Position numbers and translations under genes: made by a program. A model generated the notes under the pieces. That model did not search any database. It was not told where the DNA came from and worked only from the letters and a program-made list of their open reading frames with translations. From IMG/VR virus record IMGVR_UViG_3300042387_000230, positions 3,248 through 67,247 of that record: a stretch of DNA of 64,000 nt. One strand, 5' to 3'. Within the stretch, counting starts at the first letter, position 1, and the number at the start of each line of letters is the position of its first letter. This document shows positions 1 to 64,000 of the stretch, one piece after another. Source of the stretch: a virus.

Positions 1-435
1 TACTTCGCCATTGAATAGTGGCATAGTAATAATTTCTTCGTTTGAAATCTTCTCTAGGTTAGAGTCGATACCTTCTTCGTCCATCCACTGTAGGTAGCCC
101 TCCAGCATGATACGGCCAAGCTCTGCTTCCGCTTCCAAATCAAATGTGTCTCGATAATCAGCAATTAGTTTGTCCATGTCACTCTTGACTAAAGCGGCGT
201 GCGCCTCAAGAAGACCAATCTCACCGTCAGACGAGTAGTACTGGTCTAGTGCTTCGTGGATGCGTGAACCGAGTGCCAAAGCTCCGGTGTAGTCCTTTTG
301 CTTAGGCTGTAGACGTCGGTAGTAGTTCAACCACCACTTACGTCGGCAATCCTTAAATACCTGAATCTCAGAGTTAGAAAGGATGTATGGAACTAATGTT
401 TCTACTGCTTCAACAGTTTCGTTTTTGTCGCTCAT
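1..435 (-). CDS. PD-(D/E)XK (RecB/Cas4-like) exonuclease, N-terminal part; runs off the window edge
   Basis: Not in the ORF track. Manual translation from ATG at 435 gives MSDKNETVEAVETLVPYILSNSEIQVFKDCRRKWWLNYYRRL...ALGSRIHEAL. The SxS..F..C.RKW and GxxIHxAL motifs are typical of PDDEXK_1-family phage exonucleases. Confidence 0.8.
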   Translation of the reverse strand, partial: MSDKNETVEAVETLVPYILSNSEIQVFKDCRRKWWLNYYRRLQPKQKDYTGALALGSRIHEALDQYYSSDGEIGLLEAHAALVKSDMDKLIADYRDTFDLEAEAELGRIMLEGYLQWMDEEGIDSNLEKISNEEIITMPLFNGEV

Positions 436-437
436 GG

Positions 438-2246
438 CTACAGCTTACCTGCCTTGTCGTCTTTTAGCAAGGCTAATAATTTATCTTTGTCCTTAACAAT
501 CTGCTCAAAGTTTTCGCCCTTGCCCTCAAGAACTTGGATAACTCGCTCTTCAATAGTTCCCTCAGTCACGTAGTCCATAACAATCACGGAGTCGTGAATC
601 TCAGAACCAATACGGTGGATACGGTCAAGTGCCTGCTTGTGGTCAACAAGTGACCACGGGCGCTGAAGCATAATCAATCGACGAGCCGCGGTAAGGGTAA
701 TACCCACACCACCAGCCTGCGCAGTAAACAGAATCCATTTAATCTTTCCGGACTGGAAATCGTCAACAGCTTTCTGTCGCTCTTCTTCCGACTGAGCTCC
801 GGTAATTAGACCGTGCTCGATTCCTTCTTTAGTAAGCGAGGCACTTAGCAGGTTGATTAGCTGACGAGATACGGCACACACAGCGACTGAATCGTCGCCA
901 AAGTCACCGCTCTTGATATCATCCATAACAGCGTCAACCTTACAAGATGGCTCTGACAAAATAGGACGGATTTCTCCAGTAGCTTCGTCAGTCACCATCT
1001 CAGCAAATGCGCTAGCAAACTGAGTCAAGCGAGTAGTCTGAGTCAGCACGCTAGATGCAATGACAGCCTCTCCACTTTCAAGCTCTGCAATCATGTTGTC
1101 GCGCATGTCCTTGTACGCCTTAGCCTGCTTTGTAGACATTTCGATATCACGACGCTCGAATACCATGTCAGGTAGCCAAGGAAGCACGCGAGCCTTTAGC
1201 ATACGGCGCATACGTGGATTGATTGATGCGTGGAACTCTGCCTCCATGTGAGGCTTCACACCTAGAACCATCATGCCACCGAATGCATTAAGCATCGTGT
1301 CGACCATGCGGTCAATCCAGCGAGTTTTGCTAGGCCACTCTTCTGGCGATAGCCAGTGAAGAATAGGCCACATGTCCAAAACATCTCTTGCAATAGGAGT
1401 ACCAGTGAGTGCAAATCTGTAGTCGGCATCTCCGGTAGCTGCCCACATAGCTCGGGTCTGCTTTGACTTAGGGTCCTTAGAGCGGTGAATCTCGTCGGCA
1501 ATTACAGCCTTAAAGTCGATACGGTTTAGCTCACGCTCGTGGACCTCACAACGGTTTTCCGTTACTCGGTCGTCCATACCCTTACATGAGATGCATCGGG
1601 CTAGGGCGACTGAACCGTAAGGAGCTAGTCGAGAGTGAGAGCGTAGTGACTCCCAGTTAATTACGTATACGTCAGCTTCTTCATCGAACTGCTTACGGCG
1701 CTGAGTGGCAGTTCCGGTAATCACCTGAACCTTTACTCCAGGCCACCACTTGCCAAACTCACGCTTCCAGTTTTTCTTCAGCGTGTTGGGGCAAATAACT
1801 AGAGCAGGAAATGGCTCTCCGCCGTCATCCTGAATCTTCTTAAGGGCTCGGATAGCCTGAGCGGTCTTGCCCAAGCCAGGCTCGTCTGCCAAAAGGGCAC
1901 GCTTTGCGGTAGATAGAAACTTTACGCCAGCACGCTGGTGAGGGAACAAATCTTCGTCCCCTTCGCCCTCTGGAAGCTCCTCTAAGTCCCTAAGAGCATT
2001 AGACGGGTCCACGCGCAGGGTACGCTCGTTAGCGGCCCAGGAGGCCAGCAGAGGGCCAATTACGAGGTCATTCTTAAAGGTAGACCTTAGGGCTAGACAG
2101 GTGCCCCAAGACACCGGAACTTTCCATAGCTGGGCCTTGCTGTCATAGGTAGATCCGGGCAAACTCTTGCATAGCTCTTTAAAGCGCCAATCAGCGGTTA
2201 TAAAGATGTGTGTGCTCTGCTCATCAAGCTCAACACTTACAGGCAT
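438..2246 (-). CDS. SNF2-family (SF2) DNA helicase with HARP-like N-terminus
   Basis: LADEPGLGKT (motif I), DEIH (II), LTGTP (III), AGGVGITLT (V), QALDRIHRIG (VI); small Cys/His insertion CISC...RCEVH. Confidence 0.93.
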   Translation of the reverse strand: MPVSVELDEQSTHIFITADWRFKELCKSLPGSTYDSKAQLWKVPVSWGTCLALRSTFKNDLVIGPLLASWAANERTLRVDPSNALRDLEELPEGEGDEDLFPHQRAGVKFLSTAKRALLADEPGLGKTAQAIRALKKIQDDGGEPFPALVICPNTLKKNWKREFGKWWPGVKVQVITGTATQRRKQFDEEADVYVINWESLRSHSRLAPYGSVALARCISCKGMDDRVTENRCEVHERELNRIDFKAVIADEIHRSKDPKSKQTRAMWAATGDADYRFALTGTPIARDVLDMWPILHWLSPEEWPSKTRWIDRMVDTMLNAFGGMMVLGVKPHMEAEFHASINPRMRRMLKARVLPWLPDMVFERRDIEMSTKQAKAYKDMRDNMIAELESGEAVIASSVLTQTTRLTQFASAFAEMVTDEATGEIRPILSEPSCKVDAVMDDIKSGDFGDDSVAVCAVSRQLINLLSASLTKEGIEHGLITGAQSEEERQKAVDDFQSGKIKWILFTAQAGGVGITLTAARRLIMLQRPWSLVDHKQALDRIHRIGSEIHDSVIVMDYVTEGTIEERVIQVLEGKGENFEQIVKDKDKLLALLKDDKAGKL

Positions 2247-2259
2247 TACGCCTTCCTTT

Positions 2260-2321
2260 CGTCATTAGATATAGATACTATCATACTTTTTAGATTTTTA
2301 TTTAAATTTTTGGATAGTATC
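2260..2321 (-). promoter_or_regulatory. Putative promoter/operator upstream of the helicase
   Basis: AT-rich gap. The minus strand reads AAAGTATGATAGTAT (-10-like), then ATGACGAAAGGAAGG (RBS). Inverted repeat GATACTATC (2274-2282) / GATAGTATC (2313-2321). Confidence 0.5.
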
Positions 2322-2323
2322 TT

Positions 2324-2791
2324 TTAGCTTAGAAGCTTTTTTGGTACCCATCCAAGCCTGACTAACTTTAGCAGACCATGTCGTATTGCGTCAAGTGCGT
2401 GTCCTTCACCGCTCTTATGCCAATATCCTAGCTTCTTAAGCTTGGCGTTGTCAAACATTGCTTTTGCGTCTGCCGGAGACTGGAAATAGATATCATCCGA
2501 GCTCATGCCAATGTCCATCATAATCTGCTTAAGAATGCCAATCTGCTCTAGCGAGTATGGGGCCTGAGTGTTGCGCACGGTTTGGGCATTGATAGTGAAT
2601 CGCTCGCAAGCAATTAGAATCTCAGAGCCACCCATAATAGCTGAAGCAATAGCCTCTCTAATCGGAGTTGCATACTGATGCTGTAGATATTCTCCAGACG
2701 CTACCAACTCGGGTTCAGAGCCAGGCTCGTATGAGAATACGGCAAGGCCACTAGCCTTACCAGGGTCAACTGCAATAATTACTTTAGTCAT
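2324..2791 (-). CDS. RuvC-like Holliday junction resolvase
   Basis: IIAVDPG, ACERF and HALDAIRH acidic RNase H-fold motifs. The likely start MTKVII at 2791 overlaps the polymerase stop. Confidence 0.8.
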   Translation of the reverse strand: MTKVIIAVDPGKASGLAVFSYEPGSEPELVASGEYLQHQYATPIREAIASAIMGGSEILIACERFTINAQTVRNTQAPYSLEQIGILKQIMMDIGMSSDDIYFQSPADAKAMFDNAKLKKLGYWHKSGEGHALDAIRHGLLKLVRLGWVPKKLLS

Positions 2792-4616
2792 TGTACTTTT
2801 CTCCCCAGCGTGCAAATGGACCGTCTACACCGGCAGTTAGGGGAACTTGCCAGTCATCACGGGTGGTCATACATTCTTGTACAATATGTTTTATTTCATC
2901 AATATTATTCTTAGGTGCGTTTAGAACAATTTCGTCATGTACAGGAACAATCAATAGCTCGGTAAGGTCCGCCTTGTCAAGCTTCACTAAGTTAGCCTTA
3001 AATACTTCTGCAGCACTTGCCTGAACCAAATAGTTAGTCAATGAGTAGACACGGTTGTCGTCACACGGTAGGCGACGTCCAGTACGAGTCATGACATAGC
3101 CTATACCCTCGCTACGCAATCTACGCGTACCAGTGTCTTCAATCATCTGTTGCATCTTTTTAACACCAGGGTAACTCCTATCAAAAGCGTCAACAACAGT
3201 CTTCATCTGAGCATCAGATACTCCCGCTGTCAGTGCCATCTTAGATACTCCAGCTCCGTAAAGCTTTCCGTAGACCACACCCTTAATAAGTTTACGTCTG
3301 CTGTCTGACTTTTCAGCCGTAGGGTCTTGATAGACCTCTTTCATGATTTCAGTGAACACGTCGCCACCCGTACGGTCAGACTCATTAAATAGATTCATGA
3401 GGTCCTGGTCCTGGCTAAAGTTAGCGGTAAGACGGAACTCAACCTGGTCGAGGTCGCTAGAAATAATGACGTGGTCATCGTCTTTAGGGATAAACGCATT
3501 ACGCACCGTAGCGTCGCCTGATGGCAGAGTCTGAAGCGCAGGGTCTGTGATAGACATACGACCCGTGCGGGCACCAAGAGTTCGGACAGACGGATGCATG
3601 ATGCCATCAATGTTTCCGTCTAAGAAGTTCTTGAAGTACGTGTTGGCTAGCTTGTCAGCCTTACGCTGGTTTAGTACCGCCTTAGCAAGGTTCTGAACTT
3701 CAGGAGACCCGTCACGGGCTAGAACCTTAAGCTGGTCTTTAGACGCAGACTTCTGGCCCGATGGAGTGACTTCTGTAATGTCTGCGCCCATGCCCTCAAA
3801 CTGACGCACCAACTGAATGTTGCTAGTGATAGACATTCCGTAGGTATCTTTACCCCACTGCTTAACGCTCTCGCCATACTGATTCAGTTCGTCAAACTTA
3901 CGCTGAGAGTACTCAAGGTCTACGCGAGCACCATTGATTTCCATGCGAGTGACAATTTTACGAGCGGCCATCTCTAACTCGTAAGCGATACAGTATGGCC
4001 CCGAAGGTCCACACTTCTCCCAAAACTGCTCCCACAAACGCATCGTAAGAACCGTGTCTAGCGCACCATAAGACCAGTAGGGCTGAAAAGTAACAGGAAC
4101 GGTGCCCCAAGTCCAGCCATTCTCTTTCATGGACTGATCTAGGTGTGTCTGCAATGCAGCGGCCATAGGGTCTACATATTGAGACGTCAAAGTTTTTAGT
4201 GCACCAGAACCAAGCGGGTCAATAATCTGAGCCATAATCATGGTGTCGTGAGCACGGTGCCACGGCATTTTCCAGCGAGACTGAACGTCGAACCATCTGG
4301 CTTCAAAGGCAATATTGTGGCAAACAATAGGACCATCAAACTTGTCCATTGCTTCATAGAAGACACCACCCCACTCGTCCCAGGGGATTGCCCAGCCAGT
4401 CATACCGTCGCCAACCTGGACTAAACGAATTCGGCCGTGCCAAGGAGACAGAGCATCCTTGTGCGGACGCCCGTCAAGTTCTCCAGTTTCGATATCTATG
4501 GCAATTGCATTGTGCGGACGTCGCGCCCCAAGCCAGTTTATAAACTCCTGAGCCTTTTCAGCTGAGTCTACAAGATGTAGTTGTACATCAGATAGTCCAC
4601 CGCTCATATTCATCAT
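2784..4616 (-). CDS. polA: Family A DNA polymerase (3'-5' exonuclease + polymerase; no 5'-3' exonuclease)
   Basis: Exo motifs AIDIET, HNIAFE and YGALD; TGRMS; motif A DLDQVEFR; motif B RKLIKGVVYGKLYG; motif C VHDEIV. Confidence 0.95.
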   Translation of the reverse strand: MMNMSGGLSDVQLHLVDSAEKAQEFINWLGARRPHNAIAIDIETGELDGRPHKDALSPWHGRIRLVQVGDGMTGWAIPWDEWGGVFYEAMDKFDGPIVCHNIAFEARWFDVQSRWKMPWHRAHDTMIMAQIIDPLGSGALKTLTSQYVDPMAAALQTHLDQSMKENGWTWGTVPVTFQPYWSYGALDTVLTMRLWEQFWEKCGPSGPYCIAYELEMAARKIVTRMEINGARVDLEYSQRKFDELNQYGESVKQWGKDTYGMSITSNIQLVRQFEGMGADITEVTPSGQKSASKDQLKVLARDGSPEVQNLAKAVLNQRKADKLANTYFKNFLDGNIDGIMHPSVRTLGARTGRMSITDPALQTLPSGDATVRNAFIPKDDDHVIISSDLDQVEFRLTANFSQDQDLMNLFNESDRTGGDVFTEIMKEVYQDPTAEKSDSRRKLIKGVVYGKLYGAGVSKMALTAGVSDAQMKTVVDAFDRSYPGVKKMQQMIEDTGTRRLRSEGIGYVMTRTGRRLPCDDNRVYSLTNYLVQASAAEVFKANLVKLDKADLTELLIVPVHDEIVLNAPKNNIDEIKHIVQECMTTRDDWQVPLTAGVDGPFARWGEKYND

Positions 4617-4688
4617 CCTTAATCGTCATTTACGTCAGGGTACCTATGGTAGTACTAATTTCTGATTAGCGCAACTACTTAGCCTAAA

Positions 4689-4943
4689 TTAAAAAAGTTC
4701 TTCGTCAACGTCGCCCTCGTCTAGGTCATCATCGTCGAACGTAGCACCATATTTATAGGTCGGACCAACGTACACAGTATTTACAAGAAGCTGAGAGACC
4801 ATAAACAACGCTTGGTTCTCTGTGAAGCCAGAGTCTATTAGCTCGTTGTATATCTCATTAATCTGTATGGCAGTCTCTTTTAAAGAGGACAGGCCCTCGA
4901 CAACCGGAGTTGGTGGTGGCGGTGTTGCTTCCGGTTCTTCCAT
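4689..4943 (-). CDS. Hypothetical acidic protein
   Basis: 84-aa ORF in operon orientation; contains a Y.EL..SGFTE.QA helical motif common in small phage proteins. Confidence 0.65.
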   Translation of the reverse strand: MEEPEATPPPPTPVVEGLSSLKETAIQINEIYNELIDSGFTENQALFMVSQLLVNTVYVGPTYKYGATFDDDDLDEGDVDEELF

Positions 4944-4952
4944 GATACCTTT

Positions 4953-5423
4953 CTACGGTATTACTTCAAATTTGAATACCTGATCTATTTTAACGTCATT
5001 AGCGGCAGATGTCTCTAGCAGCCTTTGAGCAACGTTCGTAAGATACCTAGCACCGCTACTGTCATACTTATAGAGAGCATCTAGGACAGCGTTAGGTTCT
5101 TCACTGACCTGCGCCCAGTAGCGATGCTTCTCTGGGAATACTAGTTCGGTGCTTTCATCTGGAGAACATTCTTCACATGTTAGAGCATCTTTGGCCAGTT
5201 GTCCATAGGGAACTTCTTGCAATCCATATCTTTTTACCAGTGGACAAGCTGCGCCATGATAAACCAATGATACGCCAACACGTGACAAAATGTAAGAGCC
5301 ACTGTCGGTACGGTAAAGTTCGAATTCAATCCAGCGGGTAGAACCTTTACGCCAAGACGTAGATTTACCCAACAACGAGCCGTTAAATTGTAGGGTTCTT
5401 GACCCGTCCTTGACTTCGTACAT
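4953..5423 (-). CDS. Hypothetical protein, possible metal-binding (H..ACP, CEEC)
   Basis: 156-aa ORF, coupled to the upstream ORF by a TAATG overlap. Confidence 0.75.
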   Translation of the reverse strand: MYEVKDGSRTLQFNGSLLGKSTSWRKGSTRWIEFELYRTDSGSYILSRVGVSLVYHGAACPLVKRYGLQEVPYGQLAKDALTCEECSPDESTELVFPEKHRYWAQVSEEPNAVLDALYKYDSSGARYLTNVAQRLLETSAANDVKIDQVFKFEVIP

Positions 5424-5587
5424 TATTCTTTTTCCGCTCTCAAGCTGTCTAACTCTCTAGACAAAGCAGCATTCTTTCTTTTTTCCAAGCTAAGCATTGC
5501 CTCAAGCTCGGCACACAAACTCATAGACCTAGAGAGTTGCTCTCTAGTTACGGCTAGAATGGTGTTTAGTAGTTCATTGTCTTTCAT
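5423..5587 (-). CDS. Small coiled-coil hypothetical protein (54 aa)
   Basis: Below the track cutoff. Translates as MKDNELLNTILAVTREQLSRSMSLCAELEAMLSLEKRKNAALSRELDSLRAEKE; AGAAGG RBS; TAATG coupling to the next gene. Confidence 0.65.
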   Translation of the reverse strand: MKDNELLNTILAVTREQLSRSMSLCAELEAMLSLEKRKNAALSRELDSLRAEKE

Positions 5588-5631
5588 TCGTCATCCTTCT
5601 TTATATCTATTGTACTAAGTATTTTTAAGGG

Positions 5632-5766
5632 CTATTTGGACAGAATATAGGCCTTTGCCGCTGCCTTAGATGAAAACTGGCCTTCTACCTTGTTAGTAAT
5701 TCGATTGATAACTATGTAGATAGTTATGTTCTCTTCAGTACTAAATTTCTGCAATATTTTGTACAT
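5632..5766 (-). CDS. Small hypothetical protein (44 aa)
   Basis: Translates as MYKILQKFSTEENITIYIVINRITNKVEGQFSSKAAAKAYILSK; its ATG overlaps the upstream TAA (TAATG). Confidence 0.45.
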   Translation of the reverse strand: MYKILQKFSTEENITIYIVINRITNKVEGQFSSKAAAKAYILSK

Positions 5767-7841
5767 TATGTCCAGTGTCCTTGTCCATCAGAAGTTTTCG
5801 GGGTAGTGGCAACCCAGGTACTACCATTATAAACCTTTACAGCAACGACGTTATTATTCCAGCTACCATTTAGGAATACCTTAGTTTTATTGGAGATGGG
5901 GGTAGGCGCAGGAGGAGGAGACGGATTACTCATAGTTAAGAAGAAAACGTCGCTTCCAGCTACAGGAGTGCCAGATCTTTTAAATCCTTCAACGTAAAGC
6001 GATAAGGTGTATGTTGCACCAGGGGTAAGATTAGTGACCACCTGGGAGCCCTTCAAATCACCTGACGATATAATGTTATCTGTAGAAGACACTTCAGAAT
6101 ACAGACTATACAGAGTCGCTCCGTTGATAACGGTGCTCCAATTAATAGTAGCTTCTGTACCAGCCGGGTTTGAGACCGCTGAAATGCTCGGCACAATAAC
6201 TGAAACGTTTGCATTGCTAGCAAGAGTAGTGCCCGTAGTACTTACGGTGGACGAGGTGTTAGGAGATGTAGTTTTTGCATTCTGAGCATACAGACTATAT
6301 GTGTAGCTAGTGTTGGCAGACAAGCCTGTCACAGTTGCATAATTATTGATGGTAGGAGAGTATGAAATTGTGCCAGGTCCGGATATATAATAATTTACTG
6401 GCAGATATCCGCCAGCATCAGATGCAGACCAAGAAAGTGCTAAGGATGAAGTGCTTAGAGCTCTAGCACTAAAATCTAGAGGAGTGGTGGGTGCACCATC
6501 TGCAGTACCGCTAATGGTTAGAGGGACTTCATCGAACCCGACAATTCCATTGCCATTGTATGTACCGTATACAACTATGTACCAAGTGTACGTAGAGCCA
6601 GGAGAGAGGTCATACACTCCGGCGCTACCGCTCAATCCGCCAGCACTCAGGTTCGGGCCATACACTTCAGCAAAAGCAATAGATATGCCAGGGCTTACGA
6701 CGGTACTCCATGAAACATCAGCCGCATTTCCGCCACTCTGAACCGCAGTAATCGTTGGTACAATAGTTTTAATTTCAGCAGCTGTAGTGAAAACAACGCT
6801 TACGGTAGCAGACTCGCTAGCACCAAGGGTTGCATATATATTATAGGTATATTGCGTAGACGGGGATAGATTAGTTATAGTGGCAAAGTTATTTCCAGGA
6901 GTGTAAGAAACGTCACCGCCACTACCATTAATTACGTAAGCGACTCCAGGGGTGGCTGAAGGGGTCCACGTAAGTCTGGCAGAGGTATCCGTTAGGTAGG
7001 CCGCGTCGGATTGGAAATTAGTCGGAGCGTATATTGCAGGAGTAGAAGCAGTTCCTGTATAGGTTACTTCAAGCCTGTTGTTAGCTAGAACTAGCGTGTA
7101 GGTGTAGGCAACTCCTGGAGATAGTACAGATTCAGTATCACTGGTAAACTCTTCGCCAGCCCCCCCGGCGGGAAAAGATCCGCTAGCTATGCCACTTGGA
7201 ACCCCGGTACCGGATATTGTGTAGTAAGTTCTTCCAACGTTAGTGCCCGACCCAGAAAAAATACCGTAGTAAAGATTTAGACTGGTGAGAGAGTTTGGTA
7301 CCTGACTAACAGATATGAATCCGGATGGAGCAGTTGTACTGACGGGATTAGCAGGTAAATCGAAAGCAGTAGCAGAAACGCTACCCCCGTTATTAGAAGC
7401 AGATACGGTAAATGAATACCTGGTAGACCTTGGAGTTACAGCTACCGAAACAGTCACACTTCCAGTAGATGCCCCGGCAGCAAGCGATCCGCTAGCAACG
7501 CTAGTGCTACCGTCTCGTACGACCGACCAAGAAGTAGTTCCCCCATCGCCAGATGCAGTTACGTTGTACGTAATCGATACTGAATATGCTGTAGTTCTAG
7601 TAGCAGTTATGGACACGCTAGGCGGGGATACAGGCGGAACATACTGATAAAAAGTTACTGTGACTACAGTAAACAAAGGCTGGTTAGTTCCCGCACCCGG
7701 GCTCTGAGACGCGGCAGTTCCGTCATTGCCAGCAGTGGCTCCTACAGTGGTGTAAGCAGCAGAAAAACCAAACCCATTCGCATCCAGTATATCTGCGGCG
7801 CTAGCAACGGTTTCGCCAATTACACTCGGGACAAAAGCCAT
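5766..7841 (-). CDS. Tail fibre/adhesin-like protein: N-terminal PASTA-like domain + fibronectin type III repeats
   Basis: VPSVIGETVASAADILDANGF...QSPGAGT..VVTVT matches a PASTA pattern. Repeated LSPSTQYTY, LSANTSYTY and LTPGATYTL FN3 signatures. Last large gene of the tail module. Confidence 0.75.
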   Translation of the reverse strand: MAFVPSVIGETVASAADILDANGFGFSAAYTTVGATAGNDGTAASQSPGAGTNQPLFTVVTVTFYQYVPPVSPPSVSITATRTTAYSVSITYNVTASGDGGTTSWSVVRDGSTSVASGSLAAGASTGSVTVSVAVTPRSTRYSFTVSASNNGGSVSATAFDLPANPVSTTAPSGFISVSQVPNSLTSLNLYYGIFSGSGTNVGRTYYTISGTGVPSGIASGSFPAGGAGEEFTSDTESVLSPGVAYTYTLVLANNRLEVTYTGTASTPAIYAPTNFQSDAAYLTDTSARLTWTPSATPGVAYVINGSGGDVSYTPGNNFATITNLSPSTQYTYNIYATLGASESATVSVVFTTAAEIKTIVPTITAVQSGGNAADVSWSTVVSPGISIAFAEVYGPNLSAGGLSGSAGVYDLSPGSTYTWYIVVYGTYNGNGIVGFDEVPLTISGTADGAPTTPLDFSARALSTSSLALSWSASDAGGYLPVNYYISGPGTISYSPTINNYATVTGLSANTSYTYSLYAQNAKTTSPNTSSTVSTTGTTLASNANVSVIVPSISAVSNPAGTEATINWSTVINGATLYSLYSEVSSTDNIISSGDLKGSQVVTNLTPGATYTLSLYVEGFKRSGTPVAGSDVFFLTMSNPSPPPAPTPISNKTKVFLNGSWNNNVVAVKVYNGSTWVATTPKTSDGQGHWT

Positions 7842-7843
7842 GA

Positions 7844-10558
7844 TTAAATCTGAATCCAGATATCTCCGGTAGTACCACTGCTAGGGGTGGTATTACTAAC
7901 GTATATCTTTTTAGGCGCACTCTTGTCTGAAGTTAGGCCGCCGGCTAAGTAGTAAACCTGTTGACTGTCTTTAACGTACTTAGTTGTGGCAGCATAGGTA
8001 TCAAACTCAACTGCTGCGTTATCCAATGAATTATCTAGAGTAGGCTGCGGAATAATAACTTTAGCTCCGGTAGAAATAAACTTGCCAGTTATACTCATAT
8101 TTCCGTATAAATTAACTTCTAAAGCTCTATTATTTCTATTACTAAAAATAATATTATCTGCGCTAAGCCACGCTTGAGCGCCTTTATTTGTAGCAGTATC
8201 TTCATAAGAGTCTAGAGCTAGTGAAGCAGACTGAGTGCTGACGTGCGCTCCGCTGGAATTGTAGTACGCAATGTCACTGCTAATTTGATATGAAGTGTGG
8301 TTAGAGTTGATTACAGCTACCGAATAGCTCTGTAAGCTTGCATCATAATTTACGTAATCTCCTGTAAGATTAGACGGTCTTACGTAACTACCGCTGGAAG
8401 AAAAGAAGTAGCTAGCGGTGGAGTCTTGATGAAGTTCCTGCCAAACTACCTGCTCTGGCTCAATTAGAGCGGTGCTAAAGAGTCCAGGGTTGCTATCTAA
8501 ATCTCCGCTAAAAGACGGGCTCTTAAACTCCATAAGATCCGTGTATTTATAGTTAGCCGTCTGAGTTTCTAAATCAATATCTAACCATTTCTTAGTCTGC
8601 TGAACCGATGGAGTGCTGGGTATAGCCTCAGAGTCATACCAAGAATAGGCAGATGACCCGGAGTCAGCAAAAAAGAATCTTTTTTCTGTGGATAGTGACA
8701 CATTATCAAATACTAAAGATCCGCTTGACAGACCTGCGTGAGTAGTTCCGCCAACCTGGAAAGAAGTAACCTTACCGGGGAATACAATTTTAAAATTGGT
8801 GCCATTAGCCAGCCCCGTTGGGTTGGCCTCTTTGTATTTAGCGTACAGTTTAGCTAAACTGATAGTTATTTCCGAATTTAGTCTAGTAGGTATAGTAGAT
8901 GCCCTGTCTACAGGGCCAAGAGCCGGCAACTTCGAGCATTCAATTCGATTATCTCCATAATCATTTACTATAGACGCGTTTAATTCAGAGTTTGTCACAG
9001 AAAAATATTTATAAGTGTCAGAAAGAAGAGCCCATTCCGGAGTGGCAACATCGTCTAAAGGCACTGGAGAGCTAGAGTTTCCAAAATCTAAATAGATATC
9101 TTTGGCATTAAACTCTGGTATATTAAGTTTTGCGACCCTGACTTGTTCACGGTCTTCAGTTCCTATATAGTTTCCAGTGTCTGCGGTAGGCCTATTGAAC
9201 GTATTGAGAATTCTAAAGACCGTGTTAGACACAACCGAAGATACCTGAACTACTGCAGAGCCACCGCCAGGGAAAATCTGCTCGGGGGTACCGCTTCCAG
9301 CGGACCCAAAAAATGTTTCATAGATATAATCATTAGCAGTTAGCCCATGCGCAGTATTAGTAGTTACGGTGATTACACTAACGTTACTAATAACATTTTC
9401 CACATAACTGTCAACAAGCACTGAAGGTGCTTGGTGAAACGGCGCAGAAAAAACGTCAAAGTGTAGGTACATAGTAGGGTCTGCAGAAATCAAAGAATTT
9501 ACTAGCGAGTAATTAACTTCTACGGAAAAAGTTGAGTTTGCTGGAGTGCTAGTCCACCCAACTTGAAGACCATACTCACTATTATTTTCATACAGTCCGG
9601 CCACAGCTACGTTTGAAAATGACACAGCTCCAAATGTCACAATACTTGAGGTATTTCCGTTAGTCCAGCTACTAGTAGAAGACACGGTATTGCCAGAAGA
9701 GTTAACATACTCAAGGCTAGGATTTAAAACCAAGTTATATGTTTTAGCCGAAGCGTACGCAACGCCATCGTTAGAGAAATACCCGTAGTCAAAGATTCGC
9801 TTACCGTAGTCTTGCAAATATAGCCCAGCCGCGTCAGTGCTAGCTAGTTGACTGTATCCGGTATTAATTACATCAGTTACCGTGGGAGTGCCCGACCCAT
9901 TGTACGTAATTGTCGTAGAGTTGAGCGGTATGTTATTTCCTTTATTTATGTACTTAAAGTATCCATAGCCAACTTCAATAACTTCCACAGGAAGATTACC
10001 AGTAGAAAGACCGAAGTTGTTTTCTATAGAGACATAAACAAAATCACCTACAACGTACTCATGGCTAGGAGCATATACAACGGCAACATTTTCTGTTCTG
10101 AAAGCAGAGGTAATGGGCACAGGGATATCTACATAGGATTTATATAGCCCAACGTAAGTGCCATTGGTCTTACCGCTGTCGTTAACTCCTAAATCTTCGC
10201 TCTCTAAAAAAGTTCCATGTAGAGACTTATTGCCAATCCTTCTAGTAACTTCTGGGCTACTTATGTTCCAATAGCCTATGCTTCCAGATCTAGCGTTAAT
10301 ATCTCCGCGAACGTATACGTCAGAAAATTCTGCCACACCACTTGCACTGATTTTCCATCCGCTCAGGCCTTCCTGATACGAATAGCTTTCTACAGACTGC
10401 TCGTTTAAAATTAGTCTGTCTACTAGATTTCCTGCATCTATAGAAGAGCTGGATATCTGAGGATTAATAGCATTGTACTTAATCGTTTCTATGTCTTGAT
10501 TTAGATTTGCTAAATATGAACTAAAGCTTTTAGTCCTTCTTAAACGTCTACTCGCCAA
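7844..10558 (-). CDS. Minor tail protein
   Basis: GWKISASGVAEFSDVYVRGDINA.SGSIG.WNI motif typical of siphophage tail proteins; S/T/N-rich; tail module position. Confidence 0.75.
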   Translation of the reverse strand: MASRRLRRTKSFSSYLANLNQDIETIKYNAINPQISSSSIDAGNLVDRLILNEQSVESYSYQEGLSGWKISASGVAEFSDVYVRGDINARSGSIGYWNISSPEVTRRIGNKSLHGTFLESEDLGVNDSGKTNGTYVGLYKSYVDIPVPITSAFRTENVAVVYAPSHEYVVGDFVYVSIENNFGLSTGNLPVEVIEVGYGYFKYINKGNNIPLNSTTITYNGSGTPTVTDVINTGYSQLASTDAAGLYLQDYGKRIFDYGYFSNDGVAYASAKTYNLVLNPSLEYVNSSGNTVSSTSSWTNGNTSSIVTFGAVSFSNVAVAGLYENNSEYGLQVGWTSTPANSTFSVEVNYSLVNSLISADPTMYLHFDVFSAPFHQAPSVLVDSYVENVISNVSVITVTTNTAHGLTANDYIYETFFGSAGSGTPEQIFPGGGSAVVQVSSVVSNTVFRILNTFNRPTADTGNYIGTEDREQVRVAKLNIPEFNAKDIYLDFGNSSSPVPLDDVATPEWALLSDTYKYFSVTNSELNASIVNDYGDNRIECSKLPALGPVDRASTIPTRLNSEITISLAKLYAKYKEANPTGLANGTNFKIVFPGKVTSFQVGGTTHAGLSSGSLVFDNVSLSTEKRFFFADSGSSAYSWYDSEAIPSTPSVQQTKKWLDIDLETQTANYKYTDLMEFKSPSFSGDLDSNPGLFSTALIEPEQVVWQELHQDSTASYFFSSSGSYVRPSNLTGDYVNYDASLQSYSVAVINSNHTSYQISSDIAYYNSSGAHVSTQSASLALDSYEDTATNKGAQAWLSADNIIFSNRNNRALEVNLYGNMSITGKFISTGAKVIIPQPTLDNSLDNAAVEFDTYAATTKYVKDSQQVYYLAGGLTSDKSAPKKIYVSNTTPSSGTTGDIWIQI

Positions 10559-13500
10559 CTTTGTCGACCTGCCAATCTGTAACTAGAGTCAAGTCTACCT
10601 GCTCGGGGAAGGCTGGATTATTGGGAACAGACACTCTAATGGCGTCAATTTTTCTAACAATAACGTTTTTTCTAAGTTCCAAAGCACTGGCTAAGCGAGA
10701 CTTAACAAAAGCGTCGTTAATGTTTAGCGAGCACCAGTCCCCAGGGTTAAACGTCCCGACGGTAGGGTTCATTGAACCGTTAACCGAGATCGTGAAGTCG
10801 CCAATAGGTGGCTTACTTTCATATAAGAACCGCTTAGCAGTTTTGTAGAAATCTAGTTCGGCATCATAATTTCCCCAGTTATCGGTATTTATGGCACCGG
10901 TAGATGTTTGTACCGGCCAACTTTGAGTTTCAGACCTATCTAATAACGGCCAGCCAGCAGCCAGCAAATCTGTAGCAGAGGCTGCCGAATATAGAGACTC
11001 TCCACCGGAACCGCCATCGCTTCCACCACGAGTAATAAATACCCTGGTAGCAGAGCTTTCTGCATTCTCAGATACGCTAACATTGGATATGTTTCCAGGG
11101 TACTCAAATACTAATTTATCTGCGCCAAATGCTACAGGATCAGCTACTTGCCCAGGGGCCAAAGCGTAGTCTATTTCTAAAGTTATGGGGTCTTGCCTCT
11201 GGTAGTTCAACTTCTTTAGGTAGGTAGTTAGACTTTCCGGGTATATAGGCACTAAGACAAAGGTTCGCTTAAATTTATAAGTTCCAGTAACAGAATCAGT
11301 CTCTAAACTGCAATCAATTCTGTAGTCAAATCCATTAATAGAGCCCGAGTATTGCTCGAGGTGCCCACCTAGATTTACTAGCTGACTTCCTCTAATAGGC
11401 TGGCTAGCCTGAGGAGGACGTTCGCTGTAATTAGAAGTAGAGAATTCCATACCTCCCATATCAGCATTTTCCGGAAATTCTCCATAGGTATTCCTATACA
11501 CAACCGGCTCTTTAGATACCGTCGGAGCAATAATAACGCTACCGTTCTGAGCCGATACAGACGTTATTCCTCCGACCGCAAAGTCTATGCTACCCCAGGA
11601 TTTTAAAGTGTACGGGCTTTTAAAGTTAGCCGGAGTAAGGCCTACAACTCCAGAAATAGTTATCTGGTTTCCGCTTACGGACTTAATAGTGAAAGTATTT
11701 CCGTTTAGCGCAGTTATTGCTGAGTTATCCTGCTTATAGAACTCACTTAAAGTAATTTGATCCCCCGTGGAAAATCTGTGGGCGCTATTTGCTGGAGTAT
11801 AGAGTATCACTATTCCGGAAGCTTTGACCGAGATTCTATCTATAGAATCTTGCATATTAAAGTTATATGTAAAAGTATCTGCAGTCACGTTTCCTATTAC
11901 ATTAACTGCATTCATTTGATTGAATACTGCACCGGTAGAGCTATATACATTTATATAAACTAGCTCGGCATCCGACAAGCCGTGACCAGGAGACGTTACG
12001 GTGGCATAGGCACCATCTGCAGATCTAACTATGTTAGAAATTTTCTTTACCGTGCCTGGACTTGTTCTCCTGTAGTCTTTATATGCTACAGCGCCTTCAA
12101 CGTTAAACTCTTTATTCAAAACAGCTGAGTTAATTTCATCGGAACTTAGTGTTTTATTTACAAAGTAGGTTTGGTAACCGTTTGCATCGATGTAGAGGGG
12201 GCTATTAATAGTAATAGTAGTGTTGGTCTTCGAAACAATTCTGTGTTTACCGTTTACCAGTCCAAGAGGGATGTAGGTTCCGTATAGAGTCGAATAAAAT
12301 CCACCTATACCGGACACGGATACATGGTCTCCAACAGACAGCCCGTGCGGAGTATTGTTAGCAATAGTCACAACTCGCCCAGCAAAAGTTGCAACGCCAG
12401 GGGTTGCAGAAGCGTTAGTTATAATTTCTTGTTTGGTGTCTAGCGCAGGAATATTTAAGAAGAATTTAGTTGGGTATAGCGCTCCACCTATGTCCCAAAC
12501 CGTGGTCTGCCCGTTGATTAAAGATAGATCGGGTGTAAGTTTGGGAGCAGATCCGGAAGTAGCAGGGAAGGTCACTGTCCCCGCAATGTCTACATCTGTC
12601 CACCAGGTATTTATAGACTCATTAGTACTGGTTTTAACGACGTCTAATTCTTTATCAGGAACCGCTATAACAATAGTAGTCGAGTTTGGTATAGACTCTA
12701 TAGGATATGTCCCATTGTATACAGACAAGTTTTTTCTTATTGTGGTGTTCCGGACGGTCGAGGCGTCTGCGCTGCAGGCGGCCTCGGCTAGGTTAGAAGC
12801 CGTGTAGTTTACAGTAAATGTTTCTAAAGTTACTGCAGTAACCGTACGAGTCCCGTTTAAGAATTTATCTTTAGTGGATTTGAATCCAGAAAGTTTTACT
12901 GAATCTCCCACAACCAGCCCGTGACGCCCCCAGGTAGTAAATATTGCTTTATTGCTAGTAATTCGTCTTTTAAGAATAACATTGTTAAGATAAGTAACTA
13001 CTACGCCGGTTCTAAGTATTGGAGGGTATGACTGGGTGTCATAGTACTGAGGAGTTACAGATGACGGAAGACCTGACACTGTAACTTTAGGGTAGCTCTG
13101 AAGTTTATCCTGGGAGAACCCATGACTGGATGAGAACTGAATTCTTAATACTCTGATTAAACTACCATCGGTGCCGATCTTGCTCTCATTCTTAATGTAA
13201 TTAATTGACTTAGTAGTCAAGGATGTTCCACCAGACACCGAGCCGAAGGTGGCAGCTGGAAGCCCGGAAATCGTTACAGACTCTCCTGGAGCACTCGAGT
13301 GGTTAGCATCTAGAGTTATCATTGGCAGGTATAGACCGGTAGTGGACCCAGCACCTCCATTGTATATACTGACAATATTTGCAGTTCTAGCCCCACTAGT
13401 AACATTTGCCACACCGCCGGTGGTAAGAGTCATTAATTTACCGTCTGTTGACGTAGCCACTGTAGTTATATTAGATACTTTTTGAGAGACAAGTTTTTCT

Positions 13501-15953
13501 TCTGTTAAAAATTGAAATCTGTTGGAGTCTGGAACCGCTACAATTTTTATAGGCTCGCCGTTGTTAGACAGTTTGGAGTAGGACTCCTGAGGAATAGACA
13601 GCACAACATAGTCACCGACATCAAGCGAGTGAGGAATAGCGGTGTGCGCAGTAGCTACGTTCCCCGCGCCATCAGTTCCAATGTGGGTAATTTGGAATGC
13701 TTCAATAATTTCGGGAACCATTTTTGTCATAGTTCTGGTAATTTTGCCAGTCTTAGCCGTTTTAACTGTAGGGGCATTGCTGCTTATCGCGGTGGTGTTT
13801 TTTATTTTAAAAGACAAAATGCCATCTTCAGGATTAGATGACACAGCCATCCTACCGCCATCAAATTTAGATGCCATGTCTTTATCGGTAAACACTAGGT
13901 CAAAGCTGTCTCCAGTATTGTAAATACTTTCCCCGCCGAGCCACACCGTGAGAATTCCGTACGTACCACTACCGGATGGCTTAGTGTACTTTACGTGAGT
14001 GATAGAGTTTTCTGCGCCGGGCTCAGGCAAGGTGGTTCTAGCATTCTCCCAGACAGGTGCGTACTGAAACCATAAACCGCCACTCACTGTAGCCGTAGCT
14101 CCAGCTGGCGCTGAAATAATTGTCAGGTCTTCAGACAGGTACGGTACAATAAATTCTACTTTCCACAGCCCTGATACTCCTGCCAACGGATCAAATAAAG
14201 TTCCACCGGACGTCTGCCAAACTTGATTGTCAAATCTCTCATCTAAACCAGTAATCAATACGTCAGTTTGATCATCAATAGTAGATATACCTGGAGCTTC
14301 ATTAGTGTCAGGCAGATTAGCAAAAAACACTTTTAATACTCCGAACGTCTCGTCTAGCGAGTTACTTAGCTGGTAGCTAGTAATAGTGTTAGGTATTCCC
14401 GCGCTGGTATCTGAAATTGTAGCGTGACCGTTGTAATATGGCTGAGTCCACCCGTGGTCGTCCACCCCAGAAACTTTTATAGAGTCTCCTATGTTTACAC
14501 CTATGCTCTCCGCTGGAAACAGTCTAAGCTGCGGCGAAGGAGTAGATTTCTTAATGTAAGTTTTAGATTTATCTGCAGGCGGCACCGTGGCTGTTATATT
14601 GTAGATAGTCTCGTTATAAAGAGTTAAATTTTCCTTGTAAGTTATAGTCTTTTTTACTTTATCTACGCCAGTTATGATTACGGCCTCCGCCTCCGCATAA
14701 TCAAACATTTTTGTAGATTTACCTTTTATGTTTTTCTTCCACAGATCCGTGTCTGGGACAACTACTATAATCTGTTCCCCAACTACAAAAATTGGCGTAG
14801 TGTCCATAGTCAATGTGACTACCCCTCCTACCCTAGAGACAGACTTAATAGTCTTAGTGTCATTAAGCACTTTTCGTCTTCTAGAAATTAAAGACCTGGC
14901 AGGCACAACCGCTGTAGTGTCAATGTTTGCTAGCACTAGGGGCGTAGATTGGTCGTAGCTTCCTTTAGGATTGTCTAGAATAGCTTTAAAAGATCTCTTG
15001 CTCGGGACCTCAGATACCGTCTGAGGCCCATCTAGTAGGGTGTCAACGTTGACTACCTTAACTCTTTCGCCAACAATTAGCCCGTGGTCAGCGGTGGTAG
15101 TGAATGTGGCCACGCCGTAAGTAGTATTGGCGGTTGTCAGTTGCTTGGTAGCTATAGTGATAGGTACCCTAACTCCAGGCTCGATAATCTCGTTAGCAAA
15201 GTCAATGTCAACAAAGTCTTTGAAGGCTTCAGAGATTAGAGTTCTAACGTACTCATATGTGTCGGCTCGGCTAGTAACAGAGACAGAGTAGAAACTCTTT
15301 GTTTGAGTTCCCTTAGAGTCGGTAGGAAATTTAAAGTTAGGTATTTTTACAAAAAATGCTTTTACTCCGGGGTCAAATGACACACCGGTAGTCTCAGTTC
15401 CTACCACGTCGTAGTAGCCGTTTTTACCCATAGAAGCATTGTCAGTAAAAGAAATATAGACCTGAGTGTTGACTAGGTTATCGTCGGCAACCGTCAAAGC
15501 TTTTTGCATAATCGTAGACGTTAGTTCAACTTTAAATATGTCAGCAGTGCCAGTGGGTGCAGAAAGGTTAGCTTCGTAGCTAAAGCTGTGAGTTTTCCAT
15601 ATTAGCCTGTGTGATAGGTAGCTAGTAAACTCCGCTGCCGATACGGATAGACTGCGTCCAAGCATGTCGTAAGTTCTGCCCCAAATAATGCCGCCCCAAA
15701 CGCACTCGTTGTTCCTGACTACATACAGCGCAGTCTTTCCAGGCATAGTTGAATTATATAAATCTAAACCATCAGTCTGCTGAGAGGTAGTGATTTTTCC
15801 ACTGAATGCTCCGGCAGCCTTTAGTGAACGTTCGTATGACACGTCTTCGAAAGGAATTTCACCAATAATCGTGTTAGAGACAATGTCTACAGTATAATAC
15901 TTATACCTAGCCGCATTTTGGCTAGCTATAGGTTGAATATTGCTATAAGCCAT
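10548..15953 (-). CDS. Large minor tail (Tal/hub-like) protein with many inserted HGLxVGD beta-repeat modules
   Basis: N-terminus (LYVVRNNECVWGGIIWGR) and C-terminus (FEYPGNI, GWPLLD, GTFNPGDWC) resemble actinophage minor tail proteins; located after Dit. Confidence 0.8.
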   Translation of the reverse strand: MAYSNIQPIASQNAARYKYYTVDIVSNTIIGEIPFEDVSYERSLKAAGAFSGKITTSQQTDGLDLYNSTMPGKTALYVVRNNECVWGGIIWGRTYDMLGRSLSVSAAEFTSYLSHRLIWKTHSFSYEANLSAPTGTADIFKVELTSTIMQKALTVADDNLVNTQVYISFTDNASMGKNGYYDVVGTETTGVSFDPGVKAFFVKIPNFKFPTDSKGTQTKSFYSVSVTSRADTYEYVRTLISEAFKDFVDIDFANEIIEPGVRVPITIATKQLTTANTTYGVATFTTTADHGLIVGERVKVVNVDTLLDGPQTVSEVPSKRSFKAILDNPKGSYDQSTPLVLANIDTTAVVPARSLISRRRKVLNDTKTIKSVSRVGGVVTLTMDTTPIFVVGEQIIVVVPDTDLWKKNIKGKSTKMFDYAEAEAVIITGVDKVKKTITYKENLTLYNETIYNITATVPPADKSKTYIKKSTPSPQLRLFPAESIGVNIGDSIKVSGVDDHGWTQPYYNGHATISDTSAGIPNTITSYQLSNSLDETFGVLKVFFANLPDTNEAPGISTIDDQTDVLITGLDERFDNQVWQTSGGTLFDPLAGVSGLWKVEFIVPYLSEDLTIISAPAGATATVSGGLWFQYAPVWENARTTLPEPGAENSITHVKYTKPSGSGTYGILTVWLGGESIYNTGDSFDLVFTDKDMASKFDGGRMAVSSNPEDGILSFKIKNTTAISSNAPTVKTAKTGKITRTMTKMVPEIIEAFQITHIGTDGAGNVATAHTAIPHSLDVGDYVVLSIPQESYSKLSNNGEPIKIVAVPDSNRFQFLTEEKLVSQKVSNITTVATSTDGKLMTLTTGGVANVTSGARTANIVSIYNGGAGSTTGLYLPMITLDANHSSAPGESVTISGLPAATFGSVSGGTSLTTKSINYIKNESKIGTDGSLIRVLRIQFSSSHGFSQDKLQSYPKVTVSGLPSSVTPQYYDTQSYPPILRTGVVVTYLNNVILKRRITSNKAIFTTWGRHGLVVGDSVKLSGFKSTKDKFLNGTRTVTAVTLETFTVNYTASNLAEAACSADASTVRNTTIRKNLSVYNGTYPIESIPNSTTIVIAVPDKELDVVKTSTNESINTWWTDVDIAGTVTFPATSGSAPKLTPDLSLINGQTTVWDIGGALYPTKFFLNIPALDTKQEIITNASATPGVATFAGRVVTIANNTPHGLSVGDHVSVSGIGGFYSTLYGTYIPLGLVNGKHRIVSKTNTTITINSPLYIDANGYQTYFVNKTLSSDEINSAVLNKEFNVEGAVAYKDYRRTSPGTVKKISNIVRSADGAYATVTSPGHGLSDAELVYINVYSSTGAVFNQMNAVNVIGNVTADTFTYNFNMQDSIDRISVKASGIVILYTPANSAHRFSTGDQITLSEFYKQDNSAITALNGNTFTIKSVSGNQITISGVVGLTPANFKSPYTLKSWGSIDFAVGGITSVSAQNGSVIIAPTVSKEPVVYRNTYGEFPENADMGGMEFSTSNYSERPPQASQPIRGSQLVNLGGHLEQYSGSINGFDYRIDCSLETDSVTGTYKFKRTFVLVPIYPESLTTYLKKLNYQRQDPITLEIDYALAPGQVADPVAFGADKLVFEYPGNISNVSVSENAESSATRVFITRGGSDGGSGGESLYSAASATDLLAAGWPLLDRSETQSWPVQTSTGAINTDNWGNYDAELDFYKTAKRFLYESKPPIGDFTISVNGSMNPTVGTFNPGDWCSLNINDAFVKSRLASALELRKNVIVRKIDAIRVSVPNNPAFPEQVDLTLVTDWQVDKVGE

Positions 15954-15985
15954 GTCATCCTCACGTCAATCGTCTTTATACTATT

Positions 15986-17491
15986 CTAACCTATCCAGCC
16001 GGATCTGTATTTCAGATTGACGGTTGGAGTAGTATTGCCACTCTTCGTGAATGTTATTTGGTTAGTTCCGGGCTGAAGCTTTATCCAATCAATATTTGCA
16101 TCTAAAGTAGATCTAGATCCGTCTGGCAACCCTCGATACAGCACCGAACTGTTGTACGTATCTATCTCTAAAGTATCTACGCTCGTGAGGGCCGCTATCC
16201 CATTGCTCGAGTATGCCTCTTGCGGTACCTGAAGAGATATAGTTCCCCCATATGCAGTTATGTTTGCTACCCCCGTGGTGGTAAATGTAAGAGTGTTAGC
16301 AGCAGTGTTTGTCACAGTGCGAACTCCAGTCAGTGCTAGATTACTCGAGCCATCTATAAATGCATCTGCAGTCGTAGATATCCCGTGCGCTGTTTGAGTA
16401 GTGACAGTTGCAATATTGTTAGTCACCGCAATAGATACCACGTTGGAAATATTTTTTGTGTAGCTTATGGCTGATGCAGACGTAGCAGTAATTGTAACGT
16501 TGTTTTTGTTAAATCTAGTGTCTATGCTCGTCACATTCACAACGTCACCGACATAGAATCCATGATTAGGTATGCCTAATGTTGCCACGCCAGACGAAAG
16601 CTCCAACGTAGTTATGGGGGTGGCTGCAGTATTTGTACTGTAACCGGTATCCCTGAGAGTTCTAATAATTTTTATGGTTTGAATGGTGCCGTCAGGCTGA
16701 ACGTTTTTAATGGTAGCCGGCGCTTGCATCGGCCCGGTAATCTTAAATACAGTGCTGACGTTGGTATTACCTCTATTAAGAACGTTAGCTATTGAAGTTC
16801 CGTCTGTAGGTATGACAGAGACGGTGTTAGCGCCAACGGTAAACTTTTTGGTATAGCCCAGCTTGCTAGTAAATTCATTTATTTTGCTGTTGGTTCTGGT
16901 TATTTCTATGGACACGGGCCAGGTGGTGTAGTTATCGTTAATGTCGTCGTACCAATCGTACTTTACAGGGTCGACGGCCTTAAACTGGGCGGTAAAGTTT
17001 AGACGCCCACGGGCCGTTGCGCTTTCAAATGTTGGCTGCCCGGTAAGGCGTACGTACATAGCTTTTACTGGAGACTCTTTCACCATTAGCCAACCGCCAG
17101 TGTAGACAAGGTCGAACGACTCCATAACTTTTTGACGAGCAGCGGCAGTGTAGCTAGGGTCTTTAGGAATGATTGAACCCTTAAAGGTCAGGGTTTTTGC
17201 AGTCCACCGACCGCGGACGTCATAGGAGCCGTCATCAAGCCCCCGAGGAATGTCTGGCACTTCAGGAGCAGGCATGTCCCACCAACCAGTGATGTCCGTA
17301 CAAATAAAAAGAGTCCCGTTGCCATCAGAAGTATTAAAGACTAAGCGTTTGATGGTGTCGTCAGGCATAACCTTAATGAACTCGATGTCTGCATTGAGCT
17401 GCATGCCCTCGATGTGTGGGTAGGGCATCGGGCGGAGAGCAGAATTTACTTTGGTATTTTCTTGCGCCTGTGTAGTAGGATCGATTGGCAT
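15986..17491 (-). CDS. Distal tail protein (Dit) with inserted domains
   Basis: Immediately follows the tape measure gene; DITGWWD..PE, FKAVDPVKY, NRGN and WIKLQPGTNQI...YRSGW Dit-like motifs. Confidence 0.8.
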   Translation of the reverse strand: MPIDPTTQAQENTKVNSALRPMPYPHIEGMQLNADIEFIKVMPDDTIKRLVFNTSDGNGTLFICTDITGWWDMPAPEVPDIPRGLDDGSYDVRGRWTAKTLTFKGSIIPKDPSYTAAARQKVMESFDLVYTGGWLMVKESPVKAMYVRLTGQPTFESATARGRLNFTAQFKAVDPVKYDWYDDINDNYTTWPVSIEITRTNSKINEFTSKLGYTKKFTVGANTVSVIPTDGTSIANVLNRGNTNVSTVFKITGPMQAPATIKNVQPDGTIQTIKIIRTLRDTGYSTNTAATPITTLELSSGVATLGIPNHGFYVGDVVNVTSIDTRFNKNNVTITATSASAISYTKNISNVVSIAVTNNIATVTTQTAHGISTTADAFIDGSSNLALTGVRTVTNTAANTLTFTTTGVANITAYGGTISLQVPQEAYSSNGIAALTSVDTLEIDTYNSSVLYRGLPDGSRSTLDANIDWIKLQPGTNQITFTKSGNTTPTVNLKYRSGWIG

Positions 17492-17502
17492 AGTTTAAGT
17501 CC

Positions 17503-20500
17503 TTAATTCTTCCAGGCTGCTTCTAGTGCCAAGTTTAGTATTACGTATTGCTCTTGTTGGCTAGCAGTTAGTCCCTTAGGAATTACAATTTTAGGCGCAA
17601 CTTTATCTTTAGCACTTACGTCTACGATTTGTAGGTATTTACCGTCAGGGCTTTTCATGCCAGCCAAAAGCTCTAATGCTTCGGCAGTCCTAGCCGAGTT
17701 ATTTGCAGTCGTAGACAAGTCTTTTACCTCAACCGAGCTAGGCAGTAGTGACACCGTGGAAGGATTTCTATCACTGCTACCTGGGAATATATCCTTAGAC
17801 GAAAACATTCCAGTAGCGCTCCTAGATATTGTTCCGGTATTGAAGTCATACAATCCACCGTTATACAATCCCTGTAGATTTGCTTCCATTCCTTTACCAG
17901 GAGCTGCAATTTCCTGGTAAAGTGGAACTTGAGCTGCATACTTACTACCATCGGCTCGGGTGCGCGTCTCGTATCCAGTACCCCTTAAAAATTTAGTTGT
18001 CGTACCTTCTACGGCATTTCTAAGAATAGCTTGAGTATAGTCATTAAGGTTTTTAACTTTTGGCTTAGTCATTGCTAGTTCAATTGCTTCATCCGTAAAT
18101 CCACTTAGCAACTGCGAGTTAAAGAAATTTATTCCTTTTAGAGACCCCGTGCCTTTAATGTTATAATTTTTAGGATCATTTAATAGTTTAACTATGGCGC
18201 TAACCTGGTTGTTTGTAAGTTGCTCCGTGGTAACTTCTCTAACTACGTTCACGTCATCAATATTTTGAACTTGAACTTTTAGAGCATTTCCGCTAGAATC
18301 TAAAACTTTTGCAAAAGCAGCGTCTACCCCCGCCAAACCATCCTTGTCCTTGACAGCCAGTATAGCACTGCTAATACTTTCAGCTGTAGCAGTATTGTTA
18401 TAGAAAGAATAATTAGCCGCCGCACCTAAAAGCTTTTTCATAACTTCACTGCCAGCAGTGATTCCAGCGTCTTCAAACGCTACTCTAACTTGACTTAACT
18501 TATCTTTACTTGCTCCTGCTCCAGCTGCTATCTGGTCAGATACAGATCTTCTTTTTTGCACCTCTGCGGTTGCCTCGGACAAAGTGTATTTGCCCGTAGC
18601 CAGTAGTTTGGATATTTCGTCACTAACTTGAGCCGAAGTGGTCGATACACTCTGAGCAGTAATCTGTACTTTATCTGCAACTATCTGCTGACGTTTTTCC
18701 CTTGCAGCCTGAGCAGCGCCTTCAAATCCTTGAGTTATTGCGCCAACAATACCTAGTGCTAATCCTGGAATCATTCCACCAGGTATGAACATTGCAGCAC
18801 CGCCGATTGCAGTCATAGCACTTCCAGCAGTCATGCCTCCACCGGCTGCCCCAGCTATCAATCCCTGCGCGGCGAGTCCCACGCCAACAGCTCCCATAGC
18901 GCCAGGACCGCTATAAGTTCTACCGGCCGGCGTGCCAGCACCGCCCATTCTATTTATAAGATTTCTTTTTCTCAGAGACTCGTTGGTTGCATTAGCCGTG
19001 GCTAGACCCTCTTTTGCTGCAGCATTATTTGCTACGTCGGCAACAGTTTTTGCCTTCATTACAGTGTTATATTCTCTGACAGAGTTGACTACGTCTTTAA
19101 AGCTACTTTTTATAAGTCTAAGACCTGTAACTTTTTTCTTATCCTCAGTGCCAGAAGCCGTGCTAGCCGCAGTTTCACTTTTAACTGCCGTCATTTTTTG
19201 TTTAGTAGAGGTAGTAGCTTCTCTTATAGCCTGTCTATATACTTTTAATGCTCCAGTAACTCTGCCATATATTGTAGGCTTAGAAGCTAGTAGAGTGTTA
19301 TACTCCTTCATATTGTACTGTAAAGTGAAAAAGTCATTAGCGTTTCTATTCATAGCACGGTTGGCATTGCCTTGGTTGCGTATGAAGTTAGTCATGTTTC
19401 TACCCCACCTGCCCATTGGACGTTCTGAGGTAGCTAGAACAGTGTTAAATCTGGTACCAGCCTTTGCTAGACCTATAAACCCAGCGACACCTCCCCCAAT
19501 AGTAGCAGCTATTCTTCCAAGAATTGCCATAAAAATCATGCCAGCTAGTTTAAATACTATAATTGCTAGACCCACGGCTAAGACAACACCGTTAAACTGG
19601 CTTATCAAATCTATTAATGGTTTAAGGGGGGTCAATAAATTTACAAGAGTATCTGTAATAATTCTTAAAGTGTCGAAGAATATCTTTAAAGTACCACTAT
19701 CAGAAAAGAGTGCAAAAAGTTCCATCATAGAAACTATTAATGCAGCAAAAGCCGGAGCAGCTTTCACACCGTCCATAAGAATTTTAGTTAAGGCCGGGAA
19801 AGACTTTCCTAAGGTTTCCCAGAATTGCTTTATTTCTGGCCTACCAGATAGCTGTATAAAAATGTTAAGAAAATCGCCAATAACCCCTAGGGCAACCGTG
19901 GCATTAGTAGTAGTGTCCTTGAGCCACTTAGAAAATCCTTCAGCCCCGGTAAAGTTTTTGAATCCCTGAGCAATTCCATTGAGCCAGTCCAGCAATACTT
20001 GACCGGCACCCCCGCCGCCAGAAGGAAAATTAGCTTCCATTATGTTGCCTATGCCGTCAGCAAATGACCCGAATACATTTCCAATTTGAGAAGCAACATA
20101 CCCAGCTAAATCTAAGAATCTAGTAAGACTAGTATTCTTTGTCATAACTTCAAATCTAGCTGCTACGCTATCAATCCAAATTATAAATCTGTCAGTTAAA
20201 GGTTTAGACGCTCTCATCAAGTTTAAGAATCCACCCAGGAATTTGCTAGAAGCCTCCCCGAGTTGCCTTAGTCTAGGGGCGGAGTCTGTAAAGAAATCCT
20301 GGAGAGCTTTGACATTTTCCGGTTTATTAAAAGTATTTGCAAATTGAATTGAGGCATACCCCATAGCGGAGCCCAGTTGCTGGAATCCCCGCTCTAAGGT
20401 CGGGAAAGTTTTAGAGACTATAGTCTCTATTGCAGTTTGTAAAGGAGGTAAGAACGAAGAAGATGCTGCCTCTTTTAGGGCTTGAATCTGAGGCTTAAGT

Positions 20501-21390
20501 GTCAATAAAAATTTAGTAAACGCAATTTGCGACTTAGTCATGTTCCTAAATGGATTTGCCGCAGCTAACCTATCTTGCTGATCTCCACCACGCTTGATTG
20601 TGTCCTGTAAATCTTTTATTCTAGCTTTTGCGCGTCTATAGTTTAGGTCTGCTTGCTGGTAGGCAAGCTCGGCTTCTCGGCGGATCATATTGTCCGGAGG
20701 CAAATCCTGAGCCATGGCAAGCTGGGTTCTAGCTTTTTCAAGCTCAATTGCAGCTTCTTTTTCGCTCAACACCGCGCCTTCTAGTTCAAAGCGTAAGTCT
20801 CTAAGATCTCTTTTAGCATCTCTAAGAGCTTTATTGTATTGATTCTGACCGTTCCAAAGTTGACCTAAAGCTTTGCCAACTCCACTCATCGCTACTCTAG
20901 CAACAATAAATCCAGCGACTACTCCGACTAAAGCAGTACCAACACCGACAAAAGCATAGGCAGCTTGCGCAGCAACTCCGACTAGAGATAGGAATCCTCC
21001 GGCAAGGTCACCCAGCGTGCCAGCTAAAGCACCGAGTGCCGTCTGTAGAACAAAGCTTCTTCTCTGGAATTTTTGGAAAGACCTAAGAGCTAATACAGAT
21101 TCGTTGTCAGTCTTTTTAAATCCAGAACCAGCAACTTCTAAAGCATTTGCAAGAGACAATATTCCTGTCTCTCCGCGTCTTGTAGAAGCCTCAAGACCAG
21201 TATTAAATCCAGCCCTCAGCCTTCTACTTAAAGACTGCGCCATTCTGTCAGCATGTGTCATGCTGTCACCAAATATGCTTATTCGCTCGTTCATTCTGTC
21301 TATAGAGTCGCGAGTCTTTTTTATATTTTTTTCGGCGTTTTTAGTGTTTATATGCAAATCACCGTGAGCATCAAATACTTTAGTTGACAT
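17503..21390 (-). CDS. Tape measure protein
   Basis: 1295 aa, Ala/Gly-rich helical sequence with hydrophobic segments and a coiled coil, directly after the tail chaperones. Confidence 0.88.
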   Translation of the reverse strand: MSTKVFDAHGDLHINTKNAEKNIKKTRDSIDRMNERISIFGDSMTHADRMAQSLSRRLRAGFNTGLEASTRRGETGILSLANALEVAGSGFKKTDNESVLALRSFQKFQRRSFVLQTALGALAGTLGDLAGGFLSLVGVAAQAAYAFVGVGTALVGVVAGFIVARVAMSGVGKALGQLWNGQNQYNKALRDAKRDLRDLRFELEGAVLSEKEAAIELEKARTQLAMAQDLPPDNMIRREAELAYQQADLNYRRAKARIKDLQDTIKRGGDQQDRLAAANPFRNMTKSQIAFTKFLLTLKPQIQALKEAASSSFLPPLQTAIETIVSKTFPTLERGFQQLGSAMGYASIQFANTFNKPENVKALQDFFTDSAPRLRQLGEASSKFLGGFLNLMRASKPLTDRFIIWIDSVAARFEVMTKNTSLTRFLDLAGYVASQIGNVFGSFADGIGNIMEANFPSGGGGAGQVLLDWLNGIAQGFKNFTGAEGFSKWLKDTTTNATVALGVIGDFLNIFIQLSGRPEIKQFWETLGKSFPALTKILMDGVKAAPAFAALIVSMMELFALFSDSGTLKIFFDTLRIITDTLVNLLTPLKPLIDLISQFNGVVLAVGLAIIVFKLAGMIFMAILGRIAATIGGGVAGFIGLAKAGTRFNTVLATSERPMGRWGRNMTNFIRNQGNANRAMNRNANDFFTLQYNMKEYNTLLASKPTIYGRVTGALKVYRQAIREATTSTKQKMTAVKSETAASTASGTEDKKKVTGLRLIKSSFKDVVNSVREYNTVMKAKTVADVANNAAAKEGLATANATNESLRKRNLINRMGGAGTPAGRTYSGPGAMGAVGVGLAAQGLIAGAAGGGMTAGSAMTAIGGAAMFIPGGMIPGLALGIVGAITQGFEGAAQAAREKRQQIVADKVQITAQSVSTTSAQVSDEISKLLATGKYTLSEATAEVQKRRSVSDQIAAGAGASKDKLSQVRVAFEDAGITAGSEVMKKLLGAAANYSFYNNTATAESISSAILAVKDKDGLAGVDAAFAKVLDSSGNALKVQVQNIDDVNVVREVTTEQLTNNQVSAIVKLLNDPKNYNIKGTGSLKGINFFNSQLLSGFTDEAIELAMTKPKVKNLNDYTQAILRNAVEGTTTKFLRGTGYETRTRADGSKYAAQVPLYQEIAAPGKGMEANLQGLYNGGLYDFNTGTISRSATGMFSSKDIFPGSSDRNPSTVSLLPSSVEVKDLSTTANNSARTAEALELLAGMKSPDGKYLQIVDVSAKDKVAPKIVIPKGLTASQQEQYVILNLALEAAWKN

Positions 21391-21409
21391 TTTTCGTTCT
21401 CACCTCCTT

Positions 21410-21850
21410 CTAGTTAATTGGTGAATCTAATACGGAACCAAACGGCTTAATGTCATCTGCCGACATTGCTGTTGGGGGGGTGTAGGGCTTGGCCACCTTT
21501 TCTCTAGGAGAAAACACTTTAATATTTTCTTCTCGACCTAGTTGGTCATCAGAGGTTAGGGGGTCATCTAGAGAGTCTAAACCTGAAGCGTTGTTACTTC
21601 GCTTAGAAGCATATTTATATTCTTTTTTATAAAACTCTCTATAAATATTTGTCCTAAATGCGTCCATAAAAACAGTTTGTTCCTCAGACACATATCGAAC
21701 GTCTTCTTCAAAAAAGAAGTGGAAAGTGTCTAGCATGTCAGATGCCTCCATACTCGCTAGACTCATTCCACTCATCAATCCTTTACCGTTTACGTATGGC
21801 CATAGGTCAACAGCCCACTGAATAAGACCTATGACCGCATCTCGGGGCGG
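21410..21850 (-). CDS. Tail assembly chaperone, downstream (frameshifted, gpGT-like) part
   Basis: The frame is open from 21850 (PPRDAVIGLIQWAVDLWPYVNGKGLMSG...) and overlaps the end of the upstream chaperone in the -1 frame. Confidence 0.7.
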   Translation of the reverse strand, partial: PPRDAVIGLIQWAVDLWPYVNGKGLMSGMSLASMEASDMLDTFHFFFEEDVRYVSEEQTVFMDAFRTNIYREFYKKEYKYASKRSNNASGLDSLDDPLTSDDQLGREENIKVFSPREKVAKPYTPPTAMSADDIKPFGSVLDSPIN

Positions 21851-22158
21851 TCAGAATATTGCTCCACCAACCAACCCGTGATTTCTCCCAATGTCTCCAC
21901 CGAGACAATTTTGTCTTTACTAACTAAAAGAGTGTTAAATCTTTCATAGCTGTCGGAGGTCATAACTTTAGAGAAGAACTTGTTTGAAACCTCAGCATTT
22001 CTTACAGCATCGTCAGAGCTAGAGTCAGCAATCAAATCTAATAGCACTTTGCCCTGAATTTCAGGAATGCACTCAAACTCTTCTCCGTGAATAACGAATT
22101 TAATCGGTTCAGCATTAGGGTCTGCGCCACCAATACCAAAGTCCTTGAATTTTGCCAT
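21829..22158 (-). CDS. Tail assembly chaperone (gpG-like)
   Basis: 109-aa acidic protein two ORFs before the tape measure gene; ends WLVEQYSDRP. Confidence 0.8.
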   Translation of the reverse strand: MAKFKDFGIGGADPNAEPIKFVIHGEEFECIPEIQGKVLLDLIADSSSDDAVRNAEVSNKFFSKVMTSDSYERFNTLLVSKDKIVSVETLGEITGWLVEQYSDRPEMRS

Positions 22159-22194
22159 CTTTTATCCTTTGTTATCTATCATTAGGTGACTAAA

Positions 22195-22626
22195 TTAGTC
22201 ACGTATATATTTTACGCTATCTGACAGATACCTATTTGGCTTAGTTCCAGGATGACGCACTTTACGGGCTAATACTGACCCGTCGGCAAGAACGTTCCAG
22301 CCCTTACGAGCAGAAGGCTTAGAAGGTTTAAATTTCAAAAACTTGTGGTTTTTCGGGGTAATAATGTGTGGTCTAGTGCCCTCGTGGTGTAGTAGCGCGT
22401 ATGGTACAGAAGACCCAATTTGAATTTTTTGGCCGAGTAAAGACCTTTTGTGCCCATATACCCTAATAGATCTACGAAGTCTCCCGGTGTTAAATCCCGC
22501 CTGTGCCCTGGCTGCATCCCTAAGTCTTTTGGCTTTTTTCTCTAAGTATCGGCCTGTATCTCCACTAGGGCTATTTAAAAGTTTATCGATTTCAGGGTAG
22601 TTAAATGTAGTGATGATTTTTGCCAT
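22195..22626 (-). CDS. HK97 gp10-like neck/tail-completion protein
   Basis: TGRLRRSI, YALLHHEGT and HPGTKPNRYL motifs. The true start is probably MAKII at 22626 (TAATG coupling). Confidence 0.8.
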   Translation of the reverse strand: MAKIITTFNYPEIDKLLNSPSGDTGRYLEKKAKRLRDAARAQAGFNTGRLRRSIRVYGHKRSLLGQKIQIGSSVPYALLHHEGTRPHIITPKNHKFLKFKPSKPSARKGWNVLADGSVLARKVRHPGTKPNRYLSDSVKYIRD

Positions 22627-23132
22627 TATGGCACCGCCATCACGATTTCCATACTTACCATCTGGAACCCGCCCAGAGGCTCCTGGGCATCTAGGGTAGC
22701 AATGACACCCAAGCCGTAGCCGGTGTCGTCCCACATATCAAACTCTCGTACTGACTCCATCAGAATCCAGGAATCGATTGCAGACATGTTGGAAGCCTGC
22801 TGAATCTTTTCGGGGCTAGGCGGTCTACCGTTTTGCCCGACTACAGGGAACTCCCTGGCAATAGTTATAGTTAGAGTCACAGTCCTAGGGACGTTGCAAC
22901 GCTGGGGCTCTCCGGCAGGAACGCCGGGTGCACCTAAGTACAGCTGATTGAATGCCACTACCATCTGCTCGCAGTCAACTACAGGGGTGCCCATAGTCCA
23001 GTATTGGCGACTCGGCAGTGGAACGTTATAGGACTGGTAGACAGAAACCACTCGATCAACTGCGCCGTCGAGTAAGTTTTTTAAATGCAGAGCATCCTCT
23101 GAATATCCTGTAACGTCCACTGCCGTAGTCAT
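22626..23132 (-). CDS. Putative tail terminator / head-tail joining protein
   Basis: 168 aa in the connector cluster; called from position only. Confidence 0.55.
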   Translation of the reverse strand: MTTAVDVTGYSEDALHLKNLLDGAVDRVVSVYQSYNVPLPSRQYWTMGTPVVDCEQMVVAFNQLYLGAPGVPAGEPQRCNVPRTVTLTITIAREFPVVGQNGRPPSPEKIQQASNMSAIDSWILMESVREFDMWDDTGYGLGVIATLDAQEPLGGFQMVSMEIVMAVP

Positions 23133-23134
23133 AA

Positions 23135-23326
23135 TTACTCCGCGGCTGCTTCTTCAGCAACGACCTCTACAGGTGCCTCCACTACAGCGTCAACAACTAC
23201 AGGCTCTTCAACCTTAGCTGGCTTAGCTGGCTTGGCTGGCTTTGCAGCGGCCTTAGCAGTAGATGATGCAGGCTTAGCTGCACCAATCATGTCTACTGCG
23301 CGGAAGTTAGTCTGAATTCCTGACAT
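23135..23326 (-). CDS. Small Ala/Lys/Glu-rich hypothetical protein
   Basis: GAAGG RBS; AKP repeats followed by an acidic tail. Confidence 0.65.
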   Translation of the reverse strand: MSGIQTNFRAVDMIGAAKPASSTAKAAAKPAKPAKPAKVEEPVVVDAVVEAPVEVVAEEAAAE

Positions 23327-23343
23327 AACTTACCTTCTTTCTT

Positions 23344-24450
23344 CTAGCTGTATAACTTGATCTGGAGGTTACCAGAAGCAAGCTCCATTACACTCTCAAT
23401 ACCGTTAACGGTCTTGGTAGCGTAAAGAGTCCATGAACCAGGGTCTACCATTCCGATAGCCCTCTGGGCGTCTACGTAAGGAACCGATATGTCGACTCTT
23501 CCGGTAGTTTCGTTTACAGTTATGTATTGAGATTCTAAATCGAGAGACTTAGCCTCGCTGTAGTTAAACATAGTAAATACTGGCAGCCACCCGTTATCTC
23601 CAATAAAGGTAGACGTGTCGACGCCAGCAGTGACCGAGTTCCAAGTAGCAGGGGTGTTTCTGACTACTGAAAGGTCCATCAGTGCATTGGCTGTTAGTGG
23701 AGGAGCCTTAGGGGTGTAGCGACGAGCCCTAGGCTGGTCTGGCGAGAACACCTTAGCTCGAGCCTTAGCCTTGTCAGGGTTTACGGTCTTTAGGAATAGG
23801 TCTACCGCATAAAGACCGGTACGTACTTCCTCAATAAAATCTTGGCTGTCTAGTAGGGTGTAAGAAACGCCCTGACGCGAAATAGAAGTAATGCGCTGAG
23901 GTAGAGCGCAGTCATCATCTCCGGCCCAAAGTTTTGCAAACTCAATTGCAAGAGTGCGAGCCGCCATCTTTCCGGCTGTTGGTGGCTCAGCGCCGTAGGT
24001 GTAAGTAATCTCGACGTTACAAGGAGTCCACGGAACACCTGCCGCTGCTTGAAGTGTAGAGTGGTCAACTAGATAATATGAACTCTCTTCGAGAATGCGT
24101 CCGTCTCTAGTTCTGACAGAGTGAATCTTTGTCACAGGGCGTCCGCGAAGTTTGATACGTGATTCGGGAGAGAGTCCATCCGAAACCAACTCAGCGTACT
24201 CCTGAAAGTCGGTAATCGGAATGTTGTAAACTTCACCAGCAATTAGGACGCCGTAATAGTTTTTAGAAGAAGGACCTAGTCGGTAAGCACGCTTAGCACA
24301 AACATAGCGTTCAGTTACCGTTGTGGTTCCAGTAAACTTTCTACCTGACATAGCCCACATTAAGTACGAGGCAGTCTGAGCGGCCTCGAGCGCAAACTCG
24401 GTTCCTGCATAGTCGCCAAGTTCTTCAGGTTCTACCCAAAGTGAAGTCAC
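23344..24450 (-). CDS. Head-to-tail adaptor
   Basis: ASYLMWAMSGRKF, ITYTYG..PP and CALPQRITSISRQGVS motifs as in actinophage adaptors; AGGAG RBS, GTG start. Confidence 0.78.
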   Translation of the reverse strand: MTSLWVEPEELGDYAGTEFALEAAQTASYLMWAMSGRKFTGTTTVTERYVCAKRAYRLGPSSKNYYGVLIAGEVYNIPITDFQEYAELVSDGLSPESRIKLRGRPVTKIHSVRTRDGRILEESSYYLVDHSTLQAAAGVPWTPCNVEITYTYGAEPPTAGKMAARTLAIEFAKLWAGDDDCALPQRITSISRQGVSYTLLDSQDFIEEVRTGLYAVDLFLKTVNPDKAKARAKVFSPDQPRARRYTPKAPPLTANALMDLSVVRNTPATWNSVTAGVDTSTFIGDNGWLPVFTMFNYSEAKSLDLESQYITVNETTGRVDISVPYVDAQRAIGMVDPGSWTLYATKTVNGIESVMELASGNLQIKLYS

Positions 24451-24470
24451 TTTATTCTCCTACTAGTAGT

Positions 24471-24512
24471 ACGGGCGGTACATCTCTGTAAACAGAAAGA
24501 TGCACCGCCCGT
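24471..24512 (-). terminator. Long hairpin after the major tail gene
   Basis: ACGGGCGGTaCATCT...AGATGcACCGCCCGT stem with no U-tract. Confidence 0.55.
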
Positions 24513-24524
24513 CCAAGGTTGATA

Positions 24525-25598
24525 CTAGGCCGAAAGGTCCTCGTTCGAAACGATGATTCGGTCAATGGCGTTGTCTGGGTTAAAGTCCTTGTTTCCAGGA
24601 ACGTTGTAACCACCAGTGGTTGCACCGCTAACCGCTTCTAGAGCAGCTGAGGTTACCTCAGTGTAGCTTCCAGCAGCAGCAGGCTCGTTGATTGGGTTAG
24701 CAACCGTAGCCTCACCGGCAGGGCTTACAGCAGCCGAGACTACGTTAGATGCAGTCTTAGCATAAGTGAAGGTTACAGTTGTAGGTGCACTAGCAACGGT
24801 GTAGGTACCGTTAAAGGTTGCGTCTACGTCCTCAACAAGAACCGAGTCACCCTGAACAAAGCCGTGAGCAGCAGATGTGGTTAGGGTAGCAACGTTGTTG
24901 GTAAGAGCCTTGTTAGAAACAGCAGCAACAAGACCGCTGTTCCAAGTGTAGAAGCCCTTAAGACCAACAGGTGCCCAGTCGGTGCGTGCGTACGAGTATG
25001 GACGCTCTGCAGCAACAGGGAACTCCCAGCGCATGTCTGGACCTGAAGCAAATAGAGAGTTGCCCAAGCCATAGCCTTCGAAAGTAGTTGCAAGCATACC
25101 GTTCTCAATTACACGGTCGCCAGACTGACGGAGCTTTGCGTATGGGAATACCCAGTGGAAGTAAGGAAGCGTGGTTGCCTTCTTACCGTCACGGATAGCG
25201 TGTGACCAAGCCTCGATAGCAACACCGAAACCAGCAGGGTCGTCGCCAACTGCAGGAGCAGCCCAACCAATGCTCTTGCTTACGTTATTGACGTCCTTAC
25301 GGAGCAATAGACCGCCTGAGATTAGGTTAGATAGTTCTGGGTCTGGCTCACAAATTGCAAGCTCCATGGTAATACGCTTTAGGGTGTCTGGTGACTTGTA
25401 GGTAACACAAACAACGCCGTTAGCGTTCTTTTCGGTGATCTCGTCGCCCTCTTCATATTCTGGGGTGAACGATACACGCATAAATGCTGACGTGGTGTAG
25501 CTGTCGCCAGCACCAGTCAGTAGGTTGCCAGCGGCGTCCAATCGGGTGACACGAATCGACACACCCTGGATGCTAGCAGCATAATCTTGAGTAGCCAT
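24525..25598 (-). CDS. Major tail protein with inserted HGFxxGD module
   Basis: RVTRLDAAG, YEEGDEITEKNANG..CV and YFHWVFP motifs as in actinophage major tail proteins; AAGGAG RBS. Confidence 0.82.
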   Translation of the reverse strand: MATQDYAASIQGVSIRVTRLDAAGNLLTGAGDSYTTSAFMRVSFTPEYEEGDEITEKNANGVVCVTYKSPDTLKRITMELAICEPDPELSNLISGGLLLRKDVNNVSKSIGWAAPAVGDDPAGFGVAIEAWSHAIRDGKKATTLPYFHWVFPYAKLRQSGDRVIENGMLATTFEGYGLGNSLFASGPDMRWEFPVAAERPYSYARTDWAPVGLKGFYTWNSGLVAAVSNKALTNNVATLTTSAAHGFVQGDSVLVEDVDATFNGTYTVASAPTTVTFTYAKTASNVVSAAVSPAGEATVANPINEPAAAGSYTEVTSAALEAVSGATTGGYNVPGNKDFNPDNAIDRIIVSNEDLSA

Positions 25599-25617
25599 TT
25601 AGCTATTCTCCTTAGGT

Positions 25618-26709
25618 TTAGGCTGTAAGATCAATTCTTACAGCGAGGTGGATTGATGTATCAAAGTAAACCGCCGCTGGGCGAATTGCTTTGAGACGCA
25701 TGTCATTCGCATTACCCGACACATCATAAGCTTGCGCTAGATTGTCGTTCACGACATCGATATCGCCCAAATAGGTGCGGACGGTACCGGTGGCGTAAAT
25801 CCATTTTGCAGAGCTGGTTCCCAGCTGCTGAATGTAGCCAGTAACCGCTTCCTGAGAGCGGTTGGTGGCGCTTGCAATAGTAAGTGTTACTGTGTCAGCG
25901 TCAACTTTGGTGACGACTGCTGTAGAAGTAGAAGACTGGTTGATGTTCGCTCCGACAACGGAGTAGCGAACAGTGTCGCCTGCAAGTAGGTAGTGAGGGC
26001 CAGACGTGTTAATGGTCAGCGTAGTGTTACTGGTAATAGTTGCAGTAGCGGCATCAATACGAGGACCGTTGCCAGTATAGCCTCCACCAACAACAACAGG
26101 TGTGCCACCCATAGTTTGTAGGTGGTCTTTTTCGGTTTCGTGAAATAGCATGTTTGAGTTGCTCGAAAGAAGGGCAACTACGTCGCGAGTTGCGTGAATA
26201 ACTCCCTGCTCGCCAGCATCTGATGCCAGACCAATACCATTCTCTAGCACTGCTAGGGCACGCCTTGCTGTAAGCCCTGAACCATCGAGCACGGTGGTAC
26301 CAGAAGAAACTAAAGCTCGGTTAGCGTGACCTTCGCCAATTCGGATATCTCCATCCCAAAGTTCCTGCTCCATACTGTGCTGAGTGACAGCTTCAAGTTG
26401 ACGCTTTAAACGAGCAATACGGTCTAAGCCCATAAAACCTAGGGTTGAACGAAGCTCCTCTGCTTCAATGAACCAAGGCTTAATTTCTGTGTAGTAAGTA
26501 GGAGTGCCAGCAACAACTACTTGACCGCTAGTGGAGTCAGTGTCGTCCCAGTTAGTCGCTGAGTAAAGTGTTGTTTCCCACTCCTGTGAGAACCCACGGA
26601 CCCACTGGTCTTCGTTGGCTGAGTTTTGAGGCTTTACTACAGCGAGTAGACCAAAAGCGGAAGGCACAATCTTTGGTGCCTCGATAACGCCATTCTTTGG
26701 GAAAGCCAT
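25618..26709 (-). CDS. Second capsid protein (pentamer/minor capsid-like)
   Basis: Directly follows the major capsid gene; FGLL, EQELWDG, GTPVVVGGGY and WIYATG motifs. Resembles the hexamer+pentamer gene pair of Rosebush-like actinophages (inference). Confidence 0.6.
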   Translation of the reverse strand: MAFPKNGVIEAPKIVPSAFGLLAVVKPQNSANEDQWVRGFSQEWETTLYSATNWDDTDSTSGQVVVAGTPTYYTEIKPWFIEAEELRSTLGFMGLDRIARLKRQLEAVTQHSMEQELWDGDIRIGEGHANRALVSSGTTVLDGSGLTARRALAVLENGIGLASDAGEQGVIHATRDVVALLSSNSNMLFHETEKDHLQTMGGTPVVVGGGYTGNGPRIDAATATITSNTTLTINTSGPHYLLAGDTVRYSVVGANINQSSTSTAVVTKVDADTVTLTIASATNRSQEAVTGYIQQLGTSSAKWIYATGTVRTYLGDIDVVNDNLAQAYDVSGNANDMRLKAIRPAAVYFDTSIHLAVRIDLTA

Positions 26710-26749
26710 TTTAATCCTTAAATGTAAAGTCTAAGTTTTGCCGTATGTA

Positions 26750-26769
26750 GCGGCCCCCGAAGGGGCCGC
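26750..26769 (-). terminator. Hairpin after the major capsid gene
   Basis: GCGGCCCC-TTCG-GGGGCCGC on the minus strand (UUCG loop). Confidence 0.7.
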
Positions 26770-26791
26770 CACACGCGGACTTGAGAGGTTT

Positions 26792-28822
26792 TTAGTCCTC
26801 GATTGCAGCCGCAGTTGCGCCACCAGTGGTGTCGCGTAGAGCTGCAGCAACACCGTTGATGCTCAATGAGCTGGTGATTGCAAGTGACTCGATACCAACC
26901 TTGGCAACGTTCTCGAAGGTTTCGATGAACATCTTGTAGTCGTTGGTGCCGACTAGGGTGCTGTCACGGATGATACCTAGGTCTAGAGTTCCGCCGTCTA
27001 GGAACAAGAATGTTCCTTCAGCGAACAAGTACCAGGTAATCTGGTCTGGGAACTCTAGTAGTCGAGCAGCCGAGCCAGCCTGACCAAGGAACGCGTTGAG
27101 GTCAAGCGAGCTAACCATGTCAACGTTCGAGCTTGATAGGTAGCCCTTGATCTCTGCTTCGCCAACACCTAGGGTGCCATCGCCAGGCATGTTTAGAGCT
27201 AGGTCTGCTGCCATCGCGTCATAGATCCACGCAGGAACGATTGCCTTTAGGCGAGTTCCAGCGTCGATACGGTGACGTGAACGGTAAGCAACAGCTGCCT
27301 TACGAACCTGTACCAAGAAGTCACGAGCAAAACCAATAAGGCTAGGAGCCTCAGTGGTAGCAACGTGTGCGTTAACAGCGGTCGAACCTGCTGAGATCTT
27401 GTCTAGCAAGTTGAGCTCTGCCTCGCGAGCGTGCTGAACAAGAGCTAGCTCGTTGTGGCGAGCAATCAACTCTGGGTAAGCACGAGTCATCAAGTTACCG
27501 AACTGTAGCTGCAAAGTGACAGCGTCGGTTGAGACGGTGTTCTCTGCTGCAGAAGTAACAGTCATGCTCAGCTTGGTTGATGGTGATGGAGTCTCAGCTG
27601 AGTCGTTAGCTGCGGTCCAAATACCAACTGCGTCGCGGTAGTTGTACGAGTTAGCTGCGGTTGCGTTGTAGGTGATGAATGAAGGTGGGGTTACAAAGCG
27701 GATACCGCCACGGTCTGCCTGGAAGCGAGGCAATGCATCGCGAACTGGGCGGTCAGTGGTTGAACCGAGGCCGAAGATGTCGTACTTAACTTCGAAAGGT
27801 GCACCGTGGCCACCAGAAGCAACAAGTGCTTGGGTTTCCTCGGCTGCAGCAGTGATCTTAAGTGCGTTTGACTCTGCGTCGGTGGTAAGAGTACGAGACT
27901 CTGGATACTGAACGGTTAGTGATGCAACAATGTGCTGCTCTCCGTCTCCGCCGTTTACACGACGTAGGGTGTGGAGACGCTTTTCCATTGCTGATGCAAC
28001 TTCGTTCATGTCGGTTAGGTTTGTGCCAGCTGTGTAACCTGGGATGTCGGCACCAGCGGTGATTGCCACCTTAATTGCTGGCTCCGAAACTTCGATTACA
28101 GGCTGACGGTCAGCTGGGGCCTCGAAAGGCTGTTCTGCTGAAGCGGTCACGATGGCCTGCTCTTCCTGCTCTTCTGGAGCAATAGTTTCTGATGGGGTTT
28201 CTGCCTCAGTAGCTACTTCTTCAGTAACTACCTCTGCGGTTTCCTCGGCTGAAGCAACAACTGCCTCTTCCTCGGTTGGGGTTGTCTCGGCCACGCTGGC
28301 CTCAACTGCGGTTTCGGTCTCAATTGAAAATTCAGAACCTTCGGCTACAACGGCAGACGCATCTACAGAATCGTCAGAGGAGTAAGACTTGTAGTCTTTC
28401 TTTTTCTTCTCCTCGTCCTCTTCACCAGGAACCATGTCTTCAGAGTCGTCGCCCATTACTGGAGCTTCTTCCTCATCCATTGGAGTTTCCTCAACTACTG
28501 GAACTTCCTCAACTGGAGCTTCCTCTTCCATTGGAACTTCTTCTTCCATTGGAGATTCTTCCTGGCCATCCATGCCCTTGACACGCATAGCTGCTTCAGC
28601 AGCACGAGCAGTAAGCTCTTCTGCAGCAGCTTCGCGACGCTGGACTTCACCGCGTACGGTGTCCAACATGTCAGCAAGAGATGTCATAGCGTCAACTGTT
28701 TCAGCTGTAGGGTCCTGTGATTCAAACGATTCAAACTCGCTTACGATAGCCTCCTGAAGCGCAGCAACTTGCTCGTCACCTAGCTCCGCAAGGTTATCTA
28801 CTTGCGACTTAATCTGATCCAC
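26792..28822 (-). CDS. Major capsid protein with acidic N-terminal scaffold region
   Basis: Glu-rich helical N-terminus; ALVASGG, RPVRDALPRFQADRGGIRF and GTLDLGIIRDS..NDY..F.ETFE motifs; strong AGGAGG RBS; follows the protease. Confidence 0.88.
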   Translation of the reverse strand: MDQIKSQVDNLAELGDEQVAALQEAIVSEFESFESQDPTAETVDAMTSLADMLDTVRGEVQRREAAAEELTARAAEAAMRVKGMDGQEESPMEEEVPMEEEAPVEEVPVVEETPMDEEEAPVMGDDSEDMVPGEEDEEKKKKDYKSYSSDDSVDASAVVAEGSEFSIETETAVEASVAETTPTEEEAVVASAEETAEVVTEEVATEAETPSETIAPEEQEEQAIVTASAEQPFEAPADRQPVIEVSEPAIKVAITAGADIPGYTAGTNLTDMNEVASAMEKRLHTLRRVNGGDGEQHIVASLTVQYPESRTLTTDAESNALKITAAAEETQALVASGGHGAPFEVKYDIFGLGSTTDRPVRDALPRFQADRGGIRFVTPPSFITYNATAANSYNYRDAVGIWTAANDSAETPSPSTKLSMTVTSAAENTVSTDAVTLQLQFGNLMTRAYPELIARHNELALVQHAREAELNLLDKISAGSTAVNAHVATTEAPSLIGFARDFLVQVRKAAVAYRSRHRIDAGTRLKAIVPAWIYDAMAADLALNMPGDGTLGVGEAEIKGYLSSSNVDMVSSLDLNAFLGQAGSAARLLEFPDQITWYLFAEGTFLFLDGGTLDLGIIRDSTLVGTNDYKMFIETFENVAKVGIESLAITSSLSINGVAAALRDTTGGATAAAIED

Positions 28823-28940
28823 TGGTCCTCCTTAGGACAGTTGGTGGGAGGGGTTCTCCCACTTGCTTTCGGTACAAGGCGAAGGGACTCGTGCAAGAAG
28901 CACACAGGCACTCCACCTGAACTCTATTTTACATTAGTTT
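28823..28940 (-). promoter_or_regulatory. Promoter and structured 5' leader of the major capsid gene
   Basis: TGTAAAATAG -10-like box. Hairpins at 28844-28862 (7-bp stem) and 28825-28838 (GTCCT-AAGG-AGGAC, overlapping the SD). Confidence 0.5.
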
Positions 28941-28955
28941 TTATATCTTTATTAT

Positions 28956-31900
28956 TTAGGTAAGTAGACGTAGCATGGTAGCCATCTGAGAAGAGATGTC
29001 TGACTGGCTGTAAACATCACTGCCAGACATAAAACCCTTCAAATCTTTGGTGGCTTTGTCTGCGTCTTCCTTACCTATTTTTTCCTCGACCCTTTCAACC
29101 ATATTTTTCATAAGGTCTCTAAGAGCCGGAGGAAGATCTGAGAACCTCACCTTTTGAGCTTGGTTGCTAAAAGGTAGAGGTAGGTTAGAGATGACCTTGC
29201 CTAGCTCTGCAGCTGTGGCTCGGACATTCTCCAATGAAATTTTGTTTAGTGACCCTTCGTCAAGTCGGTCTAGTAGGCTTAGAAGGTCCTGACCGGCTTT
29301 AGCCGCATCCTGATAGTCTCCAAGACCACTCATCTTCTCAACTTCTCGAATCTGGCTGTTTACGTCAGCCAGTTCGGCATCGCCAAGGTCTTCTTTTAGT
29401 CTAGCTAGAACGTCTCGGAAACGACCCTTGATATCACGCGGCTGATTTACTCCAGGAATAAACTTGCCAGCCTCTACCTCAACCTTGCCGTTAGCAATGT
29501 CTTCGATATCCGTTGGCATCATATCCATAGGAACTTCATCAACCGCGAAGGTTTTTCCCAGGGCCTCCTGGAATGCAGCTAATCTGTTACGTAGATCTTC
29601 TGCACTTGCGGTAATAGATTCTGACTCTAGGTTCTTCCAGTTTTCTGGAACTAGGTGACGCTGGTTAAGCTGACGAGCACGCTTCTTGATGTGATTTCTC
29701 ACGGACTTGCGGTCCTCAGCTTTTGAACGTCCATAAGCTTGAATAGCGTTCTTTAGGTCGTCTAAGTTTCGAATCGGGTACGAGCCATCTGGAAGAGCCT
29801 TGCCTTCTTCAGCCAACTTGTTTCTGTCGTCGCGAGAGATGTATCCAAACTCTGACTTAGCTTCGTCAACCTTAGCCTTGAGAGATGCTACCTGAGCCTG
29901 AAGGTCTTCCTTAGGGGTAGTAATCTTCTCTAGGCGAGAAATTCTAGAAGCCATCTCTGCAATAGGGTCAGCCTTTAGCTTAGCTAGAGTAGATGCACCT
30001 GCAGCAACAAGAGCCATGACGGCACCTGAAGCAACGCGAGCACGAGCAATTGGGAAGCCAGGAACGTTTACCTGACAAACTGCAACAAGCTCAAGGGCCC
30101 CACGGATTGGACGCCAGTCACCAGAAGGAGCTGATGCACGAAGTGCACGAATCTGCTCCGGACGAGCATCTGGACGTAGCGAACCAGCGACCCAGATGCC
30201 GTAGGCATCCTCGCCTGCGTGAACATCAGCGATTGCCGAAGCAGTGTCGTCATAGTGCTTGACCGCTTCCATTGCGCTGGCCTCTAGAGAAGCGTGACCG
30301 CCAGCAAGAGTTAGCTGACCAACAGGAACATCAGTTCCGGCATCGGTACGGATTACTCCGGTGTGGAAGTAGGCGTAGTTGCTCTTTGAGCGTGGTGGCT
30401 TAGTGCCATATGCCATTCCAATGTGGTCGACGTGCCAAGCTGCAATGTGTCCAAATACTCTACCCATGTCGTCAACAGTCAGAGGGGTTGGGCCTTTTAG
30501 CTTAGGGTTTTCGAACCACTCGGTAGGCGGTACAACGGGGATTGCGCCAGCGACAATACCGCAAGCAACTAGTGCCTGAGCGTCCGCAGCATCCGCGTCG
30601 TCAACGTAGACTCCATCTGGAATCATGATTTCCTCCTGGTAGGTGCTGTTCATTGTTGGGTCGTCGTTTATTAGCGTAATTTTGCACTCTTGGAAAGCAG
30701 GCTTTGGTACTATTGTAGCGGCCATTACGCGGGCTTTATTTATAGTAAGTTTCTTTTTGCCTATTTCTTTGTCGTCATCTTCAGACGAAGCATCACTAGA
30801 CTTGTCCTCGGTTGCCTCAAACTTGTCCATGTCGGCAGAGATGCCACGGATAAATCCATTCTTTATAAGACGCTCTACTTCTCTTCCGTATGGCCCATTG
30901 TCTAGGACACCATATGCATTTCCGATTCCATCAATGGTTCTTTCGACCATATCGATTCGACCAACTACCACCGAGCCATTGTGCCCGTCGCCAGTTTTTA
31001 TCTGCCACAAAAGCGGAAGAGGTAACTCTCTAAGAGTGATAGAGCCTTTACTGAATTTACGACCGTCTCCAGACTCTACGCCCTCGGGAATTAGTAGAGG
31101 AATGTGGAACCTAGCCCCGCTATTTTTATAGTCGGAAGAGGCTACCATACCTAGGCGCTCCTTGGCCGATTCGGCTCTAGCGGATAGCTCGGACTTAGCA
31201 ATAATTACTGACGTAGAGTTTACTAGTTCGGTGCTGAATACGTTTCTACCACCTCGACGTTTTCCGTAGCCTTTCCTGTTGTTTCTGTCGCCGGCCCACA
31301 TACCGGTCATCTCTTTGTGGCGTAGAGCGCAGTAGCCTTTAGCGCGTGGGCCTAGGTACTTAGATAGGTTCCTAACACAGCGGGTCCAGTCTCCGCCGGC
31401 ACCCCAGCGTATCTTAAGTCCGCCCTTACCAGTGGTCCAATAACGTCGGAGCTTCTCGGCATTGCCCCTATTACGGTCTGCGCCACCGGCTGCAGTGACA
31501 GATAAAACTGATTTGAAAGTGTCCGCTAAAGTGCTGTTTTCGTCAATAGAATCAAAGAATTTATTGCCAAAAGTGTCTATAATTTCTTGGTTAGGTCCCC
31601 ACAAAACCATCATTAAGTGGTCCAAGTTAAAGATACCGGCTGCAGTTATAGTAGCGTCGTCCACCTGGGTAAGCACGTCATTTAATACGGTCTTGTCTAG
31701 AGGGACTACTGGAGGAGGAGTAGCAGACTTTAGGTCATTTAGAGTTGCCTCGTCTCTAATCCACTTTCCTGCATCTCTCTTATAAGTCATTGGCTCTGAC
31801 GAAGTAGAGCTTGCTGGGACTAGCGCAATCAAATCAAGCACAGCTCTAGGGTCATCTTCTGCAACAATAGCCATGTATAGTGGCTGAACGTCAGAAGTAT

Positions 31901-33578
31901 CTGGCGTCATCTGATAAGTCTTTTTAGCCGCCTTTTTTGTTGCAACCGGAGCCGCAACAACCGGGCTAGCCCAGCCTTCTTCATCCTCAGATACCTTTGG
32001 TCTATTCTCAGAAGCTTTCTTCCATCTAGATATCAGCGGGTGCTCTGAGTCGTCCTCAACCTTTTTCTTTGGTTCGTCTTCAGAGTCTTCTACTTCTCCA
32101 GCGGCAGTTAGTCCTGCTTCAGCAGCCGCAGCACGCTGTGATTGAACCCAACCAGACCAGTTGTAGAGTAAGTCGTGCAAATCGTTTTTGGTAAGAGAAG
32201 GTAGCGTTCCAGGAATTCTGGCGTACGGTCTGTCAATAGGAGTCCTAGGCTCGCCTAAAATACCAGACAGGTCTAGAGGCTTGTCTAGGTCCGAGAAAGG
32301 AATATTCTCCTTAAAGTCTTTTTCTTCGACCGTGCTACGAGCCGGAACTATTTGCTTAGTTCCGTCGCTTCCGGTAACTTCTACGTTGCCGTTGCCAACG
32401 TTAGCGTTTGTGATTGTACCGCGATTGGCGCTGTTATCTCCAATAACAACCCTCTGACCCTGCTTAGCGAATCGTCCCAGGGCATTTCTAGTCTGCCTAG
32501 TAGCGTTCTGAGAACGTTCTTCAGGGGTATAAACACCGTCATCCGGATTAACCGCAGCGGCAGTAAGGGTGTTGTCAATCATGTCCCAGTCAATATCGGC
32601 AGCCGCAAAGATAGCTAAACCAGCCTCTTCTTTATCGATTTCTTCAATAGAGATTCGGCTGTAAGGCTTTTGGTGTAGCTTTGCACAAACGATAATTGCT
32701 GAGTCTGGGTCGATTGGTATGTGGGACTTTTTCACAGTATCGTACGGGTCGTCTAGTGCCTTGTCATAGGTCCAAATATCAGAGTCTATCTCTGCAAGGT
32801 CGTCCCAGCATCCGTCATCCCAGACATACACGGAACCGTCTACATCAATTTTGTAGATTCGGTCAATGCCAGAGCCGTCCATTCTAACTCTGGCTAAAAA
32901 TTCTGGAGCGGCAGATGTTCCAGCATACATGGCTTTTCTAAAAGCATCTAAATCTATAGTTTCATTTGGGGTGTCTTCTAAGACGTATCCACCGGCAGTT
33001 CTAGCAGCAGCTTTTTCTTCTCGCTCTACAATAGCTCTAGCCCAACGCCACGCGGTGTCTCCACCCCAGAGTGCCCAAGCAATGCGACCGTTAGACGGGA
33101 AGTTGTCTTCGCCTGGTGACCAGCCCTTGCCCTGCTTGTCTACCTCGTGGCGTGGAAAGTATTTTGCGATGTGACGAACTTTACGGATTCCAATTTGTCC
33201 GCCCCTAGCAAGAGTGCGAGCAGTGTTTAGACCTACTGAAGTTCCGCCCCTGTCATGCTCTTTTCTCCACTCCAATGCCTTTTTGGCCTCGGACTGTGCA
33301 CCCTTAGGAATAGTGTACATTCTGTCCCCACCCGAGGACGTAATAACATTTACGTTCAAGTCTGAGAGCGATGCCCCAGCAAGCTCGTATGCAGAGCTAG
33401 GAATCTCCGAGCGGTCTAAGGTAAACCAGTCTTTAGAAGAAGAAAGCTCTTCAAGGTCGCCGGACTCTACAATAAGGTTGCAGTCTAGGTCGAGGACGGC
33501 CGCGTTGTCGCCAACGGCGAATAGCGCAAGAGAGCCATAGCTACCCATATATTGCGTAGTATTTTCGGCACCACTCAT
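28956..33578 (-). CDS. Multi-domain capsid maturation protease
   Basis: Directly before the capsid gene. HK97-type protease-like region EG..SGDGR...LPLLWQ..GH..SVVVGRI...GISAD; second conserved region GRVFGH...SGDWR...VNVPGF; accessory domains AWALWGGD, KIRWG..GDWTRC and ALPDGSYPI. Likely start MSGAEN at 33578. Confidence 0.8.
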   Translation of the reverse strand: MSGAENTTQYMGSYGSLALFAVGDNAAVLDLDCNLIVESGDLEELSSSKDWFTLDRSEIPSSAYELAGASLSDLNVNVITSSGGDRMYTIPKGAQSEAKKALEWRKEHDRGGTSVGLNTARTLARGGQIGIRKVRHIAKYFPRHEVDKQGKGWSPGEDNFPSNGRIAWALWGGDTAWRWARAIVEREEKAAARTAGGYVLEDTPNETIDLDAFRKAMYAGTSAAPEFLARVRMDGSGIDRIYKIDVDGSVYVWDDGCWDDLAEIDSDIWTYDKALDDPYDTVKKSHIPIDPDSAIIVCAKLHQKPYSRISIEEIDKEEAGLAIFAAADIDWDMIDNTLTAAAVNPDDGVYTPEERSQNATRQTRNALGRFAKQGQRVVIGDNSANRGTITNANVGNGNVEVTGSDGTKQIVPARSTVEEKDFKENIPFSDLDKPLDLSGILGEPRTPIDRPYARIPGTLPSLTKNDLHDLLYNWSGWVQSQRAAAAEAGLTAAGEVEDSEDEPKKKVEDDSEHPLISRWKKASENRPKVSEDEEGWASPVVAAPVATKKAAKKTYQMTPDTSDVQPLYMAIVAEDDPRAVLDLIALVPASSTSSEPMTYKRDAGKWIRDEATLNDLKSATPPPVVPLDKTVLNDVLTQVDDATITAAGIFNLDHLMMVLWGPNQEIIDTFGNKFFDSIDENSTLADTFKSVLSVTAAGGADRNRGNAEKLRRYWTTGKGGLKIRWGAGGDWTRCVRNLSKYLGPRAKGYCALRHKEMTGMWAGDRNNRKGYGKRRGGRNVFSTELVNSTSVIIAKSELSARAESAKERLGMVASSDYKNSGARFHIPLLIPEGVESGDGRKFSKGSITLRELPLPLLWQIKTGDGHNGSVVVGRIDMVERTIDGIGNAYGVLDNGPYGREVERLIKNGFIRGISADMDKFEATEDKSSDASSEDDDKEIGKKKLTINKARVMAATIVPKPAFQECKITLINDDPTMNSTYQEEIMIPDGVYVDDADAADAQALVACGIVAGAIPVVPPTEWFENPKLKGPTPLTVDDMGRVFGHIAAWHVDHIGMAYGTKPPRSKSNYAYFHTGVIRTDAGTDVPVGQLTLAGGHASLEASAMEAVKHYDDTASAIADVHAGEDAYGIWVAGSLRPDARPEQIRALRASAPSGDWRPIRGALELVAVCQVNVPGFPIARARVASGAVMALVAAGASTLAKLKADPIAEMASRISRLEKITTPKEDLQAQVASLKAKVDEAKSEFGYISRDDRNKLAEEGKALPDGSYPIRNLDDLKNAIQAYGRSKAEDRKSVRNHIKKRARQLNQRHLVPENWKNLESESITASAEDLRNRLAAFQEALGKTFAVDEVPMDMMPTDIEDIANGKVEVEAGKFIPGVNQPRDIKGRFRDVLARLKEDLGDAELADVNSQIREVEKMSGLGDYQDAAKAGQDLLSLLDRLDEGSLNKISLENVRATAAELGKVISNLPLPFSNQAQKVRFSDLPPALRDLMKNMVERVEEKIGKEDADKATKDLKGFMSGSDVYSQSDISSQMATMLRLLT

Positions 33579-33664
33579 GTCTAGAATCCTCCGATAGCGG
33601 CGACAAGCCAATGGCTATTCATATAAACCTAATCTATTGTATCAGTACTAATACTTTTGTTATT

Positions 33665-47397
<13,733 letters not shown>

Positions 47398-47398
<1 letters not shown>

Positions 47399-47676
47399 TA
47401 ATTAATCTCCTGAGAGCCGTAGAGTTCCTGATACTTTTCTGGATTTTTCTGGACCCAGTCGGAAAAGTAGTCTAAATCTTCGCGCGTCATACTAAACAAG
47501 TTTTTTGCTGGGTCTACGCCAGTGCGCAACTTAAGCTCTTCCCTAGCGTCTTCATTTTTGACAACTTCCCACAAAAAATGAAGGTCAGAGTCCGAAGCGG
47601 TTTTTAGGTCAATTTCAACGTCCTGAGCAGAAACGCCGGTAGTCAGTCGTACCGTAATTTTTTTACTTTCAGACAT
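47398..47676 (-). CDS. Small acidic protein, paralog A
   Basis: AREELKLRTGVDP...DLDYFSDW; TAGTG overlap with the start of the 4577-aa gene. Confidence 0.75.
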
Positions 47677-47948
47677 TATTCGCTCGACCCTTCGTCACTA
47701 GATTCAGCTACAATTTTATCTCGTTCCAGGGAACTCTGATTTTTTCTCCAGTTAATAAAAAATTCTAGGTCGCTTGGAGTGTAGTCTTCTACAGATTTGT
47801 ACGGGTCTATCCCTATACGGCTCTTAAGTTCTTCTCTCGCCTCTGGAATATCCATTCTTGCGTATACACGCAACTCGGGCTCGGAGAGCTCGGAAAAGAC
47901 GACATCGACTACTTTAGACCCGTCCGGGCCATCAATAATTATTTGCAT
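47676..47948 (-). CDS. Small acidic protein, paralog B
   Basis: AREELKSRIGIDP...DLEFFINW; AAAGGA RBS; TAATG coupling. Confidence 0.75.
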   Translation of the reverse strand: MQIIIDGPDGSKVVDVVFSELSEPELRVYARMDIPEAREELKSRIGIDPYKSVEDYTPSDLEFFINWRKNQSSLERDKIVAESSDEGSSE

Positions 47949-47976
47949 AGGTATCCTTTGTGTAAGCAGATACAGC

Positions 47977-48108
47977 TTACTGGGCGATTTCTGACTTGTC
48001 TAGTTCTAAATCATAATCCTCTGCGTCGTCCGCATTAGGAGAGGCAATTCCCAACCAATACTCTGGGTCGGTCTCAGGGTCGAAGTTATCAGGGTTGTAG
48101 CGGTCCAT
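47977..48108 (-). CDS. Very acidic 43-aa protein
   Basis: MDRYNPDNFDPETDPEYWLG... preceded by a CAGGAG RBS. The track's longer start lies inside the terminator. Confidence 0.55.
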   Translation of the reverse strand: MDRYNPDNFDPETDPEYWLGIASPNADDAEDYDLELDKSEIAQ

Positions 48109-48138
48109 AGCGTCTCCTGTCAAAAAGTAATCCTTTAT

Positions 48139-48147
48139 AGTATAGCA
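48139..48147 (-). promoter_or_regulatory. Extended -10 promoter element
   Basis: TGCTATACT (TGnTATACT) on the minus strand, just downstream of the terminator and upstream of the small ORFs and the 4577-aa gene. Confidence 0.55.
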
Positions 48148-48165
48148 AGGAATGCTAAATTTGAT

Positions 48166-48202
48166 AAAAGTAAAGCCCCCTTTCGGGGGCTTCACTTTTT
48201 TT
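48166..48202. terminator. Intrinsic terminator, possibly bidirectional
   Basis: AAGCCCCC-GAAA-GGGGGCTT stem-loop (minus strand) with T-runs on both strands, directly after the 3282-aa gene. Confidence 0.8.
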
Positions 48203-48203
48203 G

Positions 48204-51200
48204 TTATCCAGGAGTTACGGTTGCATCTCCATCTAGATTTTTCTTTAGCTCGGCTAGAATTCTCATTCTGTCTCCAAGACCAGTCTCGCCGCTTAGAGTT
48301 ACGAACCAGTACTTGTTTCTTCCGTGGAAGATGAACGTGAATGGACGCTTCTTACCTTCCGGAGTAATTCCGGTTGCCTTGATGATTTCTTTGTTGGCCG
48401 TGGTGTTACCCATAAGAATTACACTCTCGCCTTCGATACGGTAGTTAACGCCCTTACCAAGTCCGCCAGAAGTTCCGTCTTCGCCAGTAATCTCGCCCTG
48501 AGGCATATCAATAGCTTCTACGGTCTTAGCTTCGGTTTCTTCGTTCAGGTCAACCATGCCATCGACAGATGCCCAGTATCCACCAAGAATGTGCTCTACA
48601 GCCTTGCTAGCTAACGACGCAGCTTCGTGGAGAGCGTTAGGGTCGCCCTTTAGCCACGTAGCCCACGACTGAACATACGCGGCAACGTTGTCAATCGAGG
48701 TGTCGACGTTCATCATCTGAGCCAGAATGGCAGAGCCGATTTCAGCGATTAGCTCCTCGCGAGCACGAACATCCTTGTGGGTGCCATAGTTCTCAAGAAG
48801 GTCTTTGCGGTCTAGACGGTTCTGGTGTCCGGTGCTGTGGGTAAGCTCGTGGAACAAGGTGTCTAGGTGCTCTTCGGTGCTGTTGAACTGCTCTCTTAGC
48901 GGCAGACGGATAACGTCTTCAGACGGGCTCCAGTAGGCACTGTCCTGAGCAACGTACTGAATTGGTGGCTTGTCGGTGTAGCTGTCAAGCACGATGTTCT
49001 CTACCTCAGAGATTGCTGGTGGGTCCTTGCGTACAAGCTTAGGAAGCTCTACGCCCTGGATTTCGTCTTCGTTGTAGACGATGTCTAGGCCCATCTTGGC
49101 AAACTTCTTAGTTACCGTTCTGGTCTCAGTCTTGGTCTTGTCAGGGTTGTCTGGGTCCGGAACCTGTACTTGCTCTTCCTTGTCGTACTTCTTGGTCGAC
49201 ACGAAAGTAATAATTACGCCAGGGTCCTTATCATCTTCACCCTTGTTGACGTAACCACCGAGCTTGCTGATGGCGTTCTTGGTGTACCATCTAGTGCCCT
49301 TGTAGTCGCGGACCATAGAGGCAGCCAGGAGAGACAACAAGTTTAGTCCTCTGTAGACACGGCCTGTAGCACCAGAGGTAGGTAGGAACCCGCCTTCTCC
49401 GGTCCAAGGCTTCTTCCAAGGAATGATTCCTTTCTCCATAGCCTCGAGAATGCTGGCAACGACCGTGTTAACAACTTCTTGGTTGCTCTTGTTGGTGCTC
49501 TTGATTTCTTCGGTCAGGTCAACCTGGATAGGGTTTTCGTCTGAGCCTGGCTCACCTGGCTTAGGTGTTACTGCCTGGTTGTCATCAATGTTGTCGGCCG
49601 CATCGAATGCCATAAGCATAAGGTTGGCGGTCTGAGTGCCATCTGACTCGCCTAAGCGTAGAGACAGTTCTTCAATCTTGGCTCGTAGCCCTAGAATCAT
49701 GCTTCTATTCTTACCTGCTGGGCCACCAAGAGAACCGTCTTTATAACGTAGCGCCCATCTCTCAGCGTAGGTTAGAAGTTTAGGGTCTAGGTTTCCGCTG
49801 AGCAACTGCTGAAGTGCTTCTTTAGCTGTAGCAAGATTACTCTGGTCTATCTTTCTAAAGTAGTCAGGGTCAGCTTGGATATCAGCAATTTGCTGCTCTA
49901 GTGAAGAAATCTGTCTTTCTAAGTCCTCGTCGGGGAGGTTGGTGACTTCCCTATCGGCTGGCTTGCGAGAGAGTTGCTCCTTAGCTTCATCAATAGACTT
50001 CTCAATGTTAGCAATCATTTGCTCGTTGTAAGCCGGGTAGCTAAACTCTCCAGGCTTGCCTTCGAACCGCATTAATTGAGGATTATTCTTCTTACCAAGA
50101 AATTCATCGCGTTCCTTTAGATCTTCTTCTGCATATTTTTCTTCATTAGTAAGAAGATCGTTTAGTTCCTCTTCATATCGTGCTATGAATCTATTAAGGC
50201 CAGCAAGCATACGGTTTTTTAGGTCCTCTTTATTGCCTACCCAATCGGGGTCAGCAATTTTATCCTCGAGCTCTCCCCTTTCTGCATATAACTCAGGTAG
50301 ATAGCTTTCAATATCGGCTATTCGGTCCTTCCTCGCCTGCGCCCTACGGGCTGGGGCTTCGGCTATAGATTTCTTTCTTGCCTCTTCTGCCTTCTTTAGA
50401 TTTTTCTTATATTCCGCTATTTCTGCTTTTCTTTCCTTTGCCCGCTTTGATTGCTCGGCTTCGGCTAGTTTTTCTTCGAGAGCTTTTATTTCGGCCTCGG
50501 CCTTTTCTTCTTCTTCTAGCTTTGCTCTCTCTTCTTTAGTTAACTTTGCCTTTTCTTTCTTTATTTGTGCGGAGACGTCTTTTATACTCTTCTTTATTTC
50601 GGCGGCTTGCTCATCGTTCTTGAGCATTTCAGCTAGATCGAGTTGTTCTTCTAGGAATTTCTTATTTCCCTTTAGTACGTCTATTGGATTCGCGTAGTCT
50701 CTAGTTATCTTGTCTACGTCTGGACGGTTGCTAGGCTTCTGCTCATCCTTCTTAGCTTGCTTTTCAGGGTCAGTAGTTAGGTAGAAGCTTAGTCCACCCG
50801 TGTATAGAGTCTTCTTAGCTCGGGTGAGGGCTACATAAGCTAGACGTATCTCCTCGTCTTTTTTCCACTCAGGCTCCATCTTAGATGTGTCTTTTCCTTC
50901 TGCCTCAGCATCTGCAACTCTGCTTGCGTGCTTTTCTGGAGTTTCGAAGTCGTCCCAGATAACAACGTTGTCGTACTCTAGACCCTTAGCACCGTGAGCG
51001 TTAGTAACAAATATGTCCGCGTCCGAGCCACTCAGTGCGCCTACCAGGTCTTCTATCATTTTAGTGACTGAAGCTGCTTTGTCTTTGCCTTCGATAGGCT
51101 TGTCATAGTAGAATTCAAACTTTTCTTTTCCAGTGACTACGTTCTTACCTACAGACTTTCTAGTTCCTACGTAACCTTCACCTTTCAAAGTGTATTTGTT

Positions 51201-54200
51201 GTGCTTAGTTCCATGTATCGGTATTCTAGAATATGGAACCCACTTGCCACTGTCCGAAATTCTTAGATTATCGCCAACTACCTCATATTTTAGATTGTTA
51301 CCAATATCTCCGCTACTAGGAATATTACCAGTTTTAGAATCCTTTTCGGGAACGCTAAATCCGTCTACCACGGCCCTAAGGCTACTAACTATCTCTTCTA
51401 GTAGGCGGTCTGGACCCTTAACACCTGCATTTTTAGCTAGACTGCGACGTAGAGCGATTACCTCCTTAGCTTCTTTATCTTCAAACTCTTGAGCTGCAAT
51501 CTCCACTTGCTGCCAAGTCTTAAACTTAGACAAAGGTCTGTAGATTCTAGACGGCCTACCCCTGTCTGGGTATAGTAAGTACATAATTGTTTCAAACACG
51601 TCGCGGTACCTTTGTCTGTATTCCAGTAAAGAGGCAAACTTTAACCAAGGATATGATTTAACAAGGTCGCTTCCAGCGGTAAGCACTCCTAGGTTTTTCC
51701 TAGCAATTACTACGTCTATCTTTTTATCGGTATAGCTCATAGTCCTGATGTTGTCATCAAGAATCTGGGTATCAAGATCTGGATTTCCTATGATGTCTGT
51801 TTTTACACCCAAGAAGCTAAGAACCTTATTGGCAAGCGCAGCTACAGCTGGACCGAATCGGTAACTCTGGGATAGAGGTAGAGTTACGTCTCTTCCCATT
51901 TCTCCAAGAGCGTCTACGGTTCCACGGAACTCATAAATTTGCTGGAAGGTGTCACCTACAATAATTATTTGAATTCCGTTGTCATACTTAGTCTTTTGCT
52001 TTTGGAATATGTCAAAAATTGCAGGGTTCATGTCCTGCGCCTCATCTATAAGAATAAACTTTGGCGCTTTAAGAAGACCATTAACGGTGTACTTATTGTT
52101 TTCTGGATTTTTATCAGAGATAGACAAGTCAGGCTCAGTTAATTGGAAGTTTTTTATCAAATCATCGTGATTGACTAGCAACTGCTCCACTCCGGGTTTG
52201 TATTCTGCAGTTAGCTCAGCCCACAGCATCTTAGCCATTCTTATTAGCTTAGGTGGGAATATAGTCTCGTCTGGTACTCCGTTATTTTGAAGTTGCTTAG
52301 GGTCTTGGTATTGGTTATAATCAAAAGGACTTTGATTGTTTTTATCGAAAAAGTGCTCTGTAGATATTTCCTTGTCTGCAGTAAGAATCCAAGCATCTAG
52401 AGCACCGACTGCAAGCTGAGTAGCCTCTAAAGCAGACATTTTCACTCCATTGCTTAGAGTTATCTCCGTAAACCCAAACATATCTCTTACGGCAGGATAG
52501 CTAGTACGCCAGATAGAATCAAGTTCTTCAGAAACGCCTTCTTGCTTTTTCTTTTTAAGGTTGTACTCGTCTACCTGCATTCTTTGTGTCATTTTATTGT
52601 TGACTGCTGCATTGTAAGCCATAGAACCAAATGTACGAGACTCCATGTTTCCTGGCATCACTCGGTCAGCCTCTAGCTGGTTATGCTTGTTGAAAACAAA
52701 ATATGAACCGTGCGTGACAGTTTTTTCTATTGTATCTTTCATCTGTTTAGCTAGAGCAACTCCCCTCATCATGGTAGTTTTTCCAGCGCCCGCGTAAGCC
52801 TGAACAACTAGGTTCATGTTGAGAATTGCTGCCTTAATAATGCGCAGACCTTGCTTGGTAGGCTTTGGCTCGACATAAGAAACGTCAAGATCAAACTCGT
52901 CAATCTTTTTTACAGCCGCTTTTTGTTCCGCTTTGGTAGGTATCTTAGGTTCGGTCGGAGGGAAAGCCATAAACTGAGGTCTATTTTCCTCTTGGCTTTG
53001 GCTAGCAGCAATACCGTTAATAATTCCTGCAGCATTCTTTACAAGAACCTCGGCTTCTACGGAGCCGTCACCGGCTTCCTGCGTAGTGAATAGCTCAACC
53101 GTTCTCTTTGCTATGTAGTTAGCAACTCGGGCTTTGTAGTCTGCAGCGTGGAAATCATACTCATCTTTGTTCCACCCGTTAGTAGATGCTTCATAGTCAA
53201 AGTTTGGTCCGTTTTTAGCTCTACCGTCCAGTCCGCGCTGAAGAATGTTCTTGAGAACTTCGTAAGTAGACACAACGTCAGAGTCAGCTTCGTGGCGTCC
53301 GTTGTTCGATAGGCCGAAGTAGTTTACAAGAGCTTCAAGGGTCTGCGAAGACCTCTGAATTCCAGAGTCATCAATGAAAAATGGAGCGTCTGGGTTTGTG
53401 TGACTCCACTTAGGCATAATGTAACGAGCTAGACCTAGGGTGTCAATAAAACCGCCATATTTAAATTCTGGCAGGCCAGCTTCGGTTAGGGTTCTGTTAA
53501 GAACTTCGATGTCAAAAAGGAATCCGTTGTGTCCAGCAAGAATTGAACCTTCAGGAATGTTTTCCAAGAATGTTCTCATGGCTTCTTTTTTGCTAGGCTG
53601 AGTCGACAAGAAATCGCTATTTACGCGTCCTCCTTGGCCGTTACCAACGTTAGATAGAACCCACGAGCTAATCTTTGACCCTGGGTTAATGTAGGTAGAC
53701 ATCTGGCTGTCAATTTTTCCGTTAGAAATCTTAACGATAGCCATCTGAATAGGGTCGTTTTTAATTTCTGGGTCAGCTGGCTTAAAGATACCCGTGGTCT
53801 CAAAGTCAAAGACGTAGATATCTTTAGAGTAGAGGAAGTCTACCAAGTCTTGGTAGTTGTCAATGTTCTTAACTTCGTCAAGCGCCGGTCCTACAAAAGC
53901 AGGAGGATCAAAACGCGTCATCTTTGGTTCCGGGTTGCTGTCTTTAAATGACATAAGCTGAGCACGTGTTGTTATGGCTCCAGCTTTGTAAATTCCAATA
54001 GCCTTGTTTACTTCTGCAGACAACTCCGTTAAAATCTCTAAGAGCGCCTTAGATGGACGATTAAGTCTTCCGTAGGTTTCTACCTCGCCAGCGTCAAGTA
54101 GGCCATCGCGAACCCTAGCTAGGACTTCATTTACGTCTTCAGGAGTAGGTAGGTTTTTGTTCCTGAGAGTCATCTTAGGTTTCAAGGTGCTGATATCAGT

Positions 54201-57200
54201 GATAGCGCCCTGAATTATTTTTCTGCCTTGAGCAGTAACTGCTCTTTCTCTCAGCGCATCGGCAAGCATTGCGTGCGTTTCATCTAGAATGGCTCTAATA
54301 ATTCCTAAATCAATCTGTAGACCAGATTTTAGAATGGTAGCAACTCGAGCATCCTCGAGAATTCTTACATCTTCGTCTAGGTTCTCTTCTTGTACTGCGA
54401 CTGGTCTGCCCTGCCCTACAGGGCTCATTAGTCTTTCGTAAGCTTGTTTATTGTTTGCCCACGTGTCGTAAGGCAAAATTAGTCCATAGATTGCCTCTAC
54501 ATACTTCCGCGCTCTAAGGTAGTCTTCACCACCGTCTATGTCAACTTTAGTAAACGCAACGTAGGCATCAAACGCATTAACTAGCCAGTCTTCCTGACCT
54601 ACTTTTTCAGGTCTAGGAGTGTAGCTCTCTAGAGTGAAGTTGTCGTCTTGGAATGCACGCCTGACAGCCGCTTCAATGGCGTCCTGGTTTTTGTACCAAT
54701 CTGGCAACTGCATACGGTCAATTGGGTACCCAAATAAAATAGCCTGGACTACGTTACCGCCAATGTTATCTGGAAGCAGTAATTTTTTGTCTCCTACGAT
54801 GGCCTCTATAGGAAATACAGTGTGATACGGAGTTCCGTAAAAAATGCTAAGATCGTTGCTTGCTATTTGTTCTCTGTCGTCTATAAGGTCGGGCTCGAAA
54901 GGCTTTGGTACAGGTCCGTAGAAAACTGGAACGTCATCCGCTTGATTGTAGGTCTCGCTGGTGCCGTCTTCAAACAATACAGCATAAAATCCATCTAGTT
55001 CACCAATGTAAGAAATGACCTTAGGCACGCCATTAACTACAACGCGATTGCCAACCTTGAGAATACCTGGGTTGACGTAATCAACATTTAGTGGCGACTC
55101 TGCTTCCGGCTCCTCGGTTGAATCTTCAGGAGCTGGCTGGTCGGCAACTGGAGTAGGCGCTGGCTCGGCTGTAGGAGTGGGGGTAGCAGGAGCCGCGTTC
55201 TGTATCGGGCCGTCTTCTAGCTTTCGAGTAGGGACGTAGTTTTCAGGCACAGCAATGCTGCCGCGTATGCTCTCTGGAATCTTGTCTAGAATGTCGTCGA
55301 TTGGCATCGAGTTGATGGTTCGATAGTCAAGCGCCGTCTGCCAGTAGCTGATTTCTCTAGGTCTTAAACTTTCGATTAAGTTTTCGCTTGCTTCTCGTGC
55401 AGTTAGGTCCGGCAGTTTACTAAGTATTTCTGCTATTTCTTTCTCAGACAATAGTCCAGGAGTGTTTACTACTCGCTCTATAGAAGACAGCTGACGAGGG
55501 TTAGCTCCGTCTTTACCTAAGTTGGTGTAGTATGTCAGTGGGTCTTGAGGCTGGTATTTGTCCTTGTACGGAGCTTCATCACCTTCGTTTATCCAGCTTT
55601 CTAGGGCCGCGCTTGTCATAGTGCGGAACTCTTCTTGGAAATTAGGGTAGTTTTTGTCCTGGTCATCTCCTTCGTCAATTAGATCTTGGAGTTTTCTATT
55701 TACAAGTATTGACTCAACCTTAACTATCTGAGAGGGAGTGGGTCGACGAGCGGCATCTACATCCGACTCCAAGAATTGAGGGACAGGCTCAAATTGGCCC
55801 TTCTTGTCGGCAACTTCCTGAGCTGTAATTTTGTCTTCAGCACGTCTGCCCCAGCCCCATGACGCGTTGATGTCCTTAATAATCTGCTCAACTTCAGCAC
55901 CTGGCAGGTTGTAAAGGCTGTCAAATATTTCTTTAGCTAGACCCTCTTGGCCGGCTGGCGGAGTACGTTTTGCTAGCTGGGCCAGCACAATTTGTCGTCT
56001 GCCAGGGGCGGCTTTTCCAATGTACTTTGGATATTTACCGTCTGGAGATCTCTCAGGGTTTTGAGGCTGCGTAGAGTTGATGATGTCCGCAAGTGCGGCA
56101 GCTTCAGCTAAGGTGTAGTTTTCTGGATTCAAATACATGTCGTCAATTAGGCGACCAATGCTTGGGTCATTGATAATGCTTCTATCGAAAGCCTGGTGGG
56201 TAGGCCCCGTAATTTGACGTGATAATTTGTGCTTAGTGTCATTTTTGTAAGGGCTTACGTAAGAAACTGGAGAATCGTCTGGGGAATTGCCAGCTTTCTC
56301 TAGACGATCTCTGTAATACTGAGCGTCTTCTTTAACTTTTGCCTTTAAATCTTCAAAGGCAACATCATCGCTTGGGGTAAATCGCATGAATGGCGGTCGA
56401 ACACTGTCCATTCCTTCGGCGTCCCAGCTGACGGTCGGCAACTGATTGTTAACAGAGGCAATGATATCTTTAACATCACTCCAGCTAAATCCAATACCGA
56501 TTGGCTCCATGTGCGTAGCAGACGCGGTTAGGTCATAAACGGTGAACGCGTCTTCAGCAATGGATGGCTCGTAAAAAAGAATGTCTTGACCATTAATGTC
56601 GTCAAAGTTGTAAACAGGAACAACGCTTACAGTTGCAGGGCCAAACGTAACGTAGTTATTGCCGTCCTTGCTCTGATAGTGGTTGTCAATGACTTTACCC
56701 CAGTCCTCTGGAACGTCAACATCAGGGTCAACAGGTACGTACGGCTCTTCTGGAGTGTCCTCTACTTCTGGCTCTTCCTGAGGTTCTGGCAACTCAGCGA
56801 CAGGGGTGCCAGACGTTGGCTCGTTCTCTGTGTCCGGGTAGTTGCGATCTTCCTGAGTAGCAAGTTGCTGAGTGGATGCCCAGTCTTGGGCATAACCAAC
56901 TACTTCTTCCTGGCCGCGCTTGCTTGAGATGAGCTCGTAGACTGGCTTGTCCGGGTTTAGCTGGTCAGTGCCAAACTGGCCGATAATCTTTGCGCCAAAC
57001 TTTTGCTGAGCTTCCGCAATGCGCTTCTGAAGTGCCTCGTCAGGTTTGTTGTACAAGCTAGCCTGGTAGCCGTCGCCGGTAACAAAGTTGCGGTTCGGCT
57101 TGACTTTGCTGGTTAGGCCACTTACTGTAGCTGCGACCTTAGTTGGGTACCAGCTGGTAGGAAGGTCCTTGCGCTTTAAATCTTTAATGTCAACAAAAGG

Positions 57201-58052
57201 AACGTTGGAGTTCTTAGCCATAGGAACTAGGTTAGATACAGAGTGTTCTGGAAGAATGGCCTTGAAAGTGTGAGTGATTTCAGACGGAACGGTGTAGATA
57301 CCGTTCTTGAAGCCCTTAACGTTAGTGACTTCAATGTCGATACCGTTAGGGTCATTCTCTGGAATACCAGCAACCTTACCAACGATTGAGTAAATGTTAG
57401 AACCCTTGCGGACGTAGAAGCGGATACCGCCACCCATCTCGGCAAATTGACCCTCGTCATCACGGCGCTGGCGGTTTGCACGCATTCTGCGGTGCCATGA
57501 AGAGTTTTTACCTGCATACGGGTTACCGAATGCAACTAGAGGCTGAAGAGTTAGCTCTACCGGAACCTGGTCAGCTGCAAGAGCCTGTAGACGTACCATG
57601 TTGAATGCGTAGTCAACCGAGTATGGGTTGCTAGCGTAGACGGCAGCAACGATTGCACGTGCCTCGTCAGACTTGATACGTGGGTCTGATGCAACCCAGT
57701 TCGCTGTGAGCGTACGCAGGGTAGCCGCAGGTAGGTCGTGCTGAGCGGTCGAGCTTGGGTGTCCTAGCGGAAGCAAATCGGTGTGAGACATTTCTCCGTT
57801 TGCCGAAGGGCCCTCTAGTGCAAGAGTGAGGAAGTTTTGAACTTCTCGCAGAGCATTAAAGCACTGGACGTCGATTTCTAGTGACGCAGAGGCAACAAGT
57901 GCTCGCTCTGCAACCGTAAACACAGCCTCGTCAGAAACGGTGCGACCTTTAGGTGCGTCAACAAGAGCTGACTCGATAATGTCAATGATTGAATCTTTAA
58001 GTGACTCGTCTGGAGTGTTGTTACGGTCAAACTCTTCAATAAAGTTACTCAC
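48204..58052 (-). CDS. Giant polyvalent protein (3282 aa): DEDDh exonuclease, UvrD-like SF1 helicase, coiled coil, ArdC-N + zincin (MPTase)
   Basis: FDFETTG/HNGFLFD/HEADSD; AYAGAGKT/DEAQD/GDTFQQIY/SYRF/HGAKGLEYD/AYVALTRA; IPWKKPW/GRVYRGLN/HELTHSTGH/EELIAEIG. Confidence 0.85.
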   Translation of the reverse strand: MSNFIEEFDRNNTPDESLKDSIIDIIESALVDAPKGRTVSDEAVFTVAERALVASASLEIDVQCFNALREVQNFLTLALEGPSANGEMSHTDLLPLGHPSSTAQHDLPAATLRTLTANWVASDPRIKSDEARAIVAAVYASNPYSVDYAFNMVRLQALAADQVPVELTLQPLVAFGNPYAGKNSSWHRRMRANRQRRDDEGQFAEMGGGIRFYVRKGSNIYSIVGKVAGIPENDPNGIDIEVTNVKGFKNGIYTVPSEITHTFKAILPEHSVSNLVPMAKNSNVPFVDIKDLKRKDLPTSWYPTKVAATVSGLTSKVKPNRNFVTGDGYQASLYNKPDEALQKRIAEAQQKFGAKIIGQFGTDQLNPDKPVYELISSKRGQEEVVGYAQDWASTQQLATQEDRNYPDTENEPTSGTPVAELPEPQEEPEVEDTPEEPYVPVDPDVDVPEDWGKVIDNHYQSKDGNNYVTFGPATVSVVPVYNFDDINGQDILFYEPSIAEDAFTVYDLTASATHMEPIGIGFSWSDVKDIIASVNNQLPTVSWDAEGMDSVRPPFMRFTPSDDVAFEDLKAKVKEDAQYYRDRLEKAGNSPDDSPVSYVSPYKNDTKHKLSRQITGPTHQAFDRSIINDPSIGRLIDDMYLNPENYTLAEAAALADIINSTQPQNPERSPDGKYPKYIGKAAPGRRQIVLAQLAKRTPPAGQEGLAKEIFDSLYNLPGAEVEQIIKDINASWGWGRRAEDKITAQEVADKKGQFEPVPQFLESDVDAARRPTPSQIVKVESILVNRKLQDLIDEGDDQDKNYPNFQEEFRTMTSAALESWINEGDEAPYKDKYQPQDPLTYYTNLGKDGANPRQLSSIERVVNTPGLLSEKEIAEILSKLPDLTAREASENLIESLRPREISYWQTALDYRTINSMPIDDILDKIPESIRGSIAVPENYVPTRKLEDGPIQNAAPATPTPTAEPAPTPVADQPAPEDSTEEPEAESPLNVDYVNPGILKVGNRVVVNGVPKVISYIGELDGFYAVLFEDGTSETYNQADDVPVFYGPVPKPFEPDLIDDREQIASNDLSIFYGTPYHTVFPIEAIVGDKKLLLPDNIGGNVVQAILFGYPIDRMQLPDWYKNQDAIEAAVRRAFQDDNFTLESYTPRPEKVGQEDWLVNAFDAYVAFTKVDIDGGEDYLRARKYVEAIYGLILPYDTWANNKQAYERLMSPVGQGRPVAVQEENLDEDVRILEDARVATILKSGLQIDLGIIRAILDETHAMLADALRERAVTAQGRKIIQGAITDISTLKPKMTLRNKNLPTPEDVNEVLARVRDGLLDAGEVETYGRLNRPSKALLEILTELSAEVNKAIGIYKAGAITTRAQLMSFKDSNPEPKMTRFDPPAFVGPALDEVKNIDNYQDLVDFLYSKDIYVFDFETTGIFKPADPEIKNDPIQMAIVKISNGKIDSQMSTYINPGSKISSWVLSNVGNGQGGRVNSDFLSTQPSKKEAMRTFLENIPEGSILAGHNGFLFDIEVLNRTLTEAGLPEFKYGGFIDTLGLARYIMPKWSHTNPDAPFFIDDSGIQRSSQTLEALVNYFGLSNNGRHEADSDVVSTYEVLKNILQRGLDGRAKNGPNFDYEASTNGWNKDEYDFHAADYKARVANYIAKRTVELFTTQEAGDGSVEAEVLVKNAAGIINGIAASQSQEENRPQFMAFPPTEPKIPTKAEQKAAVKKIDEFDLDVSYVEPKPTKQGLRIIKAAILNMNLVVQAYAGAGKTTMMRGVALAKQMKDTIEKTVTHGSYFVFNKHNQLEADRVMPGNMESRTFGSMAYNAAVNNKMTQRMQVDEYNLKKKKQEGVSEELDSIWRTSYPAVRDMFGFTEITLSNGVKMSALEATQLAVGALDAWILTADKEISTEHFFDKNNQSPFDYNQYQDPKQLQNNGVPDETIFPPKLIRMAKMLWAELTAEYKPGVEQLLVNHDDLIKNFQLTEPDLSISDKNPENNKYTVNGLLKAPKFILIDEAQDMNPAIFDIFQKQKTKYDNGIQIIIVGDTFQQIYEFRGTVDALGEMGRDVTLPLSQSYRFGPAVAALANKVLSFLGVKTDIIGNPDLDTQILDDNIRTMSYTDKKIDVVIARKNLGVLTAGSDLVKSYPWLKFASLLEYRQRYRDVFETIMYLLYPDRGRPSRIYRPLSKFKTWQQVEIAAQEFEDKEAKEVIALRRSLAKNAGVKGPDRLLEEIVSSLRAVVDGFSVPEKDSKTGNIPSSGDIGNNLKYEVVGDNLRISDSGKWVPYSRIPIHGTKHNKYTLKGEGYVGTRKSVGKNVVTGKEKFEFYYDKPIEGKDKAASVTKMIEDLVGALSGSDADIFVTNAHGAKGLEYDNVVIWDDFETPEKHASRVADAEAEGKDTSKMEPEWKKDEEIRLAYVALTRAKKTLYTGGLSFYLTTDPEKQAKKDEQKPSNRPDVDKITRDYANPIDVLKGNKKFLEEQLDLAEMLKNDEQAAEIKKSIKDVSAQIKKEKAKLTKEERAKLEEEEKAEAEIKALEEKLAEAEQSKRAKERKAEIAEYKKNLKKAEEARKKSIAEAPARRAQARKDRIADIESYLPELYAERGELEDKIADPDWVGNKEDLKNRMLAGLNRFIARYEEELNDLLTNEEKYAEEDLKERDEFLGKKNNPQLMRFEGKPGEFSYPAYNEQMIANIEKSIDEAKEQLSRKPADREVTNLPDEDLERQISSLEQQIADIQADPDYFRKIDQSNLATAKEALQQLLSGNLDPKLLTYAERWALRYKDGSLGGPAGKNRSMILGLRAKIEELSLRLGESDGTQTANLMLMAFDAADNIDDNQAVTPKPGEPGSDENPIQVDLTEEIKSTNKSNQEVVNTVVASILEAMEKGIIPWKKPWTGEGGFLPTSGATGRVYRGLNLLSLLAASMVRDYKGTRWYTKNAISKLGGYVNKGEDDKDPGVIITFVSTKKYDKEEQVQVPDPDNPDKTKTETRTVTKKFAKMGLDIVYNEDEIQGVELPKLVRKDPPAISEVENIVLDSYTDKPPIQYVAQDSAYWSPSEDVIRLPLREQFNSTEEHLDTLFHELTHSTGHQNRLDRKDLLENYGTHKDVRAREELIAEIGSAILAQMMNVDTSIDNVAAYVQSWATWLKGDPNALHEAASLASKAVEHILGGYWASVDGMVDLNEETEAKTVEAIDMPQGEITGEDGTSGGLGKGVNYRIEGESVILMGNTTANKEIIKATGITPEGKKRPFTFIFHGRNKYWFVTLSGETGLGDRMRILAELKKNLDGDATVTPG

Positions 58053-58055
58053 TTG

Positions 58056-60257
58056 TTATTCTTTCTCTTGCTTTGGAAGTAAGTCGGCGTCTTTGCTATC
58101 GTACAGGTTAATAGCTAGGTCTGATGCTCTGGTGAATGGGTCTTCGCCCTCGGTAACGCCCCTCTTCCACGCAGCGCGGAATACAGGGAGTGCTTCGTAA
58201 CCTAGGCCAGCATACTCAGTCAACGCGTAGATAGCGTCTTCAGGAGTTGCGTATGTTTCTGGAGATTCAATTTTGACAGTAAGTAGGCTTTCGGCATAGA
58301 CAGAGTCAAGGCCGGTGCTTCCAGACGCAGTTACGCTACTCTTAGGGTGTGACGCTGGTAGCAAATCGTTGTCGGTGGTGTACTTAGGGTTCTTAGGGCT
58401 TCCAGACTTTACTAAGTGTAGGAAAGCGTTAACGCGAGCCATAGACCACGAAGCACGGTTCTGGTCTGGACGGTGTGAGGTTGAGAACGCACCTGCGCCA
58501 CGGCGGTAAACGGCCTTAAGCTTTGATAGGGAGACTTTCTTGCCGGCAGAGTCAACGCTGTCGTTGTGCTCTTTGACCTTGTTACGTAGAGACTCTTCTA
58601 CAGCCTTCGAGAAAGTAATCTTCTTCGCGCCAGCTGCTGAACCCTTCTTGTTTTTATCCGAGCCCTTGATTTGGTCTTTCTTAGGGGCTGGCTTTGAGCC
58701 TGCGGTTGCAGAAAGAGCTGCGGCTTCGTCTGCCGGTACGCAGTTAGGAACCATCTTGCCGTTCTTTTCTTTCATGCCAACCTGAACGTAGCCATCCCAG
58801 CAAGGACCGTCCGAAGCAGCAGTAACTGCTTCTTCCTTTTCTACGTCCTCGGTGATTGGACCGCCAGCTGCCCAAGCGTTGCAGGTACGGCTAGCGGCGC
58901 ACTTGAAGTCAAGAGCGGTGCAGTAGCCAAGCTCAGCCTGATCGATTGCATCCCATGCGCTCTGCTCACCAGAGCCACCCTCGGCAATGCCGGTCTCGAT
59001 GCAGTCAAGAGTCTTTGGACGACGGTCGAAGAATACACAGTTGCCACAAATGCTCTTGCTTGCCTCAACTGGAGTAATCTTCCAGCGGTCTGCCTTCTCC
59101 TGCCAAAACTCGGTGTTTGCCTCGTCAGGGTTTAGTGGGCCGTAGCCAACGTTGTCGATTGCGTTCTGACGGTTCTCGATGTTTAGAACGATGTCTTGGG
59201 TTGCAGGTGGGCACTTGCCTCCGTAGTCTGCGTCAGCGGTAATGCTTTCGCTCTGTAGGGTTACAGGTCCCTTACCCTTTTTAATCTTAGACATGTCGAG
59301 CACTTCGGCTGGAGCCCCTGCTCCACCTGAGAACTCTCCAGGGAAATACTCGTGGTCTCCGGCGGTCTTGCCTTTCGGTGCCTTAGCCGGGTCTACTGAG
59401 CCCTCTGGAAGCACTGCAAAACGGCAGTAACCCTCCGGGTCAACCTTAAACGCAACGACGGCGCACTCTTGGCCTCCACGGAAGAGAACACAGTTGCCAC
59501 ACTTAACGCCCATCTCGGCGTATGGGTTGTCCTCAGGCTCGTGGTAGTCGGCCCAGATGCCGGTCTGGTCTTCGTCAAACTTGCCGTACTTGTCGGCAAT
59601 CTCGATTAGTGCCTCGGCTAGGTCCTGCTCTTCGGGGACTAGGTGTCCAGCAGCAAGCAGAGAGGTACGAATTGATTCAGGGGTAGGCTGAAGTTCTGGT
59701 AGCGAGTCCGAGTTATCGTTGTCAACTACTTCTAAAAGAACTTCAGCCTTAGATTTTCCCATATCAAGGTTCATGGTCTGAATCTGCATTGAGTCTGCGC
59801 CAATCGTGGTACCAATCTTCCAGCTCCACTTAGAGTGCGCGTCGATACGGCCAGCTGCCCAGTCTGCGATACCCTGCATGTTGATTGCACTGGCAATGTT
59901 GAAGATATCCTCAACGCAGTTCTTAAGAACTAGGTTTGCCTCGTAGAGGTTAGCTGCCATCTCCATTGGGTCACCCGCTGACGGCTTTGAGTCCAAGCAA
60001 GCAAGCATAAGGAACTGGTCCAAGCCGTGAGGAGCGTCGAAGCCGATGATACGAATGTACTCTGCAATGCGGTCTTCTTCTCCGCTCCAGTCTTCGTAAA
60101 TCTCGCCAAAGAAGTCGTGGAACTGAGTAAACTCAGGGCCCTTGACGTTCCAATGGTAGCCGTGCGCCATATACTGCGCAACAACAGTAGTGCCGAGGAA
60201 TTTGGCTAGCCAGCTAGCTAAGCCTTCCTTACTCAGGTCGTACGATTTTTCATTCAT
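58056..60257 (-). CDS. Dps/ferritin-like domain fused to Cys-rich and other phage head-associated domains
   Basis: HGYHWNVKGPEFTQFHDFFGEIY...DRIAEYIR Dps signature; CGNCVLF...GYCRF; CGNCVFF...KCAASRTCNAW; CWDGY...VPNCVP; LKAVYRRG...WSMARVNAFL. Confidence 0.8.
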   Translation of the reverse strand: MNEKSYDLSKEGLASWLAKFLGTTVVAQYMAHGYHWNVKGPEFTQFHDFFGEIYEDWSGEEDRIAEYIRIIGFDAPHGLDQFLMLACLDSKPSAGDPMEMAANLYEANLVLKNCVEDIFNIASAINMQGIADWAAGRIDAHSKWSWKIGTTIGADSMQIQTMNLDMGKSKAEVLLEVVDNDNSDSLPELQPTPESIRTSLLAAGHLVPEEQDLAEALIEIADKYGKFDEDQTGIWADYHEPEDNPYAEMGVKCGNCVLFRGGQECAVVAFKVDPEGYCRFAVLPEGSVDPAKAPKGKTAGDHEYFPGEFSGGAGAPAEVLDMSKIKKGKGPVTLQSESITADADYGGKCPPATQDIVLNIENRQNAIDNVGYGPLNPDEANTEFWQEKADRWKITPVEASKSICGNCVFFDRRPKTLDCIETGIAEGGSGEQSAWDAIDQAELGYCTALDFKCAASRTCNAWAAGGPITEDVEKEEAVTAASDGPCWDGYVQVGMKEKNGKMVPNCVPADEAAALSATAGSKPAPKKDQIKGSDKNKKGSAAGAKKITFSKAVEESLRNKVKEHNDSVDSAGKKVSLSKLKAVYRRGAGAFSTSHRPDQNRASWSMARVNAFLHLVKSGSPKNPKYTTDNDLLPASHPKSSVTASGSTGLDSVYAESLLTVKIESPETYATPEDAIYALTEYAGLGYEALPVFRAAWKRGVTEGEDPFTRASDLAINLYDSKDADLLPKQEKE

Positions 60258-60266
60258 TTGTTTTCC

Positions 60267-61988
60267 TTATACTAGGTTTTGTGCGTCTGTAGTTGGTTCT
60301 GCAAGCTGAACTGGAGCGGCATCAACTGCTGCTGGCTCTGCTGTCTCTGGTGCTTCTGCTGGAGCGGCCTCTGGAGGGGCTGGAGGGCCCCCTAGAGCCT
60401 GTGCAACGTCTCCTGGAATCGGAGCTACGCTCGAAGCCTGTTGAGCCGCCCTGGCGGCTGCCATGACCTCTGGCGCAACTGCGGCAAGCATAGCCTCGGT
60501 AAGCTCTGGAGTGATGGCACCCTTCTCAAGTAGCAAACGTAGTCCAAGCTCTGTCGGGGACGGTGCATCTGAGTCCGAGAAGCCGTGAGCGTTTCTCCAG
60601 GTGTCGTATGAAATCGCCATCTTGTCGAAACCAGAGTCAGCATCAGCTGCACGGTCGTTACGAGTCGATACTGCTGATGGGTCATACCAAATAACAAGAC
60701 GGTCAACGTCTGCATCTGAGTAGCCGTTAGCCTTTAGGTAAGGGCGCAGGTAAACAACAGTAAGGGCGTCGACAATAAGAAGCATCAGAGGCTCGATGTG
60801 CGCCTTGTAGAGGGCTTCATCAATCTGAAGTGCGTTTGAGTACTTGACGTTTGCTAGACCCGTGATAACGTCCTTAGGGACGTCGAGACCTTGAAGAATA
60901 CGCTCTAGTACGCGGTCGCTACGCTCTGCAAGTGCAGGGTCGAATGAACGCTCAAACTTGAACTGCTTAATCTTGTCACCAAGTTCTGCGGGCCCTCTGA
61001 TTATCAGAGGGACCACTGCCGAGGCGGAGTCTTCGTCGCGAATCGGGGTAGTCATCGCGTCGATGAGCTGGTCCTCAAACTCGTCTGCAGACTCTTCCGG
61101 AGTTGGCTCGGCGTATAGGCCGTCCTGGTCATCGTAAGGGTAGTTAGGGTCTGGAGTCGCCGCAACTGAAAGACCGTCCGGCAAGTAGAGAGCACCAGCG
61201 TTGAGGCGTGAACGGGCGGTAGCACGGAAGGTGCGGTTTAGGAGTAGAAGCTCGGCACACATGTCTAGAAGACCGCGTAGGCTTGAGTCTGCCTCGTCTG
61301 AGTAGCGAGGGTGTGCACGCCAGATACGTCCAACAAATGCATTCTTAGGAAGCATAGTGACGTTCTTACGTGCGGCTGCGTTTCCAACAGAGCCTGTGTT
61401 GTATTCACGACGTCCGGCAATAGCGTAGTTACCCTTGCCGTCGATAGAAAGTTCGTCAACAGAGCGGATGTCCCAGCTCTCTTCAACTCCGTGGCCAACG
61501 CGTGCTGGCATCTGAACTAGGTAGCATTCGCCGGTGACTGAAAGGTTTAGAGCCGCGTCGCGTAGAAGACCAGCCTGGCCTCCGTATGCGCTGTCTAGAC
61601 GTGCAAGTGCACGCTCTGCGGCGGCTGCAAGTTTAGGGTCGATGTTTGGAGAGCTAGCTGCTGGCTTTGGAGTTTCTGATGGGTCCTCAACTACGGCAGC
61701 GTAGAGACGGATACGAGAAACAACTGAGCCAACTAAGTTGAAAGCATATTTGATTTCACCAATGGCGTCGTAGTACTCCCACGCCTCGGCTTGCCAGCTA
61801 GAAGATTGTGAAACACGTCGATTGCGGAATTGTTCCGCTTCGCCTTTATCGTTAAGGCGCATCTGGGCTGCCGCTGCAGTAAGCGGGCGAATAGCTGTGT
61901 ATACCTCAGCGCGGGCAGCTCCCTGTGGGCTGAGAAAAACTGATGTGGATGGCAATGGGCCATCCTGGCTGCGACTAAAAACGGCCAA
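60267..61988 (-). CDS. Portal protein
   Basis: WQAEAWEYYDAIGEIKYA, NLSVTGECYL, RIWRAHP and SAVVPLII motifs typical of actinophage portals; 573 aa at the start of the head module. Confidence 0.85.
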   Translation of the reverse strand: MAVFSRSQDGPLPSTSVFLSPQGAARAEVYTAIRPLTAAAAQMRLNDKGEAEQFRNRRVSQSSSWQAEAWEYYDAIGEIKYAFNLVGSVVSRIRLYAAVVEDPSETPKPAASSPNIDPKLAAAAERALARLDSAYGGQAGLLRDAALNLSVTGECYLVQMPARVGHGVEESWDIRSVDELSIDGKGNYAIAGRREYNTGSVGNAAARKNVTMLPKNAFVGRIWRAHPRYSDEADSSLRGLLDMCAELLLLNRTFRATARSRLNAGALYLPDGLSVAATPDPNYPYDDQDGLYAEPTPEESADEFEDQLIDAMTTPIRDEDSASAVVPLIIRGPAELGDKIKQFKFERSFDPALAERSDRVLERILQGLDVPKDVITGLANVKYSNALQIDEALYKAHIEPLMLLIVDALTVVYLRPYLKANGYSDADVDRLVIWYDPSAVSTRNDRAADADSGFDKMAISYDTWRNAHGFSDSDAPSPTELGLRLLLEKGAITPELTEAMLAAVAPEVMAAARAAQQASSVAPIPGDVAQALGGPPAPPEAAPAEAPETAEPAAVDAAPVQLAEPTTDAQNLV

Positions 61989-62019
61989 AATTTACTCCTG
62001 TCATTTATAACGGAACGTT

Positions 62020-62313
62020 CTAATTATCAAGACGTGCGGTTATTAGTCCTGCAACTGCCGAGAGGGCTAACGGTAACGCGAACACTACCGTTATTGCACT
62101 TCCTATTGTATAGCAGATTGTGATAAGTGATGCGAACCAAATACTCATGCACCAATTGCAGGTGAATAAATATCCGAATTGTGTTGATGGTGGAAACTTT
62201 TTCCAGATACGGTCTCTAAGTGGCTCGAAGATAACATCGGTGGTGAATAAACGTGCAAGTCTGAACGTCGCTAAGGACAGAATCAGAAGGTGAATGAGAG
62301 TTGGTTCTGGCAT
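62020..62313 (-). CDS. DUF1360-like membrane protein
   Basis: LATFRLARLFTTDVIFEPLR and LFTCNWCMSIW motifs; hydrophobic helices. Confidence 0.75.
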   Translation of the reverse strand: MPEPTLIHLLILSLATFRLARLFTTDVIFEPLRDRIWKKFPPSTQFGYLFTCNWCMSIWFASLITICYTIGSAITVVFALPLALSAVAGLITARLDN

Positions 62314-62316
62314 GAT

Positions 62317-62670
62317 CTACTTTCTTGAGTACATGGTTTTGTATGGATTCCAGCTTCTCAATCGCGAGCCACAACCGCAGGATTCGGCTTTCTTGAAAAC
62401 AAGGCGTTTACCTGAGACGGTGGTTACGGTTGATTCTTGGTCTTGCTTGGGAGCGATGTTTAAAGTTTCTGGGTCGTACTCCTCGTTAAAGATTATCTGA
62501 GCACCGGTCGGTGTGTCAACAGCAACCATGATGTTTGTTGTGGTGATGATGGTTCGGGTCTCAGAGACGTAAGGGTAGTCTTTACCCGAAGACTCGGCAC
62601 GCATCGGGCCTGTGTAGGTTGGGGGAGCAACGGATAGGTGTGCTGGGAAGATGTCGTGGATGATTTTCAT
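62317..62670 (-). CDS. Hypothetical protein with C-terminal CGCGSRL motif
   Basis: 117-aa ORF tightly packed in the operon. Confidence 0.7.
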   Translation of the reverse strand: MKIIHDIFPAHLSVAPPTYTGPMRAESSGKDYPYVSETRTIITTTNIMVAVDTPTGAQIIFNEEYDPETLNIAPKQDQESTVTTVSGKRLVFKKAESCGCGSRLRSWNPYKTMYSRK

Positions 62671-62672
62671 GA

Positions 62673-63188
62673 TTACCTGAGTACTCCTTGATTGATGAGA
62701 CGTTTGTAGATGGCTCTGTGGGTTACCTGGGCTGCTCGGGCTATGTCAGCAATACTGACGTCGGCGTTGTAGAGTTCGAGGGTTAGTTGAGATAGCTCCT
62801 CGTTGCACTGGGCTGGAAGTGAGCCAGGGGACATACGGGCACGGTAGTGGCGGGCATGGCTGGCTAGGTATTGTAGACGTTCGGCTTCAGACGGGGAAAC
62901 GCCGGGGGAACGAGGGGTTAGACGTTGGTATCCCTCAGGGTGAGTGTCGTAGTTGGGAGTGGGGACTGGGGGAAGGGGGGTAATGAGTTCGTGGTGACGT
63001 GAACGTTCTACCCAAGCCTTGATTGTGGTGCGTGAACGTTTGGGGGTGAGAACCTCTCCGATTGAACGTAGGGTCCAGCCTTGGTCGAAAAGGAGCTGAA
63101 CTCGTTTGTGAAGGACGTCGCCGTGAAGAGATTGGAGGTATTCAATCTCTGAAGGAGGAATGAACTTGTTACGAGCTGATCTACGCAT
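62673..63188 (-). CDS. Helix-turn-helix DNA-binding protein (two HTH-like segments)
   Basis: GWTLRSIGEVL...SRTTIKAW and VSIADIARAAQVTHRAIYKRL. Confidence 0.72.
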   Translation of the reverse strand: MRRSARNKFIPPSEIEYLQSLHGDVLHKRVQLLFDQGWTLRSIGEVLTPKRSRTTIKAWVERSRHHELITPLPPVPTPNYDTHPEGYQRLTPRSPGVSPSEAERLQYLASHARHYRARMSPGSLPAQCNEELSQLTLELYNADVSIADIARAAQVTHRAIYKRLINQGVLR

Positions 63189-63415
63189 GGGTCTATAGTA
63201 TCATACTTTGGCTGCAATGTTTCGTACTGTATTTAAGAATGATACCTTAACTTTTTTTGGTTTTGGCCTGCGAGACGGTTGTTGTTGTTTTTTGGGGCTG
63301 CCAAAATCGTTTCCGCCGTTATCAAGTTGTTATATTTATTTTGGCGTTTTGGGGTTGCGAAACAATTTTTTAGGGTATCCTGATTACATCAGGCGAGCAA
63401 AGGGCGAGCCTAAAA

Positions 63416-63733
63416 ATGAAGGGGTTCAAAGTGTTTCAAAAAATCGAATTGACAGCGCAACAGGCAGAAATTACCCGCCTAGTATCTAAGCAGGTAGCAA
63501 AAATCACTGGCAAAAACATCAAGCGTCTAGATGGCTTTATGAGATGTGTTATTCACGAAATAGCCACTGATACTAATGCCTATGAATTCGCCTATGAGAT
63601 TATGGCGCAGGTTGCTATCAAGCGTTATGAAAAAATGGTGCGAGATGAAGAGGAATTTGCTAGGGGCTTTACAACTAGCATTAGCAACTACTGGAAACAG
63701 CAACTAGCGAAAGCAGACCTGCCTGAATTTTAG
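63416..63733 (+). CDS. Hypothetical protein (only credible plus-strand gene)
   Basis: 105-aa helical ORF divergent from the structural operon and followed by a strong hairpin. Confidence 0.65.
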   Translation: MKGFKVFQKIELTAQQAEITRLVSKQVAKITGKNIKRLDGFMRCVIHEIATDTNAYEFAYEIMAQVAIKRYEKMVRDEEEFARGFTTSISNYWKQQLAKADLPEF

Positions 63734-63741
63734 GCAACACC

Positions 63742-63780
63742 GCATAAGCCCTAGCCATTTGGCTAGGGCTTATGCTTTAC
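63742..63780 (+). terminator. Intrinsic terminator
   Basis: Perfect 15-bp stem GCATAAGCCCTAGCC-ATTT-GGCTAGGGCTTATGC followed by TTT. Confidence 0.8.
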
Positions 63781-64000
63781 CCTGCCAAGCCCAAGCCCTG
63801 CCAAGCCCGATCAGATCAAGCCAAGCCAAGCCCAAGCCAAGCCCAAGCCCAAGCCCAAGCCCTGCCCAAGCCAAGCCCGTAAGCCAAGCCCGTAAGCCCA
63901 AGCCAAGCCCAAGCCCAAGCCAAGCCCGTAAGCCCAAGCCCGTAAGCCCAAGCCCTGCCCTGCCCCCAGCCCCGCCCCGCCCCGGCCCCCAGCCACCCCC
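63781..64000. repeat. Degenerate tandem (C)CAAGC repeat tract
   Basis: Many CCAAGC/CAAGC units interspersed with CCGTAAG and CCTG variants, running to the window edge. Confidence 0.85.

What the first reader, a model, noticed from the sequence alone, without database searches (positions are those of the whole stretch)
29418..57464. Shared 'ERR..A..Q.RDxxG[RQ]FA' leader in both giants and the protease: candidate capsid-targeting signal
Seen: SAERRANAALQLRDRFGRFAEMG (core 47243-47263), SWHRRMRANRQRRDDEGQFAEMG (57444-57464), PEERSQNATRQTRNALGRFAKQG (32469-32489) and QPRDIKGRF (29418-29438). The first three each lie shortly after an [LI]-x-A site (ITAG, LVAF, LTAA) and precede a small beta-rich domain. 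The similarity between the two giants extends several tens of residues further. Inference: an addressing or docking module that recruits cargo to the procapsid or portal, analogous in role to the T4 capsid-targeting sequence.
Basis: partly seen in the sequence, partly recalled or inferred. Interest (0 to 1): 0.75.

Follow-up and report, generated by a model that had tools for sequence, protein, structure and literature searches.

The report
Shared N-terminal tag on phage head cargo
Two giant multi-enzyme proteins and the head protease of this phage share a conserved 90-residue module that is unannotated, occurs only in head-module genes, and probably loads proteins into the capsid for injection with the DNA.

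Summary
All four motifs sit at the stated coordinates, on the minus strand. Three belong to one homologous ~90-residue module: a basic helix, an almost invariant motif (consensus GGNS-x-AARS-x-RA-x-LQRRD-x-x-G[RQ]FAEMGGG) and a small SH3/Tudor-like barrel. The fourth is a bare copy of the core Q-x-RD-x-x-G[RQ]F in front of the helical C-terminal domain of the protease fusion.

The carriers are two polyvalent proteins (3282 and 4577 aa, with exonuclease, helicase, ADP-ribosyltransferase, ArdC-N and zincin domains) and a 1551-aa prohead-protease fusion. All lie between the portal and major capsid genes.

The module defines a family: 502 cluster representatives in 1.84 billion proteins. It is always near the N-terminus and usually occurs once. 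Cargo includes giants up to 7004 aa, kinases and ADP-ribosyltransferases. In four complete relatives, every hit lies between portal and capsid genes. Pfam, PHROGs and NCBIfam do not cover it.

AlphaFold2 leaves the invariant motif unstructured, as expected of a docking peptide.

The capsid-loading reading fits all this but is inferred, and the partner is unknown. It resembles the T4 and P1 DarB targeting signals in role only.

The parts
48204..58052 (-). Giant 1, a 3282-aa polyvalent protein: DEDDh exonuclease, UvrD-type helicase, ArdC-N plus MPTase-PolyVal zincin
   Evidence: ORF, translation, Pfam
57549..58052 (-). N-terminal helical domain of giant 1 (residues 1-168), conserved ahead of the module in the 'giant-1' class
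   Evidence: AlphaFold2 pLDDT about 90; alignment A4 with invariant DLLP..HP; no fold match
57528..57539 (-). LVAF, a putative processing site upstream of the module in giant 1 (residues 172-175)
   Evidence: conserved as h-h-A-F/A in homologues; cleavage not shown
57246..57527 (-). Module copy 1 (giant 1, residues 176-269): basic helix, motif, small barrel
   Evidence: searches (E 2.8e-41; E 9.8e-39 with a profile free of window sequences), fold
57426..57470 (-).
   Evidence: invariant columns; consensus; pLDDT below 50
33665..47398 (-). Giant 2, a 4577-aa polyvalent protein: DEDDh exonuclease, ADP-ribosyltransferase, PIF1-type helicase
47339..47350 (-). ITAG, a putative processing site (giant 2, residues 17-20)
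   Evidence: cleavage not shown
47045..47311 (-). Module copy 2 (giant 2, residues 30-118); core RDRFGRF at 47243-47263
   Evidence: E 4.2e-30; E 6.5e-16, leave-out profile
28956..33611 (-). Prohead-protease fusion protein, 1551 aa from a TTG start. The database copy starts 11 residues later (1540 aa)
   Evidence: phrog_18402 head maturation protease, 1e-54; PF04586, 20.4 bits, cut-off 21; P0191
32556..32567 (-). LTAA, a putative processing site (protease fusion, residues 349-352)
   Evidence: kept as ITAA or MVAA in relatives; cleavage not shown
32295..32549 (-). Module copy 3 (protease fusion, residues 355-439); core RNALGRF at 32469-32489
   Evidence: E 3.0e-21; E 5.5e-5, leave-out; hhalign 97.4%, E 1.4e-11
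29853..31145 (-). Prohead serine protease region of the fusion (residues about 823-1253)
   Evidence: (phrog_859, phrog_18402)
29418..29438 (-). Bare core motif RDIKGRF within GVNQPRDIKGRFRDVLARLKEDLG (type B)
   Evidence: kept in all 8 aligned sequences; only a 9-column match to the module
28959..29444 (-). Helical C-terminal domain that the type-B motif heads. It is a separate 183-aa gene in phage DSL-LC01
60267..61988 (-). Portal protein, the upstream boundary of the module-bearing genes
   Evidence: phrog_776, 1e-110
26792..28822 (-). Major capsid protein with an N-terminal extension of about 250 aa, partly acidic. It is the downstream boundary
   Evidence: (phrog_777, 4.7e-78)

Best explanation
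The motif is the core of a portable N-terminal module of about 90 residues that marks proteins for incorporation into the assembling procapsid.

The module has three parts:
- a basic helix;
- an almost invariant linear motif, consensus GGNS-x-AARS-x-RA-x-LQRRD-x-x-G(R/Q)(F/W)AEMGGG;
- a small SH3/Tudor-like barrel.

Shown:
- It is a real, widespread and so far unannotated domain family.
- It is found only in genes between portal and major capsid protein.
- It sits at or near the N-terminus and normally occurs once per protein.
- It is fused to many unrelated cargo types: giant polyvalent anti-defence proteins, kinases, ADP-ribosyltransferases, exonucleases.
- The prohead-protease fusion carries it too.

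Inferred:
- The invariant motif, which is predicted to be unstructured on its own, docks to a conserved site inside the procapsid. That site could be the portal or the inner face or scaffold domain of the capsid protein.
- Docking brings cargo and protease into the shell.
- The protease then cuts at hydrophobic-x-Ala sites just upstream, removing the N-terminal pro-region.
- The cargo stays in the head and is ejected with the DNA.
- The bare core motif ahead of the protease's C-terminal helical domain would use the same docking site.
For: Homology of the three copies:
- A leave-out profile finds all three and nothing else among 38 ORFs.
- hhalign of protease-type against giant-type copies gives 97.4%, E 1.4e-11.

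Family size and position:
- 502 representatives at E<=1e-3 and 302 at E<=1e-10, of 1.84 billion proteins.
- Among the best 150, 107 are at least 1500 aa and the longest is 7004 aa.
- The first module starts within residue 40 in 54 of them, at 41-130 in 7, at 131-230 in 89, and never later. Only 3 have more than one copy.
- Outside the module, the core regex occurs 3 times in 353,631 residues against 1.6 expected.

Head-module confinement:
- The own 67-kb record has 3 copies, all between portal and capsid genes.
- Four complete relatives have 10 hits, all between portal and capsid genes.
- In 9 of 10 metagenomic loci a phrog_776 portal lies just upstream.
- A pattern scan of 185,579 prokaryote genomes gave 244 pattern matches, none of them a relative.

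Portable tag on diverse cargo:
- Precomputed Pfam on 57 module proteins of 171-2000 aa: PI3/PI4-kinase-like in 9, ADP-ribosyltransferase in 9, DUF5824 in 4, exonuclease in 2, DUF3626 in 1, S78 protease in 1. One search agrees.
- Phage DSL-LC01 has an extra 466-aa cargo protein with the module at its start.

Cargo is of the injected-effector type:
- ArdC-N, MPTase-PolyVal, helicases, exonucleases and an ADP-ribosyltransferase.
- These are the polyvalent proteins predicted to be packaged and injected (PMC5512222, passages).

Docking-peptide signature:
- The most conserved residues have pLDDT below 50, both alone and in context. The flanking barrel (about 77) and the N-domain (about 90) fold confidently.
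- Conservation is residue-specific: Q in 145 of 145, D in 144, the glycine after EM in 145.

Position equivalent to MuF:
- In Arthrobacter phage Beagle a MuF domain sits N-terminal in the homologous protease fusion.
- This record has no MuF.

Precedent:
- N-terminal capsid-targeting signals are known in T4 IPIII and P1 DarB (PMC9024508, abstract and passages).
Against: - There is no direct evidence of binding, packaging or cleavage, and the partner is not identified.
- The 733-aa Dps/DUF5824 protein encoded between the portal and giant 1 has no module. Either the tag is not required for every head-module protein or that protein is not packaged.
- In Gordonia phage GodonK the profile finds nothing. 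Only a divergent look-alike (HPRGADGRW plus strands) was seen by eye at the start of gp67, and the protease genes there lack the motif. A protease can therefore do without it.
- The basic helix would equally suit DNA binding.
- The putative cleavage site is upstream of the module, so unlike the T4 signal the tag would not be removed.
- The type-B site matches only 9 residues and may be unrelated.
Confidence: 0.5

Rival explanations
1. Ejection leader or DNA-end binder. The arginine-rich helix binds the packaged DNA or the portal channel, so that the N-terminus of each giant is the first part to leave through the tail. The module would serve delivery into the host rather than loading into the procapsid.
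For: - The module is strictly N-terminal in all 150 of the best hits.
- The helix is rich in Arg (consensus AARSARAKLQRRDR).
- The upstream site implies the module stays on the mature protein.
- P1 DarA-Hdf bind both capsid and DNA and leave with the DNA (PMC12810830, passages).
Against: - The prohead-protease fusion carries the module too, and a protease has no obvious need to be ejected.
- Conservation is residue-specific (invariant Q, D, G, F/W, A, G-G-G) rather than a mere charge pattern. That fits a protein pocket better than a DNA backbone.
Confidence: 0.2
2. Processing element. The motif is an exosite or junction that the prohead protease recognises in order to cut at the nearby hydrophobic-x-Ala site, or within the motif itself. 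It would govern maturation rather than addressing.
For: - An h-h-A-(A/F/G) site lies 14-27 residues upstream of all four motifs.
- The same kind of site is invariant in the portal N-terminus (R34, A38-A40) and recurs in the capsid protein and the protease fusion.
- The protease fusion itself has two motifs.
Against: - The portal and the capsid protein have such sites but no motif.
- The giants have only one motif each, despite many domain boundaries.
- Some family members start directly with the helix and have no upstream site, for example Atuin gp71 and several database hits.
- The folded barrel is not needed for an exosite.
Confidence: 0.12
3. Co-assembly domain. The motif of one protein binds the SH3/Tudor-like barrel of another, chaining the giants and the protease fusion into one internal body. 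Capsid contact would be made by something else.
For: - SH3/Tudor-type barrels are typical peptide binders, and the barrel's weak fold matches are to such domains.
- The motif is joined to the barrel by only G-G-G and does not dock on it in cis in the models.
- Several module proteins co-occur in each phage.
Against: Self-association was not tested. The fold matches are weak (Foldseek E>=0.04, Z<=5.9). The type-B motif has no barrel.
Confidence: 0.1
4. Chance resemblance or low-complexity artefact with no shared function.
For: Pairwise BLASTP within the window is weak (E 0.009 and nothing).
Against: - 0 of 2000 shuffles reach 4 hits.
- The leave-out profile gives E-values down to 1e-38 and 6.5e-16.
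- hhalign gives E 1.4e-11.
- There are 302 database representatives at E<=1e-10.
Confidence: 0.01

Closest known systems
Phage T4 capsid-targeting sequence of internal protein IPIII (as described in PMC9024508, passages; details of the T4 peptide are recalled)
   Same: An N-terminal signal on proteins that are packed into the head and injected. It is portable to other cargo and is associated with a prohead-protease site.
   Different: - The T4 signal is a short peptide that the protease removes and that is said to bind the scaffolding core (recalled).
- Here the unit is about 90 residues with a folded barrel, and its sequence is unrelated.
- The putative cut lies upstream, so the unit would be retained.
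- It is shared with the protease itself.
Phage P1 DarB N-terminal packaging signal (PMC9024508, abstract and passages)
   Same: It directs a giant (250 kDa) anti-restriction protein into the capsid. The N-terminal 30 residues suffice for a reporter. The cargo is a polyvalent-type protein.
   Different: - The P1 authors found no consensus among the N-termini of the Dar proteins.
- Here one sequence-conserved module is shared by all cargo and spans hundreds of protein clusters.
- P1 loading depends on DarA-Hdf bound to the inner capsid surface (PMC12810830, passages). No such adaptor is identified here.
MuF / SPP1 gp7 domain (Pfam PF04233), the head-associated carrier of phage polyvalent proteins and MuF toxins (PMC5512222 and PMC5576092, passages)
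   Same: A domain encoded next to the portal gene that carries variable effector domains into the head. It occupies the same N-terminal place in the homologous protease fusion of Arthrobacter phage Beagle.
   Different: There is no PF04233 match in any protein of this record. The module lacks the MuF signature and is much smaller. Portal binding by MuF is recalled from the SPP1 literature and was not tested here.
Polyvalent proteins of phages and conjugative elements (Iyer et al. 2017, PMC5512222)
   Same: Both giants have the defining multi-domain make-up (ArdC-N, MPTase-PolyVal, helicases, exonuclease, ADP-ribosyltransferase) and lie in the portal-terminase head module.
   Different: In the passages I read, no shared N-terminal addressing domain is described for them. 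No Pfam model, including the LPD families that I recall the paper contributing, covers the module.
Encapsulin cargo-loading peptides (recalled, not tested)
   Same: A short conserved peptide that docks cargo enzymes to the inner face of an HK97-fold shell.
   Different: Those peptides are usually C-terminal, unrelated in sequence, and have no attached barrel. This is a resemblance in principle only.

Membership tests
Polyvalent proteins (Iyer et al. 2017) | Many unrelated enzymatic or DNA-binding domains in one polypeptide, including hallmark ArdC-N and MPTase-PolyVal | tested here: met
   Giant 1: RNase_T, UvrD, ArdcN (4.2e-18), MPTase-PolyVal (8.7e-29). Giant 2: RNase_T, ADPrib_exo_Tox, PIF1.
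Polyvalent proteins (Iyer et al. 2017) | Encoded with a portal-terminase packaging module | tested here: met
   Portal phrog_776 and capsid phrog_777 flank the giants. A terminase-like small subunit lies upstream.
MuF / SPP1 gp7 (PF04233) | Match to the Phage_Mu_F profile | tested here: not met
   No PF04233 hit at E<=0.01 in the three carriers. No hit at E<=1 anywhere in the 67-kb record, while the same search found the family in 8 of 14 control genomes.
T4-type capsid-targeting sequence | Short N-terminal peptide directly followed by the protease site and removed on maturation | tested here: not met
   The conserved unit is about 90 residues with a folded barrel. The candidate site lies upstream of it. 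The features of the T4 peptide are recalled.
T4-type capsid-targeting sequence | Sufficient to load a foreign protein into the head | not testable with these tools
   Needs a reporter fusion in a cultured relative.
P1 DarB-type N-terminal packaging signal | N-terminal residues necessary and sufficient for capsid localisation | not testable with these tools
   No sequence consensus exists for the P1 signal (PMC9024508), so only an experiment can test this.
Caudovirus prohead serine protease S78 (for the third carrier) | Match to the protease family profile | tested here: inconclusive
   PF04586 scores 20.4 bits, just under the 21-bit cut-off. PHROG head maturation protease phrog_18402 matches at 1e-54 and phrog_3244 at 2.5e-4. 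985 phage records match the protein, many annotated as capsid maturation protease.
SH3/Tudor-like small barrel (for the C-terminal half of the module) | Structural match to solved barrels | tested here: inconclusive
   Foldseek best E 0.043 (SGF29 Tudor, SH3 domains). VIA-align Z 5.2-5.7 to Tudor, chromo and SH3-type barrels. The model's pLDDT is about 77.

The most novel reading that the evidence does not exclude
The module is a loading-and-launch tag. Its invariant peptide docks at the portal of the procapsid, so the N-termini of the giant effectors and of the protease fusion are parked at the exit channel.

This would explain two things at once. It would explain how proteins of 3000-7000 residues are counted into a head, limited by the twelve portal sites. 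It would also explain why the tag must be N-terminal: that end leaves first, ahead of or with the DNA.

The tag would then be a general handle for loading designed proteins into actinophage heads and delivering them into cells.
Probability: 0.2. Interest if true: 0.8.

Novelty: new variant of a known kind. Interest (0 to 1): 0.6.

Why it matters
How phages get very large multi-enzyme 'polyvalent' proteins into the head has been worked out experimentally only for a few cases (T4 internal proteins, P1 DarB, MuF carriers). No shared sequence signal was known for the P1 cargo.

This finding offers one conserved, easily recognised module. It marks hundreds of cargo families, among them proteins of up to 7004 residues, and also the prohead protease. 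That has three uses:
- It gives annotators a way to call packaged, injected effectors in uncultured actinophages.
- It turns the loading question into a simple reporter-fusion experiment in cultured Microbacterium or Arthrobacter phages.
- It could give a handle for loading foreign proteins into phage heads.

Tried and rejected
- Complex prediction of the module (alignment A2) with the portal (alignment A3, one chain) returned 'no answer': score 0.00, and the controls were not run. It says nothing either way. Capsid protein, protease domain and self-association could not be tried, because the cap is one job.
- Pfam, PHROGs and NCBIfam scans of the module pieces gave only sub-threshold noise (DUF7746, Phage_depo_C, aRib, FIMAH).
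- The ESM Atlas gave no usable hit.
- Fold searches of both models found nothing specific. Foldseek against PDB and BFVD gave no hit at E<=0.001. VIA-align gave a best Z of 5.9, to generic helical bundles and small barrels. The ~170-residue N-terminal helical domain of giant 1 therefore stays unassigned.
- I looked for a wider 'HPRD..GRF' motif that I recalled from other phage proteins.
  - The literature search was swamped by an unrelated acronym.
  - The MuF-toxin paper has no such term.
  - tblastn with the GodonK variant found only 11 Gordonia phage records.
  - The recollection remains untested.
The repeat with A1 gave 244 pattern matches but no relative. This is a pattern-limited test, not proof of absence from prophages.
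- Two literature searches returned nothing: 'capsid targeting' with 'polyvalent protein', and protease cleavage in actinobacteriophages. The claim that the module is undescribed rests on these two searches, the passage look-ups in PMC5512222 and the family libraries.
- Supplementary files, for example the domain lists of PMC5512222, could not be seen and might name the module.
- The idea that the motif is a repeated inter-domain linker was rejected: 3 extra sites in 353,631 residues against 1.6 expected.
Full report
WHAT IS THERE

The window is most of a 67,247-base viral contig that CheckV estimates to be 41% complete. All genes run on the minus strand. In the order of transcription the head module reads:
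- a small terminase-like protein (62673-63188);
- the portal (60267-61988; phrog_776, 1e-110);
- a 733-aa protein with a Dps/ferritin domain and DUF5824 (58056-60257);
- giant 1 (48204-58052, 3282 aa);
- two small ORFs;
- giant 2 (33665-47398, 4577 aa);
- a 1551-aa protein that contains the prohead protease (28956-33611; phrog_18402, 1e-54; PF04586 just under its cut-off);
- the major capsid protein (26792-28822; phrog_777).

Giant 1 carries a DEDDh exonuclease, a UvrD-type helicase, ArdC-N and the MPTase-PolyVal zincin. Giant 2 carries an exonuclease, an ADP-ribosyltransferase and a PIF1-type helicase. These are 'polyvalent proteins' in the sense of Iyer et al. 2017. That paper argues that phage versions are packed into the head and injected with the DNA (PMC5512222, passages read).

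CHECK OF THE OBSERVATION

The regex R[DN]..G[RQ]F occurs four times in the six-frame translation of the window, at the four stated coordinates and nowhere else. Shuffling each of the 29 minus-strand ORFs (20,577 aa) 2000 times gave a mean of 0.027 hits, and no shuffle reached four.

Because the regex was chosen after the fact, I relied on profiles. A profile made only from 15 metagenomic sequences, with no window sequence, was searched against 38 minus-strand ORFs. It finds giant 1 (9.8e-39), giant 2 (6.5e-16, over profile positions 10-95) and the protease fusion (5.5e-5, positions 12-49), and nothing else. An alignment of nine protease-type copies matches an alignment of 17 giant-type copies with hhalign probability 97.4%, E 1.4e-11, over 78 columns. 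Pairwise BLASTP alone would not have shown this (E 0.009 and no hit).

So three of the four sites are copies of one module of about 90 residues. The fourth (QPRDIKGRF, 29418-29438) shares only the nine-residue core and is followed by a helical domain. It is kept in all eight aligned sequences, the window's own among them. In phage DSL-LC01 it heads a separate 183-aa gene.

ANATOMY OF THE MODULE

From 145 of the best 150 database hits, the consensus is G-G-N-S-x-A-A-R-S-A-R-A-K-L-Q-R-R-D-R-x-G-R-F-A-E-M-G-G-G. Q is present in 145 of 145, D in 144, and the G after E-M in 145. F is replaced by W in 28.

AlphaFold2 on an 18-row alignment gives a short helix, then the invariant stretch at pLDDT below 50, then five strands at pLDDT about 77. 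The first 278 residues of giant 1 behave the same way. The N-terminal helical domain is confident (residues 1-168, pLDDT about 90). Residues 170-207 are below 50; they hold the LVAF site, the basic helix and the motif. The barrel spans 209-263.

The barrel resembles SH3, Tudor and chromo-type barrels only weakly (Foldseek E>=0.04; Z 5.2-5.7). The helical domain matches nothing specific.

A hydrophobic-hydrophobic-Ala-(Ala/Phe/Gly) site precedes the module in the three window copies (ITAG, LVAF, LTAA) and in most of 15 homologues. The same kind of site is invariant near the portal N-terminus and frequent in the capsid protein and the protease fusion. It is therefore a good candidate for the protease's cleavage site, but cleavage has not been shown.

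DISTRIBUTION

The protease fusion has full-length relatives in Actinomycetia phage DSL-LC01 and seven Microbacterium phage records, and partial relatives in Arthrobacter and Gordonia phages. In all, 985 phage records match and 8 cover at least 80% of the protein.

The module is present at the start of the giants of these phages, in their protease fusions, and in an extra 466-aa protein after the DSL-LC01 portal. Searching the complete genomes of DSL-LC01, Cece, A3Wally and Atuin with the profile gave ten hits, all between the portal and capsid genes. GodonK gave none (with the gene maps).

A scan of IMG/VR returned 33 loci, each with the motif in a large ORF. In 9 of the 10 loci I checked, the ORF just upstream is a phrog_776 portal. 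The tenth (L024) has a large terminase upstream and an unassigned 483-aa ORF.

Against 1.84 billion cluster representatives, the profile finds 502 proteins at E<=1e-3, 302 at E<=1e-10 and 11 at E<=1e-30. Among the best 150:
- 107 are at least 1500 aa and 97 at least 2000 aa; the median is 2449 and the maximum 7004;
- the first module begins by residue 40 in 54, at 41-130 in 7, at 131-230 in 89, and never later;
- three have more than one copy.

Outside the module, the core regex appears 3 times in 353,631 residues, against 1.6 by shuffling.

Shorter carriers show what the module is attached to. Among 57 proteins of 171-2000 aa, the precomputed Pfam domains are PI3/PI4-kinase-like (9), ADP-ribosyltransferase (9), DUF5824 (4), exonuclease (2), DUF3626 (1) and S78 protease (1). 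The other 31 have none. No source gives any of them a name other than 'hypothetical protein'.

A pattern scan of one genome for each of 185,579 prokaryote species found 244 pattern matches but no relative.

Pfam, PHROGs and NCBIfam have no model for the module.

HOW IT MOST LIKELY WORKS

The module behaves as an address label. It is confined to genes of the head module and sits at the N-terminus. It normally occurs once per protein and is fused to unrelated cargo. It is shared with the one enzyme that must be inside the procapsid.

Its best-conserved residues are not part of either folded neighbour in the models, and the conservation is residue-specific. This is what one expects of a peptide that docks into a pocket of another protein.

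In the homologous protease fusion of Arthrobacter phage Beagle, the N-terminal place is taken by a MuF domain flanked by the same T-A-A sites. The present record has no MuF at all. This suggests that the module does the job MuF does elsewhere.

N-terminal capsid-targeting signals are established for T4 IPIII and for the 250-kDa P1 DarB, whose first 30 residues load a reporter (PMC9024508, abstract and passages).

I therefore take procapsid loading as the best explanation, at a confidence of about 0.5. The inferred steps are:
- docking to the portal or to the inner capsid or scaffold surface;
- trimming of the upstream pro-region by the protease;
- retention of the module on the mature cargo;
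- ejection with the DNA.

RIVALS AND WEAK POINTS

- The arginine-rich helix and the strict N-terminal position also fit an ejection leader or DNA binder (0.2).
- The nearby Ala sites fit a processing element (0.12). Against that, the portal and the capsid protein have the sites without the motif, and some family members start directly with the helix.
- A peptide-plus-barrel unit could chain the cargo proteins together (0.1). This was not tested.
- The 733-aa Dps/DUF5824 protein next to the portal lacks the module here, although four DUF5824 proteins elsewhere carry it.
- GodonK shows only a divergent look-alike, seen by eye.

The one complex prediction allowed (module with one portal chain) gave no answer and is not evidence in either direction.

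COMPARISON AND NOVELTY

In function the module is closest to the T4 and P1 DarB targeting signals and to MuF. It is not a member of any of these:
- there is no PF04233 match;
- it is not a short removable peptide;
- P1 has no sequence consensus to compare with.

The giants themselves are ordinary members of the polyvalent-protein class.

What is new is a sequence-conserved, domain-sized tag common to cargo and protease across hundreds of protein clusters of uncultured and cultured actinophages. It is undescribed in the libraries and in the papers I could search (passages of PMC5512222).

I rate it a new variant of a known kind, with interest 0.6.

Noticed in passing
window 33665-47398 and 48204-58052 (minus strand): A second short motif, [LFM]-M-[ARKSQ]-[FY], often preceded by R-P-x (PQFMRF, RPQFMAF, LQLMAF, PSLMKF). 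It occurs 6 times in giant 2 and 5 times in giant 1, against 0.29 and 0.16 by shuffling, and it falls between recognisable domains. It is absent from the protease fusion, the Dps protein and the capsid protein. Among the 150 database giants it is hardly enriched (24 against 15.5). These may be inter-domain processing sites. LVAF ahead of the module looks like the same class.
   Followed up: partly
window, giant 2 residues 479-560, 905-953, 1204-1266, 1670-1733; giant 1 residues 851-937: A helical repeat of about 65 residues (..Q-[IL]-x-S-[IV]-x-R-R..G..LP-x-L..) recurs at least four times in giant 2 and once in giant 1 (BLASTP E 6.5e-14 to 8e-5). No Pfam model reported it.
   Followed up: partly
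window 58056-60257 (minus strand): A 733-aa protein between the portal and giant 1 combines a Dps/ferritin-like domain (PF00210, 1.6e-10), Cys-rich stretches and DUF5824. It has no module, although four DUF5824 proteins elsewhere carry one. A Dps-like protein in a head module is unusual.
   Followed up: no
window 60267-61988 (portal, residues about 34-42) and loci L009-L037: The portal N-terminus holds an invariant R-x-h-T-A-A-A-x-Q site after a variable leader of 30-70 residues. This suggests that the portal too is trimmed by the prohead protease.
   Followed up: partly
window 26792-28822 (capsid protein, residues 1-250): The major capsid protein has a helical N-terminus followed by about 150 residues of very acidic low-complexity sequence. 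Several h-[TV]-A-[AGS] sites (IVTAS, AITAG, KITAA) come before the HK97-type body. It looks like a built-in scaffold (delta) domain, and its charge is opposite to that of the module's helix.
   Followed up: no
L005 13702-14001 (Gordonia phage GodonK gp67): The N-terminus reads ..EALHPRGADGRWIDKLGSVKW.. followed by strand-like segments. This has the same spacing as the module core but with H-P in place of Q-R. The profile does not detect it. Only 11 Gordonia phage records share it. It may link the module to a wider 'HPR..G[RK][FW]' motif that I recall but could not document.
   Followed up: partly
L039 4777-7440 (Arthrobacter phage Beagle gp25): The homologous protease fusion has MuF (..NCRC..) at its N-terminus, then a 2H-phosphoesterase-like segment (HVTLGYP). 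TITAA and SLTAA sites lie at the junctions. The same cleavage-site grammar is therefore used with a different carrier domain.
   Followed up: no
L001 19965-24884 (phage DSL-LC01): In this record the single 1551-aa protease fusion of the window is annotated as three consecutive 'capsid maturation protease' CDS. The third begins just before the type-B motif. This is either a real split or frameshifts in a metagenome assembly.
   Followed up: no
window 33579-33611: The protease-fusion ORF as listed starts at a TTG (1551 aa). The database copy of the window's own protein is 1540 aa (P0191), so the ATG 11 codons downstream is the likelier start. Residue numbers in this report use the 1551-aa frame.
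   Followed up: partly
window 57549-58052 and loci L006-L038: A conserved helical domain of about 170 residues precedes the module in 89 of the best 150 hits. It has an invariant D-L-L-P..H-P and often an h-T-A-S site inside. It has no family and no fold match. It could be a pro-domain that the protease removes.
   Followed up: partly
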